A stretch of DNA of 64,000 nucleotides, from contig JAEEKI010000014.1 of NCBI GenBank assembly GCA_016282375.1, positions 85,791 through 149,790 on the forward strand, given 5' to 3'. The position numbers and the translations under genes are program-made. The stretch comes from Bacillales bacterium. Its GTDB lineage: Bacteria > Bacillota_I > Bacilli_A > RF39 > UBA660. Positions within the stretch are counted from its first letter, which is position 1. Each line of letters starts with the position of its first letter. Below are positions 1 through 64,000 of the stretch, piece by piece. Under the pieces are notes generated by a model. It worked only from the letters and a program-made list of their open reading frames with translations, was not told the DNA's origin and ran no database searches.

Positions 1-1
1 T

Positions 2-1042
2 AGATTTATTGACTTTTATCAAAATATTAAACCCCAAATTCAAAAAGAAATACACAAGTTTAATCAACAGTTAAAAAAAGAAAAAAAGTTGTCTATCAAA
101 GAAAGTATTGATGTTTTTTGTCAATTAAACGAAGCTGGTAAAATGATTCGTGGAACCCTAATTATATTAGGTTATAGTTTTCATAATGACGATATTAATT
201 ATGCTTTACCTCTAGCTTGTGCTTATGAAGTATTTGAAACCTCTATATTAGTTCATGATGATATTATCGATAATGATGATTTAAGACGTGGTATTAAAAC
301 TATAAATGCCTTTAATAAGGAGAAATATCATCAATTTAAAGATGAGCATCTTGCAAATTCGATTGCTATTTGTCTTGGAGATTTGGGTTTATATAAGGCT
401 AATGATATAATCATAAATAATTATGGTGATGATAAAGTATTTGCTAAACTATTTAAACAATATAATGATATTGTTATTAATACTATTCGGGGAGAAACAC
501 TAGATGTTATTATGCCTTTCGAAGAAAAACATCATTTGTTCAAAGATGATATTGAAAAAAGTGTTATGGATATTTATACCCTTAAAACAGCTTGGTACTC
601 CATCGTTGGTCCTCTTATCTTAGGCATGATTCTCGCTAAAATGGATGATAATAAAATTAAGGATGTAACTAATTTTGCTTTACCACTTGGCATTGCTTTT
701 CAAATTCAAGATGATTTGCTAGGAATATATGCTCAAACCGATAATATTGGTAAACAAGTTGGTAGTGATATTAAAGAGTTTAAACAAACAATTCTTTATG
801 CTTATACCAAAAAGACACCATATTATAATGATTTACTAAAAGAATATGGTAATCCTCATTATGATATTAAAAAGGTCCAAAGTATTTTCGAAGAATGTGG
901 TGCTAAAGACTATGCTCTTAAAGAAACTAATAAATTATATAATAAAAGTTTAAAAGTACTTAATAAAATTGATTGGTTACAAGAAGAACATAAATTAATA
1001 TTAATCGACTTAATTAATTATCTTAAAGAAAGAAAAAAGTAA
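2..1042 (+). CDS. trans-polyprenyl diphosphate synthase family protein; the 5' end probably lies outside the window
   Basis: The frame is open from the window edge (the ORF track gives a TTG start at 89). Both Asp-rich motifs are present: HDDIIDNDDLRRG and FQIQDDLLG. The first motif would sit too close to the N-terminus if the start were at 89. Confidence 0.85.
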   Translation, partial: RFIDFYQNIKPQIQKEIHKFNQQLKKEKKLSIKESIDVFCQLNEAGKMIRGTLIILGYSFHNDDINYALPLACAYEVFETSILVHDDIIDNDDLRRGIKTINAFNKEKYHQFKDEHLANSIAICLGDLGLYKANDIIINNYGDDKVFAKLFKQYNDIVINTIRGETLDVIMPFEEKHHLFKDDIEKSVMDIYTLKTAWYSIVGPLILGMILAKMDDNKIKDVTNFALPLGIAFQIQDDLLGIYAQTDNIGKQVGSDIKEFKQTILYAYTKKTPYYNDLLKEYGNPHYDIKKVQSIFEECGAKDYALKETNKLYNKSLKVLNKIDWLQEEHKLILIDLINYLKERKK

Positions 1043-1059
1043 CTAATAAGTTACTTTTT

Positions 1060-1455
1060 TTATTTTGTCGTTAAGAATTCTTCATGATTATGAATAATAC
1101 TTTGCATAATCTTTAATTGTTCTTCATTTAAGTCATCTGGTGTTAATGAAATACTTGTTTGATTAGTATCATTGAATAATGAAGCAATAAAATTATTAAC
1201 AGTTTTCATATTTGAGTTACTAAAGTCTATCTCATTTTTAGTGTGTATTGGTGGACATGGAGCGGTATCGCAAACAACATGATCCTCAAACTCAACATAT
1301 ACTTTGTTGTTCTTTAGTTGAGTAATATCATAAGTATTGATTTCATCAACATATGTTATATGATATTCCGTTTTTAAAGTTAAAAAAGATATAATCCCTA
1401 TGAATAACATAGCTATAGCACATACCATCAAAATCTTACTTAAACTATTTTTCAT
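1060..1455 (-). CDS. hypothetical membrane-anchored protein
   Basis: ORF with a single N-terminal hydrophobic helix (ILMVCAIAMLFIGIISFL). AGGTGA lies 5 nt upstream of the internal ATG (M4), so the start is moved from 1464 to 1455. Confidence 0.5.
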   Translation of the reverse strand: MKNSLSKILMVCAIAMLFIGIISFLTLKTEYHITYVDEINTYDITQLKNNKVYVEFEDHVVCDTAPCPPIHTKNEIDFSNSNMKTVNNFIASLFNDTNQTSISLTPDDLNEEQLKIMQSIIHNHEEFLTTK

Positions 1456-1490
1456 AATAATCACCTACTATAATGTTATCACAAATTATC

Positions 1491-2099
1491 TTAAAAATCA
1501 TCCTCATGATAATAATCTTCTTCGTCAAAATCATCAGGGTCAGTTTCAAATTGCCATGGTTCCCATTCACCTTCCCGAACAATTTCTTTTTCATCTTCAT
1601 CAAGTCCCAATATATCCATTTCTTCTTCAAGGTCTTGCTCTTTTCTTTCTTCATCAGATACTTCATGATATCCGGTAATATCTTGAATGGCCCCTAAGAA
1701 GCCTCTTACTTTATCAACTAATCTCACTTTTGGTTCATCATCTTCCTTACTTGATATATCAAAAATACTTTCCTTTTTAGGACATACCTCTTGTTCATAA
1801 TCAGATTTTTTTATTTGTCTTTCATGGCCAAATTCTTTAAAAATGACAGCGTATAAATGCTTACAGTTAATTCCTTTTTCAAAGAATGGACAACTACACT
1901 TCATTTGTGTAATATCATTATTTTCATATTTAAATGATACATTGTATATTTTACTTCCTTGTACCGTGGCATGATATGTATTGTCTTTAACTTCGATTGT
2001 TTTTACACGCCCTTCTTTAAAGTATTCATAACCACGCCATTTGGCTAATTCATCAAAATAATCATTAAATTCACATTCAGGTACTGTAATATCATCCAT
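1491..2099 (-). CDS. SWIM zinc-finger protein with a highly acidic C-terminal half
   Basis: CxC...CxH SWIM signature (KCSCPFFEKGINCKHLYAV). GAGGTG RBS precedes M4. The C-terminal ~70 aa are rich in D/E. Confidence 0.7.
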   Translation of the reverse strand: MDDITVPECEFNDYFDELAKWRGYEYFKEGRVKTIEVKDNTYHATVQGSKIYNVSFKYENNDITQMKCSCPFFEKGINCKHLYAVIFKEFGHERQIKKSDYEQEVCPKKESIFDISSKEDDEPKVRLVDKVRGFLGAIQDITGYHEVSDEERKEQDLEEEMDILGLDEDEKEIVREGEWEPWQFETDPDDFDEEDYYHEDDF

Positions 2100-2211
2100 A
2101 ATAGTCACCTCTGGTTATTAAGTAATTTTATTATAACAAATAAAAAACAAGAATTCTATGATATAATTAGGTTATGAGGATTAGATGATTTGTCTAATTC
2201 TAAGGAGGATT

Positions 2212-3441
2212 ATGATAAAGAAAGCATTAGTATTTATTATGGACGGACTTGGTGATCGTCCTATCGAGGAGTTTGATAATAAAACCCCTTTAGAATATGC
2301 AAATACACCAAATTTTAATAAACTATGTGCGGAAAGCCAATGTGGTTTAATGTACACTCTAGGTCGTGGTAAAAGACCTGGTAGTGATACTGCTCATATG
2401 TCAATCTTTGGTTATCCTATCGAAGAATATTATACAGGAAGAGGTCCTATCGAAGCTGCTGGAGTTGGTATTAAACTTGAACATGGCGATGTTGCTTTCC
2501 GTGGTAACTTTGGTACTGTTGATGAAAAGTGGAATGTTTTAGATCGTCGGGCCGGAAGAATTAAAGATGTAACTGTTTTTGCTCAAGCCCTTGATGGCCT
2601 AGAAATTGATGGCGTTAAATTTATTGTTAAACCTGGTTCTGCTTATCGAGCTGGTGTTGTAATGCGTGGTAAAGGTTTATCTAGTAATGTCAGTAGTGCT
2701 GACTCTCACAACGCTGGGGATGCTATTCATCAAGTTGAACCTTTAGATAATACTAAAGAAGCAAAATTTACTGCTGAAGTATTAAACAAATTTATGAAAA
2801 AATCTTATGAGATTCTTAATAATCTCGAAGAGAATAAAAAAAGAAAAGAACAAGGTGAATTACAAGCCAATTTCTTATTACTAAGAGGTGCGGGTGTTTA
2901 TCCTAAACTACCTAAGTTTACCGAAAAATGGGGATTTGAAAAAGCTTGTTGTATCGCAGGTGGCGGCCTATATAAAGGTGTCGGAGCATTCCTTGGTATG
3001 GATTTGATTGATGTTCCTGGTGCTAATGCTCAAGTTGATACTAATCTTGAAGGTAAATTTGATGCAGCCCTTAGGGCTCTTAAAGAATATGACTTTGTCT
3101 TTCTACATGTTAAACCAACCGACTCTCTTGCCGAAGATGGAAATTATTTAGGAAAAAAAGAGTTTATTGAAAAAATTGATAAATATGTGTCTAAATTAAA
3201 TGAAGTTGATGATGAAACACTTATCGTTATTACAGCAGATCACTCTACTGCTTGTGAACTAAAAGCTCATAGCGCTGATCCTGTACCTATTTTATTCCAT
3301 GCTAAAGGTATTCGTAATGATAACTTAACTAAATTTGGTGAAAGAGAATGCTCTAAAGGTAGTCTGGGCGTTATTGAAGGTAAAGATGTTATGCCTAATA
3401 TTTTAAATGTTATGGGTAAATTACCATTAATTGGTGCATAA
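2212..3441 (+). CDS. apgM: cofactor-independent phosphoglycerate mutase, archaeal ApgM type
   Basis: N-terminus KALVFIMDGLGDRP and C-terminus ITADHSTA...HSADPVP match the metalloenzyme (alkaline-phosphatase superfamily) ApgM pattern. AGGAGG RBS precedes the ATG at 2212. Confidence 0.8.
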   Translation: MIKKALVFIMDGLGDRPIEEFDNKTPLEYANTPNFNKLCAESQCGLMYTLGRGKRPGSDTAHMSIFGYPIEEYYTGRGPIEAAGVGIKLEHGDVAFRGNFGTVDEKWNVLDRRAGRIKDVTVFAQALDGLEIDGVKFIVKPGSAYRAGVVMRGKGLSSNVSSADSHNAGDAIHQVEPLDNTKEAKFTAEVLNKFMKKSYEILNNLEENKKRKEQGELQANFLLLRGAGVYPKLPKFTEKWGFEKACCIAGGGLYKGVGAFLGMDLIDVPGANAQVDTNLEGKFDAALRALKEYDFVFLHVKPTDSLAEDGNYLGKKEFIEKIDKYVSKLNEVDDETLIVITADHSTACELKAHSADPVPILFHAKGIRNDNLTKFGERECSKGSLGVIEGKDVMPNILNVMGKLPLIGA

Positions 3442-3468
3442 AAAAAGAAGTTATAAACTTCTTTTTTT
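3440..3468. terminator. bidirectional intrinsic terminator between convergent apgM and the EamA gene
   Basis: AAAAAAGAAGTT-ATAA-ACTTCTTTTTTT. Confidence 0.7.
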
Positions 3469-4381
3469 AATACACTAATATTATTAAACCAATAATACCA
3501 ATTATAATACATAATATTTTCTTAATAACTACCCTCTTACTTAGATTTTCTTGAATATATTTAGGGAATAACATCGTTCCAATCACACCAATTATAAAGG
3601 CAAATGTTCCTTGAAAACCACTTAGGATATTAGCTAAGGCTAAAGGTATAGTTACATTAGCAAAATTTACCATTAAACTAGCCATTAGATTAATAGCTTC
3701 ATTCGAAGCATTTAAAGCAAAATATTTTTTACCATTATCTTTGATTATTTTAATAAAGGGTTCTCTAAATGACTTAATACATAATAATATAATACCAATA
3801 AGAAGAAAACCTATTTGATGCCAAAAAGCACAGGCATAATAAGAACTATTTCTGATACCAATGTCAAACAAAATATAATATGATGCATAACATAGACATG
3901 CTAAAGTAATAAATAACAATGCTTTATATTTTTGATTATGACTCTTTTCATTAAAATCAACCGATATCATAATCGAAGATACTAAGATAATTAAAGAACC
4001 AATTATTTGCTTAATAGTTAAAGTTTCTTTAAAGAATAATAATGCTAAGAAATAACTAAATACCGGTAACATTTGAAACATGATAACGATCATCGAAGTA
4101 TCATTTTTCTCAATCGCTTTATAATAAAATATTGTAGCAATAATATATACACAGGAAGCCATTAAGACACTTATTAATGAAATAGAACTGATACCAACAT
4201 TAAACCTACTTAAGATTAACCAAATAGGACTTATGATAATACCAGCAATAAAGGTTGAAAAAATAAGTAATACTTTAATATTACTCTTACTTTCAAAACT
4301 AGTTAGTAAATATTTATCAATATGATTTGTTATAGCCCAAAATAAAGAAGCTAAGATTCCAAATATGATTGCTATTGTCAT
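3467..4381 (-). CDS. EamA/DMT-superfamily transporter
   Basis: About 10 predicted TM helices arranged as two halves. The length (304 aa) is typical of DMT permeases. Confidence 0.65.
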   Translation of the reverse strand: MTIAIIFGILASLFWAITNHIDKYLLTSFESKSNIKVLLIFSTFIAGIIISPIWLILSRFNVGISSISLISVLMASCVYIIATIFYYKAIEKNDTSMIVIMFQMLPVFSYFLALLFFKETLTIKQIIGSLIILVSSIMISVDFNEKSHNQKYKALLFITLACLCYASYYILFDIGIRNSSYYACAFWHQIGFLLIGIILLCIKSFREPFIKIIKDNGKKYFALNASNEAINLMASLMVNFANVTIPLALANILSGFQGTFAFIIGVIGTMLFPKYIQENLSKRVVIKKILCIIIGIIGLIILVY

Positions 4382-4463
4382 AATTTACTCCTAGATATAA
4401 TTATATCATATTTGCTAAATAATAACTCTTTTGTTAAAATAATAAACAATAAGGAGGATACTT

Positions 4464-5162
4464 ATGGAATTTAAAAGAATTTTAATTAAATTAAGTGGTG
4501 AAACCCTAGCAGGAAAAGATGGTAAAGGCATAGATTTTAATGCTGTCTTAGATATTTGTAACGAGATTAAGAAAGCTAAGAAAGAAGATACGGAATTTGC
4601 TATTGTCGTCGGTGGTGGTAACTTCTGGCGTGGAAGAAGTAATACCTACATGGATAAATGTACATCAGATCATATTGGCATGCTTGCCACAACGATGAAT
4701 GCCCTAGCCCTTCAAGATGGATTTCGACAAATTGGTGTCGAAGCAAGAGTTCAAACTGGTATTGAAATGCGTCAAATAGCCGAGTTTTATATCCGTAATC
4801 GGGCAACAAGACATTTAGAAAAGAATCGAATTGTAATCTTTGGATGTGGAACTGGAAGTCCCTTCTTTTCAACCGATACGGCAGCTGCTTTAAGAGCAGC
4901 TGAGATAAATGCTGATGTAATATTCAAAGCCACGAATGTCGATGGTGTCTATGATAAAGATCCTAAGAAATACCCAGATGTTAAACGTTTTAAAGAAATA
5001 TCCTATATAGATGTCTTAAATAAAAAATTACAAGTAATGGACTCAACAGCAACATCACTATGTATGGATAATAACATCCCTATTCTAGTATTTGATATCA
5101 ATAAAAAAGGTAATCTTTCTAAAGCAGTTAAAGGTATTAATATTGGAACTATTATTAGATAG
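4464..5162 (+). CDS. pyrH: UMP kinase
   Basis: [12 protein letters not shown] and [10 protein letters not shown] motifs. Length is 232 aa. AGGAGG RBS present. Confidence 0.92.
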
Positions 5163-5193
5163 AAAAGGAATAAGTTTTTGCTTATTCCTTTTT
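5163..5193 (+). terminator. pyrH terminator
   Basis: AAAAGGAATAAG-TTTTTG-CTTATTCCTTTTT. Confidence 0.7.
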
Positions 5194-5403
5194 AGTAATA
5201 TCTTATTGTCTTTAATTAACTATTCTTGTCTTGACCATTATAATTAATACACATTTGCACTCTTCAGAGGGCGATAATTTATACGACTTATCTCTTATAC
5301 AAAAGTTTAAATTTCCCATAAAATAAGGTTTTATGAGGCTCATCAATTTATCATAGTTTATCAACATTTGTATAGGCGTTAATGTAAAAGTTAATGTAAA
5401 AGT

Positions 5404-5437
5404 AAAAATCAGATATATTTTTGTCTATATCTGATTT
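5404..5437 (-). terminator. terminator of the PHP-ATPase operon
   Basis: 12-bp stem AAATCAGATATA/TATATCTGATTT with a T-run on the minus strand. Confidence 0.65.
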
Positions 5438-5444
5438 CTATCTT

Positions 5445-5747
5445 TTATTGTTCTAAATATTCGTTATTAATTGGATCACTAAAATTGTTTTTTAATGTTT
5501 CTAATTCAGTATTTAGATGGTTAATATATTTTTCAGCAATCTCTGAATATAAATCTTCTTTTTTCTTGTTGAAGTTAAAACTGATGTCCTGATTATCAAC
5601 AAATTTTTCTAAAATCTTATAAAACATCTTTTTTGTATTTCCTTGATCATCAGATGTTATTTCTATTTTTACTGGCTCATCAAAATTAAAAACCAAATAC
5701 GCTTTATCTTTATCCTCAGTAATTAACACTTCAATTTTATTATTCAT
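5445..5747 (-). CDS. small cytoplasmic protein (100 aa), third gene of the PHP-ATPase operon
   Basis: The ATG at 5747 overlaps the stop of the upstream gene by 8 nt (ATGAATAA). A GGAG lies inside the upstream gene's end. A terminator sits immediately downstream. Confidence 0.5.
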   Translation of the reverse strand: MNNKIEVLITEDKDKAYLVFNFDEPVKIEITSDDQGNTKKMFYKILEKFVDNQDISFNFNKKKEDLYSEIAEKYINHLNTELETLKNNFSDPINNEYLEQ

Positions 5748-7875
5748 ATAAATCTCCTCTTTCTTCAAATGCTTCTTTTCCACCTTCTAAGTATTTAATG
5801 CTTTCTTCTTTCCAACTTAGTTTTTCTCCAGTCGATATTTCTTTAAGCTCATCAGTAAACATATTTCCTATATATGTTTTATACTTATCATTATCAACGG
5901 TTTTAAGAATAGAGCATGATGGCCTAGTTCTAATTGCTATATTAGCATCATGTGTAGCTATAACCAATACTTTTTTTGCCGTCGCTAAATCCTTTATTAA
6001 TGGAACTATTTCTTCATTTATATATGTACTTCCAAGATTTGCTTCAGGTTCATCAATTAGGAAAATATCATAATCCTTCTTGGATAGAAGATTATGTTGA
6101 AGTGATAGTATGGCTAATTCTCCTTTTGATGGCTTATATTGAACCTCATTGATGGTAAATGATTTTGTTATTGAGATAAATTCATTTATATCAGTAAGCT
6201 TAATCTTTGCTATATTTTCTTTTATTAATTTTATATTATTTGGTATTTTGTCTGAAGCAATATCACTATTTATTTTTTCTAATTCAGAAACAATAATACT
6301 TAATTCTGTTTTATTTGTTTTTAGGGATTTTGAATCAATTGTTTTTTTATTGCTACTATTTATAAAGGAATACTTTGTTGTTAGTTTGACTTCTCCCTTT
6401 AAGCCAAGTTTTCCAATAAAGATACTGTTTGAATTTTCAGTATTATTTAGAATACTTAATATGGTACTCACATTTTCCTTTAATTCAATTCTATTTTTTA
6501 TAAACTCACATAATCCTGTTTCTGTTGGCATTGAAGGGCTTCCAATATTTTGCGATACAAAATTATTCATTTTTTCTACAAAATCATCTAACAATCTTAC
6601 TGAGTTTTCCTCTATCCATATTTCTTTATATTTTTCATATATATGTGATTTTGTATTTTGCAACTGCTTTATTAAATCTGTTATTTCTTTTTCATTAATC
6701 TTTTTATATTCAAAAGCATTTGCCTTATTTATAAAATCATCTATATTATTAATATCTTCAAATAATCCTTTGTATATTTTATCCGTATATGAATGTAATT
6801 TATTAATTTCCAAACATAACATTTTCTTTCTTTTTTTATTTGTAGAAGCGTTTTTATAATATTTATAATAATTCTTTAGTGAAATTGGGTTAGTATCAGT
6901 AAACGCCTTTATTTTTGATATTTCTGTTTTATAGTCCGATTCTAACTTTAAATTAGTATATGTATAATCTATATCATTTAATTTAATCTTTTGCTCATAC
7001 CATTCTTGTTTATCACCGCCAAAGAAAATTGTATATTTTAATCCTTTTAAATCGTAATAATTTTTTAGTGAATTTAAAATTTCTGTCTTGCCACTTCCTT
7101 TATCACCAAATATGATATTCACATCATCATAAATTGGAATATTAAATGGATATTCTTTTTTATCACTTATACCATATACCTTTACATTTTCATTAAAATT
7201 CTCATTAATCAAATCTGATATTAATAAAGTATCTTTGTCAACAAATCTTAAAAGATGTGAAAAATCTTTTACATCAAATTTTAATTCTGCAAAAAAGCAT
7301 TTTTCATATTCATTCCAATCTGTTACATCAGATCCGATCATTGCTCTATGATTATTGCTTTGTAAAACTCCTATAGAAACAATATTAGATGCCTCTTTTA
7401 GCAATCTTAAGGGATGTTCCATAATCGACGCTAAATCATTTAAATCTGCATCAGATAGTTGTTTATCTTTTAAAAAATGTGCTATATAAATTATGTCCAT
7501 ATCCTTAAAAGTACTATATAATAGATGGCTGTTAATATAAAAGTCATCTGGCTTTTTATTGCCTAACATATTATTAATTTTTTCATTAAATAAATCGATT
7601 TTTTCTGGACTAGCGACTAGTATAATATGACCTCTTGTTTTTTCGATATTTCCTTCAACATCTAGTTCAATTCCAGGCATTACATAACATATATCTTTTA
7701 CAGATTCTTTAAATGATAAATACTCCTCTTTATTAAAATAATTATGATTTGTGATTCCTAACATTTTTACTTCTGCTTCTTCAACTTTTTCTCTAAATAA
7801 GTTTATTTTTACATTCCTAGATTCACTCTCAAATGATTTTGTCTTTTTTGTATGACAATGTAAATCTATTTTCAT
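5740..7875 (-). CDS. PHP-domain / ABC-type (SMC/OLD-like) ATPase fusion protein
   Basis: N-terminus KIDLHCHTKKT...GITNHN (PHP phosphoesterase His motifs). Walker A FGDKGSGKTE, signature-like PSKGELAILSL, and Walker B/D-loop IFLIDEPEANLG...IATHD. Confidence 0.7.
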   Translation of the reverse strand: MKIDLHCHTKKTKSFESESRNVKINLFREKVEEAEVKMLGITNHNYFNKEEYLSFKESVKDICYVMPGIELDVEGNIEKTRGHIILVASPEKIDLFNEKINNMLGNKKPDDFYINSHLLYSTFKDMDIIYIAHFLKDKQLSDADLNDLASIMEHPLRLLKEASNIVSIGVLQSNNHRAMIGSDVTDWNEYEKCFFAELKFDVKDFSHLLRFVDKDTLLISDLINENFNENVKVYGISDKKEYPFNIPIYDDVNIIFGDKGSGKTEILNSLKNYYDLKGLKYTIFFGGDKQEWYEQKIKLNDIDYTYTNLKLESDYKTEISKIKAFTDTNPISLKNYYKYYKNASTNKKRKKMLCLEINKLHSYTDKIYKGLFEDINNIDDFINKANAFEYKKINEKEITDLIKQLQNTKSHIYEKYKEIWIEENSVRLLDDFVEKMNNFVSQNIGSPSMPTETGLCEFIKNRIELKENVSTILSILNNTENSNSIFIGKLGLKGEVKLTTKYSFINSSNKKTIDSKSLKTNKTELSIIVSELEKINSDIASDKIPNNIKLIKENIAKIKLTDINEFISITKSFTINEVQYKPSKGELAILSLQHNLLSKKDYDIFLIDEPEANLGSTYINEEIVPLIKDLATAKKVLVIATHDANIAIRTRPSCSILKTVDNDKYKTYIGNMFTDELKEISTGEKLSWKEESIKYLEGGKEAFEERGDLYE

Positions 7876-7890
7876 AAATTATTCCTCCTT

Positions 7891-8604
7891 TTACCACATC
7901 CATGGCTTTTTAAAACACTCTAGTGCAGTATCAGGTAAAGTATATAATCTATAATCTTTATTTGATATAGTATATGGTTCATATAAATCTTTTTGGTGGA
8001 TAAAAAATGGTTGCTCATATAAATTGCCATACGAATCTCTAAACAACAATGCTAATTCACTACTAAAAGTATTGTATATTTTGCTGCCTTCTAAATATGC
8101 TATATCAATTAGAATAATATCATTTTTTAATATTTTTCTATCATAACAATAACTATAATTAACAAATTTGCTATCAACTATATACTTTATAGATTCAATA
8201 TCACAAAGCATTGTATATTTTTGAGCTGTAGCACATATATCTAATTGATTTATATCAGCATTACCTATATTCTTGATGTAAAATCTTAAATGCTTATATT
8301 TATCCTTCTTTAGTACATCTTTACTATAATGAAACTCTACATCTTTTTTATCATTAATTGATGTTTTAAAATCAGTCATAAATAAAGAAATGTCTGGTTT
8401 TTCTTTGGAATCCCATTGTTTATCTTCAATATGTAATTCTGCTTTGTTTAAAAATTGCTGTTTTCTTTCCTTTTTATTTTCTTGTTTTTCATTATATTTC
8501 CTATCACTTTTTCTAAATATAATCTGTATGATTGTCGTAATAGCTAAAGTTATTAGTGAAGCAACAACCGCATTATTATTAATAAAATTAAATATATCTT
8601 TCAT
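7891..8604 (-). CDS. hypothetical single-pass membrane protein, first gene of the PHP-ATPase operon
   Basis: N-terminal TM helix (VVASLITLAITTIIQIIF) followed by a Lys/Glu-rich linker and a globular domain. It ends 15 nt before the PHP-ATPase start, which carries an AAGGAGG RBS. Confidence 0.55.
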   Translation of the reverse strand: MKDIFNFINNNAVVASLITLAITTIIQIIFRKSDRKYNEKQENKKERKQQFLNKAELHIEDKQWDSKEKPDISLFMTDFKTSINDKKDVEFHYSKDVLKKDKYKHLRFYIKNIGNADINQLDICATAQKYTMLCDIESIKYIVDSKFVNYSYCYDRKILKNDIILIDIAYLEGSKIYNTFSSELALLFRDSYGNLYEQPFFIHQKDLYEPYTISNKDYRLYTLPDTALECFKKPWMW

Positions 8605-8622
8605 TTAAACCCCCACTAAAGC

Positions 8623-8648
8623 AAAAAGATATCATAATAATGATATCT
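8623..8648 (-). terminator. hairpin plus T-run after the GmrSD-like gene
   Basis: AGATATCAT-TATT-ATGATATCT followed by TTTTT on the minus strand. Confidence 0.5.
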
Positions 8649-8697
8649 AGTTATGATTATTATATCACAATAATAATCTTTTTAAAATCAAATTTAA

Positions 8698-10791
8698 TTA
8701 CTCAATTTCAATTTTAAACTTATCTAATAATCCATACTCTTTTATTAATTCTAAAGCGTAATACATTGCTCTATTTGCACTTAAAGTTGATTCAACATAA
8801 CAATTAGCATTTTCTAAGTAGTATGGACTAACAAGATATTTTTCTTCATTACATATTATTGGGTCATTACCAAAATAATATGAATATTTAAATGTAGATT
8901 TATGAATTTTGTTTTGTTTTAATATTTCAGTAAATTTATCTTTATCTAAATCATAAAGTACTTTACAAGTGATAGCTACAAGCTCAAACCATCCTCTTAT
9001 AGTATAAGGTACATTTTCAAAAATAATTGACTTAATTGTTCTCCCAGTAACTTTAAAATTAATATCATTTGCTTTATAAATTCCAGAAGCAAAATCTTCA
9101 GTTACTTCCATAGATTCAAAATCTCTATCTCGTTGTAATGGCCCTACTATATGTCTTAAAGCAAGTCTTGTAATAGTTTCACATCTATTTGTAATTGCAT
9201 TATCATCCCATTTGCAATTCTTATCAATTGAATTGGTTAAAACAAATTGGGCATCCTGTATGTTTTTCTTTTTGTTGTCCCAAATATCATTAGAATTTTC
9301 TGAATTAAGCGGTCTTGATAACAATGCTAAATTACCAATATTATTAATATAAGTATTATAAATTAATGATGCCTTAGCTTCTCCACCTAAATATTCTTTC
9401 CATTCATCGGACAATGTTTGTGGCATTAGATGTTCAACTGTTACTTTTCTTATATCAACCTCGATATTTCTTACTTCTTTGTATTCAAGTTTGTATAATA
9501 ATGCTTTGGCATATGCGGTATTAACATATTTACTTAATGAATTCCTAAATTCTTCATCATCTGGAAATCTTCCACCAGGTGATGGACTATTAGATAACTC
9601 ATATAGTATTGAATCATAATCTAAAGTTATATCATTTTTTGTTATTTTTGACAATAAAGTAAATAAAGTTTTTCTGATATCGCCACTACCATTCGTAGGT
9701 GACACAATACGATATCTAATCATAAAATCAGATAATAAATCTAGTATTTTTCTCAATGTTTCTTTATTGTTCTCATACAGAGTATCGAATAGAATTAATA
9801 GTAAACTATACATATCATCAGACTTTAAAACATTTAATTCTTTCATGATTATATTAATCTTATCATCTGGACAATTTTCGTCTATAAACCAGTTATAATA
9901 TTGTGAATACTTTAGAATCTCACTTAAAATATCTTCTTTTGAAATATTTGTATTATCAAAATATAGTTTAAATGTATTGTACATTTTCTTTTCTTCAGCC
10001 CAAATACCTCTTTTTGTTATTAAGTAGTGTTTTGCAAATTCGGATATCTTTTCTTTATCCTGGTAAAGATTTTCAATTTTAACCCAATAATTATCATATA
10101 ATCTTTTTTGTTCATCTGAATTATTTGATATAAGTAAATAATTTCTTATTAAATCAGCTACACTTAATTCCTTTCCGGTAGAATTAATCTTCTCGAATAT
10201 TTTTTGAACTGCTTCAAGATCTTTTTCAATTTTTAAATTTAAATCAACTATATCAAGATTTGCTGTTGCATTATAAAACTTTACTGCCGTTTCTTCATCA
10301 AAATCAGCAAGCCTATCAATGAAATAGTTATAGTTTTTGAAAAGTTTATTTTCTCTTTCTTCGCTAGAAAGAACACTATTGGTAATAATTTTTTCAAACA
10401 CTCTTAAATCATTGTCAGTTTGTTTTAATTTAACTCTATATTTTTCGTCAGTTTCATCTTCATTTATCAAAAACTTTTTTTCTAATCTTTTAGCTTCTTC
10501 GGCGGAAAGCTTACTTCTTATAGCACATAGCAACAGTAAAATAGTTGTTATCCTTTGCTGACCGTCAACTAAGATGTATTCATTAAATCCAGCACGATCA
10601 TTTTCACCGACATAATATACAATATTTCCAATATAATGACTTTTGTCCTTTTTTATAGAATCTAATATATCATCAAATAATTCACAACATTGTTCTTCAT
10701 CCCATGAGTAATTTCTTTGAAATGGTGGGATAATAAAAACAGTATCACTATTTCCTATAAATCTTCCAACTTTTTCATCTACTGCTTTCAT
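8698..10791 (-). CDS. DUF262/DUF1524 (GmrSD-like) putative modification-dependent (type IV) restriction enzyme
   Basis: N-terminal PPFQRNYSW and DGQQRITT (DUF262/ParB-like NTPase). C-terminal VEHLMPQ ... NIGNLALLSRPLNSENSN (His-Me finger, DUF1524). It starts 10 nt after the dpnB stop with a GGAGG RBS. Confidence 0.8.
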   Translation of the reverse strand: MKAVDEKVGRFIGNSDTVFIIPPFQRNYSWDEEQCCELFDDILDSIKKDKSHYIGNIVYYVGENDRAGFNEYILVDGQQRITTILLLLCAIRSKLSAEEAKRLEKKFLINEDETDEKYRVKLKQTDNDLRVFEKIITNSVLSSEERENKLFKNYNYFIDRLADFDEETAVKFYNATANLDIVDLNLKIEKDLEAVQKIFEKINSTGKELSVADLIRNYLLISNNSDEQKRLYDNYWVKIENLYQDKEKISEFAKHYLITKRGIWAEEKKMYNTFKLYFDNTNISKEDILSEILKYSQYYNWFIDENCPDDKINIIMKELNVLKSDDMYSLLLILFDTLYENNKETLRKILDLLSDFMIRYRIVSPTNGSGDIRKTLFTLLSKITKNDITLDYDSILYELSNSPSPGGRFPDDEEFRNSLSKYVNTAYAKALLYKLEYKEVRNIEVDIRKVTVEHLMPQTLSDEWKEYLGGEAKASLIYNTYINNIGNLALLSRPLNSENSNDIWDNKKKNIQDAQFVLTNSIDKNCKWDDNAITNRCETITRLALRHIVGPLQRDRDFESMEVTEDFASGIYKANDINFKVTGRTIKSIIFENVPYTIRGWFELVAITCKVLYDLDKDKFTEILKQNKIHKSTFKYSYYFGNDPIICNEEKYLVSPYYLENANCYVESTLSANRAMYYALELIKEYGLLDKFKIEIE

Positions 10792-10801
10792 TTGTACCTC
10801 C

Positions 10802-11659
10802 TTATTTTAAGTGCTCCAACACACCATTATCCAAATCTTCTATATTATATAATGTTTCAAGCTCATTAAATGTTTCTTCTAAATTCTTTTTTGCACCTTT
10901 CCATCCTAAACCGTCAGTAAACCAAATAAATGTTACGCCATTTACTTTTTTTGATTCTTCAGCTAACATTTTATAACTTCTTGCTGTCTCATTTAATTTA
11001 GAACCTCCAGATGAGTAAAAATTAGTTTCAATAACATATACATTTTTATCAGTCTTTATTACAAAATCAAATCTTTTGGTTGAAACATTATTTCCAGACA
11101 TAGCTGATAAATCCATATTCCATTTCTTTTCAATTTCTGATAAATACATTTCCTTGAAATATGTTTCATTCTTTTTATAACCTGCTTTAATAATATATTC
11201 TTCAACCAAATTCTCCATCAGATGTCCACCACGATTTTTTCTACCATTTGAATCAAGTCCTACTTCAACCCCAAGTAGATAGTCATATAGATTGTTTATA
11301 ATATGATTTTGTAACAATTCAAATAGCCCAGTCTCTCTCATAAATTTAATATAATCTCCAACAGAATATATCATTTTATTAAATTTAAATAAATATTCAT
11401 TTGTACTGTCTTTAACGAATATTTCATTTGACCTTACAGCTAATAAAAGAGGTATAACTTCTAATGTTTCTGGATACTTTAAAATAATATTTTCAAAATC
11501 CTTTTCAATAGTTTTACTTCCAATTAATGAGTTTAAAATATTAAGCTCTACTTTGTATTTTTCAGCAGATTTATATATTTTTTCAAAATCTACATAATAC
11601 CCATAATTTGAAATACTTGTTTTTAAATTGTTAAACCATATATTAAAATCTCTATTCAT
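10802..11659 (-). CDS. dpnB: type II restriction endonuclease, DpnII/MboI family (GATC)
   Basis: Long colinear similarity to my recollection of S. pneumoniae DpnII (LNSLIGSK, LLQNH, GVEVG-D-NGRKNR, KRFDFVIK, GSKLNETARSYKM). 8-nt overlap with dpnA. Confidence 0.85.
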   Translation of the reverse strand: MNRDFNIWFNNLKTSISNYGYYVDFEKIYKSAEKYKVELNILNSLIGSKTIEKDFENIILKYPETLEVIPLLLAVRSNEIFVKDSTNEYLFKFNKMIYSVGDYIKFMRETGLFELLQNHIINNLYDYLLGVEVGLDSNGRKNRGGHLMENLVEEYIIKAGYKKNETYFKEMYLSEIEKKWNMDLSAMSGNNVSTKRFDFVIKTDKNVYVIETNFYSSGGSKLNETARSYKMLAEESKKVNGVTFIWFTDGLGWKGAKKNLEETFNELETLYNIEDLDNGVLEHLK

Positions 11660-12419
11660 TTTTCTCTTCCTTTCTTTTAATAGTTAAGTCCAGATATTCT
11701 TTTTCTAAATCTATACCTATATATTTTCTTTTAAGTTTATTTGCAACAATTCCAGTTGTTCCACTTCCATTAAAAGGATCTAATATCAAATCGCCCTCAT
11801 CGGTTGATGCTAAAATTAATTTTTCTAATATTACCATTGGTTTTTGGGTAGGATGTTTACCGCATTTCTTTTCACTAGGCTTTGTTAATGATGATTCCCA
11901 AACATCTTTTGCTTGCTTTCCACCATTCAATTCTTTCATCAATTGATAATTAAATTTATGTTTTGCTTTTTTTATATCTTTTTTTGCCCACAATATTGTT
12001 TCTGTTGAATGAACAAAATACCTACAACTAATATTTGGTGGTGGATTCAGTTTTTTCCATGTTATATTATTTATAATTTTAAAACCTTCTTGTTCTAAAG
12101 CCATACCAATTGAATAAATATTATGAAGTGTTCCACTTATCCATATAGTTCCTTCATCTTTTAAGATGTTATAACATAACCTTATCCATTCTCTATTAAA
12201 CTTATGTTTTTCTTCAATTCCTATTTTCTTATCCCATTTTCCTTTATTAACAGAAACCATCTTTCCACCACTGCAAGAAATACCATTACCAGATAAAAAG
12301 TAAGGTGGATCAGCAAATATCATATCTACACTTTGTGGCTTAAATTTTTTCAATAATAAAAGTGCATCTCCATGTAGTAATTTAAAATCATCATCTTCGT
12401 AGTAATAATTATTACTCAT
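11652..12419 (-). CDS. dpnA: N6-adenine DNA methyltransferase, DpnA-like (beta class)
   Basis: FADPPYF near the N-terminus and DPFNGSGTTG near the C-terminus. GGAGGTG RBS precedes the ATG at 12419. Confidence 0.85.
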   Translation of the reverse strand: MSNNYYYEDDDFKLLHGDALLLLKKFKPQSVDMIFADPPYFLSGNGISCSGGKMVSVNKGKWDKKIGIEEKHKFNREWIRLCYNILKDEGTIWISGTLHNIYSIGMALEQEGFKIINNITWKKLNPPPNISCRYFVHSTETILWAKKDIKKAKHKFNYQLMKELNGGKQAKDVWESSLTKPSEKKCGKHPTQKPMVILEKLILASTDEGDLILDPFNGSGTTGIVANKLKRKYIGIDLEKEYLDLTIKRKEEKNE

Positions 12420-12442
12420 GTAATGCACCTCCATTATTGATA

Positions 12443-14188
12443 TTAACTTTTAAATATATCTAAATAATCACGAAGTTGTTTGCCAACTGTAGTTGAATTA
12501 TATACGTTTTTTAATCTCTCTTTAATATAAGTAGTGTAATTTGTATTATTCTTTAAAAAGTACGATGAATAATTAGTTTGAACATTACCATCTTCCTTTG
12601 CGTCTTTAAATGTTTGATTTATTGTTTCAGCAATATACTTAAATAATTCATCAATTTTAGGACTAATCTCATTAATACTATTTACAGAAAAAATTCTATT
12701 TTTAAATCTGCATTCTCCAACTTTATCCTCTTTAGGATTAGTTGCTAATCCTTTAATTTTGAGTAACAAGCATACACTAGCTAAAATACTCCACATTCCT
12801 TCTTGTATAATTGAATATAATTCGCCATTTATATCTATCCCACCATTTTCAATGCTATTGTAGTTCTTTTTAAAATCATTTCTAAAATTTAAATATTTGT
12901 TATACAGCATTACTAAGTCATAATAAAGATTATAATTGTGTTCTGTATTATAAACTTTATCATAATATGTATCCATTAAACTATTTTTTGAGGCTTTGGC
13001 AGAACCAGGATTTTGAAAAATACAGGATAATATGATTTGTCCCAAAGTTAAGTTATCAATATGCTGCCATTTGCTTAAAGAATCAGGACGAATTTCTGTA
13101 CTTCTTTTTATTTTAATATCCAGTTTTAAATCGTTTGCTAAAGCACCGTTCCGTAATTTTTGTTGTTCCTCTGAATTTGCACGTGTATCTCGTAAATTTA
13201 TAGATTTCTGATAATTTGTTGCAATTGAAATATCTTGTAAATATTTCTTAGCTAACTCCATTTTTTTATACGGGGCAACTACTACCTTACAAAGAACATA
13301 AAAATCGTAGCCATCAACAATTTTTTTTGACATTCCAATGTTTGTTGTTGTTTGAGCTCCATTGATAATAGAAAAATTTTTTAAATGAATAGTATTATTT
13401 TTTATCTCACATTTTTCGCATCCAATTGTCAACCCGTTGTTTTTATACCAAAAGTTTTTAGAATCGTTATCTATTGTTTCATTTATCGATTTATCAACTT
13501 TGATACCATTTATCTTTTCACGTAGGTTATAACTAAATAAACCTTTAAACTTCTTTTGATTATATAGCTTTTTTATTGAATTAGCAGAAACATTCACAAT
13601 AAAACCGTTTTTACTGTATCTTAAGACATTATTATGTGAGTCTATATCAAGTGTATAATCATCAACTTTCTTATTTGGATCATTCATAAAAACTTGATTT
13701 TCAATGTCTTCTTTATCATAGATTACTATTTCATATCCTTTTCTTTGATATTCATTAGTATCTTTTAATTCAGGTTTTAATTTATTCTTATAAAAAAGAA
13801 CCAAGTATATCTTTGAAACATCATCCATGACATCTAACATCTTCTCTGCCAAAGAAGGCTTTATATTTGAAAAATCATTTTTCTTTATTTCCTCAATGGT
13901 TCTAATTATATTATCAAACACGTTATGAATACCATTTCTTAAAATAGAATTTTGGGTTTTGCCCTGTATTAAAAAAAGTTCACCATCATCATTTTTATAA
14001 ATATAATCTATTCCACCATCCCCACAACCATCAACAAACCCTTCTGAAATATCGTTAACTCCAATATTGTCAGAAAAATAAAAGCTACTTACCTGTTGAA
14101 TAGTAAATAAAAACCTAGGATTTTCATATATTCCTTTTTTTACTCCCGCATCATTACACATTGATTTTAACGATTTTTCTGAAATCAC
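12443..14188 (-). CDS. AIPR-family (abortive-infection phage resistance) protein
   Basis: N-terminal GCGDGGIDYIY...FLIQGKT nuclease-like motif and central NGLTI / INGAQTT motifs, as I recall for AIPR proteins. GTG start with GGAGG RBS. Located between dpnM and dpnA. Confidence 0.6.
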   Translation of the reverse strand: MISEKSLKSMCNDAGVKKGIYENPRFLFTIQQVSSFYFSDNIGVNDISEGFVDGCGDGGIDYIYKNDDGELFLIQGKTQNSILRNGIHNVFDNIIRTIEEIKKNDFSNIKPSLAEKMLDVMDDVSKIYLVLFYKNKLKPELKDTNEYQRKGYEIVIYDKEDIENQVFMNDPNKKVDDYTLDIDSHNNVLRYSKNGFIVNVSANSIKKLYNQKKFKGLFSYNLREKINGIKVDKSINETIDNDSKNFWYKNNGLTIGCEKCEIKNNTIHLKNFSIINGAQTTTNIGMSKKIVDGYDFYVLCKVVVAPYKKMELAKKYLQDISIATNYQKSINLRDTRANSEEQQKLRNGALANDLKLDIKIKRSTEIRPDSLSKWQHIDNLTLGQIILSCIFQNPGSAKASKNSLMDTYYDKVYNTEHNYNLYYDLVMLYNKYLNFRNDFKKNYNSIENGGIDINGELYSIIQEGMWSILASVCLLLKIKGLATNPKEDKVGECRFKNRIFSVNSINEISPKIDELFKYIAETINQTFKDAKEDGNVQTNYSSYFLKNNTNYTTYIKERLKNVYNSTTVGKQLRDYLDIFKS

Positions 14189-14201
14189 ACTAAATACCTC
14201 C

Positions 14202-15032
14202 TTAGTAATTTGTTATAATTACTTCTTCTACTTTTCCTCTCTTTTTGCCATTTGCATTTATATTTCTTTTAGCTTCAATAACATGAATATTAAAATCTTT
14301 ATATAATTCATTGATTAATGAAGTATTGTGATTTGAAAGCATTACATAGCATCCTTTATCAGCAAGTTTTTTATATACTTTTGCAAGTTTTTTTTGTTCC
14401 TCTTTTCCAAATCCGTATTCTGTATAACTATTAAATGTTGTTGTATCCGAATCATAAGGTGGATCGAAGTAGATAAAGTCCTCTTTTTTAGCATCCTTCA
14501 CAGCTTCTTCAAAATCTACGCTCAATATTTTTACATCGTTCATTGTTAAATAATTGCTTACTGTTATCAAATTTTCACCATCATAGGTATTAACTTTTGC
14601 TTTCTTACCAAATGGAACATTAAACTCATTCTTACTATTTACTCTGTACAATCCATTGAAACACGATTTATTTAAATAAATAGTTCTTCCTGCCCTTGTA
14701 TAATCTGATAGTCTATTAAATGATGCTTTATTTCTATCTTTATTTCTTATTTCATAATAGAATTCTTCACTATGATTTGCTTCATAACCATTTAAAACAT
14801 TGCACATCTTTTTAAATTTATTTTCATTACATAAAACATTATAAACATTTATTAACTCTTTATTGTAATCGTTTATTACGGCTTTCTTTGGTGATAATTC
14901 AAACAATAAAGCTCCACCACCTACAAATGGCTCATAGTATGTGTCAAAATCAGCAGGGACGTATTCTAATAATTTTTCAATTATTTGCCTTTTACCGCCC
15001 GCCCATTTGACAAATGGTTTTCCTTTTATCAT
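14202..15032 (-). CDS. dpnM: Dam-type N6-adenine DNA methyltransferase (GATC), DpnM-like
   Basis: FVKWAGGKRQ, EPFVGGGA and FIYFDPPY motifs (alpha class). GGAGGT RBS precedes the internal ATG at 15032. Confidence 0.85.
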   Translation of the reverse strand: MIKGKPFVKWAGGKRQIIEKLLEYVPADFDTYYEPFVGGGALLFELSPKKAVINDYNKELINVYNVLCNENKFKKMCNVLNGYEANHSEEFYYEIRNKDRNKASFNRLSDYTRAGRTIYLNKSCFNGLYRVNSKNEFNVPFGKKAKVNTYDGENLITVSNYLTMNDVKILSVDFEEAVKDAKKEDFIYFDPPYDSDTTTFNSYTEYGFGKEEQKKLAKVYKKLADKGCYVMLSNHNTSLINELYKDFNIHVIEAKRNINANGKKRGKVEEVIITNY

Positions 15033-15282
15033 CGTTATCAACCTCCAAGGTGTACTCATGTTAATTATATCATTAATTCTTCACTTTTCATATATTATTA
15101 AAAATAATCGGATTATCTTTATAATATCTTTTTTTATGAAAATAATTATCAAACATATATGTATCGATATCATCATAATCAACGTTATCAATTACATAAC
15201 TAACTATCGTTTTGGTCTCAAATATATCGTTGTTTTTTAGATATTTTAATTAGATAATGCATGTAAAATTTTATGTAGAGGC

Positions 15283-16908
15283 TTAACTTTTTTCTTTTTC
15301 CTTTATTTTCTTATAAAAATTAGCAACTACATTATCAGTAATTATAGAACCAGCATTGATTTTTTCAGTTAAATATAATTTGTCATAATTTGCACAACGT
15401 GATAAAGCAACATATGCTTGGCCAGGTGCAAAACAACTATCCAAATTGCAAGCAATTTGTTGATAAGTCATTCCTTGAGATTTATGGATTGTAATTGCAT
15501 AAGCAAGAATTAAGGGAAATTGACTTACACTTGATTCAACTATATATTCTAATTTTCCTTCATCCCTATCATATTCACATTTATATTTATTAAATGTTAC
15601 TGGAGAAATCTCGTAATCTGTTCCATTAATAGTAACCTTTATAAGTGTTGGCGATAATGAAGATATAATTCCTAACGTTCCATTAACCCACCTCTTATTC
15701 TCTTGATCATTTGTAATCATCATGACTAACGCACCAACTTTTAATTTCAAATCAAAATCACAAGGAAAATCGGTTTCTTTTAAGTTATTATCTCCTACTA
15801 GTATATTAGCTTGATACTCAAATAGTTGACTTCCAAGTTTATCAAGATTTTCCATATTAATACTATTAGCTTCATTTTTCTTAGGCACAACCTGAACTAC
15901 TCTTCTGGGTACATCTTTTACATAATGCCTATTTAATGATTTTATTTGCTGCTCATTGATATTTCCTATTCTTATGTCATTTAAAATTTCAATAAACTCT
16001 TGATCTTTTTGCCTAAATATTTCTTCAATTTCCCTAAACTTAAAATTGCCATTTTTATATGCGGGAGAATTAAAGAAAAATACTCCACCATATTTATCTG
16101 TAAAGAATTCAACCTCTTCTTTTTTTGCAACTGGAGGTAATTGAAATAAATCTCCAAACAGTATTATTTGTTTCCCACCAAATGGTCGCTCATTTCTATT
16201 CGCTACTTTTAAAATCTTATCGACCTGATTAAAAACATCCACCCTAACCATTGAAATTTCATCAATAACTAATGTATCAATGCTTTTAAATAATGATAGG
16301 TTATTAGAAGATAACTTTATTTCACTTTCATCAATTAAATTATTCCATCCGAATGCTGAATGTAATGTAACGCCATTTATATTTAAAGCTGCTATTCCAG
16401 TTGGCGCACAATACAATACTTTTTTCTTTGTCTTTGCACGAAAGTATTTCAATAAGTAGCTTTTACCAGTACCAGCCTTTCCTGTTATAAATATGTTTGT
16501 GTTAGTATTTTCCATTATTTTGAATATTTCACTTTTTTCTTTGTTTAAATCTTCTAAATCATGAACTTCTTTTGGTTGCGCTTTTATCTCATCAGTTGGC
16601 TTATCTTCTGTCTTAGTTTTTTCTATTAATTCAAGCGCTTCATCCAATACATTTAGAGTTAAAGAGTCATTCTTAATTTCTGTATAATTACTTAATTCTT
16701 CTAGCAATTTATCATTTTGTCGCTTTAATTCTTCTATCTTAGCATTATTTGATTCAATTATTTTATTTTTATTATTTAAATCAGATTTAATATTTTTTAT
16801 TAAATCATTCATTGATTTGATATCATTTTGCAAATTTCCTATATCTTGATTTTTTTGATAAATTATTATTGTTAAAATTATTATTACTATTATTAATACA
16901 TAAATCAT
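15283..16908 (-). CDS. Pif1/RecD-like SF1 helicase with N-terminal TM helix and coiled coil
   Basis: MIYVLIIVIIILTIIIY TM helix, then a ~60-aa heptad-like region. Helicase motifs ITGKAGTGKSYLL, VIDEISMV, FGDLFQLPPV, TIHKSQGMTY and YVALSRC. Confidence 0.75.
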   Translation of the reverse strand: MIYVLIIVIIILTIIIYQKNQDIGNLQNDIKSMNDLIKNIKSDLNNKNKIIESNNAKIEELKRQNDKLLEELSNYTEIKNDSLTLNVLDEALELIEKTKTEDKPTDEIKAQPKEVHDLEDLNKEKSEIFKIMENTNTNIFITGKAGTGKSYLLKYFRAKTKKKVLYCAPTGIAALNINGVTLHSAFGWNNLIDESEIKLSSNNLSLFKSIDTLVIDEISMVRVDVFNQVDKILKVANRNERPFGGKQIILFGDLFQLPPVAKKEEVEFFTDKYGGVFFFNSPAYKNGNFKFREIEEIFRQKDQEFIEILNDIRIGNINEQQIKSLNRHYVKDVPRRVVQVVPKKNEANSINMENLDKLGSQLFEYQANILVGDNNLKETDFPCDFDLKLKVGALVMMITNDQENKRWVNGTLGIISSLSPTLIKVTINGTDYEISPVTFNKYKCEYDRDEGKLEYIVESSVSQFPLILAYAITIHKSQGMTYQQIACNLDSCFAPGQAYVALSRCANYDKLYLTEKINAGSIITDNVVANFYKKIKEKEKS

Positions 16909-17352
16909 AAATACCTCTATTTAAAATCTAATAATGGTAGTGTCATTTATCTGAACCGAAACATTGATAACTCTTAGGAAATATATATCTTTAATCATTG
17001 ACCTCTTTACACCAACCATTTAACTTATTTAAAAATCCACTTTTTGAATCCGTGATAATTGCTTATTTTTCCATGATCCATCCAAATACTGACTTATCTT
17101 TGCTTTTAACAAATTTCGTTTTTGTCACCTTATAATTAGCGTTAGAATATACCAAATTATTACATCTATCATACATCTTGATTATTTCATAATTAATTTG
17201 GATGTCAGCTAGTTTTATTCTTACACACATTTACTACTTATTTCCCTTACTATAATAAGTATAACATATCTATTATATAAATAATAGTTCAATAAAAAGC
17301 CTTGTTTTATAAGGATTTTTATTACTTAAATTAACATATATACATTTTATAA

Positions 17353-18363
17353 TTATTTAACATTTATCTCTTTTATAATACTCTCTCCATGAGTTTTAAT
17401 CTTAACTGGAGTTAAGATATTAGCAATCTTAAGTTCTTCAATGGTTTTAGGTCTTAGTTCTACTAACTTATCTAGTTCATCATTAGTAAATACATAATAA
17501 GCTGGTATTCCCATTTCAGTTGACCTATTTTTACGTAGTTCAATTAATCGTTCTTTTAAATTATCATTAACAGGTACACTATTTTGACAATATTTATTCT
17601 TATAATAGTCATAATAATTAATATCTTCTTTAATAGATAATTCTAAATATGATTTTGCTAGTTCTTCCATGGATTTTCTTGAATCAAATGATTCATCATT
17701 ACCTCGATGGTTTATGTCGTATTCCATTTGTCTTACTAAAGCATCAGCTCTTAAAACTTTATATTTAATATCTTTTGGAGCACGATTAGTATTTAAAATC
17801 GTATCTTGATTAGCGGCTACTACTAAAACTCTTCGATAGTAATCAAAATTCTTGGAAGCAAAAAACTTTCTTATTCTGGAAGTATTACTTTCCCATATTT
17901 TTCTTACTACTTCTCTTTGTGCTTCAACTTGTCTTAAAGGAGAATACATTCCCTTTTTTATTTTCTTACCATTAATAACATATTCTCTTATAAAATCGCC
18001 TTTATCAGTAACTGTAATATTACCTACTAGATTTTTACATTCAATATAATAAATATAAACAGGCGTAATTATTACATAGTCTATTTGGGCAGTTAAATCC
18101 TCATATTTTAATTTAATATCTCTTAAAACATACATGCCTATATGAGCTTTCTTTAGTTGATAAGCTATCTCATTTTCTCCATCTAAGCCTTTTTTAACAA
18201 TATAAAGTTCACTCATTAAGTCTTCGTTATTAGGATATTCTTCATTTAATTTTTTTAATGCATCATACTTACTTTGTAAATCACTATCTTCTTTATAAAA
18301 AACAGTATCTTTAAATCTAAAGGCATCAAATGCTGAATCTATTACACTATCTATTAGTCCCAT
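17353..18363 (-). CDS. NERD-domain protein with C-terminal HRDC/HhH-like tail
   Basis: GLDGENEIAYQL...QIDYVIITPVYIYYIECKN matches the NERD pattern. The C-terminus IPAYYVFTNDELDKLVELRPKTIEEL resembles an HRDC-like helix bundle. Confidence 0.65.
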   Translation of the reverse strand: MGLIDSVIDSAFDAFRFKDTVFYKEDSDLQSKYDALKKLNEEYPNNEDLMSELYIVKKGLDGENEIAYQLKKAHIGMYVLRDIKLKYEDLTAQIDYVIITPVYIYYIECKNLVGNITVTDKGDFIREYVINGKKIKKGMYSPLRQVEAQREVVRKIWESNTSRIRKFFASKNFDYYRRVLVVAANQDTILNTNRAPKDIKYKVLRADALVRQMEYDINHRGNDESFDSRKSMEELAKSYLELSIKEDINYYDYYKNKYCQNSVPVNDNLKERLIELRKNRSTEMGIPAYYVFTNDELDKLVELRPKTIEELKIANILTPVKIKTHGESIIKEINVK

Positions 18364-18398
18364 TTATATCACCAATTTCATTATATCACACAAAAGAT

Positions 18399-18421
18399 TA
18401 CTTCAAGTAAAAAAGACTACT
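18399..18421 (-). terminator. terminator overlapping the UvrD-like stop codon
   Basis: AAGACTAC-TGA-GTAGTCTT followed by TTTTTT (minus strand). Confidence 0.65.
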
Positions 18422-20682
18422 CAGTAGTCTTCTTTTGCTTCATTAATAATATCATCAATCTCGCGTATAAATTCACTTCTGTTTTTTGCATTTTCATCAA
18501 TTAATAAGTATACCCTATTCTTAGTTCTTGTAAGAGCTACATAAAATAATCTTCTTTCTTCGGCAAAAGGAATATGCTCTTCAATAGGTTTATTTTTATA
18601 TAACTCTTCATACCAATAAATATTTGTATGAACTGATGGAAATGTTTTATTTAAACCAATAATAATTACTTCATCATAAGTTAAACCTTTTGATTTATGC
18701 ATAGTCATACTATCAATTTGAATATCTTCATTACCTTTGAATGTAATTTTTGAACCTATATCATCAAGTAATTCTTCATCTTCGAGGATACGATTAATCA
18801 TTCTATTAGTTCTGCCTAAAACTAGGATATTATGATCTGGATAATTATCATGTATTTCTAGTATTGTTTTCTTTAAACAATCTATTTCCGCTAGATTATT
18901 TGATGAACTATCAAACTTTTTATAAATAATTGGATTATCAAGATGTTTACTAGATATTAATTTTTTTCTTAATTGATCTGGGTTACGCATAATAAAAGTA
19001 CCTGAATAATCTATTAATTCTTGACTATTACGATATGTCCTAGAAATATTAAAACTTTTAGAACCTTGAAAGAATTTCTCAAAATTATATATATACTCGA
19101 TTCTTGAACCACTGAAAGCATAGATACTTTGCCAATCATCTCCGACTGCATATACTTTAGCATCGTTCTTTTTTGCCGTTTTATATGTTAATTCATATTT
19201 AATTTGAGATATATCTTGATATTCATCAATAATAATATAATCAAAACGTAATTTTGTATCAATAGTTAGTTTTTCCAAATACTTTACTGAGAAATATAAT
19301 AAATCCGCAAAATCAAAATAGTAATAATCTCCCCCAAAAGCGGCTTCGGAATAAAAGTTAGTAAAATTAATTAAATACTTATACTGAATAGCTATCTTTT
19401 CATCATCACAATTATCGACATATTCTTTTGCTCGATCATAATCACTGCGATAAAAAGACTCTTTACGAGTAATTAAACAATCATATAAAAAATATAAGAA
19501 TGGATATACTTGGGATGTTGGATTAAGTCTCAAAAGATGTTCATAAACTTCTTCATCTGATAATTCATGATATACAATACCTAAATCTTTTAATTTTTTA
19601 TCTAGTACATCCACTATGTTTTCTAAAGGTAAACGGTCTATCTCAATAAACTTATTACCTCTTTTTTTATGAAAATCTCTTTTATACTTTCTTATTTTAT
19701 TATACTCTTGATCATCTAAACCGAAATACTCAATATATATTTTTTCACCAGCATAATCAATTGTAAAATCCGGTTTATAAATAGCTCTATTTTCTAATAA
19801 TTCTTCATATACTTCTTCATAATAATAATCAAGTCCATGAGTATATAGGAAATTAGCTATAACCATCTCACCTGCTGATTTAACATATTCTCCTTTTAAA
19901 GAACGAATATCAGTATCTTTTAATAATTGTTTATTAACCTTTTCTTCGATTAAAGTCTTTATATCTTTATTCTTAGCTTCCTCAAGTTTATATTTAACAT
20001 ATCCATCCACTAAATCATCATATGAATCAAATCTTTTATAATTATTTAAAAAGAAATTGCCAAAAATAAACCCTGATTTTTCTTTAACAATATCAAAATT
20101 ATTAATTATTTCTTCAATATGTCTTTTATCTTTAAATATATTTCTAAAGTAATCTAAGAATATTTCATTTTTCTTATTGCGATCCATAATGACACATTTA
20201 CAATCATTAAAAATTTCTTTAATATATTCATAACCTAAAGAATGAAAGGTTGTAATATGAACAGGTAGTTCAAAACTCTCTTCGATTTTACGAGCAATCT
20301 CTTCAGTTGCTTTTCTAGTATAACTCATAACTAAAATACGTTCAGGATCAGCATGTTTTTTATCGACTAAGTATTTAACCTTAGATACCATGGTTGTTGT
20401 TTTACCAGTACCTGCTCCGGCGATTATTAAAGAGTATTTTTCATCAGCTAAAATAGCCTTACATTGTTCTTCATCTAAATGAATATTATCATCAATACCT
20501 TTGTACATGTTAGCAAAGTAGTCTTTATTCTCTAAATATAGTCTATCTAGTATCTTGGTATTATATGCATCTAAATCAAATCCTGAAGGTATTAAACTAC
20601 TTTCATTTTCTTTGATATAATCATATAAATACTTTGAGATATACTCATTATTCTTATATTTACTAACAAACTGACTATCCAT
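18421..20682 (-). CDS. UvrD/Rep-family helicase, helicase IV-like with inserted nuclease-like module
   Basis: AGAGTGKTTT, IIIDEYQD, RTYRN, MTMHKSKGLTYDEV and VALTRTKNRVYL. Insert GEMVIANFLYTHGLDYYYE...YKPDFTI...YIEYFG resembles the HelD/PD-(D/E)xK-like segment. Confidence 0.8.
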   Translation of the reverse strand: MDSQFVSKYKNNEYISKYLYDYIKENESSLIPSGFDLDAYNTKILDRLYLENKDYFANMYKGIDDNIHLDEEQCKAILADEKYSLIIAGAGTGKTTTMVSKVKYLVDKKHADPERILVMSYTRKATEEIARKIEESFELPVHITTFHSLGYEYIKEIFNDCKCVIMDRNKKNEIFLDYFRNIFKDKRHIEEIINNFDIVKEKSGFIFGNFFLNNYKRFDSYDDLVDGYVKYKLEEAKNKDIKTLIEEKVNKQLLKDTDIRSLKGEYVKSAGEMVIANFLYTHGLDYYYEEVYEELLENRAIYKPDFTIDYAGEKIYIEYFGLDDQEYNKIRKYKRDFHKKRGNKFIEIDRLPLENIVDVLDKKLKDLGIVYHELSDEEVYEHLLRLNPTSQVYPFLYFLYDCLITRKESFYRSDYDRAKEYVDNCDDEKIAIQYKYLINFTNFYSEAAFGGDYYYFDFADLLYFSVKYLEKLTIDTKLRFDYIIIDEYQDISQIKYELTYKTAKKNDAKVYAVGDDWQSIYAFSGSRIEYIYNFEKFFQGSKSFNISRTYRNSQELIDYSGTFIMRNPDQLRKKLISSKHLDNPIIYKKFDSSSNNLAEIDCLKKTILEIHDNYPDHNILVLGRTNRMINRILEDEELLDDIGSKITFKGNEDIQIDSMTMHKSKGLTYDEVIIIGLNKTFPSVHTNIYWYEELYKNKPIEEHIPFAEERRLFYVALTRTKNRVYLLIDENAKNRSEFIREIDDIINEAKEDY

Positions 20683-20723
20683 ACTTCCTACCTATAATAA
20701 CATTATACCATATTACTCCAATT

Positions 20724-20746
20724 AAAAAAGACTACATAGTAGTCTT
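20724..20746 (-). terminator. terminator of the AAA/VWA operon; same hairpin sequence as at 18399-18421
   Basis: AAGACTAC-TAT-GTAGTCTT followed by TTTTTT (minus strand). Confidence 0.65.
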
Positions 20747-21143
20747 AAATATATTTATCGTAGATACCATCTTCAAATTCAGCTCGATCAAGAATAGTAA
20801 TATTATGTTCTAAAGCTAAATCTTTCATTTCCATATCAGTATAAAAATTAGTTATGATTAAGCCATGGTTAACATTTTCTTTTTCCATATCTTTAAGAGT
20901 TTCTTTAATATGCTTTTCTTTAATCTTGGTATTTAAAAATGACTGAGCTGTATATCTAACTCCATCTTTAGTAACTATTTGGTCATTATCATTAATTTTA
21001 TCACCATCACATACTCTTACATCATCAATCTTAAGATAATCATAATGTTTTTTATAAAACATGGTATTAACATAATTTCTAAACTCTCTTGGTTCCATAT
21101 AGTTATCAACTATATCTATTTCTTTTATCTTTTTTTCTTCCAT
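20745..21143 (-). CDS. small cytoplasmic protein, possibly with a degenerate Mrr/restriction-endonuclease-like fold
   Basis: Last gene of the AAA/VWA operon, with a strong terminator at its stop. The layout FRNYV...CDGDKI...RYTAQSF...GLIITN loosely follows Mrr_cat, but the catalytic Lys is not evident. Confidence 0.3.
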   Translation of the reverse strand: MEEKKIKEIDIVDNYMEPREFRNYVNTMFYKKHYDYLKIDDVRVCDGDKINDNDQIVTKDGVRYTAQSFLNTKIKEKHIKETLKDMEKENVNHGLIITNFYTDMEMKDLALEHNITILDRAEFEDGIYDKYI

Positions 21144-21160
21144 TTTATTGTCTCCTTTTA

Positions 21161-22792
21161 CTATCTACGGCCTCGACCATAATTGTCTTCTTCGGTATAA
21201 GTTAATTCTGTTGATAACATATCTTTATAGTCTTTTTCACTGACATGAATAATTCTTCCTCCAACTGGAGTAAAGTCCATTTTATCGCCAAAAACAATCC
21301 ATATAATATCTGGTACTCTTGTTACTTGAGGTCTTCCTAAACATCCATCAGTAAAGACAATTTTGACCATTTCCTTTCCAGGATCGGGTGAAAATGATGT
21401 CGCTGCTAATTCAAAATTAGTACCACCACCTATTACTGGTCGATATTCAGCTATTTCTTTTTTACTTCTTATAACTTGAAAATCAGTAACAGTATCAGAA
21501 AAAGTGCCTACTTTCATAGTTAAATCTTCTTCATCATATATTTCTTCAAAGATTTCATATAATTGTAATAAAAATCCTCTTAATAAACTCATTGATATAG
21601 AGCTTGAAACATCTAGTCGTACTTCAATAGAACATAATCCTTCGATAATTCTTTCTTCCACCCGTGGATTAGGATAACTTCTAGAAGATCTTCTTGTACT
21701 CCAAACTTCTTCCGTTTTTTCTAAGATACCTGTTAATAACATTTTCCAAGATAGAATTGGCTTTGTTGGTTCAGCTTTACCGATTCCATTTTGAGCTCTA
21801 ATTTTTGATAATGAACTTTGGGCATCTTTTTGACTTTGTTTTTCACGATTTTCTAATTCTTTATTAAAGATGTCTTCATCATCAATATGTTCTTCTTGAC
21901 TCTCAGTTGTTGACTGTCTTTGTGAATCCTTTTTGTCTTCTTCTTTACTATTATCTTTTGATTTACCTGTCCATTGTTCATGGGAATCAAATCCATCATA
22001 CTCATCAGGGTTTATGTTATCAATCGATGATGAATTATTATTTCCTTGTTCTTGCTTATTATCATTTTCATTATCTTGACTATTTTGATCACTACTTTGT
22101 TTTTGACCATCACTTTGTTCTTGTGAATTATTTTGATTTTGGGAATTTTGATTGTTACCTGAAGATTGTTGATTACCTTGATTATTATGCTCTTGATTTT
22201 TTTGTTCTTCTTGTTTTTTCTTTGCTTCTTCCTCTTCTTTTTGAACTAATTGATCATATATTTTTTCGGCACTTTTAACTAAACCATCTGCTAATTCCAC
22301 AAACTGCATTTTTTGACCAGTCTTTGGATTTGTAACATTTGTTGGGAAAGAAAATCCATCTTTTTTTAAGAAAGCATTAATACAAGCATCTGTAGCTATA
22401 TTCCAAACTCTTTGATAATGCATATGTAACTGTGCTCTTTTAGCTTGTCTTTTTGCCTCATCCGTTTCTATTTGACAATACTCATCATATTTTCTTTGTT
22501 CATCTTTTTCTGGTTTGTCTAAAGACCTAGCAAAGTGTTTTAAAGCAATGTGCATTGCTTCATGAGCCAAAACAAAAACTCGCTCACTAAAAGATAAGCG
22601 ATCAAAAAAATCAGGATTAACAACGATTTTTTTTATTTCAATAATGCCTTTATCATTTTTTTCACCGACCACAGCCGCCGTATCGATACTTTTATCAAGT
22701 TCTATATCTACGCCATGTAAAGCAAGACCAGCCGTAAGTTGATATCTTCTGACAACGGATTTTTTAACTTTTTCTAATTCTTCGACAGTCAT
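21161..22792 (-). CDS. VWA-domain / putative metallopeptidase protein (DUF2201-like) with Q/N/S-rich linker
   Basis: VLAHEAMHIALKH and NIATDACINAFL (DUF2201_N-type HExxH). C-terminal VWA-like VRLDVSSSIS...GGGTNF...VFTDG. About 145 aa of low complexity lie between them. Confidence 0.7.
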   Translation of the reverse strand: MTVEELEKVKKSVVRRYQLTAGLALHGVDIELDKSIDTAAVVGEKNDKGIIEIKKIVVNPDFFDRLSFSERVFVLAHEAMHIALKHFARSLDKPEKDEQRKYDEYCQIETDEAKRQAKRAQLHMHYQRVWNIATDACINAFLKKDGFSFPTNVTNPKTGQKMQFVELADGLVKSAEKIYDQLVQKEEEEAKKKQEEQKNQEHNNQGNQQSSGNNQNSQNQNNSQEQSDGQKQSSDQNSQDNENDNKQEQGNNNSSSIDNINPDEYDGFDSHEQWTGKSKDNSKEEDKKDSQRQSTTESQEEHIDDEDIFNKELENREKQSQKDAQSSLSKIRAQNGIGKAEPTKPILSWKMLLTGILEKTEEVWSTRRSSRSYPNPRVEERIIEGLCSIEVRLDVSSSISMSLLRGFLLQLYEIFEEIYDEEDLTMKVGTFSDTVTDFQVIRSKKEIAEYRPVIGGGTNFELAATSFSPDPGKEMVKIVFTDGCLGRPQVTRVPDIIWIVFGDKMDFTPVGGRIIHVSEKDYKDMLSTELTYTEEDNYGRGRR

Positions 22793-22794
22793 AA

Positions 22795-23196
22795 TTATTC
22801 CTGAATTTCTATGTATTGTACTGCTTCCATTATTTCAGGAAGAATTGGACATTTAGTATTGGCATTGATGATAATCCTTAGATTACTTGGTAGTTTTTCA
22901 CTAGAAATACAATTACGACAAATAATATCCATAAACAATTTTTGTTCTTCAAGAGATATTTTATCAAAATCAGTTATACATAAAATATTAGTAGTTTCAT
23001 ACCCATTTTTTAATACTCTTAAATACCATAATGGATAATTATTACCATTAATAATTAAATCTTTCTTAGGAATAGTCGCAGATATCTTCGTAATATAATC
23101 ATTATCTTTAATATCCATTGTCCCTGAAACATAAATGGGAATAACATAATCAAGTAAACTTTCTTTAATAATAGCTAAAACTTCATCACTTTTCAT
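22795..23196 (-). CDS. hypothetical 133-aa protein resembling an AAA+ core that lacks Walker A
   Basis: ILCITDFDKISLEEQKLFMDII...LPSNLRIIINAN resembles the MoxR Walker-B/sensor-1 region. No P-loop is present. Gaps of 11 nt and 2 nt to the neighbouring genes. Confidence 0.45.
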   Translation of the reverse strand: MKSDEVLAIIKESLLDYVIPIYVSGTMDIKDNDYITKISATIPKKDLIINGNNYPLWYLRVLKNGYETTNILCITDFDKISLEEQKLFMDIICRNCISSEKLPSNLRIIINANTKCPILPEIMEAVQYIEIQE

Positions 23197-23207
23197 TTAA
23201 TTCCTCC

Positions 23208-25838
23208 TTATCTTACTGGGGCACTTACTGTAACCGTTTCTGAAGCTGCCTTTAAGACATTATTTCGATGTTTTTTCATAGATTGATAAACGGATAAGAA
23301 TTCATCGCCTAAACACTCACAAATAAAGCTCTCGATTGTTATTTCATCACCATCATATTCGGAAATAATAATACCTAAAGCATAATATTTATCTTCAATG
23401 CTTGGAAAATCATAAGCAGTATACTCGCCATTTTTTATTTTATCCATCTCCACAATAAAAGGTTTTGTGTAATGTTCATAAAAAATCTCGGCGATAGTTT
23501 GTTCATCTACGGCTTTAATTTTTTGGCCTCCCAAAACGGATTGAATTCTTCCAAAACTTGCCTTATTTCTAACTCCACCTCTTGCTTCGGCTGCATATAT
23601 CACTTTGGATACTTGTTCCCAAGTTCGAGGTGTTAAAAATTTACTTGTAACGTTTTCAGGATCATATTGACTAAACATTACTTTATCGGGATGAGCATAG
23701 CAAAAAGAAAAAACAGTTGGATGGATACGTAATTTTCCTGTCAAAGGATTAGTCTCTAATGCCCAAGTGGCCCATTCATCAATATCAAATTCTATCTCTA
23801 ACATGGAATCAACCCGGTTATGAAGAGGTTTAGGCATAATACCACCACTTCGATCAACTCTAACTGCTGAAGATTCTTCTGGTCTATTACCAGCAACTAC
23901 GATAGAACAGTTATCTGGTAATGGCCACTCTTCATGACCGCTTACTAATCGAGCTCCAATTACCTCCCAAACAAGATTTTTAATAGTATCATTTACATTT
24001 GTAAATTCATCTATAAACAAAACATGCTTACGATTAGGTTCAGCCTGACACTTTTGACATAAAACAACATACCAATGTGGTGGATATATTTCTCCTGGAT
24101 TACCATTAGGTTCTTTACCACCAATTACTTCTTCTGATAACATACCATTTTTTAAGATTAATAATGTTGCTGTTGGGTCTATTTCAAAAACCCGACTACT
24201 TTTTCCTACTCCAGATGGTCCCCATAACATGGTTGATAAACCATCTTCAATGTTAAGACGTAACTTCTCTGTAACATTTTCTTCATGCTCAATTGTATAC
24301 ACTTGAGAAATAATTTTATCTTTTAACTTTTTAGCATTAGCTAACAAAGTCTTCTTTTGCTTGTCTTGAAATCTATCCGCCGCTGTTACAACCGCTGAGG
24401 CTACTTTATAACCAGCATTTGGATGTTTCATAACATTATCTAATACATTAAAATCGAAAGATTTATTAACGATACTTATTAAAACTGCTTCATGTAAATC
24501 ATTCTCTAATAATTTATTAATAAGTTTTTCATAATTATTAGATTTATATATTGCTTCGACTAATGCTAAAGCTAATTTGGTATCTAAATTAGGATATTCA
24601 ATTGCTCTAGACAATACTTCATCAGAAAAATTTTCGCTAATCAATAGACAGATATCATCTGTATTTAGTCCATCAATGGCAAAAAAGGCATCGATATCTT
24701 CACTACTAAACCTACCTTTATTAATCATCAAGTTAATTCTAACCTTTTTATCTGATAAAGGATTGGCAATTATTTTGCTAACAACTTCATCAGAAATTTT
24801 ATTCTTAGCCATTTGCGCTAATATTGCTCCTGTACAACATGGATGATTAATGATAGCAAAATAGACATCAGACATACTATATTCAAAGGCAGATAATAAT
24901 TTAACAAGTTCAGTTGCTACCGCTTCATTAAAAGCAGGACTATTAATAATATTAAGGAATCTTGTTGTTGTACTAGATACTGGATATCCAACAATACTAA
25001 GACTCATATTCCTTATAATACTTAATAATACATTCGGAGTAACGTTCGGAGCACTACATATATTTAGACAATATTTATAAGCATCCATTTTTAATAAAGT
25101 ATCTTCCGTACAATATGGCGAACTAATTATCTCAGCACCAAAACTATTTTTTAATCTTTCAAGGTTTGCTATGACAGAACTTTCAAATACCTCTTTAGTC
25201 ATTTTAGGGTGACTTAAAGCTTTACCGACAAAATCATAAGCCAAACTAGAAGTACTAAGACAGGCTTCTAATGCGCTTTTTAAATTATCGGATGTAAAGG
25301 CTGGATTATTCATACAAGCTGTTAGAACATCAACACTTGACCTAGCTTTAATAATAGCATCAATAACGACTGATGTACACTTACTATTCTGAAGGATTAA
25401 TAAACAAACATTTCGAAGGAACTCAAGTGTACGATTTGCCTTCACAGAAGAAATTATTAACAATAAATGTTCTTCGGTTAAATATGGACATTCAAGAATA
25501 GCTTTAATAATTGATATATCATTAAGGAAACCATATTGAATTAATTTAGTCAATAATTGAGAATTAAAATGTGTATTGCTAATAATTGATGGATATAAAT
25601 ATATAGAATTTAAATTAGTAACCTTATCCAAGACTACGCTTAAAACATTCTCATCACAAACAGGGCTTTTTAAAACAGCATTATATACATCCTCATTATT
25701 ACACTTTTTAACAGCGGTAATAAGTACTAGGGGTGTTACACCAGGATCTTCTTTAATAATATTTTTAACTATAGTATAACTATAAGAATAATCATTTATC
25801 TTTTTTATTAACTCTTCTTCTGTACTACCATTAATCAT
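23208..25838 (-). CDS. MoxR/AAA_5-like ATPase with ~500-aa N-terminal LRV/HEAT-like repeat array
   Basis: C-terminal half has LWGPSGVGKSS and VLFIDEFTNV...VVAGNRPEES...LHNRV. The N-terminal half has about 12 repeats of the type (I/L)xxxPxx(T/S)xxxLxxx. AGGTGGTG RBS precedes the ATG at 25838. Confidence 0.72.
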   Translation of the reverse strand: MINGSTEEELIKKINDYSYSYTIVKNIIKEDPGVTPLVLITAVKKCNNEDVYNAVLKSPVCDENVLSVVLDKVTNLNSIYLYPSIISNTHFNSQLLTKLIQYGFLNDISIIKAILECPYLTEEHLLLIISSVKANRTLEFLRNVCLLILQNSKCTSVVIDAIIKARSSVDVLTACMNNPAFTSDNLKSALEACLSTSSLAYDFVGKALSHPKMTKEVFESSVIANLERLKNSFGAEIISSPYCTEDTLLKMDAYKYCLNICSAPNVTPNVLLSIIRNMSLSIVGYPVSSTTTRFLNIINSPAFNEAVATELVKLLSAFEYSMSDVYFAIINHPCCTGAILAQMAKNKISDEVVSKIIANPLSDKKVRINLMINKGRFSSEDIDAFFAIDGLNTDDICLLISENFSDEVLSRAIEYPNLDTKLALALVEAIYKSNNYEKLINKLLENDLHEAVLISIVNKSFDFNVLDNVMKHPNAGYKVASAVVTAADRFQDKQKKTLLANAKKLKDKIISQVYTIEHEENVTEKLRLNIEDGLSTMLWGPSGVGKSSRVFEIDPTATLLILKNGMLSEEVIGGKEPNGNPGEIYPPHWYVVLCQKCQAEPNRKHVLFIDEFTNVNDTIKNLVWEVIGARLVSGHEEWPLPDNCSIVVAGNRPEESSAVRVDRSGGIMPKPLHNRVDSMLEIEFDIDEWATWALETNPLTGKLRIHPTVFSFCYAHPDKVMFSQYDPENVTSKFLTPRTWEQVSKVIYAAEARGGVRNKASFGRIQSVLGGQKIKAVDEQTIAEIFYEHYTKPFIVEMDKIKNGEYTAYDFPSIEDKYYALGIIISEYDGDEITIESFICECLGDEFLSVYQSMKKHRNNVLKAASETVTVSAPVR

Positions 25839-25910
25839 AATATACACCACCTATTATAAATATCATAACATATAATTAAATACATATAAATAAAAAAGTA
25901 TATTTCAAGG

Positions 25911-26045
25911 CATAAAAAAATATGCAGTATGTCGGACATGCATATTTTTCTGCGGAGTTTTTCAACTATGAGTATATCGACATTTAACTCATAGCCCTTA
26001 TCAAGATTCCGCGAGTGACACCCAGTTAATAGCCTTGATAAAATT
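25911..26045 (-). promoter_or_regulatory. structured leader or small RNA with intrinsic terminator upstream of the LRV-AAA operon
   Basis: Minus-strand stems UUAUCAAG/CUUGAUAA, GCGGA/UCCGC and CUAUGAG/CUCAUAG. Then AAAAAUAUGCA-loop-UGCAUAUUUUUUU, about 70 nt before the start codon at 25838. Confidence 0.35.
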
Positions 26046-26380
26046 TTTCAACCATTAATTTATTTTTTTATCACATTCATCTAATTAATACAGTTAAGTA
26101 AATAATTCTATAAATATGACTTTATAAATTAATATTGTAGCTTTTCTTATAAATACTTATTTTATTAAATATTTATAATTTTTCAATTATTTATTTATAC
26201 TGTTACATATATTTAAATAATTTACTCTTTTAATTAAATTTAAATTTCTTTAAACTTAATTTTAACTATTTGTTAATAGCTATTGCTACTACTCTATTAA
26301 CTGTTTATACTATACCATATTCATAACTAAGATGTCAATCACTTTTTGAAAAATTATTTTATTTTTTTGTAAAGTAACAA

Positions 26381-26412
26381 AAAAACAAGTTACTTCCTAA
26401 TAACTTGTTTTT
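26381..26412 (-). terminator. terminator after the 26425-27525 gene
   Basis: 12-bp stem AAAAACAAGTTA/TAACTTGTTTTT, with the T-run extended on the minus strand. Confidence 0.7.
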
Positions 26413-26424
26413 AATTTCTTATTA

Positions 26425-27525
26425 CTATGGAGTTGATGGACCATCTAATGTGAAGCCAATGTTGAATGTTAAGAATGCACCAGATGCAGAAGTATCACAG
26501 TCGATATCTTGTCCTTCTATCCAGATATAAACCCGAATTTTTGTTACACCAGCACTTAATGATAAACCAATATCCATTGGATCACCTGTTCCTGATGAGA
26601 ATGCTGTATTAGTTCTCTTAATATTGCTACCTGTCATAGCAGTAAATACTGAACTGTTATCAGTAGCATTTGTATTAGGCCATGCTATTTCATTAGCATC
26701 TGAGATAGTTGTCTTAACTCCATCCCATGAAACCCAATCGTTACCACTACTATTAGCAGTTAATGATGCATATGTTGCATTAGCTACGGTACCATAAGTA
26801 TAATCTTGATAATACAAACGAGCTTGTTCAATACCGTATGCATTGTGTCCATCATAATTTGGTTCAACAATAATTGCACTACTTCCACCAGTATAACCTG
26901 CTAATGTTTTTGGATCAGTTGTTGCAGTATTATTACCTTCTACGATAAACGCATACCTAGCAGCATATTGAGCACCTTTATCAGCTTTCGTAGCTGTAAC
27001 AGTAGCACCAGAACCTGCATCTAAGTATACGGTTCCTGCTTCATCTAGTTTTAAGAAAATATCGAAGGCGATAAAATCACCAATTGTTGTTGATTTTGCT
27101 TCAGGTGATGCAACTGCTGTTAAGCCTAAAACGCCATCATTATTTTTATCTTCAATAGTTCCTTTAAACATTGCCATCTTTCCACTTGATATGGCACCTA
27201 CAGTAGATACTGGTACAAGATTAGTTAAACTGAACATATTTTCATCAACTAAGTCATTTGTATCATCGTTATCAGTTGTATCAAATGAATATCCTGTAGT
27301 TATATCACCATTAGAAATTAATGTCTTCCATGTATTTGCATCCGTCGAAATTTGGATACCACTACTCGTAGCAACGGTTACATTAATGGCATCAATAGTA
27401 ACATTTCTATTTGCCGTAAACCATGCATACGTTGATGTTGCTAACAAAATTATTGTCAGGAATAGCAGTAGCAGTAAAGAACCTAATTTTCTTTTCTTCT
27501 TTCCATTTTTCTTTTTAGAACTCAT
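26425..27525 (-). CDS. exported protein with SipW-cognate (TasA-like) N-terminus
   Basis: KKKRK-LLLLLFLTIILLATSTYAWFTAN. C-terminal motif IRVYIWIEGQDIDCD is shared with the upstream gene. Confidence 0.65.
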   Translation of the reverse strand: MSSKKKNGKKKRKLGSLLLLLFLTIILLATSTYAWFTANRNVTIDAINVTVATSSGIQISTDANTWKTLISNGDITTGYSFDTTDNDDTNDLVDENMFSLTNLVPVSTVGAISSGKMAMFKGTIEDKNNDGVLGLTAVASPEAKSTTIGDFIAFDIFLKLDEAGTVYLDAGSGATVTATKADKGAQYAARYAFIVEGNNTATTDPKTLAGYTGGSSAIIVEPNYDGHNAYGIEQARLYYQDYTYGTVANATYASLTANSSGNDWVSWDGVKTTISDANEIAWPNTNATDNSSVFTAMTGSNIKRTNTAFSSGTGDPMDIGLSLSAGVTKIRVYIWIEGQDIDCDTSASGAFLTFNIGFTLDGPSTP

Positions 27526-27545
27526 TTAATTCACTCCATTTCATT

Positions 27546-28253
27546 CTATTTCGTATTTATATGTTCTTCAGTGACTTTCATGTGCATCTTTAATTGACCA
27601 CCAACTAAAGCATCAACACAATCCGGGTCATCACCCTCAATCCATATAACTACAGTAATTTTATCAAATTCACCCGGAGCCAAATTCTTACGCACTTCGC
27701 TAATTATGGTTCCGTCCTCTTTAGGTTTAAAACCGATAGTATCTTTTTCTGGCTGTCCATCCATGTGGTTTACTTTGGCATAAATCTTTTTATCATCGTT
27801 AACAAAAATCATTACTCTTATTGCTTCATCAACATCTTTAACGACATCATCTTCAATCATTTCATACCAGTAATTAAAGACTGTATCGCTTTGATTCTCA
27901 ACATAGAATGTGTAAGCTATGTAATTATCACCATTATGGGAACCTTCTGCTTCATCATTGATATTATCAGGAATCCAACGAATAGATATGTTATCCATAA
28001 ATTGGAGATTTTCCGCTGATAATCTTCTTTTAGGCGTTGGATCTTTTTGGGATTCATAAATAGCCATACCACTTTCTAATTGTTTGTTGTCTTTGATACT
28101 AACATAAAAACTACCATTGTTCATTTTAAATCCTAGTACGATATAAACACCAAACATCAGAATTAATAAAAGTAAAATTGCTAGTTTAAGTTTTCTACCA
28201 AAACTCTGCCACCATTTGACTTTCGAGGCAGTTACAATGACATCTTTAGCCAC
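27546..28253 (-). CDS. membrane-anchored paralogue of the 26425-27525 product
   Basis: One TM helix (LAILLLLILMFGVYIVLGF). C-terminus ITVVIWIEGDDPDCVD parallels IWIEGQDIDCD. GTG start with GGGAG RBS. Confidence 0.55.
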   Translation of the reverse strand: MAKDVIVTASKVKWWQSFGRKLKLAILLLLILMFGVYIVLGFKMNNGSFYVSIKDNKQLESGMAIYESQKDPTPKRRLSAENLQFMDNISIRWIPDNINDEAEGSHNGDNYIAYTFYVENQSDTVFNYWYEMIEDDVVKDVDEAIRVMIFVNDDKKIYAKVNHMDGQPEKDTIGFKPKEDGTIISEVRKNLAPGEFDKITVVIWIEGDDPDCVDALVGGQLKMHMKVTEEHINTK

Positions 28254-28470
28254 ATAACCACTCCCTTCAGAAAACGTGGTTTTAAACTACAGTATATGAC
28301 TCACCTATCATATACATTACCATTATAATATATTGCTTTTTAGATTGCAACAATTTTTTTCCTTTTTTGATGTGTATTTACCACTGTAAATATCAAATGT
28401 CAATTTGACAAAGAAATTACATTTTAAGTGTATATTATTATATAATATATATGAATAAGGAGGAGTATCT

Positions 28471-29049
28471 ATGAGATATGGTAGAAAAATTGCTATATTC
28501 GCTGCTTTGATAGCCATGTTTTATTGTGTCTCATTGATTCAATCCACCTATGCTAAATACGTAACAAGCGCTGTTGGAACAGCAAATATGACCTTTGCAA
28601 GATGGAATATTCTAGTTAACGATCAAGATGTTGTTAATAATTCTAATTTTAGTACTACTATTCTTCCAGACTTTACAGGAACTACTAATATTCGCAGTGG
28701 TGTCATTGCACCTACTTCTCAAGGCTCATTTGATATTGAATTGGATATGACTGATGTTGACGTTAGTTTAGATTATACCATCTCTGCTGCTGTATCATCC
28801 AGTAATACAGTTACCGATTTAAAAATTATAAGTTACACCATTGATAATGTTACTACTCAATATACCAATAGTATTACTAATCGTGTATTACTAAGTAGTA
28901 CTGATCGTGTTGTAACAGTAACCTTTAATGTTGAATGGGTTGAAGATGCTCAAGATGGTGCTGTCATGAACAATGCTGCTGATACCGCTGCTGCTACAAG
29001 TGGTGTAGCTGCTATTGATGTAAGTGTTAACTTTGTTCAAGTTAGATAA
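28471..29049 (+). CDS. small TasA/camelysin-like exported protein (SipW-type signal)
   Basis: FYCVSLIQSTYAKYVTS and GVIAPTSQGSFDIELD. Clear paralogue of 36900-37511. AAGGAGGAG RBS. Confidence 0.65.
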   Translation: MRYGRKIAIFAALIAMFYCVSLIQSTYAKYVTSAVGTANMTFARWNILVNDQDVVNNSNFSTTILPDFTGTTNIRSGVIAPTSQGSFDIELDMTDVDVSLDYTISAAVSSSNTVTDLKIISYTIDNVTTQYTNSITNRVLLSSTDRVVTVTFNVEWVEDAQDGAVMNNAADTAAATSGVAAIDVSVNFVQVR

Positions 29050-29066
29050 TAAATACGGAGACTATT

Positions 29067-29654
29067 ATGATTACTTTTACCAAAGGTTATGAATTAACCA
29101 CCTCTTTAACTAATATAGTCATTTTTATAGTTAGTTTATATTCAGTACTAATGATTAAAAACAAAAAATGGAAACTGTTCTTTATTCTGATGTCAATTAA
29201 TTCCCTACTAGGAACCATTGTCCATGGTATTGAATTAAATAGTGTTTTAAAGGATGCTATATGGAATATACTCTCAATCCTCTTTGTCTTTACTATTAAT
29301 CTGTTCTTAAGCATTTTTATGAATATTAAAATGAAACACTTTATGTATTTATCTGTCATAACTAGCATCATTTTAATTGTTCTTTACTATTTGGATATGA
29401 ATTTCTTACTTGTTTATACTTTTTATGTATTATTAATCATTATCCTAAGTTTTTATAAAATTCTTAAAAGCAAATTAAATAATAAAAAATATTTTATTAT
29501 TGGTTACATAGTTCAAATTATTGGTGGTGTTTTGTTACTAATGAGAGTTCATCTAAACTATTTAAACTATAATGGTATCTATCATTTATTTATGGCTTTA
29601 ACCTTAGTATTCTTTTATCTAGGAGTTCAAGTGGATAAAGAAAAGAAAGAATAA
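29067..29654 (+). CDS. polytopic membrane protein (6-7 TM), unknown function
   Basis: Hydrophobic throughout. 17 nt downstream of the preceding gene. Confidence 0.55.
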   Translation: MITFTKGYELTTSLTNIVIFIVSLYSVLMIKNKKWKLFFILMSINSLLGTIVHGIELNSVLKDAIWNILSILFVFTINLFLSIFMNIKMKHFMYLSVITSIILIVLYYLDMNFLLVYTFYVLLIIILSFYKILKSKLNNKKYFIIGYIVQIIGGVLLLMRVHLNYLNYNGIYHLFMALTLVFFYLGVQVDKEKKE

Positions 29655-29689
29655 AAAAATATGTTAAGTTTTATTTAACATATTTTTTT
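29653..29689. terminator. bidirectional terminator between convergent genes
   Basis: AAAAAAATATGTTAA-loop-TTAACATATTTTTTT. Confidence 0.7.
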
Positions 29690-30434
29690 ATGGTTCCTCA
29701 GGTTCTTCAGGCTCATTAGGTTCAGGAGGATTATTTTGATTATTCTGGTTATTATTACTTTGACTAACATATATTTTTACTCTTAAAGTAATACTCGGCT
29801 CTAAAGGATAATCGGTGGCATATTCATAGGCTTTATTGCCCCAGTAGGTATCTTCTTCATCATCACCAGATTCAAAAGGCCATTGAACATTTACCGTAAA
29901 AATCGAAGAACTAGTTACATCATTAATGATCTCCGAAAGATTAGCTTGAGAAAGACTAAAAGTAATCGTAAAGGGATAATCTGTGGCCAACATCGTTTCT
30001 AATTCTGCGGATGTCATGTCATCTTGTTGCACTTGCTCATGATTATCAATTCTACCCTCTTCAGTAACATATTCTTCATCAAAGATACGCGCTTCCAAAA
30101 TATTATATGTAATACTGGCCGCTATTTCACTTTCATTAGCAATGGTTAAATTATCAACATAATTGCCCATACCAGGATATACTTCCGAAATGTTTACATT
30201 ATAGTAATCCGATAAAACTGTTTCACCAGATTGGAACAATACATTCCAAGCTCGAACGTGAGCATCAATACTACTTGATACTTTGTTTGAATAAACAAAC
30301 CAAGCATAAGTATTTCCTACCAATAATATTATTAAAAATACTATTTGATGAGGTTTAAGTACTTTCTTAAGGTTTTTAAGAATTATCTTTAGTTTCTTCT
30401 TGTTCTTGTTCATCTTCATCTTCCTCATCTTCAA
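29688..30434 (-). CDS. exported protein with SipW-cognate N-terminus and N/Q/P/E-rich tail
   Basis: IVFLIILLVGNTYAWFVYSN. The start is uncertain (TTG at 30434; ATGs at 30428, 30419 and 30413) and overlaps the end of the upstream peptidase-like gene. Confidence 0.6.
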   Translation of the reverse strand: MKMRKMKMNKNKKKLKIILKNLKKVLKPHQIVFLIILLVGNTYAWFVYSNKVSSSIDAHVRAWNVLFQSGETVLSDYYNVNISEVYPGMGNYVDNLTIANESEIAASITYNILEARIFDEEYVTEEGRIDNHEQVQQDDMTSAELETMLATDYPFTITFSLSQANLSEIINDVTSSSIFTVNVQWPFESGDDEEDTYWGNKAYEYATDYPLEPSITLRVKIYVSQSNNNQNNQNNPPEPNEPEEPEEP

Positions 30435-30978
30435 ATTTAATTTTTACGATTTGATAAGATGCATATAACCCTACGATTGTAAATAATGTATAGTATGAAT
30501 AGTTATTACTCATTAAACGACCAAAGTAACTAAAGACAACTGTTTTATAAAAAACTTTTCCATATATTTGGGAATAAGATATTTCAGGATCTTCGTATTC
30601 ATTCGAAGTACCTTTGGTAATGTAATAATAATCATCATTATCTTTTCTAATGGATAATATTTTGTGAGTTATTATTAAATCATTTAGATTACCCTTTTTA
30701 CCTAGATATGTTACATTATCTCCGACTTTTAATTCGGAAGCAGGAACTTCTTTAATAACAATAATATCTCCGATAGAATATTCCTCTTTCATTGATTCTG
30801 ATGCAACGCTAAAGACACGATATCCCATAATAGCTTTATTGTTGAAAAATTTTTGAATTAAGACAACACATAAAGCAATGAATAAAAAGATAGAAAAGAT
30901 AATCTTTACTACCTTCCATGATATATATAATGCTTTATTATTATCTAGTTTATCTTTTATTTCTTTTAATTTTCTCAT
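30376..30978 (-). CDS. SipW-like (S26B) signal peptidase paralogue, partly divergent
   Basis: VFSVASESMKEEYSIGDIIVIKE, ITHKI and ITKGTSNEYEDP align with the SipW motifs SGSMEP / HR / GDAN..D. N- and C-terminal TM helices, acidic tail. AGGAG RBS precedes the ATG at 30978, 1 nt after the upstream stop. Confidence 0.6.
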   Translation of the reverse strand: MRKLKEIKDKLDNNKALYISWKVVKIIFSIFLFIALCVVLIQKFFNNKAIMGYRVFSVASESMKEEYSIGDIIVIKEVPASELKVGDNVTYLGKKGNLNDLIITHKILSIRKDNDDYYYITKGTSNEYEDPEISYSQIYGKVFYKTVVFSYFGRLMSNNYSYYTLFTIVGLYASYQIVKIKFEDEEDEDEQEQEETKDNS

Positions 30979-30979
30979 T

Positions 30980-32110
30980 TTAACTCCTAAACTCGAAACT
31001 AACAATTTTACTAATGGTACTTTGAATTTTAACATTAAGTTTTTGTTGAATTTCTTCGATTGTGGCTTCCTTCTTATTACGAATAACCGCAATTTTATCG
31101 CCAATAACCTTTTGTAACTCTTCAAGTGGTAAGTCAGAATTGATTTCTACGATTTTCGTAATCATATTATTAGTAAGTGTTTCAACTAATTCTTTATTAT
31201 TATCTTGTTTAGCCGCTTTAGCATTATCTCCTAAACTATTAACAATTAAATAGTTTAATAAGAATACATCATCAAACATATTTTTAACAGTAACATTTTC
31301 TTTGATAGTGTTACTTGTTTTTGTTGTCTTATTACCATTATCAATATATGCTTGTAAATAATTCCATAATTTCATGGCATATTGAAAGTTGGTATTTTTT
31401 AAAATAAGATTTGTTTTCTTAATTGGCGGTGTTACTCTTGCTACGTTAGCTTTGTCTAGTAATTTAAAAACATCAGTTCTAGTTAAGTCTGAAACTTGCA
31501 ATTCAAGTTTATCAATTCTTTCTTCGACAGTTAAATCATTATTACGTCCATATTCAGATGATGTATTAGATTTCGAAGCCATCGAAACATTAATATCGAC
31601 TAATTCCGAACCCACTCTTGATGTGCCATGATATTCACTTTTCTTACTATCTTTAACAAAGGATTTAGTGATTAAATCCCTTTTCTTCATAGAAATAAAC
31701 ATTTGCATGTTTTTAATCAATGTATAAATTACTCTGTTTTCGTATGTATTATAGTTTTCATCTTTATTAATGTTTAAAATCTTCGAAGGTTTAACATCAC
31801 CGTTTTTCTCGATTTTTTGAATCATACTTGTATTACGAGCTAAATGTTTAATACTTTCAACGGTTACTCTTCGAGCTTTTTCAACATTAACAACTTCTTC
31901 TTCATTAATAATGAAACGGTTGGGGTTTCTTAAGATGTTATCAATATACATTACGGTACCTTCCATTAATTCCAACCATTCAAAATCAGCCTCAAAGGAT
32001 TCAACATTAGTACTTACAGTATATTCTGATTTAACACTATTGTTGAAAGAAGCAATTTTTCTAGCATCGGTTTTTGTATATAAGTCTAATACCTTTAATT
32101 CTTGATCCAT
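30980..32110 (-). CDS. McrC-N-terminal-like (DUF2357-like) partner protein with no recognisable nuclease
   Basis: NYNTYENRVIYTLIKNM resembles E. coli McrC NEDTLANRIIKSTLAIL. No PD-(D/E)xK motif found by eye. Helical/coiled C-terminus. Starts 10 nt after the McrB-like gene. Confidence 0.5.
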   Translation of the reverse strand: MDQELKVLDLYTKTDARKIASFNNSVKSEYTVSTNVESFEADFEWLELMEGTVMYIDNILRNPNRFIINEEEVVNVEKARRVTVESIKHLARNTSMIQKIEKNGDVKPSKILNINKDENYNTYENRVIYTLIKNMQMFISMKKRDLITKSFVKDSKKSEYHGTSRVGSELVDINVSMASKSNTSSEYGRNNDLTVEERIDKLELQVSDLTRTDVFKLLDKANVARVTPPIKKTNLILKNTNFQYAMKLWNYLQAYIDNGNKTTKTSNTIKENVTVKNMFDDVFLLNYLIVNSLGDNAKAAKQDNNKELVETLTNNMITKIVEINSDLPLEELQKVIGDKIAVIRNKKEATIEEIQQKLNVKIQSTISKIVSFEFRS

Positions 32111-32120
32111 AGTCTACTCC

Positions 32121-33653
32121 CTAAGACATCTTCTTAAGTCTTAAAAGAGTTTCGATACATTCATGCATCGTATCTTTTCCAAACGTTTTATCCAAAAATT
32201 CAATAAAGCCATCAATTTCATCTCTAATGTAAGAAATGTTTAATTGTTCAAATTTTCTTAAAATCTTTTTAGCAATAAAGTAATCGACACCATCTAATTC
32301 ACTACCACCGCAAGCAACAAAGACAGGAACAAACTTTCTCATATGAGCAACAATACGGTTACCAAAAGCGATACGGAAATGAGATATTACATAATCATCC
32401 ATTTCATTAATTTTATTCAAAGTTTCTTCTTTGATTGGATTGGCTTCCATTGCTTCTTTAAATTTCTTATTTAAATATGTGAAATTAACATCTTGAGCAT
32501 CAACTTCTTGAGGTGTGAAAACTTTACCTTTATCGTTGATATCGATAGGCATAGCACGGTCATAAACTTTATCAGTTACCATGAATGTTGAGTCATCGTT
32601 ATTGATTGTACCAATGTACCATACATTTTCAGGAATTTTAATTTTACCATTTTTAAGTCTCTTAGGGTCACTCTTCCATGAAGAAGCAACAACTTCGATA
32701 ATCCATTCATCTTTGTTAGGCATTTCTAGAATGGATAGCATTTCGGCAAAATAATACTCAACTCTGGAGATGTTCATTTCATCTAGGATAATGGTATAAA
32801 TATCATCTGTATAACCTGCTTCATATAATACTTTTAAGATATCTGTTTCATTGAACTTCTTAGTAAATTCGTTAAAGTAACCAAATAGTTCAGAACGATC
32901 ACGCCATGATGGTTGAACGGAAGCAACACAAGAGTCATGCTTCAAAAATTTTCCCCATGCATAAGCAAGTGATGTTTTACCTGTACCAGAGATACCTTGT
33001 AGAATAACAAGTTTTGTACTGGCTAATGCTGCCACATATAATCTAATCATTTCTGTTGTATAATACAAACCTAATTTACTAGCAGCAAAATTTCTAAATA
33101 ATTCTACAAACTCTGGTAATTCAAAATTATTACCATATTCTTGAATTTTATAATTAGCATATGCTATATCAACATCATTAAGTTTTGAGAAACGAATATC
33201 TGTATTTTGATCAACAGAGTCTCCTTCTTGTGGTTCTCCACTTACTTCTTCTTGGTCTGTTTCATTAGGTTTTAATCCTAAATGTGATACTTTCATAGCT
33301 AAGATTTCTTCTTTTTCTTGAACTAAAGTAGCTACTTTATTATTTAAAGTAGATATTTCTTCTAACATAGATTCTTGTTCAACAAGCGTTTTTCTAAAAC
33401 GAACATATTTTCTTAATAAGAAAACAATAAATAAAATAACAGCACCAATAAGGACAACAAGAATAATCGCCGCAATGCCAAAAAGAACCCACTCCCCAAT
33501 TCCGAAGTCAGATTTATATTGCCCTACAATTTTTAAATAGTCCTTAAAGCCAAACATTTTCGCAAAACCATTAATAATTCCTAATAGAATAGCTTTAATT
33601 CCTGAAAAAAATTGGGCTAAAAAATCGTATAAGAATGTAAAAAATGTGCTCAT
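32121..33653 (-). CDS. membrane-anchored McrB-like AAA+ GTPase
   Basis: Two N-terminal hydrophobic segments and a coiled coil. Motifs LQGISGTGKTS, VQPSWRDRSELFGYF, IILDEMNISRVEYYFAEMLSILE and IGTINNDDSTFMVTDKVYDRA follow the McrB motif order. Confidence 0.7.
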   Translation of the reverse strand: MSTFFTFLYDFLAQFFSGIKAILLGIINGFAKMFGFKDYLKIVGQYKSDFGIGEWVLFGIAAIILVVLIGAVILFIVFLLRKYVRFRKTLVEQESMLEEISTLNNKVATLVQEKEEILAMKVSHLGLKPNETDQEEVSGEPQEGDSVDQNTDIRFSKLNDVDIAYANYKIQEYGNNFELPEFVELFRNFAASKLGLYYTTEMIRLYVAALASTKLVILQGISGTGKTSLAYAWGKFLKHDSCVASVQPSWRDRSELFGYFNEFTKKFNETDILKVLYEAGYTDDIYTIILDEMNISRVEYYFAEMLSILEMPNKDEWIIEVVASSWKSDPKRLKNGKIKIPENVWYIGTINNDDSTFMVTDKVYDRAMPIDINDKGKVFTPQEVDAQDVNFTYLNKKFKEAMEANPIKEETLNKINEMDDYVISHFRIAFGNRIVAHMRKFVPVFVACGGSELDGVDYFIAKKILRKFEQLNISYIRDEIDGFIEFLDKTFGKDTMHECIETLLRLKKMS

Positions 33654-33660
33654 AAACACC

Positions 33661-34620
33661 TCATTGACTAACTATTTTTGCTTTTATCCTATCACTATTC
33701 TCTATAACTATATCATAATATTCATATTTTTCATATACAAAAACATATGAAAAGATATCAAGTATAGGAATATTATTATCAAAACTCTCATCTAAGATAA
33801 GAGCAACATTAAAACCGTTTTTAATAAAATTAGTAATTTTTTCTTGATATTTCAAGTAAGTTTCATAATTAATCCGAAAATGAACTCGAGATTTAACTAC
33901 CCTATTATCGAGTACTAAAATATACTTGTTAATCTTCTTCTCTTTAGCAAATAAAGATTCAGGGAAATCAACAATATAGTTTTCATTGAAATTAAGTTCA
34001 ATAGTATTTTTTAAAATATAACCTGATAGCATTAAAAATAATAAGTACTGTTTATTTTCTAATACGGTACCGGTATTATAGGCTTTATCAATAGCCCAAT
34101 CACTAAAGATTGGTGATAATTTACAATTTTGATTAATATCTACTTTCTTAAGATTTCTAGCAACTCGTTTAAAACTTATATTGAAATTTTTATCTTCGAA
34201 AACTGCTAAAAAATCCTTCCTTACTTTAATGAAATTGCTAACTAAATCTTTTAATTCTTCTTTTTTATCTTCTCTTAGTGATATATCCTCTGCAATTGTA
34301 TTTATCAAAGATGTTAAGCTTACATATTCACAGCAATCATCAATATATAAAATATAACCAAATAAGGTAAATATTTCTTTAACTTCTTCTTCAACACGCA
34401 TATCTTGCTTAATAATTTCTTTTGCAAGATTTTTTAATTCAGTGTTTAATTTATTAATAAAACTATATCCCCGACTATATACACTATTATTATAGTATCT
34501 TACGTCAATATACTTTTCAATAAAGGGCATTAGTAATTTCTTATCATAATTATTACCTAAAATGATTCGATAATAATTCATAAGAAAATTTTCAAAATAT
34601 TTAATATAATTATCTATCAT
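33661..34620 (-). CDS. hypothetical cytoplasmic protein (319 aa)
   Basis: No TM helix or signal. Tightly coupled to both neighbours. The C-terminal ~90 aa (FRINYETY...GFNVALILDESFDNN...YVFV) faintly resemble a degenerate EAL domain, by eye only. Confidence 0.45.
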   Translation of the reverse strand: MIDNYIKYFENFLMNYYRIILGNNYDKKLLMPFIEKYIDVRYYNNSVYSRGYSFINKLNTELKNLAKEIIKQDMRVEEEVKEIFTLFGYILYIDDCCEYVSLTSLINTIAEDISLREDKKEELKDLVSNFIKVRKDFLAVFEDKNFNISFKRVARNLKKVDINQNCKLSPIFSDWAIDKAYNTGTVLENKQYLLFLMLSGYILKNTIELNFNENYIVDFPESLFAKEKKINKYILVLDNRVVKSRVHFRINYETYLKYQEKITNFIKNGFNVALILDESFDNNIPILDIFSYVFVYEKYEYYDIVIENSDRIKAKIVSQ

Positions 34621-34628
34621 TTTTCCTC

Positions 34629-35561
34629 CTATATAGCACTAAAAGTAATGATCGACGGATCATTGTCATGTGGATATGTATAGTCTTCCGAGACATCTAT
34701 TTTATAAAAACGCACGACATTACTACTCATTGGTTCAACATCAAAAGTAATCGACGAAACATAAGCTACACCATTAACTGTCGTGGTTGTATATGTTGCA
34801 CTATTTAATAAATTACTAGTGGAATCTATAACCACATCGTTAGGATCAAAAGTTAGTGTTACTCTTGCTGAAAAACACTTTGCTTGATCAGCTGCACTTA
34901 ACGCCATATATTCTGCAAGAGTAAAATCATGATATATTTCATAATCACCAAAGGCTTCACCTGCTATATATTGGTCACGAGCATTAGTAATAGTAAGATC
35001 TAAGTATGGACGATTGACTTCATCGCTAATTTCATATCCGATACCTTGACGACCTACCGTAATAACAAATACTGCACTTAAAACTTTAACATATGGTGTT
35101 GATGAAGTAGCAGTAATGGTTACAGTTACAGAGTCACCCGTATTAAAGATTCTTTGGGGAGTAATGATTATTTCATAATCATCTGTCATTTCTGAACCAT
35201 AGATGACACCAGATACATTATCAATGGAGCTAGTTACTCCCGAAGAATGAGTAACATTAACTGTATACTCAATATCGCTATCACTAACTAACAAGTTATT
35301 TTTATGGTTATTCAAAGAAAATTGAATTTTAAAATTACTAACTCCACTCCAGTTATTAACATTGTATGTAATCGCAGGATTACCAAGTTTGTCACTGTTA
35401 AAATAGAAATTACTGGTTTTAATTAAATAATCACCAATAAAGTCATGGACATATTTAGAAAAAGTTATTCCCACAGGAACAAGTATTAATAATAACAACA
35501 TTATTAATAAGATTCTTACTTTTTTTCGCATCTTTATTTTATATGTTTTCTTATTACCCAT
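34629..35561 (-). CDS. exported protein with SipW-type N-terminus
   Basis: LLLLILVPVGITFSKYVHDF after a basic N-terminus. Ser/Thr-rich, beta-type composition. Confidence 0.55.
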   Translation of the reverse strand: MGNKKTYKIKMRKKVRILLIMLLLLILVPVGITFSKYVHDFIGDYLIKTSNFYFNSDKLGNPAITYNVNNWSGVSNFKIQFSLNNHKNNLLVSDSDIEYTVNVTHSSGVTSSIDNVSGVIYGSEMTDDYEIIITPQRIFNTGDSVTVTITATSSTPYVKVLSAVFVITVGRQGIGYEISDEVNRPYLDLTITNARDQYIAGEAFGDYEIYHDFTLAEYMALSAADQAKCFSARVTLTFDPNDVVIDSTSNLLNSATYTTTTVNGVAYVSSITFDVEPMSSNVVRFYKIDVSEDYTYPHDNDPSIITFSAI

Positions 35562-35597
35562 ACTGCACCTATTGTAATTGTATCAAAATTACAAAAA

Positions 35598-36191
35598 TTA
35601 AACAACTTGTTCTGCAGTAATAATAACACTTAGTAATTCAATTTTGCCTTGGTACTCTGGATGATTTTGATTAGATAATGGGTAATAAACCGCTATTGTA
35701 TAATAATCTTGTTCATTGGTTGTGTAATGAAAACGATAGTCTTGAGATGTATCATATATTTTGTAATATACATCATCATCCATCCGAGAACTTGTTGAAG
35801 TAATAATATTGGTAGCATTGGCACTATAATCTTCGTTTCGATAAACACTAATTGTAATTGGCAAATTAGTTGTTGTCTCAAATTTAATATGATAATCTAA
35901 ATCAACATTAGTCCTGATAGAATCTTTATAATTGCGAACATTTATAACATATGTATATACTTGATTTGATGGTTCTAATCCCTCTAGTGCGATAGAGGCT
36001 GTTGATGTTCCTTGATCAACTAAAAAAACGGCTATACTAGCTTGAACATTCATATTAGCGGTTGACTCATAGCGTGAATATGTTACATCAATAAGATTGA
36101 TAATAAAGACCACAACTAAAACAAGTATTGTAATATGAATTGCAATACTTAGTCTCTTCTTATCAAATTTTGATGCAAAAGTGTCTGTCAT
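35598..36191 (-). CDS. small exported TasA-like protein
   Basis: LVVVFIINLIDVTYSRYESTANM. The start overlaps the sipW stop by 1 nt (TAATG). Confidence 0.55.
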   Translation of the reverse strand: MTDTFASKFDKKRLSIAIHITILVLVVVFIINLIDVTYSRYESTANMNVQASIAVFLVDQGTSTASIALEGLEPSNQVYTYVINVRNYKDSIRTNVDLDYHIKFETTTNLPITISVYRNEDYSANATNIITSTSSRMDDDVYYKIYDTSQDYRFHYTTNEQDYYTIAVYYPLSNQNHPEYQGKIELLSVIITAEQVV

Positions 36192-36886
36192 TATTCACCT
36201 TTATCTAATTTGGATTCTATTTCTTTTTGAATACTAGATAAATCTAAACCGATGGTATATTCTAAGTTTTTCTTATCTTCTTCACTTTCGGCAGACATAA
36301 CTTTTTTATAGATAGCCTCAAGTTCTTCTTTACTTATATTATTAATATCAATTTTATTACTGTCATTTTCGATTTTTTCTGATTTAACAGTTGCTTTATC
36401 ACTTTTAAAGCCTTTATATGAAAAAGCAAAATCAAACAATATTAAAGTGACAAAAATCATGATAATTACTTTCGGAGATGTTAAGATTTTTTGCCATATT
36501 CCCGCACTAGGAAAAATATGGATTACTTTACCTATTACTATTTCTTTTGGAATAGCAGGATCATCAGTGTTATTAGCGTCTCCCCTAGTAATATAGTTAT
36601 TATCACTTATTTGCATAATACGATGCGTAATATAAGAACCCTCTTTAACAAAAGTTATAATATCATCTTCTTTATAGTCATCCATTTTCTTAACAAGAAT
36701 AATATCTTCCTTTTTTATGGTAGGTTCCATACTTCCGGTAGCCACATTAAATACTGAGTATCCAAATACTTCAAAATAATCTTTTTGACTAATCATCATT
36801 TTGACTTTAGCAAAGATCATAATTGCTAAAACCACAAAAACAATAATAGTTAAAATGTTTATAATGATTTCTGCTACCTTTCTCAT
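36191..36886 (-). CDS. sipW: signal peptidase I, SipW (archaeal/ER, S26B) type
   Basis: FNVATGSMEPTIKKEDIILVKK, ITHRI and TRGDANNTDD. N- and C-terminal TM helices. Confidence 0.75.
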   Translation of the reverse strand: MRKVAEIIINILTIIVFVVLAIMIFAKVKMMISQKDYFEVFGYSVFNVATGSMEPTIKKEDIILVKKMDDYKEDDIITFVKEGSYITHRIMQISDNNYITRGDANNTDDPAIPKEIVIGKVIHIFPSAGIWQKILTSPKVIIMIFVTLILFDFAFSYKGFKSDKATVKSEKIENDSNKIDINNISKEELEAIYKKVMSAESEEDKKNLEYTIGLDLSSIQKEIESKLDKGE

Positions 36887-36899
36887 ATTTTACCTCTTT

Positions 36900-37511
36900 T
36901 TACTCATCAATATATTCCACTAGCGTTTCTCCTAAATACTGTATAACAGTAATCTGAGCTGGAATACTTATGCTCGCATTCGATGTTAAACCTAAATTTG
37001 TATCGCTTTGATCATACGTTGAATTATTGGTCCACTCTACGACAATTCTTAATCTTGCCGTATCACCATTAGCAATTTGGGCTAAAGTAATAATGCCTGA
37101 ATATGTACTTTCACCAGTTCTAACCATGGTACCATTTAAATCAGTAACATAGTATGTAATATTTTCGCCATAATTTTGTTCCATATCCAAAGTTATGTCA
37201 TATCTGATTGCTACATCTGTATCTTCTGGATCAATGATTACATCAAAATACCCACTTCTACCAGGTGCAATTACACCATTTTCAATATGTGAACTAACAC
37301 TATAATTAAAATTACTGGCTACAAACGATATAGTCTGTCCAGAAGAAATATCCATATCATTAAGCCTAATGGTCCAATTACCAATATTAAAATTTCCTGT
37401 TCCATTAGCTAATGTCTCATAGACTGCAAAGGAATCAGAAATTAAACTTAACAAGAAGACCATGGAAATAAATACGCCTATATATAGTATTGTCTTTACC
37501 TTTGTTTTCAT
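36900..37511 (-). CDS. small TasA/camelysin-like exported protein
   Basis: LLSLISDSFAVYETLANG and NGVIAPGRSGYFDVIIDPEDTD. Paralogue of 28471-29049. Confidence 0.65.
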   Translation of the reverse strand: MKTKVKTILYIGVFISMVFLLSLISDSFAVYETLANGTGNFNIGNWTIRLNDMDISSGQTISFVASNFNYSVSSHIENGVIAPGRSGYFDVIIDPEDTDVAIRYDITLDMEQNYGENITYYVTDLNGTMVRTGESTYSGIITLAQIANGDTARLRIVVEWTNNSTYDQSDTNLGLTSNASISIPAQITVIQYLGETLVEYIDE

Positions 37512-38081
37512 CTATTCATTTTCGTCTTCATCTTTATCTACTTCAGATAATTCTTTCGCAGATTTTTTCTTTACTTCAAGAGCAATTGTATATATTTCAT
37601 AAACAAATGCATACAATGTTGGTAATATTATTAAGAACATGAAACCCCATTTAGATTCTAATAAGCCTAAAATTAAACCTAGTTTTTCAATTTTTAAAGC
37701 ACCATTAGCTACACCAAGAATATCATTATATGATACTTGAGCATCATTAAAGTAGAAAGAATCTTCAGCTCCATCTACTCTTTCAGCACTTTCAATAACA
37801 CCAAAATTGATATAGCTTCTAGTCTCTCTGTTACCATAACGGAAGAAAGCACCACTACCTTCGGTGTATTCTGATTCAAGGCCTTTGGTTACAACAATAA
37901 TATCATATTTATTAAAGCCATATTGTTCAAGTGAACGATTATCAATTACAAATAAAGATGTATCACCGAATTCACTGTATCCATATTCATTCAAAGATAA
38001 TAAACATATAGTTGTAAAAATAGCTATTATCACCCATGCTCCAATAAGTATTTCTTTAATAAAATTTAATATTGCCTTCAT
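37512..38081 (-). CDS. SipW-like protein with apparently lost catalytic residues (pseudo-peptidase)
   Basis: Same topology as SipW (N-TM, beta core, C-TM, acidic tail). The SGSMEP position reads NRSLEQ and the THR position reads FFRY. Confidence 0.45.
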   Translation of the reverse strand: MKAILNFIKEILIGAWVIIAIFTTICLLSLNEYGYSEFGDTSLFVIDNRSLEQYGFNKYDIIVVTKGLESEYTEGSGAFFRYGNRETRSYINFGVIESAERVDGAEDSFYFNDAQVSYNDILGVANGALKIEKLGLILGLLESKWGFMFLIILPTLYAFVYEIYTIALEVKKKSAKELSEVDKDEDENE

Positions 38082-38192
38082 ATTCTCACCAATATTATGA
38101 TAGCATAAAAAAAATCAATTGTAAAACAAAAGCCAATGTAAAAAGCATCTACAAATAATTTTAAAGATCAATCTACATAAACCAAACTAAGA

Positions 38193-39371
38193 CTAACAAT
38201 AAGCTTCTCTAGATGTATTGAGATAGCATTCAATGTCACCATCTTCATTTTCATCCCAATCTACAATATTTAAAAGTCCACTATAATGGATATAATATTC
38301 AAGCCCAGCAATTGTGCATTCACAACTAATCCTATTCCTATTACAATGACATCTTTGGATTGGGCTTATCAATATACCAGAATCAATAAACACCTGACCT
38401 AATGATAATATAATCCTTTTTTGTTCTTCTTCTGTAAATAAATTACTACCATGCCCTGTCAATCCATATTGCGTATATGGTTGGCTTAAACATATTTCTA
38501 TCGAATTTCCCTCAAAAGCATATGAAACACCCCAATCATCTAGCCTTTCGGTTGTATATGTCCCACATACAAAATATTGAGTACTATTTTGACCTATATA
38601 CACAAAATACCCTGTGTCAGGTCCGCTATCTTCTACTGATCCTGGATGGTTTGGAAAGTAATATGAGCTGGTAGAATACCAATAATCTACTGGTGTATCA
38701 GGAAGCAAATGAGCAATAATAATTGCTGTACCCGCACTACATGATACATTTGCTACTTTAAATTTTCCTGAATACGTCTTTCCAGATAAAGCACTTTGAT
38801 CTTGATTCACATTATAGAACTTACTTGTTAATGTCCATACAGCTGTCGTGGTCGTACTACTAGTTCCATCTATCGTTGCTCCACTTACGACTGTTGTACT
38901 ATTATTAGTATATGAAAAAACTGATAAGTCTCTTTCTATATAAATATAATTGGTGCCATCACCTGCATGGGCATTACTTGCCAATATTCCTTGAATAGTA
39001 TATTCATTTGCTGTTACTCCACTTGTATGGGCTGTATATTTATCACTTGAGGTCCATTCATAAACAATGTCATAGGTACATACCATGTTGTAGTCTGTAT
39101 TAGGTGTGAAATTAACTGTAAGTGTTGTACTGTTTTCAGCGGCTACATTATTACTGTTGGCTTTTTGCATGCTGGCTACAGTTATATCTAATGACATGTT
39201 TCCACCTAGGGTAACAAAGACCATATTATTTCTTTCTGTTACGGTATTGGCATTAGCTACATTAGTTATATTCATATTACCTGTTGAAAAAAAGGCATAT
39301 GTTGCTCCTATAATTAAGACTAAAAAAGTCAGTATAGTAACAATCATTAAAACGATGTTATTCTTTTTCAT
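38193..39371 (-). CDS. exported protein with SipW-cognate N-terminus and Cys-rich C-terminal domain
   Basis: MKKNNIVLMIVTILTFLVLIIGATYAFFSTGN. Nine Cys in the last ~150 aa (six within ~50 aa near the C-terminus). The start is moved to the ATG at 39371. Confidence 0.6.
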   Translation of the reverse strand: MKKNNIVLMIVTILTFLVLIIGATYAFFSTGNMNITNVANANTVTERNNMVFVTLGGNMSLDITVASMQKANSNNVAAENSTTLTVNFTPNTDYNMVCTYDIVYEWTSSDKYTAHTSGVTANEYTIQGILASNAHAGDGTNYIYIERDLSVFSYTNNSTTVVSGATIDGTSSTTTTAVWTLTSKFYNVNQDQSALSGKTYSGKFKVANVSCSAGTAIIIAHLLPDTPVDYWYSTSSYYFPNHPGSVEDSGPDTGYFVYIGQNSTQYFVCGTYTTERLDDWGVSYAFEGNSIEICLSQPYTQYGLTGHGSNLFTEEEQKRIILSLGQVFIDSGILISPIQRCHCNRNRISCECTIAGLEYYIHYSGLLNIVDWDENEDGDIECYLNTSREAYC

Positions 39372-39454
39372 ATGAACTCCTACTGTAATAAGTATATAAT
39401 TAATATAATTTTTAGACAAGTCGTTTTTCAACAAAAAAAGAATTAACATTATCG

Positions 39455-40237
39455 TTAATTCTTTTTCGTTAATTTTCCATCTGTCTCATTAAGTTTTTTA
39501 ATGTTAATATCACCCAAGCTGACACTAATTTCAGAGTCTCTTTCAATATCAGCTGTTTTAATATTAATATCTCCAATATCATTTTTAACACTAATAAACT
39601 GATTTAATTTATTAATATCAATATTTAATAAAGTACTCTTAGAAAAGAAATTATCTACTTCATCAACCTTTAGTGTTCCCCATAGACTATAAATGGAGGC
39701 ATTGGCCGTTTTGCCAATCTCAATACCACTTCTTCTGGAAACTACTTTAACAACTTTGGCTTGATCAACTTTGACATTACCAAAACGATTCGTAATAGCC
39801 ATCGTGGCATTTTCGAAACTTTCAATATTTACAGGGCCATATTTATTAACAACAGTTATATATTCTTTAAAGGACTCGGGAGCTGTGATATTAATAACAT
39901 TCATTTTACAAAATAAACATCCATCATAATACTTAACTTTAATGGTTATTTTTTTGTTATAATCTTTTATTTCAATATTTTTACGCTCTGATAAAACTTC
40001 AACTTTAATTTTTTCATCATCGGGTTCACTATTTTTTATATTAATAATAGCTTGATCAACATCTATATATATTGTATCTATATCTTCATACTCTTCATCA
40101 TGAATAGTATTACTACTTTGACGACCAAAAAATATTTTCTTGGTAAAATGAAAAGGTTCATAACTACTTACGACACCAAGAATGGTTAAAATGATGAGAA
40201 GCATAATACATATGACAATAGTCAACTTCTTTTTCAT
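39455..40237 (-). CDS. membrane-anchored DUF4097-like (putative adhesin beta-helix) protein
   Basis: N-terminal TM helix. Repeated GxVKVD / GDINIK-type strands, as in DUF4097 proteins. Confidence 0.45.
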   Translation of the reverse strand: MKKKLTIVICIMLLIILTILGVVSSYEPFHFTKKIFFGRQSSNTIHDEEYEDIDTIYIDVDQAIINIKNSEPDDEKIKVEVLSERKNIEIKDYNKKITIKVKYYDGCLFCKMNVINITAPESFKEYITVVNKYGPVNIESFENATMAITNRFGNVKVDQAKVVKVVSRRSGIEIGKTANASIYSLWGTLKVDEVDNFFSKSTLLNIDINKLNQFISVKNDIGDINIKTADIERDSEISVSLGDINIKKLNETDGKLTKKN

Positions 40238-40239
40238 TA

Positions 40240-41724
40240 TTACTTCCTTAAGATATTTTCAACATAAATAATAAATTCTAATTCATCTAAACTTATCCGA
40301 TTACGAACAAAATCATAATGCATAACTAGATTATTAATGTTTTTTAGATAAGAATCGATAGATTCTAAAGTTATTTTATCCTCTTTTAGATTAATGTTAA
40401 TTAAACGATATCTATCACTTATAATCTGAGGAATATTCTTATCTTCAGAAATACTAATATTATTGATAATATTTAACTCACCACAATAAACAAATCTAAA
40501 TAGTCTAATAATATTTTCATCAATGTCTTTCATAGTTAAATTATCATTTTCCGCTTTAAGAAGTTTAACAAAGTAATTAAAATCAGCCGTAACTATCAAT
40601 AATAATTCATGATAAGTAGTATCATTGTTTACATCTTTAAAGATTGTATTTTGAATCTTTAAATCATCTAATTCATGATACAACTTATATAATTCAATAA
40701 GACAATTATTACGATTTAACTTTGTTTCACCATTAGCAAAACGACTGTTAAGTTTTTTATTTAATTTAAATAATTCTTTCTCTTTCTTAACTATTTCTTT
40801 ATATTTATTATTGTAAACATCTTTATACTCTTGCTTATGCTCAAATAATTTTTTAAAATCATCAATAACAAACATAAAATGTAATAGTTCTTTATATTCT
40901 AGTAAAGTATCATTAAGTTTTAATAAATTATTGTAGTTAGCTTCCCTATCATCTGTTAGTAATAATTCGGTAGCTATTGATTCAATACTCTTTCTCGAAA
41001 TTTCTGTTACAGAAACATTTTTTCCAAGCACTTGGGAAGATAGATACTTAATATTGTTATGTTTACAATAATCAATATATTCATTATCTTGTTTATACTT
41101 CTCTAGTAATTCTTTAGATGACGCAACATTATTCTTAAAAAATGCATCAATTTTTTTCTTATATTTAAAATATAAATAACGAAAATTTAGTTCGATTTGA
41201 TTCATTAAATTAGAGTTTTCCCAATATAATGACTCAAATACGGTATGCATATCATCATCTTTATTTAATAAAGCTGCCATATATTTATTTACAACTTCGG
41301 TGTAATTAAAATCTTGAATAGTTAATTTAATACTTACTTTTTCAAAAGCAGCAATAATATAAAGAATAATCTTATTTATCTTATTAAGATCCTCTTTATA
41401 ATAATGCCCTATTTCATAAATATAATAAGGCAAATTCATTCTTTCGTAACTTTCTAAATAGTCACTGGTAAATTTAACTGAAGATACATCTATTTTACTA
41501 GATGTTTTAGGATTTGAATCATTGGAGTATTTTTTACGATATGTATGATATCTATCTTCAATTTCATCGGCTATTTCTTTTAATTTAGCATTATATACTT
41601 TTAATTGACTGTCAATATACGCAACATATTCTTCCTTTTTCTTGTTTGTATCAGTAGGAAGAATTGAAAGGTTATTGTTAATAGCATCAATTTCTTCTTG
41701 AATCTTATTTATCATTATTAACAC
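40240..41724 (-). CDS. hypothetical cytoplasmic alpha-helical protein (494 aa)
   Basis: Long ORF with no TM helix and K/E/N-rich helical composition. GTG at 41724 or ATG at 41715. Confidence 0.5.
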   Translation of the reverse strand: MLIMINKIQEEIDAINNNLSILPTDTNKKKEEYVAYIDSQLKVYNAKLKEIADEIEDRYHTYRKKYSNDSNPKTSSKIDVSSVKFTSDYLESYERMNLPYYIYEIGHYYKEDLNKINKIILYIIAAFEKVSIKLTIQDFNYTEVVNKYMAALLNKDDDMHTVFESLYWENSNLMNQIELNFRYLYFKYKKKIDAFFKNNVASSKELLEKYKQDNEYIDYCKHNNIKYLSSQVLGKNVSVTEISRKSIESIATELLLTDDREANYNNLLKLNDTLLEYKELLHFMFVIDDFKKLFEHKQEYKDVYNNKYKEIVKKEKELFKLNKKLNSRFANGETKLNRNNCLIELYKLYHELDDLKIQNTIFKDVNNDTTYHELLLIVTADFNYFVKLLKAENDNLTMKDIDENIIRLFRFVYCGELNIINNISISEDKNIPQIISDRYRLININLKEDKITLESIDSYLKNINNLVMHYDFVRNRISLDELEFIIYVENILRK

Positions 41725-41821
41725 CAGCTTTCAAATCTTCCAATGATTTTACAAACTGTAAGATAGTTTCATATAAATCAATTAGTTCTTTATCTGTTAG
41801 TTCTTTCATATTATGTACTCC

Positions 41822-44800
41822 CTACTTAATTATTATATATTTTTCTACGGTTCCAATCAATGAGGAATTATCATATAGCATGAAATCTAAACGATATGTA
41901 CCTGGTGTTAAATCATCTTTCATCGTTAGATTTAATGTAGTTGTAGCCGTAGGATTATTTAAAATCAAATATTCATTGGCATTAGCCGTTGCAAGGAAAG
42001 TATTGCTTACATAATCTGTAATATCAACTGCTTCATACTCTGTAGTGGTTTCCATATCATATTTTCGACGTAACATTTTAATCCTTATAGATGGATTAGT
42101 TAATCCAGAGTTATAACTAATTGTACATGTTACATTATTACTATTATTTAAGGTATAACCTGTGTCTTTATAAACAATCATATCTTTGTTGGCAATTTCA
42201 ACATCTAAACCATAGATTTCATTAACAATGTAAATTGGGAAATCAATATAATCAGATGTTTCAACACCATAATAGATACCATCTGGTGAACCAAAGGACT
42301 CTACTCTTAAAACATAATTACCAGTTGTAAAGCTTGATGTTCCCGTTTTTACTTTAATCCAAGTTTGAATATTACCTACGTGATCAGCAATTTTAATTCT
42401 CGTTGTACCATCAATACTTGGTGAATAATTAACTTCATTTATTTCGTAAGTTAACCCTAACATAGAAACCCCAGATACAACATTGCCTTGAGAATTGAAT
42501 AAAGTAAGTTTTAATCCTACTTTAGAATCAAACATATGTGTATCATAAATAACATTAGTACCAACAGATGATTGAGTATAATTAGTTTGTAAATTTAATG
42601 TTACAGTTTCACCACTATATATAGTATTACTACTGATAGTTCCATTAATATCAATGACGGCATCTAATCCATCATAGACATCATAGTACATATTAGCTTC
42701 TTGAATACCTAAAACACTGACAATAGTTTGATTATTACCATCTTGTAGTTCGAACAAAAGATAATTATCTAAAGAATCATCTTCGAATTCCGTGTCATCA
42801 AAATCAATAATAAAAATAAACTCTTCCTGGCAATAGTCACCAATTTGTCGGTAATACTCAGCATTTTTCAGGGCGTCATTATAGAGGACTCCACTGTTGA
42901 AAGCACCCATGACTTCAAACATTGACAAGTTATAAGATGCTTCACCATGGAATGATATTTGATTTTCAGCATTAGCTACTTCAGCAGCAGTTATAACATG
43001 ATAATAATACTTAGCATCATCCATACTTAAATCAATCATTGTAATTTTTGTATTTTCTGGCAAAGCAATATTTGATACTAAAGCTCGATGATATCCATTA
43101 CCATAAACATTTTGATCTTGAGCATATAGTGAGAAATATGCACTGATTGATGATTTTGAAGATATTTTTGTTGGTGAAGAAATAAATAAATCATATTTTC
43201 TACCCGCTGTTAAAGATGCTTCATAGTCGTTTGTGGTAAATAAGATACGCGAAATATTTACGTTAATGATTAATGTTTCAGGATCCGTCGTTAAATCATC
43301 AATTCGGCTAGTAACCCGTAACATTATTTGAATTGTTCCAATTGACCCCGCCGTTTGAATGTTTTTAGAGTGATATAAATAAAATTGTAACGATGGTACA
43401 TTGGTACTGTTTTCACCAACATAACTATGTAAACCTTGAATTTGTGGAGTGGTATTACTATAGAATGAGGTTGATCCAACTGTTAACCAACCTGAGTTAC
43501 TTGTTTCCATAGAAAGTCCAATTGTTTTATCTACAGTTGCTAGATTTGATGAAACTTTAGGAATAGAATTCTTACTAATTACTTGGACACCACTTTCCAA
43601 ACCTGTAAAGTCTACTCTCATGATTTCAAAAGTAGTATTTGGTACTGTATAATCGATTAATGGTAATTCCACAGCACCTAAAGTAGAATACTTAGATGCC
43701 ACTAAGTTTACTTCATATGTTTGAACATATTCACCAACAATCCACATGTACATTGGAGCATCTGCTGGTGTTGGTTCAATATACTTAACTGTGTTTACAC
43801 CTTCAGCATCGACAAAGTTACTATAGAATCCGTCAGCCGTAATATCATGATCCGTTTTATGTGCACCTAGAACATAAGAACCAGTTGTAAACATACCACT
43901 GTTTAGGTCAACATGATCACCATAGTCATAATCATCATAAATACCTACAACAACCGAGTTATTAGCACCATATTTAAATAGTCCAAAGAAAGTCATTCCA
44001 TAAACATTACCATATGATGATAATGTTTCATTAGCAATGTTTAAGACTTTGTTGTTGGCACCATACATATAAATACGATTATCAACATTCTTTTGAACAG
44101 TATGATTAGTATCATCAATTTCAACAGTTGCTAAAGCACCTGTTGAGGTTAAACTCTTATAGCTTTGAAGGGCATTAGCACCAGTTTCTAAGAATAATGT
44201 TGAATTATTTTTTAAATCTAATTCTTCGATAATAGATAATGTAAATAATACATCACTATATTCGTTTGTTCTATCGGTTGCTCCACTTAATGTTAAAGCA
44301 GAGTTATCAATAACTAAAAGGTCAGTTCTTTGAATGGAAACATTATGTTTTGGATTACTAAATGTTCCATAGTTTTTAATATTAATAGTACTTGTACCAG
44401 TTGTTGTTGAAGCATTACCACTTCCAAAAATAGAACCTAAAATATCAAAATTATTATAATTTAAGGCGTTAATGTTAACAGCAATTGAGGATGTTACACC
44501 GACGAAGTGCCAGTCGTAGTTTTCTGAACCGGAAGCGTTTGCTTCACCACCACCGAAGACTGTACCACGAATATCAACAGTCCCTCTTGTAGATTCAGCA
44601 GTCGTAGCAACATCAGCACCAATATCAACGGTAGTTCCGCCGTACACAACTGATGTATTAGCTCCACCATAAACATTACCATAGATTGTTGCACCAAGTA
44701 CTTTAACATTTGAATATGAATTATTAGTAACAGAATCACCTGTAAAGGCTGCATTTCCGCCACCAAATAATGAACATTGTGATTTAACTACGCAGCTAGC

Positions 44801-47800
44801 AGTTCCAATCGTTGTTGTACCACCAACAGTGATGTTGGTATTTCCTAAAACGGTCGCGTTAGATCCATTTCCACCACCATAGGCACTACCGTGAATAGTA
44901 CCATTATTTATTACAACATTGGTATTACCTGAAGTGGCACCATCATTTCCACCACCATAGGCATTAACATTAATTGTACCACCAAAGATTTTTAATGAAG
45001 TATTGTTGTTAACGGCCGCTAAATTACCGCCACCGTAAACACTATTAGAAATAGTTCCTGAATTAATAGTGACATTAGTACTACCAACCGCTGCTAAGTT
45101 ACCTCCACCATAAACGTTAGAAACTGTACTACCGCCAACTGTAACATTGGTTGTGGATGATACTCCACCAGCATTATTGCCACCATAAATATCCGTAATG
45201 GTTCCACCGTTAGTAGTGATATTTGTTGTAGTTACATTACCACTTTGATTTGAACCACCATAAATATTTGTAACAGTTCCAGTTGAAGAAGAAGGAAGTG
45301 TGACGTTTGTTGTTGTAGCTCCAGCACGATTACCACCACCATAAATATTGCTAGCAGTGCCGGCATTAACAGTTATGTTAGTCGCACCAACAGATGCTAA
45401 ATTACCACCACCGAAGATATTGGTTAAAGAACCACCATCAATTGTAACGTTGGTTGTGGATGATACCCCACCTTGATTATTACCACCATAAACGTTTGTA
45501 ACAGTTCCACCAGCGACATTTGTGTTAGTTGTCGTTACATTACCACTTTGGTTAGATCCACCATAGATATTTGTTATAACAACATTGGCTGTTGATGGAA
45601 CGGTAATATGTGTCGTTGTAGCTCCGGCTTGATTTCCACCACCATAGACTGCTGATAAAGTATTAGAGACATTATTAATAGTTACATATGTATCACCATT
45701 AACGTTACCAGCGTTTCCACCACCAAAGACAGAACCGTTTATTGTACCGTTATTTATTTCAACAGTTGTATCATTGGCAATCGCGGCTTGGTTACCTCCA
45801 CCGTAAATTGTGTTAAATGTACCACCGTTAATTGTTACATCAGCATCGCCACCAACATTACCGGCATTTCCACCGCCAAAAACCGTATTAGTTACTGTTC
45901 CATTATTAATTTCAACATTTGTATCATTGGTAATCGCAGCTTGGTTACCTCCACCATAGATTGTATTAAATGTTCCACCATTAACTGTAATATTTGTATC
46001 GTCACTGACAGCTACATTACCTCCACCATAAGCGGTTGTAATTGTTCCGCCATTGACAATAATATTTGTTTCAACCGTTTTACCACCAGCATTATTACCA
46101 CCGTATAATGTCGTAATAGTACCTTTATCAACGGTGACATTAGAGGTACTAACATTACCACTTTGATTTGAACCACCGTAAAGATTTGTAACAACGATAT
46201 TGTTGCTTCCACTTCTTGTATGTAAATCGACATTAGTTGTCGTAGCACCGGCATTATTACCTCCACCATAAATGGCTGTAATGGTGCCAGTATGATTATA
46301 TACATCAATATTAGTCGTTGTTGTACTAACTAAGTTACCTCCGCCATAGATAGTTCCGATTGAACCACCCGTAACTTCAACATTAGTTGTACCGCAAGTA
46401 CCACCTTCGTTATTACCACCATAAACGGTCGTGGCACTACCCGAAGATATATTAACATTAGCCGTTGTTACACTACCCGATGTATTTGAACCACCATAAA
46501 CATTGGTTGTCGTAGCACCAGATAAATAAACATGTGTCGTTGTAACAGAAGATTTATTTCCACCACCAAAGACATCAGTTATAGTTCCACCATTTAGATG
46601 AACTTCGTTTTGCTTAGTATGACTACCAGCTTGGTCATGACCACCAAAGACTTTACCTACGGTTCCACCATTAACGGTTACATTAATATTTCCATTAACG
46701 ATAGGTGTATGGGTACTTTCTCCTTGACCACCACCAAAGACACTATTGGTTATGGTTCCTTTATTAACCGTAACACTTACATTGCCACGATTGGTAGCAT
46801 TAACACTACCAAAAGCACTACCACCATAAACACTACCATTGATTGTCGGTCCCGTACTGGCATCACCAATTGTGACAGTAACACCATTAGTGGTAAATGT
46901 ACCATCTGTCGCTGGGTCATCAGGTGTAGCCGGTTCAGCTCCACCTTTACCGCCACCATAGACATTACCGGTTATGGTTCCACCAGTTACAGCAACATCA
47001 ATATTGCCATAAATCGTACCATGCCGATTAGAACCGCCATAGATATTACCAATAGTTCCACCGCTTACATCTATATCAATTAAACTTGAAGTTTGATAGT
47101 TAGATACGCCAAAATCAGCAGAGCGGCTTCCACCATAGATACTACCAACATTTCCTGAGAAAACTTCAATTTTAGCAGTTGAGGTATTGTTATAAACTGT
47201 TCCGGTTGAACCATAGTTACCACCACCATAAACAGCAGTATTAATAGTTCCACCATTGATAATAACATGAGAATTATAAACGGTTCCTTTTTCAGTTGAC
47301 GATGTATCACCACCACCAGCACCAAAGACCGTTCCAGATTCAACGCCATATAATTTACCAGTTCCGCCACCAACAGTGACATTTCCACCAACATATACTA
47401 GAGTTGATCCTTGAAGGACACCGTCGTCAGTATATCCAGATTCAAAACTATTTGAACCGCCAAGAACACTATAAGTTACTGTTCCGCCAGTTACACATAT
47501 TATACGATTACCTTTTGTTGTCGAGTGACCAGCACCACCATAAATTGATCTTACCGTTCCACCACTCATCCCTATAAAGGTTGAGTTTGTCGTTGCCGAA
47601 CCATTATATCCATAACCACCAACAATCGTGTTGATATTTCCGCCTTCGATTTTCGCACCGGTAATTGAGTTGGCATATGTTGATGCTCTAGCCCCAATAT
47701 ATAGGCCGGCTGTATCATCCGTATTTGGTGTATCATCATAGTTATAACCAAAAGTTCCACTCTTTACGATGTTATATGACATGAATATTGATGCACTACC

Positions 47801-50719
47801 AGCCGTATTATTACCACCTGCATAACCATCAAGACCTATTCCAAAAAATAGTTTCTTATTGCTATTGGCTACCCGGTCATAATCACTACCGAAAATAGTT
47901 GTTTCATTAAAAGTATAACTAGTCGTAGAACTACTCATCCTACCACTATGGTAGGCAAAATAGTTTCCGCTTTCAATAATTACTCTAAATAATCCCGATG
48001 GACTTGAGCCATAAGCACCACCATAGATACCACCAACCGAAAGATAAGATGCCCCATCGTAAGGAGTAACATTTCGACCTATCTTAAAGTTATGGGAACT
48101 TACAAATATGCCACCATAACTAGTGTAGTTAGTTGAATCATAACCTAACGCATAATTCTTATTGCCATCATTATTTAAATTAGTATTTGGTCCATCAATT
48201 CGAATGTTTTCAATTCTAATATCACCCGGTATTGTCCATCTTGAAGTATTAATCGTTATCGTTCCACTAGCTGTTGTACCATTAATAGATGTTCCTGTGA
48301 GAGTATATGGTCTATTCGTATTTAAATTTGAATAACTTACAGTACCAGTTATCCGCACGATATTCATGTCTCTCGTAACTAAGTAGTAATAGTTTTCTCC
48401 ACCTATTACTTCATTATTAGCATCTTCCTCGATAATAGATATACTATTACCATTGCTTTTAAGCATTTCATCATTGTAATGAATTAATTTATAAGCTGTT
48501 GTACAACCACTTGTACTCGTACATAATGTTCCAGATGCATTATAATACATTCCCGTTTGAATCATTGCGGAAGTTGGATTACTTACTTTATAAAAATAGC
48601 CTTGGGTATCATTACCAGTTGGTATATATGATTTTTGTCTTTGAACAGTTTCATTATATGTATATTGACCATCTGGATCATCTAAAAGTTCCATGTAAGT
48701 CGTATTATAAGTATTAATCGTTGTTTCAGTATTACTGTTAGTAGGTCGAAAATTAGCAATAAAGGTTACTGACCCACCGTTATATTTTGTTCCGGCAACA
48801 ATAGCCGTAGTATTAGGCGAAAAAACATAACAGGTTGTATTCCGCCTACATCTTGTTCGGCTAGAATTGTAGTAATATGTTCCACTGTTTCGATTCGTAC
48901 GATAAAAACTACCAGCAGGCATGTAACCATCTTGGTCATCACCTCTAACATATTGACGGACAAATTCCATTTGCGTATAGTTTTGTCGCCAAAAATAACT
49001 CGCATGATGAACTATTATTTCTGGTACTGTATATCCTGTTGATACCATCGTCATCGAATTTAAATCCGTAATGTCATAATAAGAAGTTACAACATTCGCT
49101 TCATACCAAGTAGCATTTAAATGAATTACGACTTCACTACCACCATCAATTGGTACTTGCATGTATCTTGTATAATCATCGGTATTAAGACTAAACTTAG
49201 CTGCATCACATACACCAGTAGTCGTATCCTCTTCTTGATTACATACCCAGCCATTAAAACCATATTCTACAGGATTTACATAAGGTCTTTTGCTAAATGG
49301 ATTATCAATAAGTTCAATATTGATATAATTATTACCATCACTATCTGTGGCAAGGGTTCCATTACTGTTTCTTTCTAATGGATAATATTTAAAATAAACA
49401 TATTTATAAGAGTTTTCACTATTGATTGGTGATACTCTTCCTACCAAGGATGAATTATTAATATCCGTTCCATCAAATATTAGTTCAACTTTAACTAAAT
49501 ACTCTGGATCATAATAATGTGTGCTATTACCACTAGGAAGACTAGTATTTCTAACTTCTGTATAATTAAGACCCGTTAAATAATTTAAATCACTTGTTAA
49601 ATCATTAACATAGACAATATTATTTGCTATACCACTAGCGTGTTCATTAATTGTACTTCGTTTAGTACCACCCTTCGGAGCATTAACTTTTTTTTGAGCA
49701 TCAACACCATTATTAATAATTCTAAATTCTCCGTTGTCATATTTCCAAACTAAATCACTGTTATCATTAAAGGATTTAACAACATATTCTAAATCTCTTT
49801 GATTATTAAAAATAATATCATCTTTTTCAATACTATATTCGTAAATATCATACTTTTGTGTATAATCAAATTCATCGACTAAAGAAAGATTACTTGATTC
49901 AAACATAATATTTTTAAGACTACTACCATTAAATTTATCTAATAAAATATTGGTGCTTTCAATATTACTATTACCTGAAATATTAATATTTTCAATGTTA
50001 TTTGCACCATTATCATTAAGAATAAACAAAGATGATTTTAATAAATCTTTATCACCATTATATGCTATTTCAACATTGCTAAGATTAATATTTGTAAGAT
50101 TACTTTCTTCAACCTCTCTAAATAAACTGGCATCAATATTAACAAGAGCATTTTCTATTTCAGATGGTTCTTCATTTTCGTCTTCTTTTTTGACTTCTTC
50201 ATTACTTGGAGTAAGCATTTTATCATTAACATCTAAAGTAATATCTTTAAAATTAATGTTTTTAATTTCAGCATTATATAACGAAGATAGTAAACTAAAA
50301 CTAGCTGATTTATCTTCTAAATCAGTGTAATAACTACTAATCTTAAAATTAGATATGGTATATCCTCCACCATTTAGTGTCCCACTGAATTGTTTATTAT
50401 CACTCGCAAAGAAAAATTCTTGGCCATTAAGATCAATATTATTATCTATTTCATAATACTTATTAAAGTAATCAGATGAATTATCACCATTTATAAGTTG
50501 AAAGAAATATGCTAGTTCACTACCATCTTTAATGATATAGGGATTATCACTGGTTCCATTACCACTAGCAAAAGATTTAGCAATTGTTCCATCCCATATA
50601 GATGAAGTTCTTTTTTCTGAATAAGTAATTTTAGATGCAAACCAAAACGAAAGAAGAATGACTAGCACTCCCGTTAATAGTATTATCTTTTTATAATGCT
50701 TTTTTACTACTTTCTTCAT
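41822..50719 (-). CDS. giant (2965 aa) N-terminally anchored surface protein with ~1000-aa YGG(G/S)N beta-helix repeat core
   Basis: Single 8.9-kb ORF. N-terminal TM helix. GNGTSDNPYIIKDG...FSGTLNGGGYTISNF head module. Tens of ~20-aa repeats (TNIYGGSNQSGNV...). Ig-like C-terminal third. No LPXTG motif. Confidence 0.85.
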   Translation of the reverse strand: MKKVVKKHYKKIILLTGVLVILLSFWFASKITYSEKRTSSIWDGTIAKSFASGNGTSDNPYIIKDGSELAYFFQLINGDNSSDYFNKYYEIDNNIDLNGQEFFFASDNKQFSGTLNGGGYTISNFKISSYYTDLEDKSASFSLLSSLYNAEIKNINFKDITLDVNDKMLTPSNEEVKKEDENEEPSEIENALVNIDASLFREVEESNLTNINLSNVEIAYNGDKDLLKSSLFILNDNGANNIENINISGNSNIESTNILLDKFNGSSLKNIMFESSNLSLVDEFDYTQKYDIYEYSIEKDDIIFNNQRDLEYVVKSFNDNSDLVWKYDNGEFRIINNGVDAQKKVNAPKGGTKRSTINEHASGIANNIVYVNDLTSDLNYLTGLNYTEVRNTSLPSGNSTHYYDPEYLVKVELIFDGTDINNSSLVGRVSPINSENSYKYVYFKYYPLERNSNGTLATDSDGNNYINIELIDNPFSKRPYVNPVEYGFNGWVCNQEEDTTTGVCDAAKFSLNTDDYTRYMQVPIDGGSEVVIHLNATWYEANVVTSYYDITDLNSMTMVSTGYTVPEIIVHHASYFWRQNYTQMEFVRQYVRGDDQDGYMPAGSFYRTNRNSGTYYYNSSRTRCRRNTTCYVFSPNTTAIVAGTKYNGGSVTFIANFRPTNSNTETTINTYNTTYMELLDDPDGQYTYNETVQRQKSYIPTGNDTQGYFYKVSNPTSAMIQTGMYYNASGTLCTSTSGCTTAYKLIHYNDEMLKSNGNSISIIEEDANNEVIGGENYYYLVTRDMNIVRITGTVSYSNLNTNRPYTLTGTSINGTTASGTITINTSRWTIPGDIRIENIRIDGPNTNLNNDGNKNYALGYDSTNYTSYGGIFVSSHNFKIGRNVTPYDGASYLSVGGIYGGAYGSSPSGLFRVIIESGNYFAYHSGRMSSSTTSYTFNETTIFGSDYDRVANSNKKLFFGIGLDGYAGGNNTAGSASIFMSYNIVKSGTFGYNYDDTPNTDDTAGLYIGARASTYANSITGAKIEGGNINTIVGGYGYNGSATTNSTFIGMSGGTVRSIYGGAGHSTTKGNRIICVTGGTVTYSVLGGSNSFESGYTDDGVLQGSTLVYVGGNVTVGGGTGKLYGVESGTVFGAGGGDTSSTEKGTVYNSHVIINGGTINTAVYGGGNYGSTGTVYNNTSTAKIEVFSGNVGSIYGGSRSADFGVSNYQTSSLIDIDVSGGTIGNIYGGSNRHGTIYGNIDVAVTGGTITGNVYGGGKGGAEPATPDDPATDGTFTTNGVTVTIGDASTGPTINGSVYGGSAFGSVNATNRGNVSVTVNKGTITNSVFGGGQGESTHTPIVNGNINVTVNGGTVGKVFGGHDQAGSHTKQNEVHLNGGTITDVFGGGNKSSVTTTHVYLSGATTTNVYGGSNTSGSVTTANVNISSGSATTVYGGNNEGGTCGTTNVEVTGGSIGTIYGGGNLVSTTTTNIDVYNHTGTITAIYGGGNNAGATTTNVDLHTRSGSNNIVVTNLYGGSNQSGNVSTSNVTVDKGTITTLYGGNNAGGKTVETNIIVNGGTITTAYGGGNVAVSDDTNITVNGGTFNTIYGGGNQAAITNDTNVEINNGTVTNTVFGGGNAGNVGGDADVTINGGTFNTIYGGGNQAAIANDTTVEINNGTINGSVFGGGNAGNVNGDTYVTINNVSNTLSAVYGGGNQAGATTTHITVPSTANVVITNIYGGSNQSGNVTTTNTNVAGGTVTNVYGGNNQGGVSSTTNVTIDGGSLTNIFGGGNLASVGATNITVNAGTASNIYGGGNRAGATTTNVTLPSSSTGTVTNIYGGSNQSGNVTTTNITTNGGTITDIYGGNNAGGVSSTTNVTVGGSTVSNVYGGGNLAAVGSTNVTINSGTISNSVYGGGNLAAVNNNTSLKIFGGTINVNAYGGGNDGATSGNTNVVINNGTIHGSAYGGGNGSNATVLGNTNITVGGTTTIGTASCVVKSQCSLFGGGNAAFTGDSVTNNSYSNVKVLGATIYGNVYGGANTSVVYGGTTVDIGADVATTAESTRGTVDIRGTVFGGGEANASGSENYDWHFVGVTSSIAVNINALNYNNFDILGSIFGSGNASTTTGTSTINIKNYGTFSNPKHNVSIQRTDLLVIDNSALTLSGATDRTNEYSDVLFTLSIIEELDLKNNSTLFLETGANALQSYKSLTSTGALATVEIDDTNHTVQKNVDNRIYMYGANNKVLNIANETLSSYGNVYGMTFFGLFKYGANNSVVVGIYDDYDYGDHVDLNSGMFTTGSYVLGAHKTDHDITADGFYSNFVDAEGVNTVKYIEPTPADAPMYMWIVGEYVQTYEVNLVASKYSTLGAVELPLIDYTVPNTTFEIMRVDFTGLESGVQVISKNSIPKVSSNLATVDKTIGLSMETSNSGWLTVGSTSFYSNTTPQIQGLHSYVGENSTNVPSLQFYLYHSKNIQTAGSIGTIQIMLRVTSRIDDLTTDPETLIINVNISRILFTTNDYEASLTAGRKYDLFISSPTKISSKSSISAYFSLYAQDQNVYGNGYHRALVSNIALPENTKITMIDLSMDDAKYYYHVITAAEVANAENQISFHGEASYNLSMFEVMGAFNSGVLYNDALKNAEYYRQIGDYCQEEFIFIIDFDDTEFEDDSLDNYLLFELQDGNNQTIVSVLGIQEANMYYDVYDGLDAVIDINGTISSNTIYSGETVTLNLQTNYTQSSVGTNVIYDTHMFDSKVGLKLTLFNSQGNVVSGVSMLGLTYEINEVNYSPSIDGTTRIKIADHVGNIQTWIKVKTGTSSFTTGNYVLRVESFGSPDGIYYGVETSDYIDFPIYIVNEIYGLDVEIANKDMIVYKDTGYTLNNSNNVTCTISYNSGLTNPSIRIKMLRRKYDMETTTEYEAVDITDYVSNTFLATANANEYLILNNPTATTTLNLTMKDDLTPGTYRLDFMLYDNSSLIGTVEKYIIIK
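44400..47600 (-). repeat. coding tandem repeats (~60-66 nt period, YGG(G/S)N units) inside the giant gene
   Basis: Visible periodicity of ccaccaccata/ccaccgccaaa motifs. Many alternative-frame ORFs in the track arise here. Confidence 0.8.
45677..45982 (-). repeat. recent 2 x 153-nt tandem duplication within the repeat core
   Basis: The protein reads NGGTFNTIYGGGNQAAITNDTNVEINNGT... and then NGGTFNTIYGGGNQAAIANDTTVEINNGT... exactly 51 aa later. Confidence 0.8.
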
Positions 50720-50785
50720 CTATACTATCCTACGTATATCATTATAACATAAGACAGTCAATTGATAAAGAAGATGATGATGAAT

Positions 50786-51478
50786 TTATTTTCTTAAATC
50801 AATAGGTCTTCTTACTCTTTTAAGTTCTTGTTCCATAGCATTTATTTTTTCTAAGGCATTATCCCCACGTAAATGCATAAAATATTGTAAGTCTTCGCCA
50901 TAATCTTCAAAAATATTTCGTAAAAGGCAAAATAATTCTCTATAATTTTTATTACGAATCTCTTCGATACTTTTGGTAGAAAGATGATAAAAATCCGGAT
51001 CAATTAAAACAATTCCTTGTCTTTGAATAATTGCATTTTCTATTTTCGTATCTTCCATAATAATATGCTTATGGGATATTATTTCTACAAGTTCTTTCAA
51101 TTCTTCAATATTTGTAAGTAAATAACTAGAGTTTTCTAAAAGTGGATTTATATCATCCGTTTGATAGAACTTAGCTGTATATCCATCCATAACAAAAGAA
51201 TTCTTGCCTCTTAAATAATCATTATGTTTTTGTTCATAATCAGTATCCGATAAAAGAGTAAATATTTCATATAATTCCATAAGATGTTTATTTTTTATGG
51301 CGCTTAATAATTCAAATACTTCATCGGTAATAGCATATTGGGTACCAACCCAGTACTTTTTTATAATGAGATCTAAATAACGATAAATATATGCATTAGT
51401 TATAACTAGTCGATTAATTCTTTCAACTTTTCGTAAATCAATATCTAATCTATTTAAAGACTTACTATATAAATTCAT
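50786..51478 (-). CDS. hypothetical cytoplasmic protein
   Basis: ORF with a GGGGG RBS before the ATG at 51478. No recognisable motifs. Confidence 0.45.
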   Translation of the reverse strand: MNLYSKSLNRLDIDLRKVERINRLVITNAYIYRYLDLIIKKYWVGTQYAITDEVFELLSAIKNKHLMELYEIFTLLSDTDYEQKHNDYLRGKNSFVMDGYTAKFYQTDDINPLLENSSYLLTNIEELKELVEIISHKHIIMEDTKIENAIIQRQGIVLIDPDFYHLSTKSIEEIRNKNYRELFCLLRNIFEDYGEDLQYFMHLRGDNALEKINAMEQELKRVRRPIDLRK

Positions 51479-51534
51479 TTCAACCCCCAAAATTACTGGA
51501 TATTATAACCGAAAAAGCCTCAAAATGCAAATTA

Positions 51535-52317
51535 TTATATTAATCCCCATTCTGCTAATTTTTCAAAACCGCCTATTTTTTCAATATATTCTTTAGCTTC
51601 AGCAACTATTTCACTATATGCTTTACCATCGATTACTTCATCACCTATAGCGCAGCTTAGTTCAATTATTTTATTTTCTTCTTGGGCTTTTTTAAATGCA
51701 TAAATATTAATTGCTACATCTGCCTTGGATAAGTCTTTGCCATGTAACCCGCCACCTGTAATGCTTTGTCCCATATCAGAACCTAGTTTACGATTTGTAG
51801 CTCCTGAATCAACGTTTGTTCCGCCCGTCCAATATCCTAAGGGATTAATATATGCATCGGGATATAAAGTTAATAAATCTTCTTTTTGGACATTACTTTG
51901 GCAAATAATAAATCTTTTACCATCTAAAATATATTTACCATCATATGGATATTTATCATAAATATCTCGTGCATATTTGGATAGTAGTTTTTCTTCTTTA
52001 CGAAGAGGTACACCTTTAAAAATACCATTATCCCCACATCTTAGTTTATCATTTTGATTATTTGCTAAATGAATATCTTGTTTAACAACCCTTAAATCCA
52101 CAGATACATCGCCGGCAATTCGATGGACAATTTTTTCAATTTCCTTTTTCGTATAATTTTCCGATGTTTCAATAATAATATGACATACACCATGACCTAT
52201 TAAAACCTCCACAGCTATTTTTGGATTATCATTTTTTTCATAACCAAGATCCACAATAGCGCCCGCGATACGATCAGCTATTTTGTCTGGATGACTTGGA
52301 TTTACTTTTTCAAACAT
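51535..52317 (-). CDS. metK: compact S-adenosylmethionine synthetase homologue (260 aa)
   Basis: NPSHPDKIADRIAGAIVD, CGDNG, INPLGYWTGG..D.G.TNRKL and GGGLHGKDLSKAD are colinear with the MetK motifs (GHPDKIAD, GAGDQG, INPTGRF..GGP.GD.GLTGRK, GGGAFSGKD.SKVD). Preceded by a SAM-I riboswitch. Confidence 0.65.
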   Translation of the reverse strand: MFEKVNPSHPDKIADRIAGAIVDLGYEKNDNPKIAVEVLIGHGVCHIIIETSENYTKKEIEKIVHRIAGDVSVDLRVVKQDIHLANNQNDKLRCGDNGIFKGVPLRKEEKLLSKYARDIYDKYPYDGKYILDGKRFIICQSNVQKEDLLTLYPDAYINPLGYWTGGTNVDSGATNRKLGSDMGQSITGGGLHGKDLSKADVAINIYAFKKAQEENKIIELSCAIGDEVIDGKAYSEIVAEAKEYIEKIGGFEKLAEWGLI

Positions 52318-52398
52318 TTTATTACTTCCTTTCTTATTGATGTTTTAAAGTATAATAGTTATATTATTAAGTCATAAACTATCCTTTCTAACATCTCA

Positions 52399-52526
52399 TA
52401 AAAAAAAATACTCAAGATAACTCTTGAGTATTAAAAAGTTATCTTATAGATCTAGCATTACCACCTAATCCAATAGGTTGGTGTGACTTCATCGGGCTAG
52501 TCCCTCCATCACTCTTTATAAGATGT
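52399..52526 (-). promoter_or_regulatory. SAM-I (S-box) riboswitch with intrinsic terminator
   Basis: The minus strand reads UCUUAUAAAGAGUGAUGGAGGGACUAGCCCGAUGAAGUC...CCAACC...GGUGGUAAUGCUAGAUCUAUAAGA. It is followed by the hairpin AUACUCAAGA/UCUUGAGUAU plus a U9 run, about 80 nt upstream of the metK-like start. Confidence 0.8.
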
Positions 52527-52598
52527 TATCTTAATTTTAATATATTTATTAAATGATAGCAATAGTTTTAATTTAGTATTTTATTAAAGTATTTATCT

Positions 52599-53171
52599 CT
52601 ATTGAATGTCTGACATAAAATAATACGATATACTTTTACCTTCATATGTAGCATTTATTTTAAATATATATAATCCCTTAATATTAGGAATAATAATATA
52701 TTCATTAGTATATTCAATATCTATGTCAACATCTTCTTTTAAATTATAATCAAATAGTTCAATTGTTTTAATAATACCATCTAAATTATCTATATATAGT
52801 TTATCATTGTGATGTGATGATATTACATCATAATTAAAATCTTCAAAAGCAATTTTATCGATACAAGAACCTTGTTCATAGCAAAAAGATCCGGTAATAG
52901 CCTTTATGGTTTGACTATTAGATTTAATATCAATTACATGTTCGTAAATAATGTCTAAATTATGACTTGCAATATCTATTCCTAAAATCTTGAGTCCCCA
53001 GCCATCCTCATATCCTGTTGGGGAATTGTTATTTAATCGATGAATTTTCGTATATGTATATAAGATAGCTTTATATTCAATTGAACCGCCATCTTTTAAG
53101 TGCATAGGTATTGGTATTAACATTAGAATAAAAATGAAAATTATAATAAGTATTATTGTTTTCTTTTTCAT
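52599..53171 (-). CDS. hypothetical secreted or membrane-anchored protein
   Basis: N-terminus MKKKTIILIIIFIFILMLIPIP. Confidence 0.5.
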   Translation of the reverse strand: MKKKTIILIIIFIFILMLIPIPMHLKDGGSIEYKAILYTYTKIHRLNNNSPTGYEDGWGLKILGIDIASHNLDIIYEHVIDIKSNSQTIKAITGSFCYEQGSCIDKIAFEDFNYDVISSHHNDKLYIDNLDGIIKTIELFDYNLKEDVDIDIEYTNEYIIIPNIKGLYIFKINATYEGKSISYYFMSDIQ

Positions 53172-53353
53172 ACGGACCTCTAGGATAAGTATAGCATAAA
53201 TAAAGAAAGTTTGAATATTTATTACTGTTTGCTCTCTTCAGGGTGTTCGTAATTTTGGCTATTTGAAGGTTTTGTGATGCATTAAAGCCCTTTAAAATCC
53301 TATAATTTTCCTTTTGGCACCACCAGAAATACATTTGAAACAATGGCTAAAGT

Positions 53354-53375
53354 GTATCTAAAAACGTATCTAAAT
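53354..53375. repeat. direct repeat copy 1 (GTATCTAAAAACGTATCTAAAT)
   Basis: Matches 54907-54927 except for one A in the spacer. Confidence 0.7.
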
Positions 53376-53490
53376 GTAATTTGTTTTGTACTTTGATTTT
53401 TCAAATATTAGTTCATTGTCATTATTCATATCTATCATAAATGTTAATATTCTATTACCTTATTTTGATTTTTCTTACTTAAGATTAATG

Positions 53491-54045
53491 TTACTTGTCG
53501 ATAAATCCATCTATAATCATTTTAAATTCATCAAAACTATTTGCAACTTTAAAATAATTATAGATTGTATCTCGGTTAAAACTCCGTTTAATTAAATCAT
53601 CTATCAATGTTAAAGTTGAATCAAAATGATGATTTTCATTATACACCACTAAAGTTTTGTTAATATCGTTGCTTCTTACCTCTTCTAAATAAGCAAAAAA
53701 TTCAGATATAGTACCTGTACCCCCAGGTAATAATAATACTAAATCAGCATCATTAAAAATATTTTTCTTTAAATCAAAAGTTGTATCAAATATTTTATGA
53801 CTAGCTCTTGGTAAATTATCTATATCATCTGCATATTTTGAAGAGGTATATCCGTATATATGTCTATTATATTTTACAAATTCATTATAACAAATTCCCA
53901 TTATAGAAATAGATCCTGATCCCCAATTTAGATCCCATCCATTTTCAGCTAAATAATCACAAATTTTAATTGCACTTTCTTTATAAACATCATTAATTGA
54001 TTCACTAGATGATGAACTTATTGTTACTCTCATTCTACGTTTCAC
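53491..54045 (-). CDS. LOG/TIGR00730-family Rossmann-fold nucleotide-binding protein
   Basis: WGSGSISIMG and LLLPGGTGTISEF (PGGxGTxxE). Confidence 0.7.
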   Translation of the reverse strand: MKRRMRVTISSSSSESINDVYKESAIKICDYLAENGWDLNWGSGSISIMGICYNEFVKYNRHIYGYTSSKYADDIDNLPRASHKIFDTTFDLKKNIFNDADLVLLLPGGTGTISEFFAYLEEVRSNDINKTLVVYNENHHFDSTLTLIDDLIKRSFNRDTIYNYFKVANSFDEFKMIIDGFIDK

Positions 54046-54091
54046 CTCTATAATTATTTTAACAAAAAAAGTGTGTTATTCACACACCTAA

Positions 54092-54718
54092 TTATAAACT
54101 CTTTAATTGTTGAATACTTTCTGATAGTTCTTTAAAAGAATCATCTGTATAATACCTTCTGTCATATAAAATCCAACCATCACTCGCATTATGTATTCGT
54201 GGAATTATTTCACTTGATAAAGGTTCGCCATAATGTTTAGCATCTTCTAACGCTTTATTTAAATCGAAATTTCCTTCTAAATCATAAATTTTAGCTTGAA
54301 TATCAGATTCTATTTTACCTAATTGATGAACAAAATTAGATTCATTTGAATTTTTTAAATTGTATTCACTTAGCAATGATAATAGTTCACTTTGTTTTAC
54401 TAATCCATCAGTTAATCTAGTTAATGTTTCAACTGCTTGCTTTTCTCTTTCATCAGTAGTAGGACAATCTCTAGTAGTTAATTCTTTTAAAGTTACTTTT
54501 TCTAATTCCTTAACAATTATCATTTTAAAAACTTTTAACAAATCTAAATCTAAATTAGTTTCGCTATCTAATCCTATTGCTAAAATCATACATCCATAAA
54601 TATGTTCAGCTACAGATTCAATCCTATCACTCGATATGTCTACCTCAGACCAGCCATTACGAATTACATTTTTAAGTTTATTAGCAACTAAATAAAATCT
54701 TAAAACTTTTTCAGTCAT
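54092..54718 (-). CDS. HD-domain phosphohydrolase, YfbR-like 5'-nucleotidase family
   Basis: RNGWSEV...ESVAEHIYGCMILA pattern of the HD_3/YfbR family. Confidence 0.65.
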   Translation of the reverse strand: MTEKVLRFYLVANKLKNVIRNGWSEVDISSDRIESVAEHIYGCMILAIGLDSETNLDLDLLKVFKMIIVKELEKVTLKELTTRDCPTTDEREKQAVETLTRLTDGLVKQSELLSLLSEYNLKNSNESNFVHQLGKIESDIQAKIYDLEGNFDLNKALEDAKHYGEPLSSEIIPRIHNASDGWILYDRRYYTDDSFKELSESIQQLKSL

Positions 54719-54876
54719 TGTAAAACTCCCTTTCTTAAAGTATATTCTAGCATAAAATAATGATTATCTCAACCAAAACTCCTAGAAGTAAGCGTAACAT
54801 TCTAAAAATATTAGAACATTATTATTTTATTGTAATTTTTTACAATTTCTTTAAAATTTTATCTTGTAAAACTAAA

Positions 54877-54914
54877 ATTAGATACATTTTAGATAAACAT
54901 CAAAATGTATCTAA
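54877..54914. promoter_or_regulatory. perfect 13-bp inverted repeat (TTAGATACATTTT-N12-AAAATGTATCTAA), operator-like
   Basis: Read directly from the sequence. Lies about 160-195 nt upstream of the HD-domain gene start. Confidence 0.4.
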
Positions 54915-54927
54915 AACGTATCTAAAT
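54907..54927. repeat. direct repeat copy 2 (GTATCTAAAACGTATCTAAAT)
   Basis: Matches 53354-53375. Overlaps the right arm of a 13-bp inverted repeat. Confidence 0.7.
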
Positions 54928-54983
54928 TATATTTTAGTTGTAAAAAAATACAATTTTCTTTGAATTTATTGCAACTTTTAAAC

Positions 54984-55005
54984 AAAAATGAGGCCTTTCG
55001 GCCTC
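54984..55005 (-). terminator. second of two tandem recG-distal terminators (GAAA loop)
   Basis: The minus strand reads CCCCCUGAAG-GAGGCC-GAAA-GGCCUC-AUUUUU. Confidence 0.6.
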
Positions 55006-55034
55006 TTCAGGGGGAAGAGAACATTTTACAACAC

Positions 55035-55061
55035 AAAAAATGCTAAGGCTTTCGCCTTAGC
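55035..55061 (-). terminator. first tandem terminator after recG (GAAA loop)
   Basis: The minus strand reads CCCCCUGAAG-GCUAAGGC-GAAA-GCCUUAGC-AUUUUUU. Confidence 0.6.
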
Positions 55062-55199
55062 TTCAGGGGGTTTTGGTACACACTCTTCACATTATTATGC
55101 GTAAAGAGGTGTATTGATTAGTATAGCATCTCTACTATACTAATCTAATGATATTATAATTTTTTTTAAAAATCAATAATATCAAATACACTTTACACT

Positions 55200-57164
55200 C
55201 TAGTCTACAATATCTAGATTATTAGCAATTGTTTTGTAATAATCATTTTCTAGATATTTACTTGTTTTAATATATTCTTCGACATCATTTTTGGCTTGGA
55301 CAAGTATTTGATAATCATTTTTTAAATTAGCTATTTTAAATGTCATATCTCCATGTTGTTTAGTTCCAAACAAATCACCATGGCCTCTTAATTCAAAATC
55401 TCTTTCCGAAATATAAAAACCATCATTACTCTCTTCCATTACTTTTAATCTTTCATTATCTTGATTACTAATTAAATAACAATAACTTTGTAAATCATTA
55501 CGACCTACCCGACCTCTTAATTGATGAAGTGATGCAAGTCCAAATCTTTCAGCATTATAAATAACAATCATCGTAGCATTAGGAACATCAATACCAACTT
55601 CGATAACAGTCGTCGATATTAATATTTTAATAACATTATTCTTAAAATCATTCATAATAGCATCTTTTTCATTTTGTTTCATTTTACCATGAATAATTTC
55701 CGTTCTAATCTTATTTTTAAAAGCCATATCATATTTTTCTTTTAAAAGTTTAACACTTGATAAATCTAGTTCATCATTTTGATCTACCAAGGGAGATACA
55801 ATATAAATTTGATGACCTTTTTTTATTTCTTCAAGGATGGCTATTAAAACGTCTTTTATTTCATTTTCCTTTTTTACTTTCGTTATTATTTCCTTGCGTC
55901 CATGGGGTTTTGATTTAATCATGGAGATATCCAAATCGCCATAGATAGTCATCGCATATGTTCTGGGAATTGGGGTTGCAGATAAATATAGAATATCCGG
56001 ATTCATTGACTTTTTTTGTAAACAACTACGTTGATTAACACCAAAGCGATGTTGTTCATCCGTAATAACTAAACCTAGTTTATTAAATGTTAATTTATCA
56101 TTTAATATAGAATGCGTTCCAATTAATAGATCTATCTCACCATTTTCTACTCTCTCATAAATAGCAGTTTTTTCTTTAGCCGTAAGTGAGCCAGTAATAA
56201 CATCAACAGTCATTTTATAACGGCTTAATGTCTTTTTTATTGAAAAATAATGTTGTAAAGCTAATATCTCGGTCGGAGCCATTAAGGCTGATTGAAAGCC
56301 GGCGAGATGATTAGCATAAATAGCAACTGTTGAAACAATCGTTTTACCACTTCCAACATCCCCTAGTAATAAACGATTCATTTTTTTGTCAGAGGCTAAG
56401 TCTTCGGTTATCTCTTTCACAACTTTTTGTTGATCTTTTGTTAATTCAAATGGTAGATTATCAATAAACTTTGTTACTTTATTGTTATCAAATTTTTTTA
56501 AAACACCATTTTCTTGTTTATTCTTTTTATTTAAATAATTCATTTTAAAAGAAAACTCAAATAGTTCTTCGTATTTTAATCTTTGCTTAGCTAAATTAAT
56601 ATCTTCCATATTCTTAGGAAAATGAATCTTTTTAATTGCTTCCTTCAAAGATATAAAATTATTATCCTTGACAATTTGCTCAGGTATTTTATCAACATAA
56701 TTACCATATTCTAATGCATTAATAATAAGTTTAGAAATAGCATTATTAGTAATACCACTTGTCAAATGGTAGACAGGCTCAATATCCCCAGCTTTAATAC
56801 TAGTTTTGATATCACTTGCTGTAAAGGTATTACCTTTATACTTACCAATTAAGACAACACTTTTACCAATCTGTAAACTATTTTTTAGAAAGGCTCTTCC
56901 AAAGATAGCCACATTGACAATTCGGTTATTAATATTAAATTTAAAAGATAAACGATTCTTATGATTAAAATAAGAGGCTACGGGATTAGATTCAATAATA
57001 CCACTGACAATAATTGTCTCATCTGTTTGCGTTAATTCATTTAAGGCATAAATATTATAACGATATGGATAATATGTTAATAAATCATCAATACTATTAA
57101 TGTTTAGCTTTTTTAAATACTTTAATGTTTTAGGACCTATGCCTTTAATTTGATCTAATTCCAT
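55200..57164 (-). CDS. recG: ATP-dependent DNA helicase RecG
   Basis: Wedge/OB N-terminus. LLGDVGSGKT, TDEQHRFG and QLRGRVGR motifs. 654 aa. Confidence 0.9.
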   Translation of the reverse strand: MELDQIKGIGPKTLKYLKKLNINSIDDLLTYYPYRYNIYALNELTQTDETIIVSGIIESNPVASYFNHKNRLSFKFNINNRIVNVAIFGRAFLKNSLQIGKSVVLIGKYKGNTFTASDIKTSIKAGDIEPVYHLTSGITNNAISKLIINALEYGNYVDKIPEQIVKDNNFISLKEAIKKIHFPKNMEDINLAKQRLKYEELFEFSFKMNYLNKKNKQENGVLKKFDNNKVTKFIDNLPFELTKDQQKVVKEITEDLASDKKMNRLLLGDVGSGKTIVSTVAIYANHLAGFQSALMAPTEILALQHYFSIKKTLSRYKMTVDVITGSLTAKEKTAIYERVENGEIDLLIGTHSILNDKLTFNKLGLVITDEQHRFGVNQRSCLQKKSMNPDILYLSATPIPRTYAMTIYGDLDISMIKSKPHGRKEIITKVKKENEIKDVLIAILEEIKKGHQIYIVSPLVDQNDELDLSSVKLLKEKYDMAFKNKIRTEIIHGKMKQNEKDAIMNDFKNNVIKILISTTVIEVGIDVPNATMIVIYNAERFGLASLHQLRGRVGRNDLQSYCYLISNQDNERLKVMEESNDGFYISERDFELRGHGDLFGTKQHGDMTFKIANLKNDYQILVQAKNDVEEYIKTSKYLENDYYKTIANNLDIVD

Positions 57165-57289
57165 ATTACCTCCATAGTAATACTATATACTTTTTTACGA
57201 TGATTGACAATGAAAAAATATGGTTCAAAATTAGATGTAAATTTTATGTAAATATAATTGACTTTTAGGGTACTTTGAATTAGTATAGT

Positions 57290-57393
57290 AAATACCAAAT
57301 CACTTGAGAAGGCGATTTGGTGCTAGTATCACACTAGTCAACCCCTTTTTATTCTTTGAAGCCATCATTAACGTGATGGCTTCGTATTTTTTT
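57290..57393 (+). ncRNA. candidate small RNA, orientation opposite to both flanking genes
   Basis: TTGACT-17 nt-TAGTAT at 57258-57286. Stems ACCAAAUC/GAUUUGGU and CUAGU/ACUAG. Terminator GAAGCCAUCA/UGAUGGCUUC followed by a U7 run on the plus strand only. Confidence 0.3.
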
Positions 57394-57395
57394 AC

Positions 57396-57423
57396 AAAAA
57401 AACTGATCAAAAGATCAGTTTTT
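57396..57423 (-). terminator. nifJ terminator overlapping its stop codon
   Basis: AAAAACTGATC-TTTT-GATCAGTTTTT followed by a T-run (minus strand). Confidence 0.65.
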
Positions 57424-60400
57424 ATTTGTTAGATTTTTGTAATAATTATACCTTTTAATGGCATTTTGTTTTTGTTCTTCCAAAATCGTATTAGCAAGTT
57501 CACTATCTTTAATCTTTAAGGCTTTAAATCTTACTTCATTATCTAAGAAAGATTGATATTTATCAAAATCTGGTTCGGGCGAATCTAAATATATTTTTTC
57601 ATCAACAGAGCGCATCAATAATGTATAACCGCACTCAACAGCTAGTTTTTCCTCATTAATTGAACATGCTAAGCCATTTTTAATACCGTGTTCATTACAT
57701 GGACAATAAGCAATAATAATAGCAGGTCCTTGATGTTCTTCGGCCTCTTTAAAGGCTTTAATGGTATGCATCATATTAGCACCTAGACAAACGCTTGCTA
57801 CATAGCAATTTTCAATTGAACTAGCTATTCTAAATAAATCTTTTTTATTAGTCTTTTTACCAAAATCAGCAAATTCCGCAACAGCACCTTTATTCGTTGC
57901 TTTACTAGCTTGACCACCAGTATTAGAATAAACTTCCGTATCTAAAACTAATATCTTAATATTTTCATTAGAGTGTAAAATATGATCTAAACCATTATAA
58001 CCAATATCATATGCCCAACCATCGCCACCAATAGCCCAAACGGTACGAGCCGGAAGATATTCTTTTAAATCTTTTAGTTCATTAGGAATATTTTCATCTT
58101 TTAAATTATTAGCTACCTTGGTTGTAATATCAACATCGTTTTCATTATCCAAATATTCTTTAAATAAAGATTGAGTATCCTTATCAACAACATCAATAGC
58201 GTGCTCCATAACACTACGAATTTGTTTTCTTTTTTGTTTATATGATAAATGAATACCATAAGCAAATTCAGCATTATCTTCGAATAATGAATTAGCCCAT
58301 GGAATTAAATATGGTGTACTAGGACTACTTGCTCCATAGATACTTGAACATCCAGTAGCATTGGCAATAACTAGTTTATTACCATATAACTGTGTTAATA
58401 ATCTTATATAAGGAGTTTCACCACAGCCGGCACATGCACCAGAAAATTCAAATTTTGGTTGTTCTAAACTAGCACCTTTAATTGTAAACTTATTAAAGAC
58501 ATTTTCACTTGGTTTGTCAAACAGTTCCGTTGTAGGTTGAACATTTTCTTCCATCTTAAGGGATTTTGTTGGACATACAGTTGCGCATAAACCGCAGCCC
58601 GTACAATCTAAGTTAGATATACCAACATAGAAATTATAATCTTCTTTACCTGTTAATGGTTTACCAAAGTTTTTATCTTTCGTTACAAAGTTACGAACAA
58701 CAGCATGAGGACATACCATAGCGCACATCCCACATTCAATACAAGTCTTACTATCCCATCTTGGTGTAAGTGAAGAAATATTTCGTTTTTCTTTCTTTGT
58801 TAAACCACAAGGGATGGAACCATCCGCAATTGGCAAGACATCCTTAACTGATAATAAATCGCCTTTACGATTTTCCATAACAGCAAAAATATCTTCTTCT
58901 TTAGTTTGATGTTTATTACCAGCTTGATCAATTTGAACTGGCACGATGCTATCTAATGATTCATTAACAGCATTTGTATTATTATCGATAATATCTTGTC
59001 CTTTAGTAGCAAAAACTTTTTTGATAGAATCAAGAACTAATTCTTTAGCATTTTCAATACCTAAAAGTTTTAGAATATTAACTTCCATTATTTTATTAAT
59101 TTTACCTTTAATATTATTTTTAAAAGCAATTTTTTCGGCATTAATAATATTGATTTTCAAATTCTTTTTGTGAATAATATCTTTCACTTCACTAGTTAAA
59201 AAACTATTTAATTCCTCAGGATTCTTAATTGTATTAATTAAGACATAAGCACCCTCTTTGGCATCACTAAGCATATCATAGTGATTAAAGTACTCATCTT
59301 TGGTAATAACAATTATTTCTGGTCTTTCAACATAATATGGAGCATTAATTGGCTTATCCCCAATTCTTAGATGAGAAATAGTTACGCCACCACTCTTTTT
59401 AGAATCATATTCAAAATAGCCTTGAACGAATTTACCATGAGCGCTATTAACAAGCGTTAAAATATCTTTCGAAGCACTTACCATACCATCGGAACCAAAA
59501 CCATAGATTTTAAATTCACTAACTCCTAAGTCAATATTATAATCAGAAGTTGGCAAGCTTAAATAAGTTATGTCATCATTAATACCAATCGTAAAATTAT
59601 GAATTGGTTTACTACTTAACATATTATAAACAGCCATGATTTGATCTGGCGTCGTATTCTTCGAAGATAATCCATATCTTCCGCCGACAATTTCTAAATT
59701 CATGTCTTTAAGAGCACCAAGGACATCTAAATAAAGCGGTTCGCCAATTGAACCAGCTTCTTTAGTGCGATCTAAAACAGCAATTTTTTGGGCTGATTTA
59801 GGTAAAACATCTTTTAAATATTTGACACTAAATGGACGATATAAATGAACTTCAATTAAACCTAGTTTACTACCTTTGGCATTTTCCTTATCAATGACTA
59901 ATTTAGTCGTATCACAAACACTACCCATAGCCACAATAATATCGGTTGCATCGACAGCACCATAATAATTAAAAGGTTTATAATCTTTACCAGTTAACTT
60001 ATTTATTTCTTGCATGTATTCATTAACAATATCAGGCATTTCAATATACTTAGGATTTCTTGCTTCCATACATTGAAAATAAACATCTTCTGTTTGACTT
60101 GTACCAAATTGCTTATTACTATTAACATTTAAGGCTCTACTTTTAAATTCTTTCAAAGCATCTTTATCCACTAGTTTTAATAAATCAGTATCATTAAGTT
60201 CTTTAATGGTATTAAGTTCATGACTTGTACGAAATCCATCAAAGAAATGAACAAAAGGAAGCGAACCTTTAATAGCCGATAAATGAGCAACGGCAGCTAA
60301 ATTACCTGCATCCTCAACATTCGTCGAAGCAAGCATACACCATCCTGTTTGTCTCACCGCATAGATATCTTGATGATCTCCAAAAATGGAAAGTGCATGA

Positions 60401-60741
60401 GTTGCCAAACTTCTAGAAGCTGTATGAATAACACCTGGCCACATTTCTCCAGCTATTTTATACATATTAGGAATCATTAATAATAATCCTTGACTAGCTG
60501 TAAACGTAGTAGCTAACGAACCACTTATCAAAGCACCATGTACAGCACCCGCTGCCCCCATTTCTGATTCCATTTCCACTATTTCTGGTTTAAAATTAAA
60601 TAAATTATTTAAGTCTGTATGGGATAAAGCATCGATATTTTCCGCCATTGGTGAAGATGGTGTAATCGGATAAATTGCACATACTTCACTAAAAAGATAA
60701 GCTATTCTACTACAAGCTTTATTTCCATCAACGATTTTCAT
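57415..60741 (-). CDS. nifJ: pyruvate:ferredoxin (flavodoxin) oxidoreductase
   Basis: 1108 aa. Two 4Fe-4S motifs, CIECGMCAMVCPH and CTGCGLCATVCP. TPP-binding GGDGW. Confidence 0.9.
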   Translation of the reverse strand: MKIVDGNKACSRIAYLFSEVCAIYPITPSSPMAENIDALSHTDLNNLFNFKPEIVEMESEMGAAGAVHGALISGSLATTFTASQGLLLMIPNMYKIAGEMWPGVIHTASRSLATHALSIFGDHQDIYAVRQTGWCMLASTNVEDAGNLAAVAHLSAIKGSLPFVHFFDGFRTSHELNTIKELNDTDLLKLVDKDALKEFKSRALNVNSNKQFGTSQTEDVYFQCMEARNPKYIEMPDIVNEYMQEINKLTGKDYKPFNYYGAVDATDIIVAMGSVCDTTKLVIDKENAKGSKLGLIEVHLYRPFSVKYLKDVLPKSAQKIAVLDRTKEAGSIGEPLYLDVLGALKDMNLEIVGGRYGLSSKNTTPDQIMAVYNMLSSKPIHNFTIGINDDITYLSLPTSDYNIDLGVSEFKIYGFGSDGMVSASKDILTLVNSAHGKFVQGYFEYDSKKSGGVTISHLRIGDKPINAPYYVERPEIIVITKDEYFNHYDMLSDAKEGAYVLINTIKNPEELNSFLTSEVKDIIHKKNLKINIINAEKIAFKNNIKGKINKIMEVNILKLLGIENAKELVLDSIKKVFATKGQDIIDNNTNAVNESLDSIVPVQIDQAGNKHQTKEEDIFAVMENRKGDLLSVKDVLPIADGSIPCGLTKKEKRNISSLTPRWDSKTCIECGMCAMVCPHAVVRNFVTKDKNFGKPLTGKEDYNFYVGISNLDCTGCGLCATVCPTKSLKMEENVQPTTELFDKPSENVFNKFTIKGASLEQPKFEFSGACAGCGETPYIRLLTQLYGNKLVIANATGCSSIYGASSPSTPYLIPWANSLFEDNAEFAYGIHLSYKQKRKQIRSVMEHAIDVVDKDTQSLFKEYLDNENDVDITTKVANNLKDENIPNELKDLKEYLPARTVWAIGGDGWAYDIGYNGLDHILHSNENIKILVLDTEVYSNTGGQASKATNKGAVAEFADFGKKTNKKDLFRIASSIENCYVASVCLGANMMHTIKAFKEAEEHQGPAIIIAYCPCNEHGIKNGLACSINEEKLAVECGYTLLMRSVDEKIYLDSPEPDFDKYQSFLDNEVRFKALKIKDSELANTILEEQKQNAIKRYNYYKNLTNKN

Positions 60742-60783
60742 TTACATCACCATACTCATTATAAAATAAAAACTAGCAAAATG

Positions 60784-62016
60784 CTAGTTTTCATTAATTT
60801 CTAATTCAATACCAGTAAGTCTATTATATTTAGCGATTCTCTCTCCTCTGGATACAGAACCCGTTTTAATATAAGGAATTTTTAAACCAACAGCCAAATC
60901 CGCAATAAAGGTATCTTCAGTTTCACCACTACGATGAGAAATAATCATTTTATAATCATTATCTCGAGCAAGTTTTATTGTTTCTAAGAACTCAGTTACA
61001 GAACCAACTTGATTTGCTTTAAGTAAGATAGCATTGGCAGCATGATTCTCAATACCTTTTTGTAAGTATCTAGCTTGAGAAACAAAGAAATCATCACCAA
61101 CAATCATGATTTTGTCACCGGCTTTTTCTGTCAAAATAGCAAAATATTCAGTATCATCTTCATTAAATGGATCTTCAATACTGATAATTGGATATTTTTC
61201 AATAATATCTAAATAATAATTGCAAAGTTCTTCCGCCGTTAATTCTTTGCCATCTAAAGAATACTTTTGCGTATCTTCATTATAGAATTCTGAGGCTGCT
61301 GCATCAATAGCTAAAGCTATATCTTTACCTGGAACATAACCAGAAGTTTCAATCGCTTTTACTAAATATTTGAAACATTCTTCATTATTTGGAAGATTTG
61401 GAGCAAAACCACCTTCATCTCCAACGCCTGTAGAAAGTCCATCCTTCTTTAGCATTCCTTTTAAAGTAATAAACACTTCGGAAGCAGCACGTACTCTTTT
61501 TTCTTCGGTATCTAATAAAGGTACAATCATAAATTCTTGAATATCAAGATTATTATCGGCATGAGCACCACCATTAATGACATTAATCATTGGAATTGGT
61601 AAAGTATATTCTCCATCGCTAACATATTCGTATAATTCTTTTCCTTCTAGTTTAGCTAGACATTTTAAACTAGCAAGTGAAACACCTAGGATAGCATTAG
61701 CTCCTAAAGATGATTTATTGCTTGTTCCATCTAAATCAAGTAACAATTGATCTATTTTTTCTTGATCTAAATCCATGCCAACTATTTTAGGGGCAATCAC
61801 CTCATTAACATTATTTACGGCTTTTAAAACGCCTTTACCATGATAACGTTTTTCATCTTTATCACGTAACTCAATAGCCTCTCTTGAACCAGTAGATGCA
61901 CCAGAAGGAACTGATGCAATCGCACTAATACCGTTTTCCAAAACCATTTTAACCTCAACAGTTGGATTACTACGACTATCTAAGATTTCTCTTGCTTTAA
62001 CTTCTTTTATTTTCAT
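60784..62016 (-). CDS. eno: enolase
   Basis: EILDSRSNPTVEV, SHRSGETEDTFIADLAV. Confidence 0.93.
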   Translation of the reverse strand: MKIKEVKAREILDSRSNPTVEVKMVLENGISAIASVPSGASTGSREAIELRDKDEKRYHGKGVLKAVNNVNEVIAPKIVGMDLDQEKIDQLLLDLDGTSNKSSLGANAILGVSLASLKCLAKLEGKELYEYVSDGEYTLPIPMINVINGGAHADNNLDIQEFMIVPLLDTEEKRVRAASEVFITLKGMLKKDGLSTGVGDEGGFAPNLPNNEECFKYLVKAIETSGYVPGKDIALAIDAAASEFYNEDTQKYSLDGKELTAEELCNYYLDIIEKYPIISIEDPFNEDDTEYFAILTEKAGDKIMIVGDDFFVSQARYLQKGIENHAANAILLKANQVGSVTEFLETIKLARDNDYKMIISHRSGETEDTFIADLAVGLKIPYIKTGSVSRGERIAKYNRLTGIELEINEN

Positions 62017-62089
62017 ATTTCCTCCTAATACTATTATAATTCTTTTTGATAGGTGATTGCAAATAAAAAGAGATATATCTATCTCTTAT

Positions 62090-62668
62090 TTACCAAAATA
62101 TTTTTACAACCTTTTCGGCTCTTCTTTTTAACATAATAGTATCTGTTAAATCAAGAATACTAGAAAAAATAATAAAGGTTCCTATTAATCGAGTAAGAGT
62201 TAATTTAGCAAAGGGATTAAACATTACCATAAAACCAAAAATAACCAACATTAGACCAATAACAAAAGTTAGAAACCAAGAAGAATCATCAGCAAATTTA
62301 AACCAAATACTATAATTTATTTTATTACAACCAATCGTGATTAAATAAATACCAAATAGAACTGTTACAAATGAAGCTACCGAATATGGAACTAAAATAA
62401 TAAGTAAACCTAGAATCATTAAAATTAGGCCAAAAACGAGATTAAAACGATATAATTTAGCTCCTTGTCTTTTAAAGAACTTAGATGCACTATTAATACC
62501 ACTGATAAAGAAAACAATTCCGCAGACATATCCAAGAACTTTTAAACTTATATCGGGTAAAAAGAATAAAGAGCATCCTACCATTAATTGTATTAAACAC
62601 GCCGCAACAGAAAAATTTAACATCTTGTTAAAATCATCAGCTGATTTATGTATAACATATCTTCCCAT
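62090..62668 (-). CDS. DUF308/HdeD-like multi-pass membrane protein
   Basis: Six hydrophobic helices with repeated G-rich spacing. Weak family assignment. Confidence 0.45.
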   Translation of the reverse strand: MGRYVIHKSADDFNKMLNFSVAACLIQLMVGCSLFFLPDISLKVLGYVCGIVFFISGINSASKFFKRQGAKLYRFNLVFGLILMILGLLIILVPYSVASFVTVLFGIYLITIGCNKINYSIWFKFADDSSWFLTFVIGLMLVIFGFMVMFNPFAKLTLTRLIGTFIIFSSILDLTDTIMLKRRAEKVVKIFW

Positions 62669-62790
62669 ATTAAAACCTCATTATAATTATAATTCTTTTT
62701 TAATATTTATGCAAATAATTAGTGACATTTAATTATACATTGTGGTATAATAATAACCTTTTTGATAAAAGGAGATATGGAGTAAAAATT

Positions 62791-64000
62791 ATGTTCATAA
62801 GAGAACTAACTATTTCTGAGTTTACCAATTATGCAAAAGAAAACCAATATAGTAATTTTCGTCAAACACTTGAATATGCATTACTAAAATCAGAAAACGG
62901 ATATGAATATGAGATAATTGGCTATTGCGATAAAAGTAATAATATATATGCTGCGGCATTAGTATTAGTCAAAATAATTGATGGATATCTTTATGCCTAT
63001 ATTCCTGCTGGATTTTTAACCGATTTTGATAATCCTGGTATAGTTCATGAGTTCACTGATGCTTTATATAATTATTATAAAAAAGAAGACATAGTCTTTA
63101 TTAAGATAAATCCTCTTATCCCTATTGCAGAAATTAATCCTAAAACGCATGCTAAAAAATATAATGAAAATTACAAAGTAATTGGCTTATTGGAAAATTG
63201 TGGATTTACGAAACTAGATGATTCCCTTAATCTTGAATCTATGCTACCGCAAACTAATGCTATCGTGGATTTAGATGAATTTGATATTGAAAAACTCAGT
63301 AAAAATACTAAAAACAAAATTCGCAAAGCTATACGTAAAGGTTTAACTCTTGAATTGGGTAATACCAATAACATTCACCTTTTAAACGAATTTGTTCAAA
63401 AAAAGACTAATAAATCAGACTTTTATTATAATGATTATTATAATATTTTTAAGAAAAGCAGTTATATTGATTATTTTCTAATTAGCGTCGATTATGATAA
63501 ATACATTATTAATTCTCGAGATGCTTATGAGCATGAAATTCTTAATAATAATAAACTAAATGATAAACTTCAAAAAAAACCAGGTCTAAAAAATGTCAAT
63601 ACCAAAATGAATTCTGATAAAGCTTTAATATCATATAAAAATGATATTGCTATAGCTACTCACCGAATGAATGCTAATCAAAAAGAATATATTGCTGGAG
63701 CGCTTGTAGTAAGATATGGGAATATGGCAACAGTAGTCATCAGTGGTTACAACAAAAAATATGGTACTTTTTCACCAAATTATTTCTTATATTATGCAAT
63801 ATGTAACTATTATAAAAACGAAGTTAAGTATTTAGACCTTAATGGTATATCAGCAGACTTTTCGAAAGATAATAAATACCATGGATTAAATGATTTCAAG
63901 TTAGGATTTAAGCCTTCAGTATATGAATATGTTGGAGAATTTGATTTAATTATTAATAAAAGAGTTTATAATCGTTTATTAAATAAAGGAAGTCTAGAAA
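62791..64000 (+). CDS. FemAB-family peptidoglycan interpeptide-bridge aminoacyltransferase, 3' end outside the window
   Basis: Not in the ORF track because it has no stop. I translated 403 codons from the ATG at 62791 without meeting a stop. GGAG RBS. C-terminal GLNDFKLGFKPSVYEYVGEFD resembles the FemAB GlyrFKkgF motif. Confidence 0.7.
   Translation, partial: MFIRELTISEFTNYAKENQYSNFRQTLEYALLKSENGYEYEIIGYCDKSNNIYAAALVLVKIIDGYLYAYIPAGFLTDFDNPGIVHEFTDALYNYYKKEDIVFIKINPLIPIAEINPKTHAKKYNENYKVIGLLENCGFTKLDDSLNLESMLPQTNAIVDLDEFDIEKLSKNTKNKIRKAIRKGLTLELGNTNNIHLLNEFVQKKTNKSDFYYNDYYNIFKKSSYIDYFLISVDYDKYIINSRDAYEHEILNNNKLNDKLQKKPGLKNVNTKMNSDKALISYKNDIAIATHRMNANQKEYIAGALVVRYGNMATVVISGYNKKYGTFSPNYFLYYAICNYYKNEVKYLDLNGISADFSKDNKYHGLNDFKLGFKPSVYEYVGEFDLIINKRVYNRLLNKGSLE

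What the first reader, a model, noticed from the sequence alone, without database searches (positions are those of the whole stretch)
5445..8604. Three-gene operon: TM protein, PHP-phosphoesterase/ABC-ATPase fusion, small protein
The 711-aa protein joins an N-terminal PHP domain (HCH...NHN) to an SMC/OLD-type ABC ATPase (GSGKTE, PSKGE signature-like, LIDEPEANLG, ATHD). This is the logic of OLD/PARIS/Gabija-type ATPase-plus-nuclease defence proteins, with PHP in place of TOPRIM.
The preceding gene encodes a single-pass membrane protein of unknown fold and ends 15 nt before the ATPase start (AAGGAGG RBS). The following 100-aa gene overlaps the ATPase stop by 8 nt.
The operon lies at the edge of the defence island, immediately downstream of the RM/GmrSD operon.
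Basis: partly seen in the sequence, partly recalled or inferred. Interest (0 to 1): 0.68.

Follow-up and report, generated by a model that had tools for sequence, protein, structure and literature searches.

The report
PHP-nuclease/ABC-ATPase plus small partner cassette
The three genes are real, but the conserved unit is a two-gene cassette: a metal-dependent PHP phosphoesterase fused to an ABC ATPase, plus a tightly coupled small acidic protein. It is an untested, widespread relative of the known Ppl and candidate PDC-M49 anti-phage systems, and the upstream membrane-protein gene is a separate resident of the defence island.

Summary
Three co-directional minus-strand ORFs (A 237 aa, B 711 aa, C 100 aa) have the stated motifs, a 15-nt AAGGAGG spacer and an 8-nt B/C overlap. 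They lie between a DpnII-RM/GmrSD cluster and pyrH.

B is confirmed as an N-terminal PHP phosphoesterase fused to an ABC ATPase. The AF2 model has pLDDT 90. The PHP part is closest to RNase AM and Pol III-α PHP, and the ATPase is closest to AriA, RecN, SMC and Rad50. All catalytic motifs are invariant in 29 diverse homologues.

The functional unit is B+C, not A+B+C. In 80 loci from about 10 phyla, a C homologue sits directly downstream of B in 77; the other 3 are truncated contigs. B and C co-diverge (Mantel r = 0.94). No locus has an A homologue.

A recurs in one lineage between variable upstream genes (McrBC, GmrSD, Mrr) and variable downstream defence cargos.

B is a full-length but distant homologue of PADLOC's untested candidate PDC-M49A and of Ppl-like proteins. 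It fails the curated thresholds for Ppl and TrlF. C matches no model and no known fold.

Verdict: a probable two-gene defence cassette and a new variant of a known kind, of moderate interest.

The parts
5740..7875 (-). Gene B: 711-aa PHP phosphoesterase / ABC ATPase fusion (core of the system)
   Evidence: ORF. PADLOC PDC-M49A 2.4e-31 over the full length. More than 548 homologues of 702-724 aa. AF2 model pLDDT 90.3. Foldseek hits to PHP and SMC/RecN/Rad50/AriA folds.
7201..7875 (-). PHP (polymerase/histidinol-phosphatase) domain, residues ~1-225
   Evidence: D4, H6, H8, H44, E70, D72, H83, H133 and D183 are invariant in 29 homologues. Foldseek: RNase AM PHP domain 7ug9 (TMt 0.62), Pol III alpha PHP 4gx9, BAD_1165 3o0f/3e0f, 2yb1. 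The NCBIfam TrlF N-terminus matches at 1.7e-22. Pfam PF02811 does not reach E<=0.01 on this sequence.
5743..7200 (-). ABC ATPase (SMC/Rad50/OLD/AriA class) with a helical arm inserted between the lobes, plus a conserved C-terminal tail
   Evidence: The model has long helices at 366-385, 395-444 and 455-478 between the Walker A lobe and the signature/Walker B lobe. Foldseek hits RecN, Smc head, JetC, Rad50 and AriA. The PDB profile search ranks AriA first at 1.9e-10.
7084..7107 (-). Walker A / P-loop GDKGSGKT (res 257-264)
   Evidence: G257, G260, G262 and K263 are invariant. Coordinates.
6490..6537 (-). Conserved motif PSxPxETG(F/L)xxFxxNR between the long helices (res 447-462), probably at the tip of the helical arm
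   Evidence: P450, G454 and R462 are invariant. The motif lies between helices 395-444 and 455-478 of the model. Its role is inferred, not shown.
6118..6132 (-). ABC signature-like motif PSKGE (res 582-586)
   Evidence: S583, G585 and E586 are invariant. It aligns to the AriA 'SSGER' signature.
6043..6063 (-). Walker B / D-loop FLIDEPE (res 605-611)
   Evidence: D608, E609 and P610 are invariant. It aligns to AriA 'LIDEPE'.
5947..5958 (-). H-loop ATHD (res 640-643)
   Evidence: T641 and H642 are invariant.
5445..5747 (-). Gene C: 100-aa acidic partner protein, translationally coupled to B
   Evidence: A C-family HMM hits 77 of 80 B loci. Every hit is the ORF directly downstream of B, and there is none elsewhere among 5,314 ORFs. 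Mantel r = 0.94 against B. The family's median pI is 4.7. AF2 pLDDT is 84 with a beta-beta-beta-alpha-beta-alpha topology. No significant fold or sequence match was found.
5740..5747 (-). 8-nt overlap ATGAATAA between the B stop and the C start (translational coupling)
   Evidence: RefSeq-annotated plasmid homologues show comparable overlaps of 11-17 nt.
5403..5440 (-). Intrinsic-terminator-like hairpin plus U-run directly after C
   Evidence: dG -17.5 kcal/mol, z = -7.98, 0 of 200 shuffles fold as well. Sequence.
7891..8604 (-). Gene A: 237-aa N-terminally membrane-anchored protein. Co-transcribed neighbour, not part of the conserved B+C system
   Evidence: No homologue in the 80 B+C loci. 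It has 169 close homologues in one lineage, found in about 20 different defence contexts. No family, fold or PDB hit.
7876..7890 (-). 15-nt A-B spacer with AAGGAGG ribosome-binding site. Also the breakpoint of cassette exchange
   Evidence: DNA homology to L081 (93%) ends 4 nt before B's ATG, where PDC-M49 replaces B+C.
8659..8686 (-). Promoter-like site (TTTAAA, 16 nt, TG-extended TATAAT) upstream of A
   Evidence: 10/12 match with TG. Consensus match only: the number of such sites in the region does not exceed the shuffle expectation.
8622..8648 (-). Weak hairpin GATATCAT-TATT-ATGATATC plus T-run between GmrSD and A (leaky terminator or operator)
   Evidence: dG -9.2 kcal/mol, z = -1.9. A 31-nt copy at 97% identity lies upstream of PDC-M36A in L082.

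Best explanation
Genes B and C form a self-contained two-gene cassette that most likely acts as an anti-phage or anti-mobile-DNA defence system. It belongs to the 'ABC ATPase + nuclease' class.

Shown computationally:
- B is a single polypeptide with an intact-looking PHP metal-phosphoesterase domain at the N-terminus. This is joined to an SMC/Rad50/AriA-type ABC ATPase whose two lobes are separated by a ~180-residue helical arm.
- C is a ~100-aa acidic protein of unassigned fold. Its gene always overlaps the 3' end of B, and it co-diverges with B.
- The pair is patchily distributed across phyla. It occurs on plasmids and next to RM, BREX, CBASS, Dodola, Mokosh and similar genes.

Inferred:
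- B dimerises head-to-head on ATP, as all ABC ATPases do.
- The ATPase and arm sense a phage cue, either invading DNA or replication intermediates, or a phage protein.
- This licenses the PHP domain to hydrolyse nucleic-acid phosphodiester bonds. The closest structural relatives are exonucleases such as RNase AM and Pol III-alpha PHP.
- C is made in fixed proportion by translational coupling. It binds B as a regulatory subunit, most plausibly holding the nuclease in check or conferring trigger specificity.

Gene A is co-transcribed here but is an independent, lineage-restricted island gene. The slot downstream of it carries interchangeable defence cargos.
For: Domain identity:
- The AF2 model has pLDDT 90.3.
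- Foldseek finds PHP folds (RNase AM 7ug9 TMt 0.62; Pol III alpha; BAD_1165) and ABC heads (RecN, Smc, JetC, Rad50, AriA).
- AriA of PARIS is the top PDB profile hit, 1.9e-10.
- PHP ligands and the Walker A, signature, Walker B and H-loop motifs are invariant in 29 homologues at 34-100% identity.

Relatives:
- PADLOC PDC-M49A matches at 2.4e-31 over the full length.
- hhalign against a bona fide PDC-M49A gives prob 99.9%, E 1.2e-33, end to end.
- hhalign against a Ppl-like 847-aa protein gives prob 98.6% over nearly the full length.
- Ppl is an experimentally active ATPase+PHP defence gene (PMC11482910).

B+C linkage:
- 77 of 80 loci from about 10 phyla, including an archaeon, have C directly downstream, and the 3 exceptions are truncated contigs.
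- Mantel r = 0.94, 0 of 2000 permutations reach it.
- Annotated plasmids show the same two-gene cassette with 11-17-nt overlaps.

Defence context:
- In the window the cassette follows AbiU, DpnII RM and GmrSD.
- In other loci the immediate neighbours include BrxL, type I/IIG RM, GmrSD, CBASS cyclase and NucC, DolB, MkoC, DpdF, PbeA, TIR, NERD+UvrD, PDC-S11/35/39, integrases and transposases.
- At the same slot after gene A, related genomes carry PDC-M49, Ppl-like pairs, PD-Lambda-4, Iet, PDC-S06 or Gabija instead.
Against: - No member of the B/C family has been tested. PDC-M49 itself is one of '145 untested' candidates (10.1101/2024.01.29.577857).
- Pfam's PHP and AAA models do not reach significance on this sequence.
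- The final His of the canonical PHP 'DxH' motif is not conserved; only D183 is.
- The defence-island association was judged from aggregate neighbour hits without a matched background control. Some neighbours are housekeeping genes: GcpE, pyruvate kinase, PCRF, TatC.
- C's role is pure inference. Its fold has no significant match.
- No B-C complex model could be computed.
- Substrate (DNA or RNA), trigger and outcome (abortive or direct) are all unknown.
Confidence: 0.6

Rival explanations
1. One reading: A, B and C form a three-component system. The membrane-anchored A works with the PHP-ATPase, for example as a membrane effector, sensor or anchor, at least in this lineage.
For: - A-B spacing is 15 nt with a shared RBS, a promoter-like site lies upstream of A and the only strong terminator lies after C.
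- A-B-C is kept together behind a different upstream gene (Mrr) in L083-L085.
- About 7 of 20 A contexts carry a PHP-ABC + small-ORF cargo from three subfamilies. These are the B family at 100, 78 and 36% identity, PDC-M49, and three Ppl-like pairs. That looks over-represented.
Against: - No A homologue occurs in 80 B+C loci across phyla, nor on plasmids.
- A also precedes unrelated cargos: PD-Lambda-4_A, IetAS, DUF3800/nSTAND3, PNP, 284 aa + NUDIX, and a 425-aa protein + Gabija.
- The conserved A DNA block has its own upstream intergenic region, and homology ends at or just after A's stop.
Confidence: 0.12
2. B+C is primarily a toxin-antitoxin or addiction-type module. B is a nuclease toxin and C a small acidic protein antitoxin. 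It would stabilise plasmids and islands rather than sense phages.
For: - The architecture is TA-like: a large enzyme plus a small, acidic, translationally coupled partner that co-diverges with it.
- Copies sit on S. aureus, Enterococcus, Clostridium and Photobacterium plasmids, flanked by Fst toxins and IS257.
- C's beta-beta-beta-alpha-beta topology weakly recalls HicB-type antitoxin domains, but the match is non-significant (E 0.18).
Against: - The gene order (large protein first, small partner second) and the 711-aa ATP-regulated enzyme are atypical for classical TA pairs.
- AriA, the closest characterised ATPase relative, is part of a phage-sensing system.
- TA-like behaviour and defence are not mutually exclusive.
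- No DNA-binding or autoregulatory domain is recognisable in C.
Confidence: 0.12
3. B is a housekeeping DNA-repair or RNA-processing enzyme: a single-chain analogue of SbcCD/Mre11-Rad50 or RecN joined to an RNase AM-like exonuclease. C would be an accessory factor.
For: Structural neighbours are RecN, Rad50, SMC and RNase AM / Pol III alpha PHP. Some loci lie beside housekeeping genes.
Against: - The distribution is patchy across about 10 phyla, with no conserved genomic context.
- Copies occur on plasmids next to IS elements and RM systems.
- At the same slot B+C is replaced by other defence systems in sister genomes.
- No curated housekeeping family matches. NCBIfam's best hit is TrlF at 80 bits against a 350-bit cutoff.
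Confidence: 0.04

Closest known systems
PDC-M49 (PADLOC-DB v2 'phage defence candidate'; Payne et al., bioRxiv 10.1101/2024.01.29.577857). Untested.
   Same: Both are two-gene cassettes: a PHP + ABC ATPase protein followed by an overlapping ~100-aa ORF. B is homologous to PDC-M49A over its full length (PADLOC 2.4e-31; hhalign prob 99.9%). The conserved C-terminal 'L/MExG..A..ER..YE' tail is shared. In L081 a bona fide PDC-M49 occupies exactly the position of B+C after GmrSD-A.
   Different: B is only ~22% identical and ~40 aa longer. It scores 107 bits against 615 bits for a true member. C is not recognised by any PDC-M49B model even at E<=1, and hhalign finds nothing (prob 0.4%). PADLOC would therefore probably not call this system (inference).
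Ppl (PplA; Gao et al. 2020). A validated single-gene anti-phage system: 'ATPase domain and PHP domain' (PMC11482910).
   Same: The domain composition and order are the same. The B family aligns nearly full-length (prob 98.6%) with a Ppl-like 847-aa protein that hits PADLOC's Ppl model at 1.3e-23.
   Different: B gives no hit to PADLOC Ppl or NCBIfam Ppl_antiphage. Ppl is ~880-890 aa and described as single-gene, whereas B has an obligate small partner. Ppl's mechanism is itself unknown.
PARIS (AriA ABC ATPase + AriB TOPRIM nuclease), Gabija GajA, and OLD-family nucleases
   Same: All share the logic of an ABC ATPase coupled to a nuclease. AriA is the best PDB sequence match for B's ATPase, 1.9e-10. 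AriA, GajA and PtuA give weak PADLOC hits.
   Different: B's nuclease is PHP, not TOPRIM or HNH. It is fused at the N-terminus, whereas GajA/OLD carry a C-terminal fusion and AriB is a separate protein. The partner is a 100-aa acidic protein, not a helicase or nuclease.
TrlF family AAA-like ATPase (NCBIfam NF045780)
   Same: The N-terminal PHP region and Walker A region are similar (1.7e-22).
   Different: B scores 80 bits against a 350-bit cutoff. TrlF proteins are ~880-944 aa. In Vibrio plasmid p123, TrlF is the last gene of a multi-gene operon with a TM0106 RecB-like nuclease, and no small downstream ORF follows it.
RNase AM / YciV (TrpH) and Pol III-alpha / PolX PHP exonuclease domains
   Same: These are the closest folds to B's N-terminal domain (7ug9 TMt 0.62; 9etk, 4gx9, 2yb1). 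The HxH...H...E...H...H...D ligand pattern is shared.
   Different: They are stand-alone or polymerase-fused housekeeping enzymes with no ABC ATPase. Sequence identity is 9-16%.
SbcCD / Mre11-Rad50
   Same: A metal phosphoesterase nuclease works with a Rad50-type ABC ATPase that has a coiled-coil arm (Foldseek Rad50 hits). This is an analogy of mechanism.
   Different: The nuclease fold differs (calcineurin-like rather than PHP). SbcCD has two subunits, a long coiled coil with a Zn hook, and a housekeeping role.

Membership tests
PDC-M49 (PADLOC candidate system) | Protein matching a PDC-M49A HMM | tested here: inconclusive
   B matches PDLC04680 at 2.4e-31 (107 bits) over the full length. A genuine member (L081) scores 3.5e-185 (615 bits). 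hhalign shows full-length homology at 22% identity. B is a homologue but a clearly separate subfamily.
PDC-M49 (PADLOC candidate system) | Adjacent protein matching a PDC-M49B HMM | tested here: not met
   C has no PADLOC hit even at E<=1. C-family profile against PDC-M49B gives prob 0.4%. Size, position and gene overlap are nevertheless the same.
Ppl (Gao et al. 2020) | Match to the Ppl model (PADLOC PDLC02208; NCBIfam NF042955, cutoff 1000 bits) | tested here: not met
   No Ppl hit for B or for two B homologues at E<=0.01 to 1.
Ppl (Gao et al. 2020) | PHP domain and ATPase domain in one polypeptide | tested here: met
   Ppl is described this way in PMC11482910.
Ppl (Gao et al. 2020) | Single-gene system | tested here: not met
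   B has a strictly linked partner C in 77 of 80 loci. The Ppl-like proteins seen here also carry an overlapping 87-99-aa ORF.
Ppl (Gao et al. 2020) | Demonstrated protection against phage | not testable with these tools
   Requires experiments.
TrlF family AAA-like ATPase (NF045780) | Score at or above the curated cutoff (350 bits) | tested here: not met
   80 bits. The best stretch covers only residues 2-162.
PHP superfamily phosphoesterases | PHP fold | tested here: met
   Foldseek prob 1.00 to RNase AM (7ug9, 9etk), the Pol III alpha PHP chimera (4gx9), 3o0f/3e0f and 2yb1.
PHP superfamily phosphoesterases | Conserved metal-ligand motifs (HxH, H, E, H, H, DxH) | tested here: met
   H6, H8, H44, E70, H83, H133 and D183 are invariant in 29 sequences. 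The last His of 'DxH' is not conserved. Assignment of residues to the canonical motifs rests on my reading of the alignment, not on a structural superposition.
PHP superfamily phosphoesterases | Pfam PF02811 at gathering threshold | tested here: not met
   No PF02811 hit at E<=0.01 for this sequence. PF02811 is precomputed for a few homologues: P0064, P0068, P0080, P0093.
ABC ATPases of the SMC/Rad50/OLD/AriA class | Walker A, signature (SxGE), Walker B (DEPE) and H-loop in ABC order, with a helical insertion between the lobes | tested here: met
   Invariant motifs, model topology, Foldseek and PDB hits.
OLD-family nucleases / Gabija GajA | TOPRIM nuclease domain C-terminal to the ATPase | tested here: not met
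   No TOPRIM hit. The C-terminus is a short beta/alpha tail. The nuclease candidate is the N-terminal PHP domain.
Type II toxin-antitoxin module | Partner neutralises toxicity of the enzyme and autoregulates the operon | not testable with these tools
   Only circumstantial evidence: a small, acidic, coupled partner.

The most novel reading that the evidence does not exclude
Gene A and its promoter/RBS block may define a lineage-specific 'defence slot'. In it, nuclease-ATPase cassettes are swapped at or within a few bases of the cargo's start codon. The cargos seen are three subfamilies of PHP-ABC + small protein, PDC-S06, PD-Lambda-4, Iet and Gabija. Under this reading A is a shared membrane-anchored cofactor or leader for these systems. 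In parallel, the fast-evolving small partner would be the trigger-specificity subunit of a broad Ppl/PDC-M49/B superfamily. C, PDC-M49B and the 87-99-aa ORFs after Ppl-like genes are mutually unrecognisable in sequence but identical in size and position. If so, 'single-gene' Ppl-type systems would really be two-component.
Probability: 0.15. Interest if true: 0.75.

Novelty: new variant of a known kind. Interest (0 to 1): 0.5.

Why it matters
ATPase+PHP defence (Ppl) is validated but mechanistically unexplained, and PDC-M49 is only a prediction. This work defines a third subfamily. It is large (more than 548 proteins), spans many phyla and occurs on plasmids, and no current Pfam, NCBIfam, PADLOC or PHROG model names it as a system. 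It has an obligate, co-evolving small partner of unassigned fold.

If the cassette is confirmed as a defence system, annotation pipelines would gain a missing one. It would also offer a compact single-chain 'nuclease + Rad50-like ATPase' model. The small downstream ORF would be flagged as a likely general feature of Ppl-type systems, which is a concrete hypothesis for how they are regulated. S. aureus plasmid homologues make it testable in a tractable host.

The conserved A block, with sharp exchange breakpoints, gives a natural example of how defence cargos are swapped at one locus.

Tried and rejected
- Pfam on A, B and C gave nothing significant; PHP and AAA_15/21/23 did not fire on B at E<=0.01.
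- PHROGs gave no hit for A, B or C.
- tblastn of B against 50,697 phage genomes gave no match.
- Literature searches for 'TrlF' returned only the TRLFS spectroscopy acronym or irrelevant hits. 'PDC-M49' returned 0 papers. 'PplA/PHP/defense' and 'ABC ATPases/biological conflict/PHP/OLD' were uninformative.
- Word-indexed homologue search for C found only 3 close hits. The exhaustive representative search was needed and gave 46.
It was redone with admissible sequences.
- Foldseek of C against PDB and BFVD gave no hit at E<=0.001. Integrase-core and HicB-like matches are non-significant and were not used.
- PDB profile searches for the A and C families gave nothing.
- No contig record was found for the window's own B protein, so the source organism was not identified.
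- Rfam on the whole window found only a SAM riboswitch far away.
- The promoter scan is not enriched over shuffles (79 found, 79.9 expected), so the site upstream of A is only a consensus match.
- I considered filing B under Ppl, TrlF or PDC-M49. I rejected membership because curated thresholds or the partner-gene criterion are not met.
- I considered a housekeeping SbcCD/RecN-like role. I rejected it on distribution and context.

Full report

Yes. Three co-directional ORFs lie on the minus strand:
- A at 8604..7891 (237 aa).
- B at 7875..5740 (711 aa).
- C at 5747..5445 (100 aa from its ATG; the longest mechanical ORF starts at GTG 5783).

A's stop is followed by exactly 15 nt (aaggaggaataattt) before B's ATG. 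B's stop and C's start share ATGAATAA, an 8-nt overlap. A has one N-terminal hydrophobic helix.

Upstream on the same strand lie GmrSD, a DpnII endonuclease, an N6/N4 methyltransferase, an AIPR/AbiU protein and a D12 methyltransferase. Further up are PIF1, NERD-HRDC and UvrD genes. Downstream is convergent pyrH. The genes therefore sit at the edge of a defence island.

A promoter-like TG-extended -10 site lies upstream of A. It is a consensus match only, because such sites are not enriched over shuffles. A strong hairpin plus U-run follows C (dG -17.5 kcal/mol, z = -8.0). This fits an A-B-C transcription unit separate from the RM/GmrSD operon.

**2. What is B?**

Pfam is silent at E<=0.01. Three lines of evidence agree anyway.

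- *Family alignment.* B belongs to a large family, with more than 548 proteins at E<=1e-5, all 702-724 aa. In 29 members at 34-100% identity the following residues are invariant:
  - PHP-type ligands D4, H6, H8, H44, E70, D72, H83, H133 and D183.
  - Walker A residues G257, G260, G262 and K263.
  - A motif between the long helices, P450, G454 and R462.
  - Signature-like S583, G585 and E586.
  - Walker B D608 and E609.
  - H-loop H642.
  - A C-terminal W688...LEGG...A...R...Y tail.
- *Structure.* A high-confidence AF2 model (pLDDT 90.3) shows two parts. The N-terminal ~225 residues match PHP enzymes: RNase AM 7ug9 (TMt 0.62), 9etk, Pol III-alpha PHP 4gx9, BAD_1165 and 2yb1. The remainder matches RecN, Smc head, JetC, Rad50 and AriA. 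Long helices (366-385, 395-444, 455-478) form an arm between the two ATPase lobes.
- *Sequence profile against PDB.* AriA of PARIS is the best solved relative of the ATPase, at 1.9e-10.

**3. What is the conserved unit?**

A scan of one genome per species returned 80 loci. They come from Bacillota, Bacteroidota, Pseudomonadota, Actinomycetota, Verrucomicrobiota, Nitrospinota, Omnitrophota, Saccharibacteria and a Methanosarcinales archaeon.

C is strictly linked to B:
- tblastn of C finds hits at the same place, just after B's stop, in dozens of loci.
- An iterated C-family HMM hits 77 of 80 loci. Every hit is the ORF directly downstream of B, and there is none elsewhere among 5,314 ORFs. The three misses are truncated contigs.
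- B and C distance matrices correlate at r = 0.94, with 0 of 2000 permutations reaching that value. C evolves faster, at 30% against 38% mean identity.
- RefSeq-annotated plasmids from S. aureus, Clostridium and Photobacterium show the same pair: a ~705-714-aa 'hypothetical protein', 'histidinol phosphatase' or 'AAA family ATPase' plus an overlapping ~100-aa hypothetical protein.

A is not linked to B+C. It has no tblastn hit at E<=10 in any of the 80 loci, and an A-family HMM gives a best E of 1.2. The system is B+C, not A+B+C.

**4. What is C?**

C is a ~100-110-aa acidic protein; the family's median pI is 4.7. Conserved residues are K39, F42, Y74, L78 and E81, forming an 'EYIxQLNxE' helix. 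The AF2 model is confident (pLDDT 84) and has a beta-beta-beta-alpha-beta-alpha topology.

No significant structural neighbour exists in PDB or BFVD. The best hits are at E ~0.04-0.06, and integrase-core and HicB-like resemblances are non-significant. C has no Pfam, NCBIfam, PADLOC, PHROG or PDB sequence match.

**5. What is A?**

A has 169 close homologues, and the top 120 listed are at least 62% identical, all without annotation. Contexts sampled through contig look-ups and a metagenome scan show A in about 20 arrangements.

Upstream of A:
- McrBC, GmrSD or Mrr.
- SLFN-like helicases.
- A reverse transcriptase.
- Fic.
- PDC-M36A.

Downstream of A:
- B+C at 100, 78 and 36% identity.
- A bona fide PDC-M49.
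- Three Ppl-like 822-847-aa proteins, each with an overlapping 87-99-aa ORF.
- PDC-S06 ABC ATPases.
- PD-Lambda-4_A.
- IetA/IetS.
- A 425-aa protein plus Gabija.
- DUF3800 with nSTAND3.
- A PNP-family protein.
- A 284-aa protein with NUDIX.

At DNA level the window is 93% identical to L081 from GmrSD through A. Similarity stops 4 nt before B's ATG, exactly where PDC-M49 replaces B+C. In other loci only A, with or without its intergenic flanks, is conserved.

A is thus an independent island resident whose downstream slot carries interchangeable defence cargos. PHP-ABC + small-ORF cargos make up about 7 of 20 contexts. That over-representation leaves a minority possibility of functional cooperation in this lineage.

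**6. Comparison with what is known**

- *PDC-M49.* PADLOC's best hit for B is candidate PDC-M49A, 2.4e-31 over the full length. hhalign against a true PDC-M49A gives prob 99.9% end to end at 22% identity. But B scores 107 bits against 615 for a true member, and C is invisible to all PDC-M49B models. PDC systems are '145 untested phage defence candidates' found by guilt-by-embedding in BREX, DISARM and type I RM (10.1101/2024.01.29.577857).
[quoted passage not shown] PHP also occurs in Ophion OpnB (10.1101/2025.09.30.679545). B does not hit the Ppl models. It does align nearly full-length (prob 98.6%) with a Ppl-like protein.
- *TrlF.* NCBIfam TrlF matches only the N-terminus, at 80 bits against a 350-bit cutoff. 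On a Vibrio plasmid, TrlF is part of a different multi-gene operon.

B+C is therefore a distinct, unmodelled subfamily of a Ppl / PDC-M49 / TrlF superfamily of PHP-ABC ATPases.

**7. Defence association**

In the window the cassette abuts AbiU, DpnII RM and GmrSD.

Among 139 nearest flanking genes of the 80 loci, strong PADLOC hits include BrxL, type I and IIG RM, GmrSD, CBASS cyclase and NucC, DolB, MkoC, DpdF, PbeA, NERD+UvrD and PDC-S11/35/39. Pfam adds ResIII, TIR, SLFN helicase, integrases and transposases. Some neighbours are housekeeping genes.

Copies sit on mobilisable and conjugative plasmids next to IS257, Fst toxins, integrases and RM systems. None is in a deposited phage genome. 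The evidence is qualitative because no matched background was computed, but it is consistent with a defence-island or mobile-element lifestyle.

**8. Most likely mechanism**

My confidence in this account is about 0.6.

Shown: the domain architecture, intact catalytic motifs, obligate co-inheritance and translational coupling of B and C, and the island and plasmid context.

Inferred:
- ATP-driven head dimerisation of B.
- Sensing of phage DNA, replication intermediates or a phage protein through the ATPase and its arm. The conserved PxETG...NR motif sits between the long helices.
- Nucleic-acid hydrolysis by the PHP domain, whose closest folds are exonucleases.
- C acting as a stoichiometric regulatory or specificity subunit, either an inhibitor released on infection or an adaptor.

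Rivals:
- A three-component system including A (0.12).
- A TA or addiction module (0.12, not exclusive of defence).
- Housekeeping repair or RNA processing (0.04).

**9. Verdict**

The domain logic, the defence context and the small partner hold. The three-gene system and the implied novelty of PHP-for-TOPRIM do not.
- Novelty: a new variant of a known kind.
- Interest is moderate at 0.5. It is a widespread, untested and easily testable two-gene relative of Ppl with a partner of unassigned fold, plus a neat cassette-exchange slot behind gene A.

Noticed in passing
window 7876-8690 (-), compared with L081-L094 and L102-L117: Gene A, its upstream promoter/hairpin region and the RBS spacer form a conserved block (62-93% aa identity) in one low-GC lineage. 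Variable defence genes flank it on both sides. McrBC, GmrSD, Mrr, SLFN helicase, RT or Fic lie upstream. B+C, PDC-M49, Ppl-like pairs, PDC-S06, PD-Lambda-4, Iet, Gabija and others lie downstream. DNA homology breakpoints fall at A's stop or at the cargo's start codon. A may be an uncharacterised stand-alone defence gene or the anchor of a cassette-exchange slot.
   Followed up: partly
L088:3763-6496, L102:5702-8495, L117:312-3060: Three Ppl-like PHP-ABC proteins (822-847 aa; weak hits to PADLOC/NCBIfam Ppl) are each followed by an overlapping 87-99-aa ORF. None of these ORFs has detectable similarity to C or to PDC-M49B. Small partners may be a general, overlooked feature of Ppl-type 'single-gene' systems. 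The E. coli Ppl locus itself was not checked.
   Followed up: partly
window 12443-14188 (-): An AIPR/AbiU-like gene (PADLOC AbiU 1.1e-30) sits between the D12 methyltransferase (15059..14202) and the N6/N4 methyltransferase/DpnII genes. In L081 the two methyltransferases are adjacent. It looks like a defence gene embedded inside a DpnII-type RM operon.
   Followed up: no
window 15283-20682 (-): The same island carries further defence-like genes upstream: a PIF1-like helicase (16908..15283), a NERD + HRDC protein (18363..17353) and a UvrD-family helicase (20682..18421). NERD + UvrD resembles a PADLOC-listed pairing.
   Followed up: no
window 21161-25850 (-): A DUF2201 metallopeptidase/VWA-like protein (543 aa) lies next to an 880-aa protein that has only a weak RsgA-GTPase hit. 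Function was not examined.
   Followed up: no
window 8618-8648 (-) and L082:4483-4512: A 31-nt hairpin + T-run element between GmrSD and A recurs at 97% identity upstream of a PDC-M36A (DUF8370) gene that precedes an A homologue in L082. This suggests a conserved regulatory or terminator element that travels with the A block.
   Followed up: partly
window 52441-52524 (-): A SAM riboswitch (Rfam RF00162, 65.7 bits). Unrelated to the finding.
   Followed up: no
L100 (Vibrio tubiashii plasmid p123, 75333-88247): A RefSeq-named 'TrlF family AAA-like ATPase' is the last gene of an operon with a SMEK-domain protein, two hypothetical proteins and a TM0106 RecB-like nuclease. This is another uncharacterised PHP-ATPase system with a different architecture.
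   Followed up: no

What the first reader, a model, noticed from the sequence alone, without database searches (positions are those of the whole stretch)
20745..25838. Four-gene operon in a defence island: LRV-repeat MoxR-like AAA+, degenerate AAA-like protein, VWA/metallopeptidase, small Mrr-like protein
Gene gaps are 11, 2 and 17 nt, with a strong terminator at the end (20724-20746).
- Gene 1 fuses about 12 LRV/HEAT-like repeats (for example ILECPYLTEEHLLLI, IISSPYCTEDTLLKM, IINHPCCTGAILAQM) to an AAA_5/MoxR core (GPSGVGKSS; LFIDEFTNV).
- Gene 2 (133 aa) looks like an AAA core without a P-loop.
- Gene 3 is a DUF2201-type HExxH (HEAMH) plus VWA protein, split by a ~145-aa Q/N/S-rich linker.
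- Gene 4 loosely follows the Mrr catalytic-domain layout.
MoxR-VWA pairs are known chaperone-like modules. In comparative-genomic work they have also been proposed as cores of NTP-dependent conflict (defence) systems.
This locus sits among an RM system, GmrSD, AIPR, NERD and helicases. It has a repeat-array sensor-like N-domain and a possible nuclease as its last gene. Together these make an uncharacterised antiphage system plausible.
Basis: partly seen in the sequence, partly recalled or inferred. Interest (0 to 1): 0.78.

Follow-up and report, generated by a model that had tools for sequence, protein, structure and literature searches.

The report
Sensor-ATPase, protease-VWA candidate immune module
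The four genes are real, but the conserved unit is a rare, uncharacterised three-gene module found in uncultured bacteria, most of them from animal and human guts: a motor ATPase with a fast-evolving repeat "sensor", a dead copy of the motor core, and a zinc protease fused to a VWA domain. It looks like a new variant of predicted bacterial immune systems, but it is untested.

Summary
**Observation: confirmed.** Four co-directional genes on the minus strand have gaps of 11, 2 and 17 nt and a terminator at 20728-20746.
- g1 is an alpha-solenoid of about 13 repeats plus a MoxR-type AAA+ domain.
- g2 is an inactive paralogue of g1's AAA core (hhalign 96.9%, E 1.3e-10).
- g3 is DUF2201_N (HEAMH) plus a VWA domain with a full MIDAS motif, split by a disordered Q/N/S-rich linker.
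- g4 matches Mrr_cat.

**Interpretation: partly supported.**
- The conserved unit is g1-g2-g3. g2 lies next to g3 in 26 of 32 informative loci, all from uncultured MAGs, almost all Bacillota.
- g4 occurs only in this species and seems to lack the catalytic lysine.
- Neighbourhoods elsewhere are mostly housekeeping. PADLOC does not recognise any of the four proteins.

**New evidence for a sensing or conflict role.**
- g1's N-terminus evolves much faster than its motor (17-25% versus 52-70% identity).
- In relatives this N-terminus is replaced by ankyrin, LRR, WG-repeat or DUF6273 domains.
- In six related loci an RT and an Avd-like gene lie upstream. In the four I examined there is a TR/VR pair, and in three of them the VR lies inside the 5' part of g1 (34 of 39 mismatches at template adenines).
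- One genome carries three tandem copies that differ mainly in that same loop.

**Verdict.** This is a new variant of the MoxR-vWA conflict systems. Function and mechanism are inferred, not shown.

The parts
23208..25838 (-). g1: 876-aa sensor-ATPase (N-terminal alpha-solenoid plus MoxR-type AAA+ and a helical C-terminal domain)
   Evidence: ORF. PHROG 1297 'ATPase' E 1.8e-28 over aa 529-828. AF2 model pLDDT 87. Foldseek hits to NorQ, CbbQ and McrB for the C-terminal half. 1172 representative relatives at E <= 1e-3.
24300..25838 (-). g1 N-terminal domain, aa 1-513: 33 short helices forming about 13 hairpin repeats, with (S/N/H)P-x-x-(T/D) turns. Putative ligand-recognition (sensor) domain.
   Evidence: AF2 secondary structure and loop listing. 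Foldseek matches to HAT, TPR, ARM and importin solenoids. Only 17-25% identity to close homologues, versus 52-70% in the motor. No Pfam LRV hit.
23208..24299 (-). g1 AAA+ motor and C-terminal helical domain, aa 514-876. Walker A GPSGVGKSS (24195-24221), Walker B LFIDEF (24003-24020), sensor-1 AGN (within 23883-23903).
   Evidence: Motif coordinates checked. G540, G545, K546, E611 and N651 are invariant in 121 relatives; D610 and R675 are nearly invariant (90% or more). AAA_5 and AAA_3 hits in relatives. NorQ TM 0.57-0.64.
22795..23196 (-). g2: 133-aa degenerate paralogue of the alpha/beta core of g1's AAA+ domain. It has no Walker A, and Walker B DE is replaced by D-F-D (ILCITDFD, within 22951-22986).
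   Evidence: No Pfam, NCBIfam, PADLOC or PHROG hit. hhalign of the g2 family against the g1 family: probability 96.9%, E 1.3e-10, g2 aa 7-116 aligned to g1 core strand 1 through sensor 1. Present next to g3 in 26 of 32 informative loci.
21161..22792 (-). g3: 543-aa zincin-like metallopeptidase (DUF2201_N) plus VWA (DUF2201) protein
   Evidence: Pfam. PHROG 1314 E 4.7e-50. About 60 homologues at 35-58% identity. In 53 homologues H77, E78, H81, D135, the MIDAS residues D394, S396, S398 and D482 are invariant, and T458 is nearly so. VWA fold. Full-length structural matches to phage metallopeptidase-VWA proteins, E 1e-14.
22178..22792 (-). g3 metallopeptidase domain, aa 1-205, with HEAMH at 22550-22564
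   Evidence: DUF2201_N E 4.5e-21. Confident AF2 region. HExxH invariant.
21758..22177 (-). g3 low-complexity linker (Q/N/S/E/K-rich, mostly disordered), with an invariant island D269-x-H271-x-x-W274 at 21962-22021
   Evidence: AF2 pLDDT below 50 for aa 206-255 and 278-299. Composition and motif. Invariant columns.
21161..21757 (-). g3 VWA domain, aa 346-543, with MIDAS DVSSSIS at 21593-21613
   Evidence: DUF2201 E 1e-5. Foldseek hits to integrin I and VWA domains, E about 1e-4. MIDAS residues conserved.
20745..21143 (-). g4: 132-aa Mrr_cat-like protein. A lineage-specific add-on, not part of the conserved module. The catalytic Lys position appears to be Phe (RYTAQSFL, 20934-20957).
   Evidence: Mrr_cat 30.1 bits against a cutoff of 21. 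Found only in identical metagenome copies of this locus. No homologue after g3 in any other locus. The Q-S-F versus Q-A-K reading is a by-eye alignment to E. coli Mrr (one search gave no significant alignment).
20728..20746 (-). Intrinsic-terminator-like hairpin with T-run that closes the operon
25839..26338 (-). Upstream region. It holds a promoter-like site TTGACA-18-TATAGT (26338-26309), a structured segment 25905-26050 ending in a terminator-like hairpin, then weaker promoter-like sites (25890-25862) and the ribosome-binding site.
   Evidence: z -3.7. No Rfam family. Its role is not established.

Best explanation
g1-g2-g3 form a three-gene, ATP-dependent sensing and effector module. It resembles the 'MoxR-vWA ternary conflict systems' predicted by comparative genomics.

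**Proposed mechanism** (all steps are inferred from domain logic and from analogy to NorQ-NorD and the Kaur et al. model; none is shown here):
1. g1 assembles as a MoxR-type AAA+ ring. Its N-terminal alpha-solenoid is the specificity element and binds a foreign protein, from a phage or another invader.
2. g2, a catalytically dead copy of the AAA core, acts as an adaptor or regulatory subunit of the ring.
3. The VWA domain of g3 docks on the ring through its MIDAS site.
4. When ligand binds, ATP-driven remodelling activates the zinc metallopeptidase of g3. This might happen through the disordered linker and its conserved D-S-H-x-x-W island.
5. The peptidase then cleaves host or invader targets, arresting infection or growth.

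**g4.** In this genome a small Mrr-fold protein has been added at the 3' end. It is probably an accessory DNA-binding or degenerate nuclease module, not a core effector.
For: **Shown**
- The triad is conserved with strong homology across distinct genomes: g1 38-54%, g2 32-59% and g3 33-55% identity. g2 is adjacent to g3 in 26 of 32 informative loci.
- Active-site motifs are invariant or nearly so: Walker A and B, sensor 1, the Arg at 675, HExxH with D135, and a full MIDAS.
- g2 is an inactive AAA core.
- The g1 motor is MoxR-like in structure: NorQ TM 0.57-0.64, CbbQ 0.54.
- The N-domain evolves much faster than the motor.
- In relatives the N-domain is replaced by ankyrin, LRR_5, WG-repeat or DUF6273-type domains.
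- Six related loci carry an upstream RT and a roughly 200-aa gene with a weak Avd-like match, tested in two loci, E 1e-4 to 7e-4.
- The RT has the signature motifs: [LI]GNQTSQ in three of the four aligned RTs and YMDD in all four.
- A template/variable repeat pair was found in all four loci examined. In three it could be scored, and its variable copy lies inside the 5' part of g1. Mismatches at template adenines are 11/13, 16/17 and 7/9.
- One genome has three tandem copies (the third cut by the contig end) whose five g1 paralogues compared differ mainly in that same loop.
- No conserved client gene lies nearby, and the genomic position varies.
- In this window the module sits between GmrSD, DpnII, AbiU-like and helicase genes on one side and a PDC-M26A/DUF2357 cluster on the other.

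**From the literature**
- MoxR-vWA ternary systems, some DGR-linked and some with peptidases fused to the vWA protein and an inactive NTPase as third component, are predicted immune systems (PMC7159879, PMC10907252, PMC12839542).
- One MoxR-vWA pathway has experimental support in threat sensing (PMC13622651).
Against: - There is no experimental evidence for this family.
- None of the four proteins matches a PADLOC v2 model.
- Homologous loci mostly lie among housekeeping genes, for example BipA, ScpAB, Mur ligases, RNase J and rpoC. They are not clearly enriched in defence islands.
- Characterised MoxR-VWA pairs (RavA-ViaA, NorQD, CbbQO) are maturation chaperones.
- Phage homologues of the g1 motor plus g3 pair are predicted virion-assembly chaperones (PMC7824862).
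- DGRs also diversify non-immune binding proteins.
- The window's own g1 has no DGR, so that support comes from relatives with only about 40% identity in the motor.
- The target of the peptidase, the role of g2 and the trigger are all unknown.
Confidence: 0.5

Rival explanations
1. The triad is a housekeeping chaperone or processing machine. Like RavA-ViaA, NorQ-NorD or CbbQ-CbbO, it would remodel or proteolytically mature a specific cellular protein complex. On this view the solenoid is a client adaptor, and the defence-island location in this window is a coincidence.
For: - The MoxR-type fold and the VWA partner are those of known maturation systems (PMC10585395).
- Most homologous loci are flanked by housekeeping genes.
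- There are no PADLOC hits.
Against: - No gene is conserved next to the triad apart from the DGR parts.
- The distribution is patchy and the genomic position varies.
- The N-domain is swapped between unrelated repeat classes and is DGR-diversified.
- Tandem paralogue arrays differ in the binding loop.
- An active zincin is fused to the VWA domain, which is not a feature of the known maturation pairs.
Confidence: 0.2
2. The locus is a phage-derived or mobile-element module. On this view it is a remnant or cargo of a prophage or island that serves the element's own biology, such as particle assembly or processing, or superinfection exclusion, rather than host immunity as such.
For: - The g1 motor and g3 match PHROG 1297 and 1314.
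- The ATPase plus metallopeptidase-VWA pair is common in N4-like, rV5-like and jumbo phages (PMC7824862).
Against: - Phage matches are distant: 22-30% identity, motor only, with no N-domain and no g2.
- No close relative was found among 2.9 million viral contigs.
- No phage structural or integrase genes flank the triad in the loci inspected. The one recombinase, in L013, lies about 5 kb downstream.
Confidence: 0.1
3. The locus is a genuine four-gene system in which g4 is the nuclease effector.
For: - The gap to g4 is 17 nt and the terminator lies only after g4.
- g4 scores above the Mrr_cat threshold.
- Two other loci also have a tightly coupled but unrelated fourth gene, which suggests a variable accessory slot.
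Against: - g4 is absent from all other loci.
- By eye, the (Q/E)xK lysine is replaced by Phe, although one search gave no significant alignment.
- g4 has no relatives in the plasmid collection.
Confidence: 0.15

Closest known systems
MoxR-vWA-centric ternary conflict systems (VMAP, iSTAND, FtsH and beta-propeller types; Kaur, Burroughs, Iyer and Aravind 2020, PMC7159879; DGR-linked examples in PMC10907252)
   Same: - A MoxR-type AAA+ gene is paired with a MIDAS-bearing vWA gene plus a third conserved component.
- A peptidase is fused to the vWA protein.
- There is a hypervariable recognition domain and a DGR association in part of the family.
- The iSTAND type also uses an inactive NTPase as its third component (PMC12839542).
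- One relative's g1 weakly matches Pfam bpMoxR (E 1.1e-5, below cutoff).
   Different: - The third component is a 130-aa dead copy of the AAA core, not VMAP, iSTAND, FtsH or a beta-propeller.
- The variable (and DGR-targeted) domain sits on the N-terminus of the MoxR protein itself, not on the C-terminus of the vWA protein.
- The peptidase is an active-looking zincin (DUF2201_N) N-terminal to the VWA domain.
- The hosts are mostly gut-derived uncultured Bacillota MAGs, not multicellular cyanobacteria or actinobacteria.
- This triad is not described in that paper.
Phage MoxR ATPase plus metallopeptidase-vWA pair (PHROG 1297 and 1314; N4-like, rV5-like and jumbo phages; Iyer et al. 2021, PMC7824862)
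   Same: - It has the same two-protein core, with homologous ATPase and DUF2201_N plus VWA proteins.
- hmmsearch scores: E 4e-33 and 1e-23.
- Foldseek against BFVD: E 1e-14 over the full length of g3.
   Different: - The phage ATPases are about 380 aa and have no N-terminal sensor domain.
- There is no g2. The small gene between the pair in Vibrio phage SBP1 is a real HNH endonuclease.
- The phage linker is short.
- The proposed role in phages is virion assembly.
NorQ-NorD, CbbQ-CbbO and RavA-ViaA (characterised MoxR-VWA maturation chaperones)
   Same: - They are the best structural matches for the g1 motor: 9qhd and 9qh4 NorQ at TM 0.57-0.64, and 6l1q CbbQ2 at 0.54.
- They also have a VWA partner with a MIDAS site.
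   Different: - Those systems sit next to their client genes.
- Their motors are short and carry no repeat-array domain.
- Their VWA partner has no peptidase.
- They have no dead-AAA third subunit.
STAND/Avs-type antiviral ATPases with repeat sensors
   Same: The logic is the same: a P-loop ATPase is fused to a rapidly evolving helical-repeat domain that recognises an invader protein, and an effector is activated on binding.
   Different: - The ATPase class differs: a MoxR-type AAA+ ring versus STAND.
- The sensor is N-terminal.
- The effector is on a separate VWA-linked protein.
- There is no sequence relationship.

Membership tests
MoxR-type AAA+ ATPase (AAA_5/AAA_3 group) | Walker A GxxGxGK[ST], Walker B hhhhDE, and a sensor-1 Asn followed by an NPxE-like motif and an Arg finger | tested here: met
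   - GPSGVGKSS, LFIDEF, AGNRPEES and PLHNR are present.
- These columns are invariant or nearly invariant in 121 relatives.
MoxR-type AAA+ ATPase (AAA_5/AAA_3 group) | Significant match to the AAA_5 or AAA_3 profiles | tested here: inconclusive
   - The window protein scores only E 0.024, at 15 bits against a cutoff of 22.
- In relatives, 32 of 60 match AAA_5 (best 1.5e-12) and 16 of 60 match AAA_3.
MoxR-type AAA+ ATPase (AAA_5/AAA_3 group) | Structural similarity to solved MoxR proteins, and a partnership with a VWA protein | tested here: met
   - Foldseek: NorQ TM 0.57-0.64 and CbbQ2 0.54, with McrB lower at 0.45.
- A VWA gene is adjacent in every locus where both genes are visible.
LRV (leucine-rich variant, PF01816) repeats | Match to the LRV profile | tested here: not met
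   - No LRV hit at E <= 1.
- The domain is an alpha-solenoid of about 13 helix hairpins with an (S/N/H)P-x-x-T turn. It is best described as an unclassified HEAT/LRV-like solenoid.
DUF2201_N metallopeptidase plus DUF2201 VWA-like | Profile matches, an HExxH motif, and MIDAS DxSxS...T...D | tested here: met
   - PF13203 scores E 4.5e-21. PF09967 scores E 1e-5, at 26.1 bits against a cutoff of 26.4.
- The motifs are invariant in 53 homologues; T458 is nearly invariant.
- The VWA fold is confirmed.
Mrr_cat (PD-(D/E)xK restriction endonuclease fold) | Profile match above the gathering score | tested here: met
   30.1 bits against a cutoff of 21, over aa 16-124 and profile positions 4-112 of 115.
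Mrr_cat (PD-(D/E)xK restriction endonuclease fold) | Catalytic D...(Q/E)xK residues | tested here: inconclusive
   - By-eye alignment to E. coli Mrr (GDGGIDG...VQAKRW) places g4 CDGDKIND...TAQSFL. The Lys position is therefore Phe.
- The automatic pairwise alignment was not significant.
- No structure model was made.
MoxR-vWA ternary conflict systems (Kaur et al. 2020) | A MoxR plus vWA gene pair with a conserved third component of type VMAP, iSTAND, FtsH or beta-propeller | tested here: not met
   - The pair is present.
- The third component, g2, has no Pfam match and aligns to g1's own AAA core.
- No VMAP, iSTAND, FtsH or propeller domain was seen in g1-g4 or among conserved neighbours.
MoxR-vWA ternary conflict systems (Kaur et al. 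2020) | Hypervariable recognition or effector domains, with a DGR association in part of the family | tested here: met
   - Domain swapping and a fast-evolving N-domain.
- RT plus Avd-like genes upstream in six relatives, with TR/VR pairs in the four examined.
Diversity-generating retroelement (in relatives L015, L026, L032, L042; not in the window) | An RT with the [LI]GxxxSQ motif, a TR/VR pair with adenine-specific mismatches, and an Avd accessory gene | tested here: met
   - [LI]GNQTSQ in three of the four aligned RTs (L032 reads LGNLSSQ, which still fits [LI]GxxxSQ) and YMDD in all four.
- 34 of 39 mismatches lie at template adenines in three loci.
- The bAvd match is only weak and below cutoff, E 1e-4 to 7e-4.
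Known defence systems (PADLOC-DB v2.0) | Any component matches a system model | tested here: not met
   There were no hits better than E 0.0085, and those were short and spurious.

The most novel reading that the evidence does not exclude
The triad may be a previously unrecognised class of bacterial immune receptor, found so far mainly in gut-derived Bacillota MAGs. In it the AAA+ (MoxR-type) motor itself carries the antigen-recognition domain.
- That domain would be diversified in three ways across the family: by repeat-array divergence (as in this window), by domain swapping, or by targeted DGR hypermutation.
- It would signal through a dead-AAA adaptor to a VWA-tethered zinc protease, which executes the response.
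Probability: 0.4. Interest if true: 0.8.

Novelty: new variant of a known kind. Interest (0 to 1): 0.62.

Why it matters
If the triad is an immune module, it has four consequences.
- It extends the MoxR-vWA conflict systems to unicellular Bacillota, mostly from animal and human guts. Until now these systems were predicted mainly in multicellular bacteria and have barely been tested.
- It shows a new wiring: the sensor sits on the motor, the third subunit is a dead copy of the motor core, and the effector is a zincin.
- It offers a compact three-gene system of about 4.7 kb for testing how an AAA+/VWA pair can gate a protease.
- The DGR-targeted relatives would be a further case of programmed hypermutation of a cytoplasmic receptor, which bears on whether bacteria have anticipatory, antibody-like recognition.

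If it is instead a chaperone, the hypervariable N-domain and the DGR link would still need an explanation.

Tried and rejected
- **Word-index search with g1:** it found nothing, because the cluster representative is a 209-aa fragment. The exhaustive search worked.
- **Word-index search with g2:** it found only two relatives. I took g2 homologues from fetched loci instead.
- **PDB sequence searches for g1, g3 and g4:** no meaningful hit.
- **tblastn of g4 against plasmids and g2 against phages:** no match.
- **Is the small gene between the phage ATPase and metallopeptidase-VWA a g2 homologue?** Rejected; it is an HNH endonuclease.
- **Is a fourth gene conserved?** Rejected.
- **Are close relatives phage-borne?** Rejected for IMG/VR.
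- **Rfam on 20000-28500:** nothing.
- **tRNAs as island borders:** none in the window.
- **Exact look-up of the source contig for g3:** not on record.
- **First Pfam run on 121 g1 relatives:** it exceeded the size limit and was repeated with 60.
- **Automatic alignment of g4 to E. coli Mrr:** not significant, so the catalytic-residue statement rests on inspection only.

Full report
**1. What is in the window**

Four ORFs lie head to tail on the minus strand:

| Gene | Coordinates | Length |
|---|---|---|
| g1 | 23208-25838 | 876 aa |
| g2 | 22795-23196 | 133 aa |
| g3 | 21161-22792 | 543 aa |
| g4 | 20745-21143 | 132 aa |

- The gaps are 11, 2 and 17 nt.
- The g1 start is the ATG at 25838, which has an AGGTGG ribosome-binding site. 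The GTG at 25850 lies inside that site.
- A hairpin with a T-run at 20746-20728 follows g4.

**2. Domain identities**

*g3*
- It matches DUF2201_N (E 4.5e-21) and the DUF2201 VWA-like domain (E 1e-5).
- In an alignment of 53 homologues, H77, E78, H81 and D135 are invariant. So are the MIDAS residues D394, S396, S398 and D482; T458 is nearly invariant.
- The AF2 model (pLDDT 75.6) has two confident domains. They are separated by a Q/N/S/E/K-rich, mostly disordered stretch (aa 190-345) that contains an invariant island, D269-x-H271-x-x-W274.
- Foldseek confirms the VWA fold against the PDB.
- Foldseek also finds full-length matches to phage 'metallopeptidase / VWA-like' proteins (E down to 1e-14).

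*g1*
- Pfam sees only a weak AAA_5 match (E 0.024). PHROG 1297 'ATPase' matches aa 529-828 at 1.8e-28.
- Among 60 relatives, 32 match AAA_5 and 16 match AAA_3.
- The AF2 model is confident (pLDDT 87.1). Residues 1-513 form 33 short helices, and an AAA+ alpha/beta domain and a helical C-terminal region follow.
- Foldseek matches the N-terminal part to HAT, TPR, ARM and importin solenoids. It matches the motor to NorQ (TM 0.57-0.64), CbbQ2 (0.54) and, less well, McrB (0.45).
- Alternate loops carry an (S/N/H)P-x-x-(T/D) turn, giving about 13 hairpin repeats.
- Pfam LRV is not matched. 'LRV-like' is therefore a description, not a family assignment.

*g2*
- It has no match in any profile library.
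- A profile of 26 g2 homologues aligns to the g1 family profile over the AAA core, from strand 1 to sensor 1. The probability is 96.9% and E is 1.3e-10.
- Walker A is absent and the Walker B 'DE' is 'D-F-D'.

*g4*
- It scores 30.1 bits on Mrr_cat, against a cutoff of 21.
- By inspection against E. coli Mrr (GDGGIDG...VQAKRW), g4 reads CDGDKIND...TAQSFL, so the conserved Lys would be Phe.
- An automatic pairwise alignment was not significant. This point is inference.

**3. What is conserved elsewhere**

- The exact proteins occur only in this contig and in a few identical short metagenome contigs.
- g3 has about 60 homologues at 35-58% identity, all from metagenomes or MAGs.
- I inspected the genomic context of six of them, plus 29 loci from GTDB representative genomes. 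I re-analysed all of them with HMMs built from the first members.
- Of 32 loci where the region upstream of g3 is visible, 26 have a g2 homologue next to g3, nearly always in the order g1-g2-g3.
- Six more distant loci have g1 and g3 adjacent (order g3-g1 in L045), with no g2.
- No locus other than the window's own species has a g4 homologue.
- In most loci the gene after g3 lies 80 nt or more away or on the other strand. Only two other loci have a tightly coupled fourth gene, and each is different.
- The conserved unit is therefore three genes. g4 is a local addition.
- All 29 GTDB hosts are uncultured MAGs. All but two are labelled Clostridia, Bacilli or related Bacillota, and where a source is named it is an animal or human gut.
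- The exhaustive search with g1 finds 1172 representative relatives at E <= 1e-3. In almost all of the best 150 the motor is preceded by a variable N-terminal region, and in most it lies at the C-terminal end.

**4. Evidence that the N-terminal domain is a diversifying recognition module**

a. Among close homologues, the N-domain is 17-25% identical to the window protein, while the motor and C-terminal region is 52-70% identical. Repeat number also varies.

b. In more distant relatives the N-domain is ankyrin repeats, BspA-type LRR, WG beta-repeats or DUF6273-type modules.

c. Six related loci carry a roughly 200-aa gene and an RVT_1 reverse transcriptase just upstream of the triad.
- In the two loci tested, the roughly 200-aa gene has a weak bAvd-like match, E 1e-4 to 7e-4, below cutoff.
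- Three of the four aligned RTs have [LI]GNQTSQ and the fourth has LGNLSSQ. All four have YMDD. This [LI]GxxxSQ form is typical of DGR enzymes (the motif assignment is from my knowledge of DGR RTs).
- All four loci examined have a direct repeat of about 100-126 nt.
- One copy lies between the Avd-like gene and the RT. In L015, L026 and L032 the other lies inside codons 47-117 of g1.
- In those three loci, mismatches fall at adenines of the upstream copy in 11 of 13, 16 of 17 and 7 of 9 cases. This is the hallmark of DGR mutagenesis.
- In the fourth locus (L042) an indel prevents scoring, and the second copy lies just upstream of the g1 start as called.
- The variable repeat encodes a 'WWSAS...N...RPA' segment of the kind seen in C-type-lectin-fold DGR targets. 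The fold itself was not tested.

d. One MAG (L024) has three tandem copies of g1a-g1b-g2-g3 next to rpoC; the third copy is cut by the contig end.
- The five g1 paralogues compared are 83-91% identical overall.
- Their differences are concentrated in that same loop.

These relatives are true members of the triad family. For L015 against the window, g1 is 40% identical (E 1e-78), g2 32% (E 1e-17) and g3 33% (E 3e-82).

**5. Context**

*In this window*
- Downstream of the triad lie a UvrD-like helicase, NERD-HRDC, PIF1, a DpnII cassette with two methyltransferases and an AIPR/AbiU-like gene, GmrSD and a PDC-M49A-like gene.
- Upstream, beyond a few genes with no Pfam or defence match, lie DUF2357 and a PDC-M26A-like gene.
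- The defence-island claim therefore holds for this window.

*In other genomes*
- It does not hold generally. Homologous triads sit between genes such as BipA, ScpA/ScpB, SpoVA, Mur ligases, RuvX, MltG, RNase J, GatCAB, RpiA and rpoC.
- Across 34 loci, the most frequent Pfam families within three genes on either side are metabolic or housekeeping, apart from the RT.
- With the RTs removed, 26 PADLOC families were hit among 141 neighbours, none by more than two. The 25 listed account for at most about 30 hits. Several are sub-models of one family, so fewer proteins are involved.
- Most are candidate 'PDC' models, plus type I S subunits, MADS, MkoA and AbiEi.
- Without a background control this is inconclusive. 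It is not strong enrichment.
- The triad's position varies between genomes and has no conserved neighbour. That is what one expects of an accessory cassette, and not of a chaperone tied to a client.

**6. Relation to phages**

- The g1 motor and g3 have distant homologues as an adjacent pair in N4-like, rV5-like and jumbo phages.
- A published analysis predicts that pair to be a virion-assembly chaperone with a peptidase (PMC7824862).
- The phage ATPases are short and have no N-domain.
- There is no g2. The small gene between the pair in Vibrio phage SBP1 is a genuine HNH endonuclease.
- No close relative of the triad was found in IMG/VR.
- The cellular triad therefore looks like a derived version of this pair that has gained a sensor domain and a dead-AAA subunit.

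**7. Most likely function and mechanism**

- My best reading, at about 0.5 confidence, is an ATP-dependent sensing and effector (conflict) module.
- The solenoid of g1 would recognise a foreign protein. The MoxR-type ring, with g2 as an inactive adaptor subunit, would engage the VWA/MIDAS domain of g3. ATP-driven remodelling would then switch on the zincin of g3.
- The following are shown: the domain identities, the conservation of catalytic motifs, the triad's conservation, the N-domain's variability and the DGR targeting in relatives.
- The following are inferred: assembly, the trigger, the direction of signalling, the substrates and any immune phenotype.
- Precedents are the predicted MoxR-vWA ternary systems. 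These include an iSTAND type with a peptidase on the vWA protein and an inactive NTPase as third part (PMC7159879, PMC12839542). There are also DGR-linked examples (PMC10907252) and one experimentally supported MoxR-vWA threat-sensing pathway (PMC13622651).
- The triad is not a member of any of the four described types, because the third component differs and the sensor is placed differently.
- I found no description of it in the papers I could search.

**8. Rivals**

- A housekeeping maturation chaperone, about 0.2.
- A phage or mobile-element module serving the element itself, about 0.1.
This overlaps with the main reading.

**9. Verdict**

- Novelty: a new variant of a known (predicted) kind of system.
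- Interest is moderate to high, because the family is compact and testable. It also links a MoxR motor directly to a hypervariable, in part DGR-diversified, receptor domain. Everything functional remains to be shown.

Noticed in passing
window 25905-26338 (- strand): A strong promoter-like site (TTGACA-18-TATAGT with TG, 26338-26309) lies about 470 nt upstream of g1. A structured segment at 25905-26050 follows (MFE -39.8 kcal/mol, z -3.7) and ends in a terminator-like hairpin with a U-run just before g1's own weak promoter and ribosome-binding site. There is no Rfam match. It could be a small RNA or an attenuator for the operon.
   Followed up: partly
window 21962-22021 (g3 aa 258-277): An invariant D-x-H-x-x-W island (YDGFDSHEQW) sits in the middle of g3's otherwise disordered, low-complexity linker. 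It is conserved in all 53 aligned homologues. Its role is unknown; possibilities include an autoinhibitory plug, a cleavage site or an extra metal ligand.
   Followed up: partly
L024:5760-20056: Three tandem copies of g1a-g1b-g2-g3 lie immediately downstream of rpoC in a Bacilli MAG. One g3 is split by a frameshift. The five g1 paralogues compared differ mainly in the loop that is the DGR variable repeat in other loci. No RT lies within the 20 kb held.
   Followed up: partly
L015:5524-7943; L026:5690-7989; L032:4509-6872; L042:5400-7820: Complete-looking DGR cassettes (Avd-like gene, template repeat, RT) lie upstream of the triad, with the variable repeat near the N-terminus of a MoxR-type ATPase. 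In L030 and L037 the RT is split into two ORFs and may be decaying.
   Followed up: yes
L105 (Vibrio phage SBP1, NC_055784.1 13331-16073): RefSeq and PHROG 1314 label the phage metallopeptidase-VWA protein 'HNH endonuclease'. A genuine HNH gene (166 aa) lies between the ATPase and that protein, so the label looks like a carried-over misannotation.
   Followed up: yes
window 10802-15059: The DpnII-type cassette (endonuclease 10802-11659, N6_N4 methyltransferase 11652-12434, Dam-type methyltransferase 14202-15059) has an AIPR/AbiU-like gene (12443-14188) inserted between its two methyltransferases.
   Followed up: no
window 15283-20682: The PIF1-like helicase (15283-16908) and the UvrD-like helicase (18421-20682, with an insert at aa 250-343) each match different parts of the PADLOC candidate PDC-S68. 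A NERD-HRDC gene (17353-18363) lies between them. This may be a split or multi-gene version of that candidate system.
   Followed up: no
window 5740-7875 and 30980-33659: There are further candidate defence genes. One is a PDC-M49A-like protein of 711 aa (E 2.4e-31). The other is a DUF2357 protein next to a PDC-M26A-like protein (E 1.2e-36).
   Followed up: no
window 26425-27525 and 41822-50719: The gene just upstream of the operon encodes a 366-aa protein. It has a basic N-terminus, a hydrophobic segment and an 'AWFT' motif, which is reminiscent of TasA/camelysin-type exported proteins (from memory, not tested). Further on lies a 2965-aa ORF, which I did not examine.
   Followed up: no

Follow-up and report, generated by a model that had tools for sequence, protein, structure and literature searches.

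A SipW-type signal peptidase locus with a membrane-anchored McrB-like GTPase, a candidate surface-filament system of uncultured Bacilli

In a 64-kb stretch of DNA from an uncultured gut or rumen bacterium (64,000 nucleotides, hereafter the window), a locus of ~24 kb brings together signal peptidases, secreted proteins, a giant protein and a GTPase, and the reading that we favour, with some reserve, is that it builds a multi-subunit filament or coat on the surface of its host, a not yet cultured member of the class Bacilli with low G+C and a reduced genome. A bolder form of this reading is put forward only tentatively, namely a previously uncharacterised surface-filament machine in which ER/archaeal-type peptidases would mature the subunits, while a membrane-anchored, hexameric McrB-like GTPase and a McrC-like activator would power or control their assembly or their extraction from the membrane. 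The motor of a restriction enzyme would then have been exapted for a device analogous but unrelated to type IV pili, widespread in uncultured reduced-genome Bacilli of the gut and rumen, some of them perhaps without peptidoglycan. If true, a restriction-enzyme GTPase was recruited for building the cell surface, by a route to filaments or coats distinct from the sortase, chaperone-usher, type IV, curli and plain TasA systems. The carriers are Bacilli of the gut and rumen that have not been cultured, and the predicted cleavage motif, major subunit, membrane anchor and motor are testable parts that would complete the component list of the CoCoPALM systems discussed below.

Secreted proteins and their common leader

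The open reading frames named in an initial annotation of this DNA were found at the positions claimed for them, and seven of the encoded proteins combine a basic N-terminus and one transmembrane (TM) helix with the motif [TS][YFL][AGS]x[YF] at the end of that helix. These are the secreted proteins A (26425..27525, minus strand, 366 aa) and E (29688..30434, minus strand, 248 aa), both with TYAWF, C (28471..29049, plus strand, 192 aa) with TYAKY, J (34629..35561, minus strand, 310 aa) with TFSKY, K (35598..36191, minus strand, 197 aa) with TYSRY and M (36900..37511, minus strand, 203 aa) with SFAVY, together with O (38193..39371, minus strand), which has TYAFF. The motif had been ascribed to nine proteins; B (27546) and R (41822), described as its looser relatives, have a TM anchor only, and it occurs in none of 67 B homologues and in 10 of 48 R homologues. 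Across 80 related loci it stands at the TM end of A in 78 of 80 cases, of C in 13 of 20, E in 13 of 17, J in 11 of 19, K in 12 of 23 and M in 18 of 22, against a background of 3 in 129 unlabelled ORFs with an N-terminal TM helix from the same loci; the corresponding counts are 0/22 for F, 1/54 for L and 0/19 for H. Sharing of the motif by chance is excluded.

The predicted site has Thr or Ser at P3, an aromatic residue at P2, Ala, Ser or Gly at P1 and again an aromatic residue at P2', the TasA counterpart being GTWA↓AF. These features have been reported to make TasA a poor substrate of LepB but a substrate of SipW (PMC10269814). The resemblance of the leader to the TasA cleavage region, proposed earlier, is borne out, since the residue logic is the same, with aromatic P2 and P2', and peptidases of the SipW type (ER/archaeal-type) do lie among the proteins that carry it. 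We infer that the seven precursors are cut after T-[YF]-[ASG], with predicted junctions TYA↓WF in A and E, TYA↓KY in C, TFS↓KY in J, TYS↓RY in K and SFA↓VY in M; the neo-N-terminal peptides would then be WFTANR in A and KYVTSAVGTANMTFAR in C. The motif, with its aromatic P2 and P2', would broaden the substrate logic of SipW-type peptidases beyond the TasA family. In the AlphaFold models of A and M, the TM helix leads through a low-confidence linker (residues 27-40 in A and 32-42 in M), which takes in the motif, the residues immediately behind it, or both, into a beta-rich domain, and because the linker is predicted to be unstructured, the site should be accessible. The same linker is compatible with donor-strand exchange without being diagnostic of it; both models are monomer predictions, and folding back of the N-terminal segment onto the domain was seen in neither.

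Protein A, probably the major subunit, has a compact beta-rich domain after the leader, and in the family alignment its leader (TSTYA↓WFTAN) is invariant and its TM helix near-invariant. Its model (pLDDT 87, pTM 0.85) gave no fold match with E≤0.001 in Foldseek searches against the PDB and the BFVD set of viral predicted structures, and the best PDB match was CBM6/35, at a probability of at most 0.23. The neighbouring B (27546..28253, minus strand) is a type II membrane-anchored protein without the cleavage motif that adjoins A in 68 of 81 loci and has a C-terminal W.EG.D.DC in common with it; B is a candidate for the base or anchor that holds A in the membrane. Next to B, the beta-sandwich protein C is always encoded on the opposite strand, with a second, same-strand copy in two loci.

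Beyond the leader, hhalign connects C with M (99.9%), C with K (94%), J with K (92%, 147 columns) and M with E (91%, 164 columns), over 84-183 columns, so that M is a paralogue of C and K a distant paralogue of C, M and J. The model of M (pLDDT 78), also a beta-sandwich, matched PliG, the EcpA pilin, the collagen-binding domain of ColG, C-CPE and FimG in Foldseek. The presence of the pilins EcpA and FimG among these listed matches was counted in favour of a surface fibre. E is encoded by the last gene of the long operon. O, with a Cys-rich C-terminus, was absent from L082, the close-relative locus used for gene-by-gene comparison with the window, and from the other loci compared, and is a lineage-specific extra substrate; its ORF reaches 39449, the likely start being Met27.

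The largest product is R (41822..50719, minus strand), a surface giant of 2965 aa with an N-terminal TM anchor, a conserved WDG..GNG..NPY head, a Gly-rich beta-solenoid of ~34 turns (residues 899-2055) and C-terminal beta-rich domains. It has no Pfam family; its homologues, found in 57 of 81 loci and adjoining A or Q, measure 1350-3243 aa, several of them clipped by the locus edge. The DUF4097-like and 7-TM proteins mentioned in the initial annotation were both recovered by Pfam. The former, P (39455..40237, minus strand), combines an N-terminal TM helix with a DUF4097 (toastrack, LiaG-like) ectodomain (Pfam DUF4097 1.6e-05, NCBIfam LiaG 3e-11) and is also found in L082, and the latter, D (29067..29654, plus strand; DUF6962, Pfam 2.5e-20), is absent from L082 and the other loci compared, being window-specific and probably outside the core system. 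When all locus proteins were scanned with Pfam, NCBIfam and PADLOC, no annotation was obtained for A, B, C, E, I, J, M, O and Q, and just chance-level, sub-cut-off matches for K and R; PDB sequence and profile searches with A, C and the A-family, C/M, Q and I alignments returned nothing significant.

Signal peptidases and the comparison with TasA

Three SipW-like peptidases had been proposed, and two of them stand. L (36191..36886, minus strand) and F (30376..30978, minus strand) are SipW-type (ER/archaeal-type) signal peptidases that score 84.3 and 72.9 bits on TIGR02228, above its curated cut-off of 51.85 bits. The ORF of F reaches 31125, with Met50 as its likely start, and the L082 orthologue, of 198 aa, starts 1 nt after G. 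According to the family alignments, L keeps the catalytic Ser, His and Asp, and F keeps Ser and His and has T, V or I at the position of Asp. The third protein, N (37512..38081, minus strand), is a paralogous, degenerate SipW-like membrane protein (a pseudo-peptidase), in whose family alignment the His is absent and the Ser unconserved; TIGR02228 does not match it, and the Bacillus SipW model does so only weakly, over the C-terminal part of the model (17.1 bits, cut-off 190). In all three families, the equivalence of these residues to those of B. subtilis SipW is presumed from the conserved SM, THR and GDxN blocks.

The membership of the substrates in the TasA family, as first proposed, was not supported. 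None of them matched NF046066, TIGR04089, TIGR04090 or the Peptidase_M73/camelysin-type Pfam families (thresholds of E≤0.01 for Pfam and E≤0.1 for NCBIfam), and Pfam gave no family whatever for A, B, C, E, J, M and O, while a genuine TasA run as control scored 513.8, 21.2 and 16.7 bits on NF046066, TIGR04090 and TIGR04089, respectively. On the signal model TIGR04088 (cut-off 19 bits), A reached 11.1 bits (E 0.35) and TasA 38 bits, with no match for the other eight N-termini; within the A family, seven of 41 members matched at E≤1 (best 0.0027), this being the commonest sub-threshold NCBIfam match. Alignment of each substrate family to TasA by hhalign gave probabilities below 4%, a weak test with a single TasA sequence, and TasA, whose jelly-roll fold the initial annotation had suggested testing for, was not among the 50 listed Foldseek matches of the A or the M model, which are generic beta-sandwiches or jelly-rolls. 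The absence of TasA-family or known-pilin homology above threshold was counted against surface assembly.

These searches make it unlikely that the locus is an expanded TasA/camelysin-type system, whose substrates would be divergent but true TasA-family jelly-rolls forming a matrix fibre by donor-strand exchange, with the GTPase genes incidental to it. Such a system would account for the SipW-type peptidases adjoining their substrates, the TasA-like logic of the cleavage site, the sub-threshold TIGR04088 matches and the beta-sandwich mature domains preceded by a disordered segment, and remote TasA relatives of the BsaA type have been reported to be widespread (PMC11580942); however, the control worked where the substrates failed, the PDB profile searches were empty, and the GTPase gene H and its neighbours G and I are not incidental, being kept in synteny, with H better conserved than any other gene of the cluster.

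Among the closest known systems are the matrix-fibre operons tapA-sipW-tasA of B. subtilis, sipW-calY of B. cereus and sipW-bsaABC of C. perfringens. Thr at P3, an aromatic P2, a small P1 and an aromatic P2' recur in them, their mature domains are beta-sandwiches too, and B may be analogous to TapA as anchor or nucleator. In contrast, the proteins described here show neither detectable sequence similarity nor specific fold similarity to TasA, CalY and BsaA, two apparently active peptidases and one apparently dead one accompany at least seven substrates where those operons have one peptidase and two or three substrates, the NTPase module H/G/I and the 2965-aa giant are found here only, and nothing ties the locus to sporulation or a cell wall of the Bacillus type. 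The B. subtilis tapA-sipW-tasA paradigm, taken earlier as the model, does not cover this locus, because of its core of a McrB-like GTPase and a nuclease-less McrC. The suggestion of a multi-component fibre or sheath, on the other hand, is plausible and in line with the label 'pilus assembly linked to McrBC' given in print (PMC11090510).

A further reading, to which we give a similarly small chance, is that the helices are retained and the proteins form a tethered, membrane-anchored layer as a substitute for an S-layer or cell wall in peptidoglycan-poor Bacilli, the SipW-like proteins processing only some of them. The degree of conservation of the TM helix in A is unusual for a signal peptide that is to be discarded, so the helix may be retained, and B, with its related C-terminus, is clearly an uncleaved anchor. 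The clade that hosts the homologues is labelled Mollicutes, Tenericutes or Bacilli, and peptidoglycan-deficient species have been reported in the related orders RF39, RFN20 and ML615J-28 (PMC10868615). Against a layer of this kind, P1 and P3 carry small residues, as a peptidase site requires, the motif is co-conserved with two peptidases that look catalytically intact, and the linker around it is predicted to be unstructured and hence accessible.

The McrB- and McrC-like pair and its partners

The two unknown cytoplasmic proteins of the initial annotation turned out to be an undercount, the locus encoding four (G, H, I and Q) and a conserved 34-aa ORF. The part that had been overlooked is both the best conserved and the most distinctive, namely a McrB-like GTPase anchored in the membrane and a McrC partner that lacks the nuclease. 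The GTPase, H (32121..33659, minus strand), is an AAA+ protein with a hydrophobic N-terminus, a TM helix at residues 64-82, a coiled-coil-like segment and the GTPase domain, and is encoded by the most conserved gene of the cluster, with a median identity of 69% across 18 loci. NCBIfam assigns it to McrB (8.2e-06), PADLOC to the candidate PDC-M26A (1.2e-36), and a PDB profile search found E. coli McrB only (3.8e-04 to 6.3e-04), over a region that covers Walker A, Walker B and the signature. Its invariant TINNDDS (N353 N354 D355 D356) can be read as NxD or NxxD, HMMER aligning N353...D356 to the N-T-A-D of McrB. The TM helix is followed by a heptad-like conserved segment, LVEQESMLEE..LNNKVA.LV.EKE.ILAMK; hmmscan did not detect Pfam DivIC/FtsB in the N-termini of H and its homologues, one of which had an FtsL match (E 0.02).

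Ten nucleotides downstream of H lies G (30980..32110, minus strand), a McrC homologue that consists of DUF2357 alone, the N-terminal domain of McrC (Pfam, 32 bits against a cut-off of 23.3), and is kept in 19 loci. No Pfam nuclease domain was found in G, nor does the family alignment contain a conserved acidic/Lys triad in the C-terminal half. I (33661..34620, minus strand), a cytoplasmic protein of 319 aa, is always encoded directly upstream of H, and Q (40240..41724, minus strand; 494 aa), cytoplasmic, Lys-rich, helical and without a TM helix, is a core component present in 62 loci, including the minimal form of the cluster; neither has a Pfam or PDB match. The 34-aa ORF (MKELTDKELIDLYETILQFVKSLEDLKAGVNNDK; 41705..41809, minus strand) lies directly upstream of Q and overlaps its start; it is 76% identical in L082, and tblastn finds it right before Q in at least 20 loci, whatever their gene order. 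F overlaps or abuts G, and L and N lie three to five genes upstream of H, an arrangement repeated in ~18 other genomes.

The locus matches CoCoPALM, a system that Bell et al. (eLife 2024) named and covered in three sentences, without a component list. CoCoPALM emerged from a census of McrBC-related, mostly restriction, systems; the FtsB-like TM and coiled-coil assignment was made with HHpred, and an NxD instead of an NxxD signature is given for the GTPase (PMC11090510). Common to both are a McrB-like GTPase, which here follows an N-terminal TM helix and a coiled-coil-like segment, an adjoining DUF2357 McrC homologue, a tight association with proteins of the signal peptidase family and occurrence in Bacillota. 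A follow-up paper was not found in the literature searched. New relative to the published description are the seven substrate families with their common leader T-[YF]-[ASG]↓x-[YF], the pairing of B with A, the giant R, the proteins Q and I, the ORF of 34 aa, the dead peptidase N and the minimal form B-A-q-Q-L-R.

With E. coli McrBC, the locus shares the AAA+ GTPase core of H (PDB E 4e-04) and the McrB-activating DUF2357 of G; unlike it, it has a TM and coiled-coil-like segment in place of the DNA-binding N-domain, no PD-(D/E)xK nuclease in G, very strong conservation and a position inside a secretion or assembly operon. Insertion of a canonical McrBC restriction system was rejected, as there is no nuclease, the N-terminus of H is membrane-embedded and synteny is conserved. 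The locus borders a defence island in the window genome (GmrSD, DpnII, AIPR, Mrr and helicase genes), and this, with the resemblance of H to a PADLOC defence candidate, was counted against surface assembly. That the locus is itself a conflict or defence system, with H-G detecting or acting against phage or incoming nucleic acid and the secreted proteins serving as effectors, as decoys or as surface proteins that mask receptors, is improbable. In favour of it stand the PADLOC match of H, the mostly restrictive McrBC relatives of the CoCoPALM census and the abutting island. Against it, G lacks a conserved nuclease motif, a TM domain replaces the DNA-binding domain of H, the flanks differ in other genomes, and G, I and Q have no PADLOC match. 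H, moreover, is 65-76% identical in a kept gene order where the structural genes are 27-50% identical, a pattern not typical of defence genes, which evolve fast and are patchily distributed.

Type IV pili, archaella and Tad pili offer an analogy in design: there too, one operon encodes several small 'pilin-like' paralogues, whose hydrophobic N-terminal helix is conserved, along with a membrane peptidase of their own, an NTPase in the cytoplasm and a platform in the membrane. Here, however, cleavage is predicted behind the hydrophobic helix and not ahead of it; a G↓F...E5 class III signal, an A24 prepilin peptidase, PilB/PilT and PilC are all missing, and the NTPase comes from a different AAA+ clade. 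A type IV pilus was rejected because the locus proteins, scanned with Pfam and NCBIfam, showed neither a class III signal nor a prepilin peptidase nor PilB, and a sortase pilus because no locus protein contains LPxT[GAS], NPxTG or LAxTG and the Pfam scans gave no sortase family.

Under the favoured reading of a surface filament or coat, the precursors of A, C, E, J, K, M and O would insert through Sec by an N-in signal-anchor, as their motif and what is known of TasA and SipW suggest. L and F would then cut after T-[YF]-[A/S/G], where the aromatic P2 and P2' are presumably handled badly by ordinary signal peptidase, and the dead paralogue N may hold or present the precursors. The released beta-sandwich subunits would polymerise through their conserved new N-termini, with A as the major subunit, B as the uncleaved membrane base, C, M, K, J and E as minor subunits and the beta-solenoid giant R as an attached fibril or adhesin. 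The H-G pair, together with the cytoplasmic I, Q and the 34-aa protein, might supply GTP-dependent force or control for assembly, a role suggested by synteny alone.

Conservation across genomes and transcription signals

The order N-M-L-K-J-I-H-G-F-E-C-B-A-Q-R (15 genes), or permutations of it, recurs in ~20 species-level genomes of uncultured Bacilli, in which A is 36-43% identical and H 65-76%; H is ~69% identical across genomes whose other, structural components reach 27-50%. The flanking genes vary in the other genomes that carry related loci. The minimal cluster B-A-q-Q-L-R was found in ~45 loci with no H or G within 10 kb; the GTPase may be dispensable for A and R, a point counted against the favoured reading. 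The system is abundant: the A family comprises 3602 clusters at 50% identity, and at least 8000 candidate homologues exist for H, the best 120 of which align over nearly their whole length at 71-91% identity.

The extended -10 site and the two hairpins named in the initial annotation could all be read in the sequence. The promoter-like site TGTTATAAT (50741..50749, minus strand), a consensus match that lies 22 nt before the start codon of R, is the probable start of the R-to-E operon. A terminator scan of 26-30 kb, which demands G+C-rich stems, listed none; both hairpins are A+T-rich. Where D and E converge, a perfect 13-bp A+T-rich hairpin with A and T runs at its flanks (29655..29687) lies between their stop codons and probably serves as a bidirectional terminator. 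Fifteen nucleotides past the stop codon of A, a perfect 10-bp hairpin (AAACAAGTTA / TAACTTGTTT, 26383-26410) followed by a T run (26378..26410 in all, minus strand) is the probable intrinsic terminator that closes the locus.

Leader motif and signal peptidases

Seven exported proteins, A (the motif-bearing precursor at 26425-27525, minus strand), C (28471), E (29688), J (34629), K (35598), M (36900) and O (38193-39449, minus strand), have a basic N-terminus and a single transmembrane (TM) helix closed by the motif [TS][YFL][AGS]x[YF]. The initial annotation had given this leader to nine ORFs, two of them as looser relatives, which holds for these seven and not for the looser two, B (27546-28253, minus strand), a type II anchor whose cytoplasmic N-terminus is conserved, and the 2965-aa giant R (41822-50719, minus strand), both having the TM helix without the motif. 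Within families it reads TYAWFT in A (invariant in 41 sequences 45-78% identical to the A of the window), N.yAWFiY in E, TYAKYvTS in C, TYA/G.fES in M, T.SrYeS in K and fgrYv in J. Across 80 loci from species-representative genomes, it closes the helix in 78/80 members of A, 13/20 of C, 13/17 of E, 11/19 of J, 12/23 of K and 18/22 of M, far above chance. Of 129 unrelated ORFs whose N-terminus holds a TM helix, three have it, and the families B, F, L, N and H have 0-1 such members each.

A weak point of the proposed cleavage is that A keeps its TM helix more constant than is usual in a leader that gets discarded. In profile-profile comparison the leader is the only part that A has in common with C, M, K, E and J. 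These five are distantly paralogous, with similarity that extends past the leader (C-M 99.9%, C-K 94%, J-K 92%, M-E 91%; 84-183 columns). A and B share a C-terminal W.EG[QD]D.[DE]C (residues 335-343 and 204-212, respectively), containing the sole conserved Cys of both families and the only Cys in 76/82 A and 58/68 B members; it may bind a metal or form a contact between subunits. O combines a TYAFF leader with ten Cys and a Cys-rich C-terminal region. Together with the 7-TM DUF6962 protein D (29067-29654, plus strand), it is missing from the close relative L082, which keeps the DUF4097 protein P, and from every other locus examined; O and D look like lineage-specific additions to a conserved cluster.

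Three SipW-like peptidases had been proposed, and two of them stand: L (84.3 bits) and F (72.9 bits) exceed the curated cut-off (51.85) of TIGR02228, the ER/archaeal-type signal peptidase I model. In the family alignment, where equivalence with the residues of B. subtilis SipW rests on the conserved SM, THR and GDxN blocks, L retains all three blocks. F retains Ser and His but carries T, V or I in place of the Asp. N lacks the catalytic Ser as well as the His and is thus probably a pseudo-peptidase.

Comparison with TasA

The predicted site T-[YF]-[ASG]↓x-[YF] parallels the G-T-W-A↓A-F of TasA, in which aromatic P2 and P2' residues have been reported to make a poor substrate for the ordinary peptidase LepB, cleavage being carried out by the dedicated peptidase SipW (PMC10269814). 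Beyond the site, neither a sequence-family match above cut-off nor a specific fold match to TasA was found here. Pfam and NCBIfam scans of the locus proteins gave no substrate matches to the TasA, BsaA or camelysin models, and TIGR04088 (cut-off 19 bits) scored 11.1 bits on A and did not match the other eight N-termini in the same run in which genuine TasA scored 38 bits. Among 41 A-family members, this model was the commonest sub-threshold match (7/41, best E 0.0027), a faint, consistent echo.

The AlphaFold model of A (pLDDT 87, pTM 0.85) consists of a TM helix, a low-confidence linker over the motif (27-40) and a compact beta-rich domain, with no match at E<=0.001 in PDB or BFVD. M is modelled (pLDDT 78) as an eight-stranded beta-sandwich, and the matches listed for it are generic: PliG, C-CPE, the collagen-binding domain of ColG, FimG and EcpA, a subunit of the E. 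coli common pilus. For neither model do the 50 matches listed include TasA. The initial observation is real and its interpretation half right: the peptidase-substrate logic and a surface assembly are supported, and membership of the substrates in the TasA family is not.

Gene order, conservation and the GTPase module

In this low-G+C window (~28%), the interval 26.4-50.7 kb holds 18 ORFs of at least 150 aa, 16 of them on the minus strand, in the transcriptional order R, a 34-aa ORF, Q, P, O, N, M, L, K, J, I, H, G, F, E, then C and D on the opposite strand, then B and A. Spacing from Q to E is mostly 0-13 nt or overlapping (exceptions K-J, 36 nt, and O-N, 111 nt), and 12 nt separate R from the 34-aa ORF. 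The extended -10 noticed earlier near 50741 is present ahead of R (TGTTATAAT, 50741-50749, minus strand), and the terminator-like sites placed at 29653-29689 and 26381-26412 correspond to a perfect 13-bp A+T-rich hairpin between the convergent D and E stop codons (29655-29687) and a 10-bp hairpin with a T run after A (26378-26410, minus strand); together these elements suggest three transcription units, R to E, C-D and B-A. The G+C content rises to 0.37-0.40 at 44000-48000 (~0.28 elsewhere); the cause is the beta-solenoid of R with its Gly-rich repeats (34 [YF]GG[GSNA] units or turns, period 24-27 aa, residues 899-2055), not foreign DNA.

The initial annotation overlooked the McrB-like GTPase H, the McrC homologue G, the cytoplasmic proteins I and Q and the 34-aa ORF. 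H (32121-33659, minus strand, 512 aa) begins with a hydrophobic stretch, followed by a TM helix (residues 64-82), a heptad-like segment and an AAA+ domain whose only PDB match is E. coli McrB; it also matches the PADLOC candidate PDC-M26A (1.2e-36). H has at least 8000 candidate homologues, the best 120 being 71-91% identical over nearly the full length and the few that are named being called 'hypothetical protein'. The AAA+ domain is almost invariant between lineages (e.g., LQGISGTGKTSLAYAWGKF, identical in 22 sequences), a constraint striking for such an unnamed protein and suggestive of a housekeeping-like role. In G the domain found is DUF2357, through which McrC activates McrB; Pfam and the family alignment show neither a nuclease domain nor a conserved acidic/Lys triad. 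Pfam and PDB profile searches detected no relatives of known function for I and Q. The 34-aa ORF (MKELTDKELIDLYETILQFVKSLEDLKAGVNNDK; 41705-41809, minus strand) overlaps the beginning of Q and shows 76% identity in L082; tblastn places it directly upstream of Q in at least 20 loci, in both R-q-Q and A-q-Q orders (q being this ORF), and it is likely to be a genuine small component.

An A-profile search of one genome per GTDB species confirmed 458 loci, of which 80 were kept. Every one of these comes from the MAG of an uncultured organism in gut, rumen or digester material, with the label Bacilli, Mollicutes, Tenericutes, Erysipelotrichaceae or Clostridium sp. (CAG:1193 and CAG:609); the A family itself comprises 3602 clusters at 50% identity (E<=1e-3). 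About 20 loci have the extended order N-M-L-K-J-I-H-G-F-E-C-B-A-Q-R or the permutation R-Q-N-M-L-K-A-N'-J-I-H-G-F-E-C. About 45 (e.g., L013, L016, L017, L019, L022, L024, L026) have a minimal form, B-A-q-Q-L-R, in which H, G, I and the minor subunits are absent within 10 kb and the sole SipW-type peptidase has a ~250-aa C-terminal cytoplasmic helical extension (e.g., L026:4449-5678). The lack of H and G in this form counts against our reading. Median identity to the window orthologue in 18 extended loci is 69% for H, 50% for B, 44% for L, 43% for G, 42% for R, 41% for F, 39% for A and J, 37% for C, 35% for E, 34% for N and M, 30% for K, 28% for I and 27.5% for Q.

A chance insertion of defence genes might be read into H, G and I, and another weak point of our reading is that the downstream side of A adjoins a defence/DNA-conflict island (5740-25850, minus strand). 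Its genes encode GmrSD (8698-10791), DpnII endonuclease (10802-11659) with two methylases (11652-12434 and 14202-15059), AIPR (12443-14188), a PIF1-like helicase (15283-16908), NERD+HRDC (17353-18363), a UvrD-like helicase (18421-20682), Mrr_cat (20745-21143), a DUF2201 metallopeptidase/VWA protein (21161-22792) and an 880-aa product that weakly matches RsgA-GTPase (23208-25850). Conservation across related loci excludes chance insertion and marks H, G and I as integral and strongly constrained. Canonical McrBC is ruled out by the missing nuclease domain of G and the TM helix in the N-terminus of H, and a type IV pilus by a leader motif placed after the helix and by Pfam and NCBIfam scans of the locus proteins that list no A24 prepilin peptidase or PilB-type ATPase. 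Against a sortase pilus stand the lack of any LPXTG-type motif in these proteins and Pfam scans that list no sortase family.

A large clade in a survey of McrBC systems has been named CoCoPALM, its analysis being deferred to a later paper (Bell et al., eLife 2024, PMC11090510), which we did not find in the literature searched. Its GTPase is fused to an FtsB-like TM and coiled-coil domain, coiled coils are usual in McrB and McrC homologues alike, and signal-peptidase-family proteins are encoded in association with it (PMC11090510). The locus has the McrB-like GTPase, the adjoining DUF2357 partner and the association with signal peptidases; H shows a TM and coiled-coil-like architecture, FtsB homology was not recovered by hmmscan, and the NNDD signature of H is compatible with both NxD and NxxD. 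Judged by these sequence features, the locus is a well-preserved example of this named but uncharacterised class.

Proposed assembly and neighbourhood of the locus

From the motif and the established biology of TasA and SipW, Sec would insert the seven precursors, and L and F would cleave them after T-[YF]-[ASG], with N possibly serving as a non-catalytic holder. By analogy with TasA, whose donor strand is formed by residues 28-38 (PMC9674648), mature beta-sandwich subunits might polymerise via their conserved new N-termini. A, whose family is large and uniform and which has a promoter region and a terminator to itself, would be the major subunit and B the membrane base; the minor subunits would be C, M, K, J and E, and R, with its 34 solenoid turns, an attached fibril or adhesin. 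Synteny suggests that the GTPase pair H-G may power or gate this assembly on the cytoplasmic side, together with I, Q and the 34-aa protein. A new kind of filament assembly driven by a restriction-type GTPase is a tentative idea, somewhat less likely than not.

Between the A terminator and the next gene lies a 574-nt leader (25851-26424, minus strand) with a near-consensus promoter-like site (TTGACA-18-TATAGT with TG, 26338-26309), a hairpin and T run (~25914-25949) about 65 nt before the GTG start and no Rfam family match; it could act as an attenuator or as an unknown cis-regulatory RNA. On the other side, a SAM riboswitch (RF00162, 52441-52524, minus strand, 65.7 bits) precedes 51535-52317 (260 aa), whose match to S-adenosylmethionine synthetase is confined to the N-terminal domain; with the next ORF (50786-51490, no Pfam match), it may represent a split or atypical metK, and this region forms the upstream boundary of the locus.
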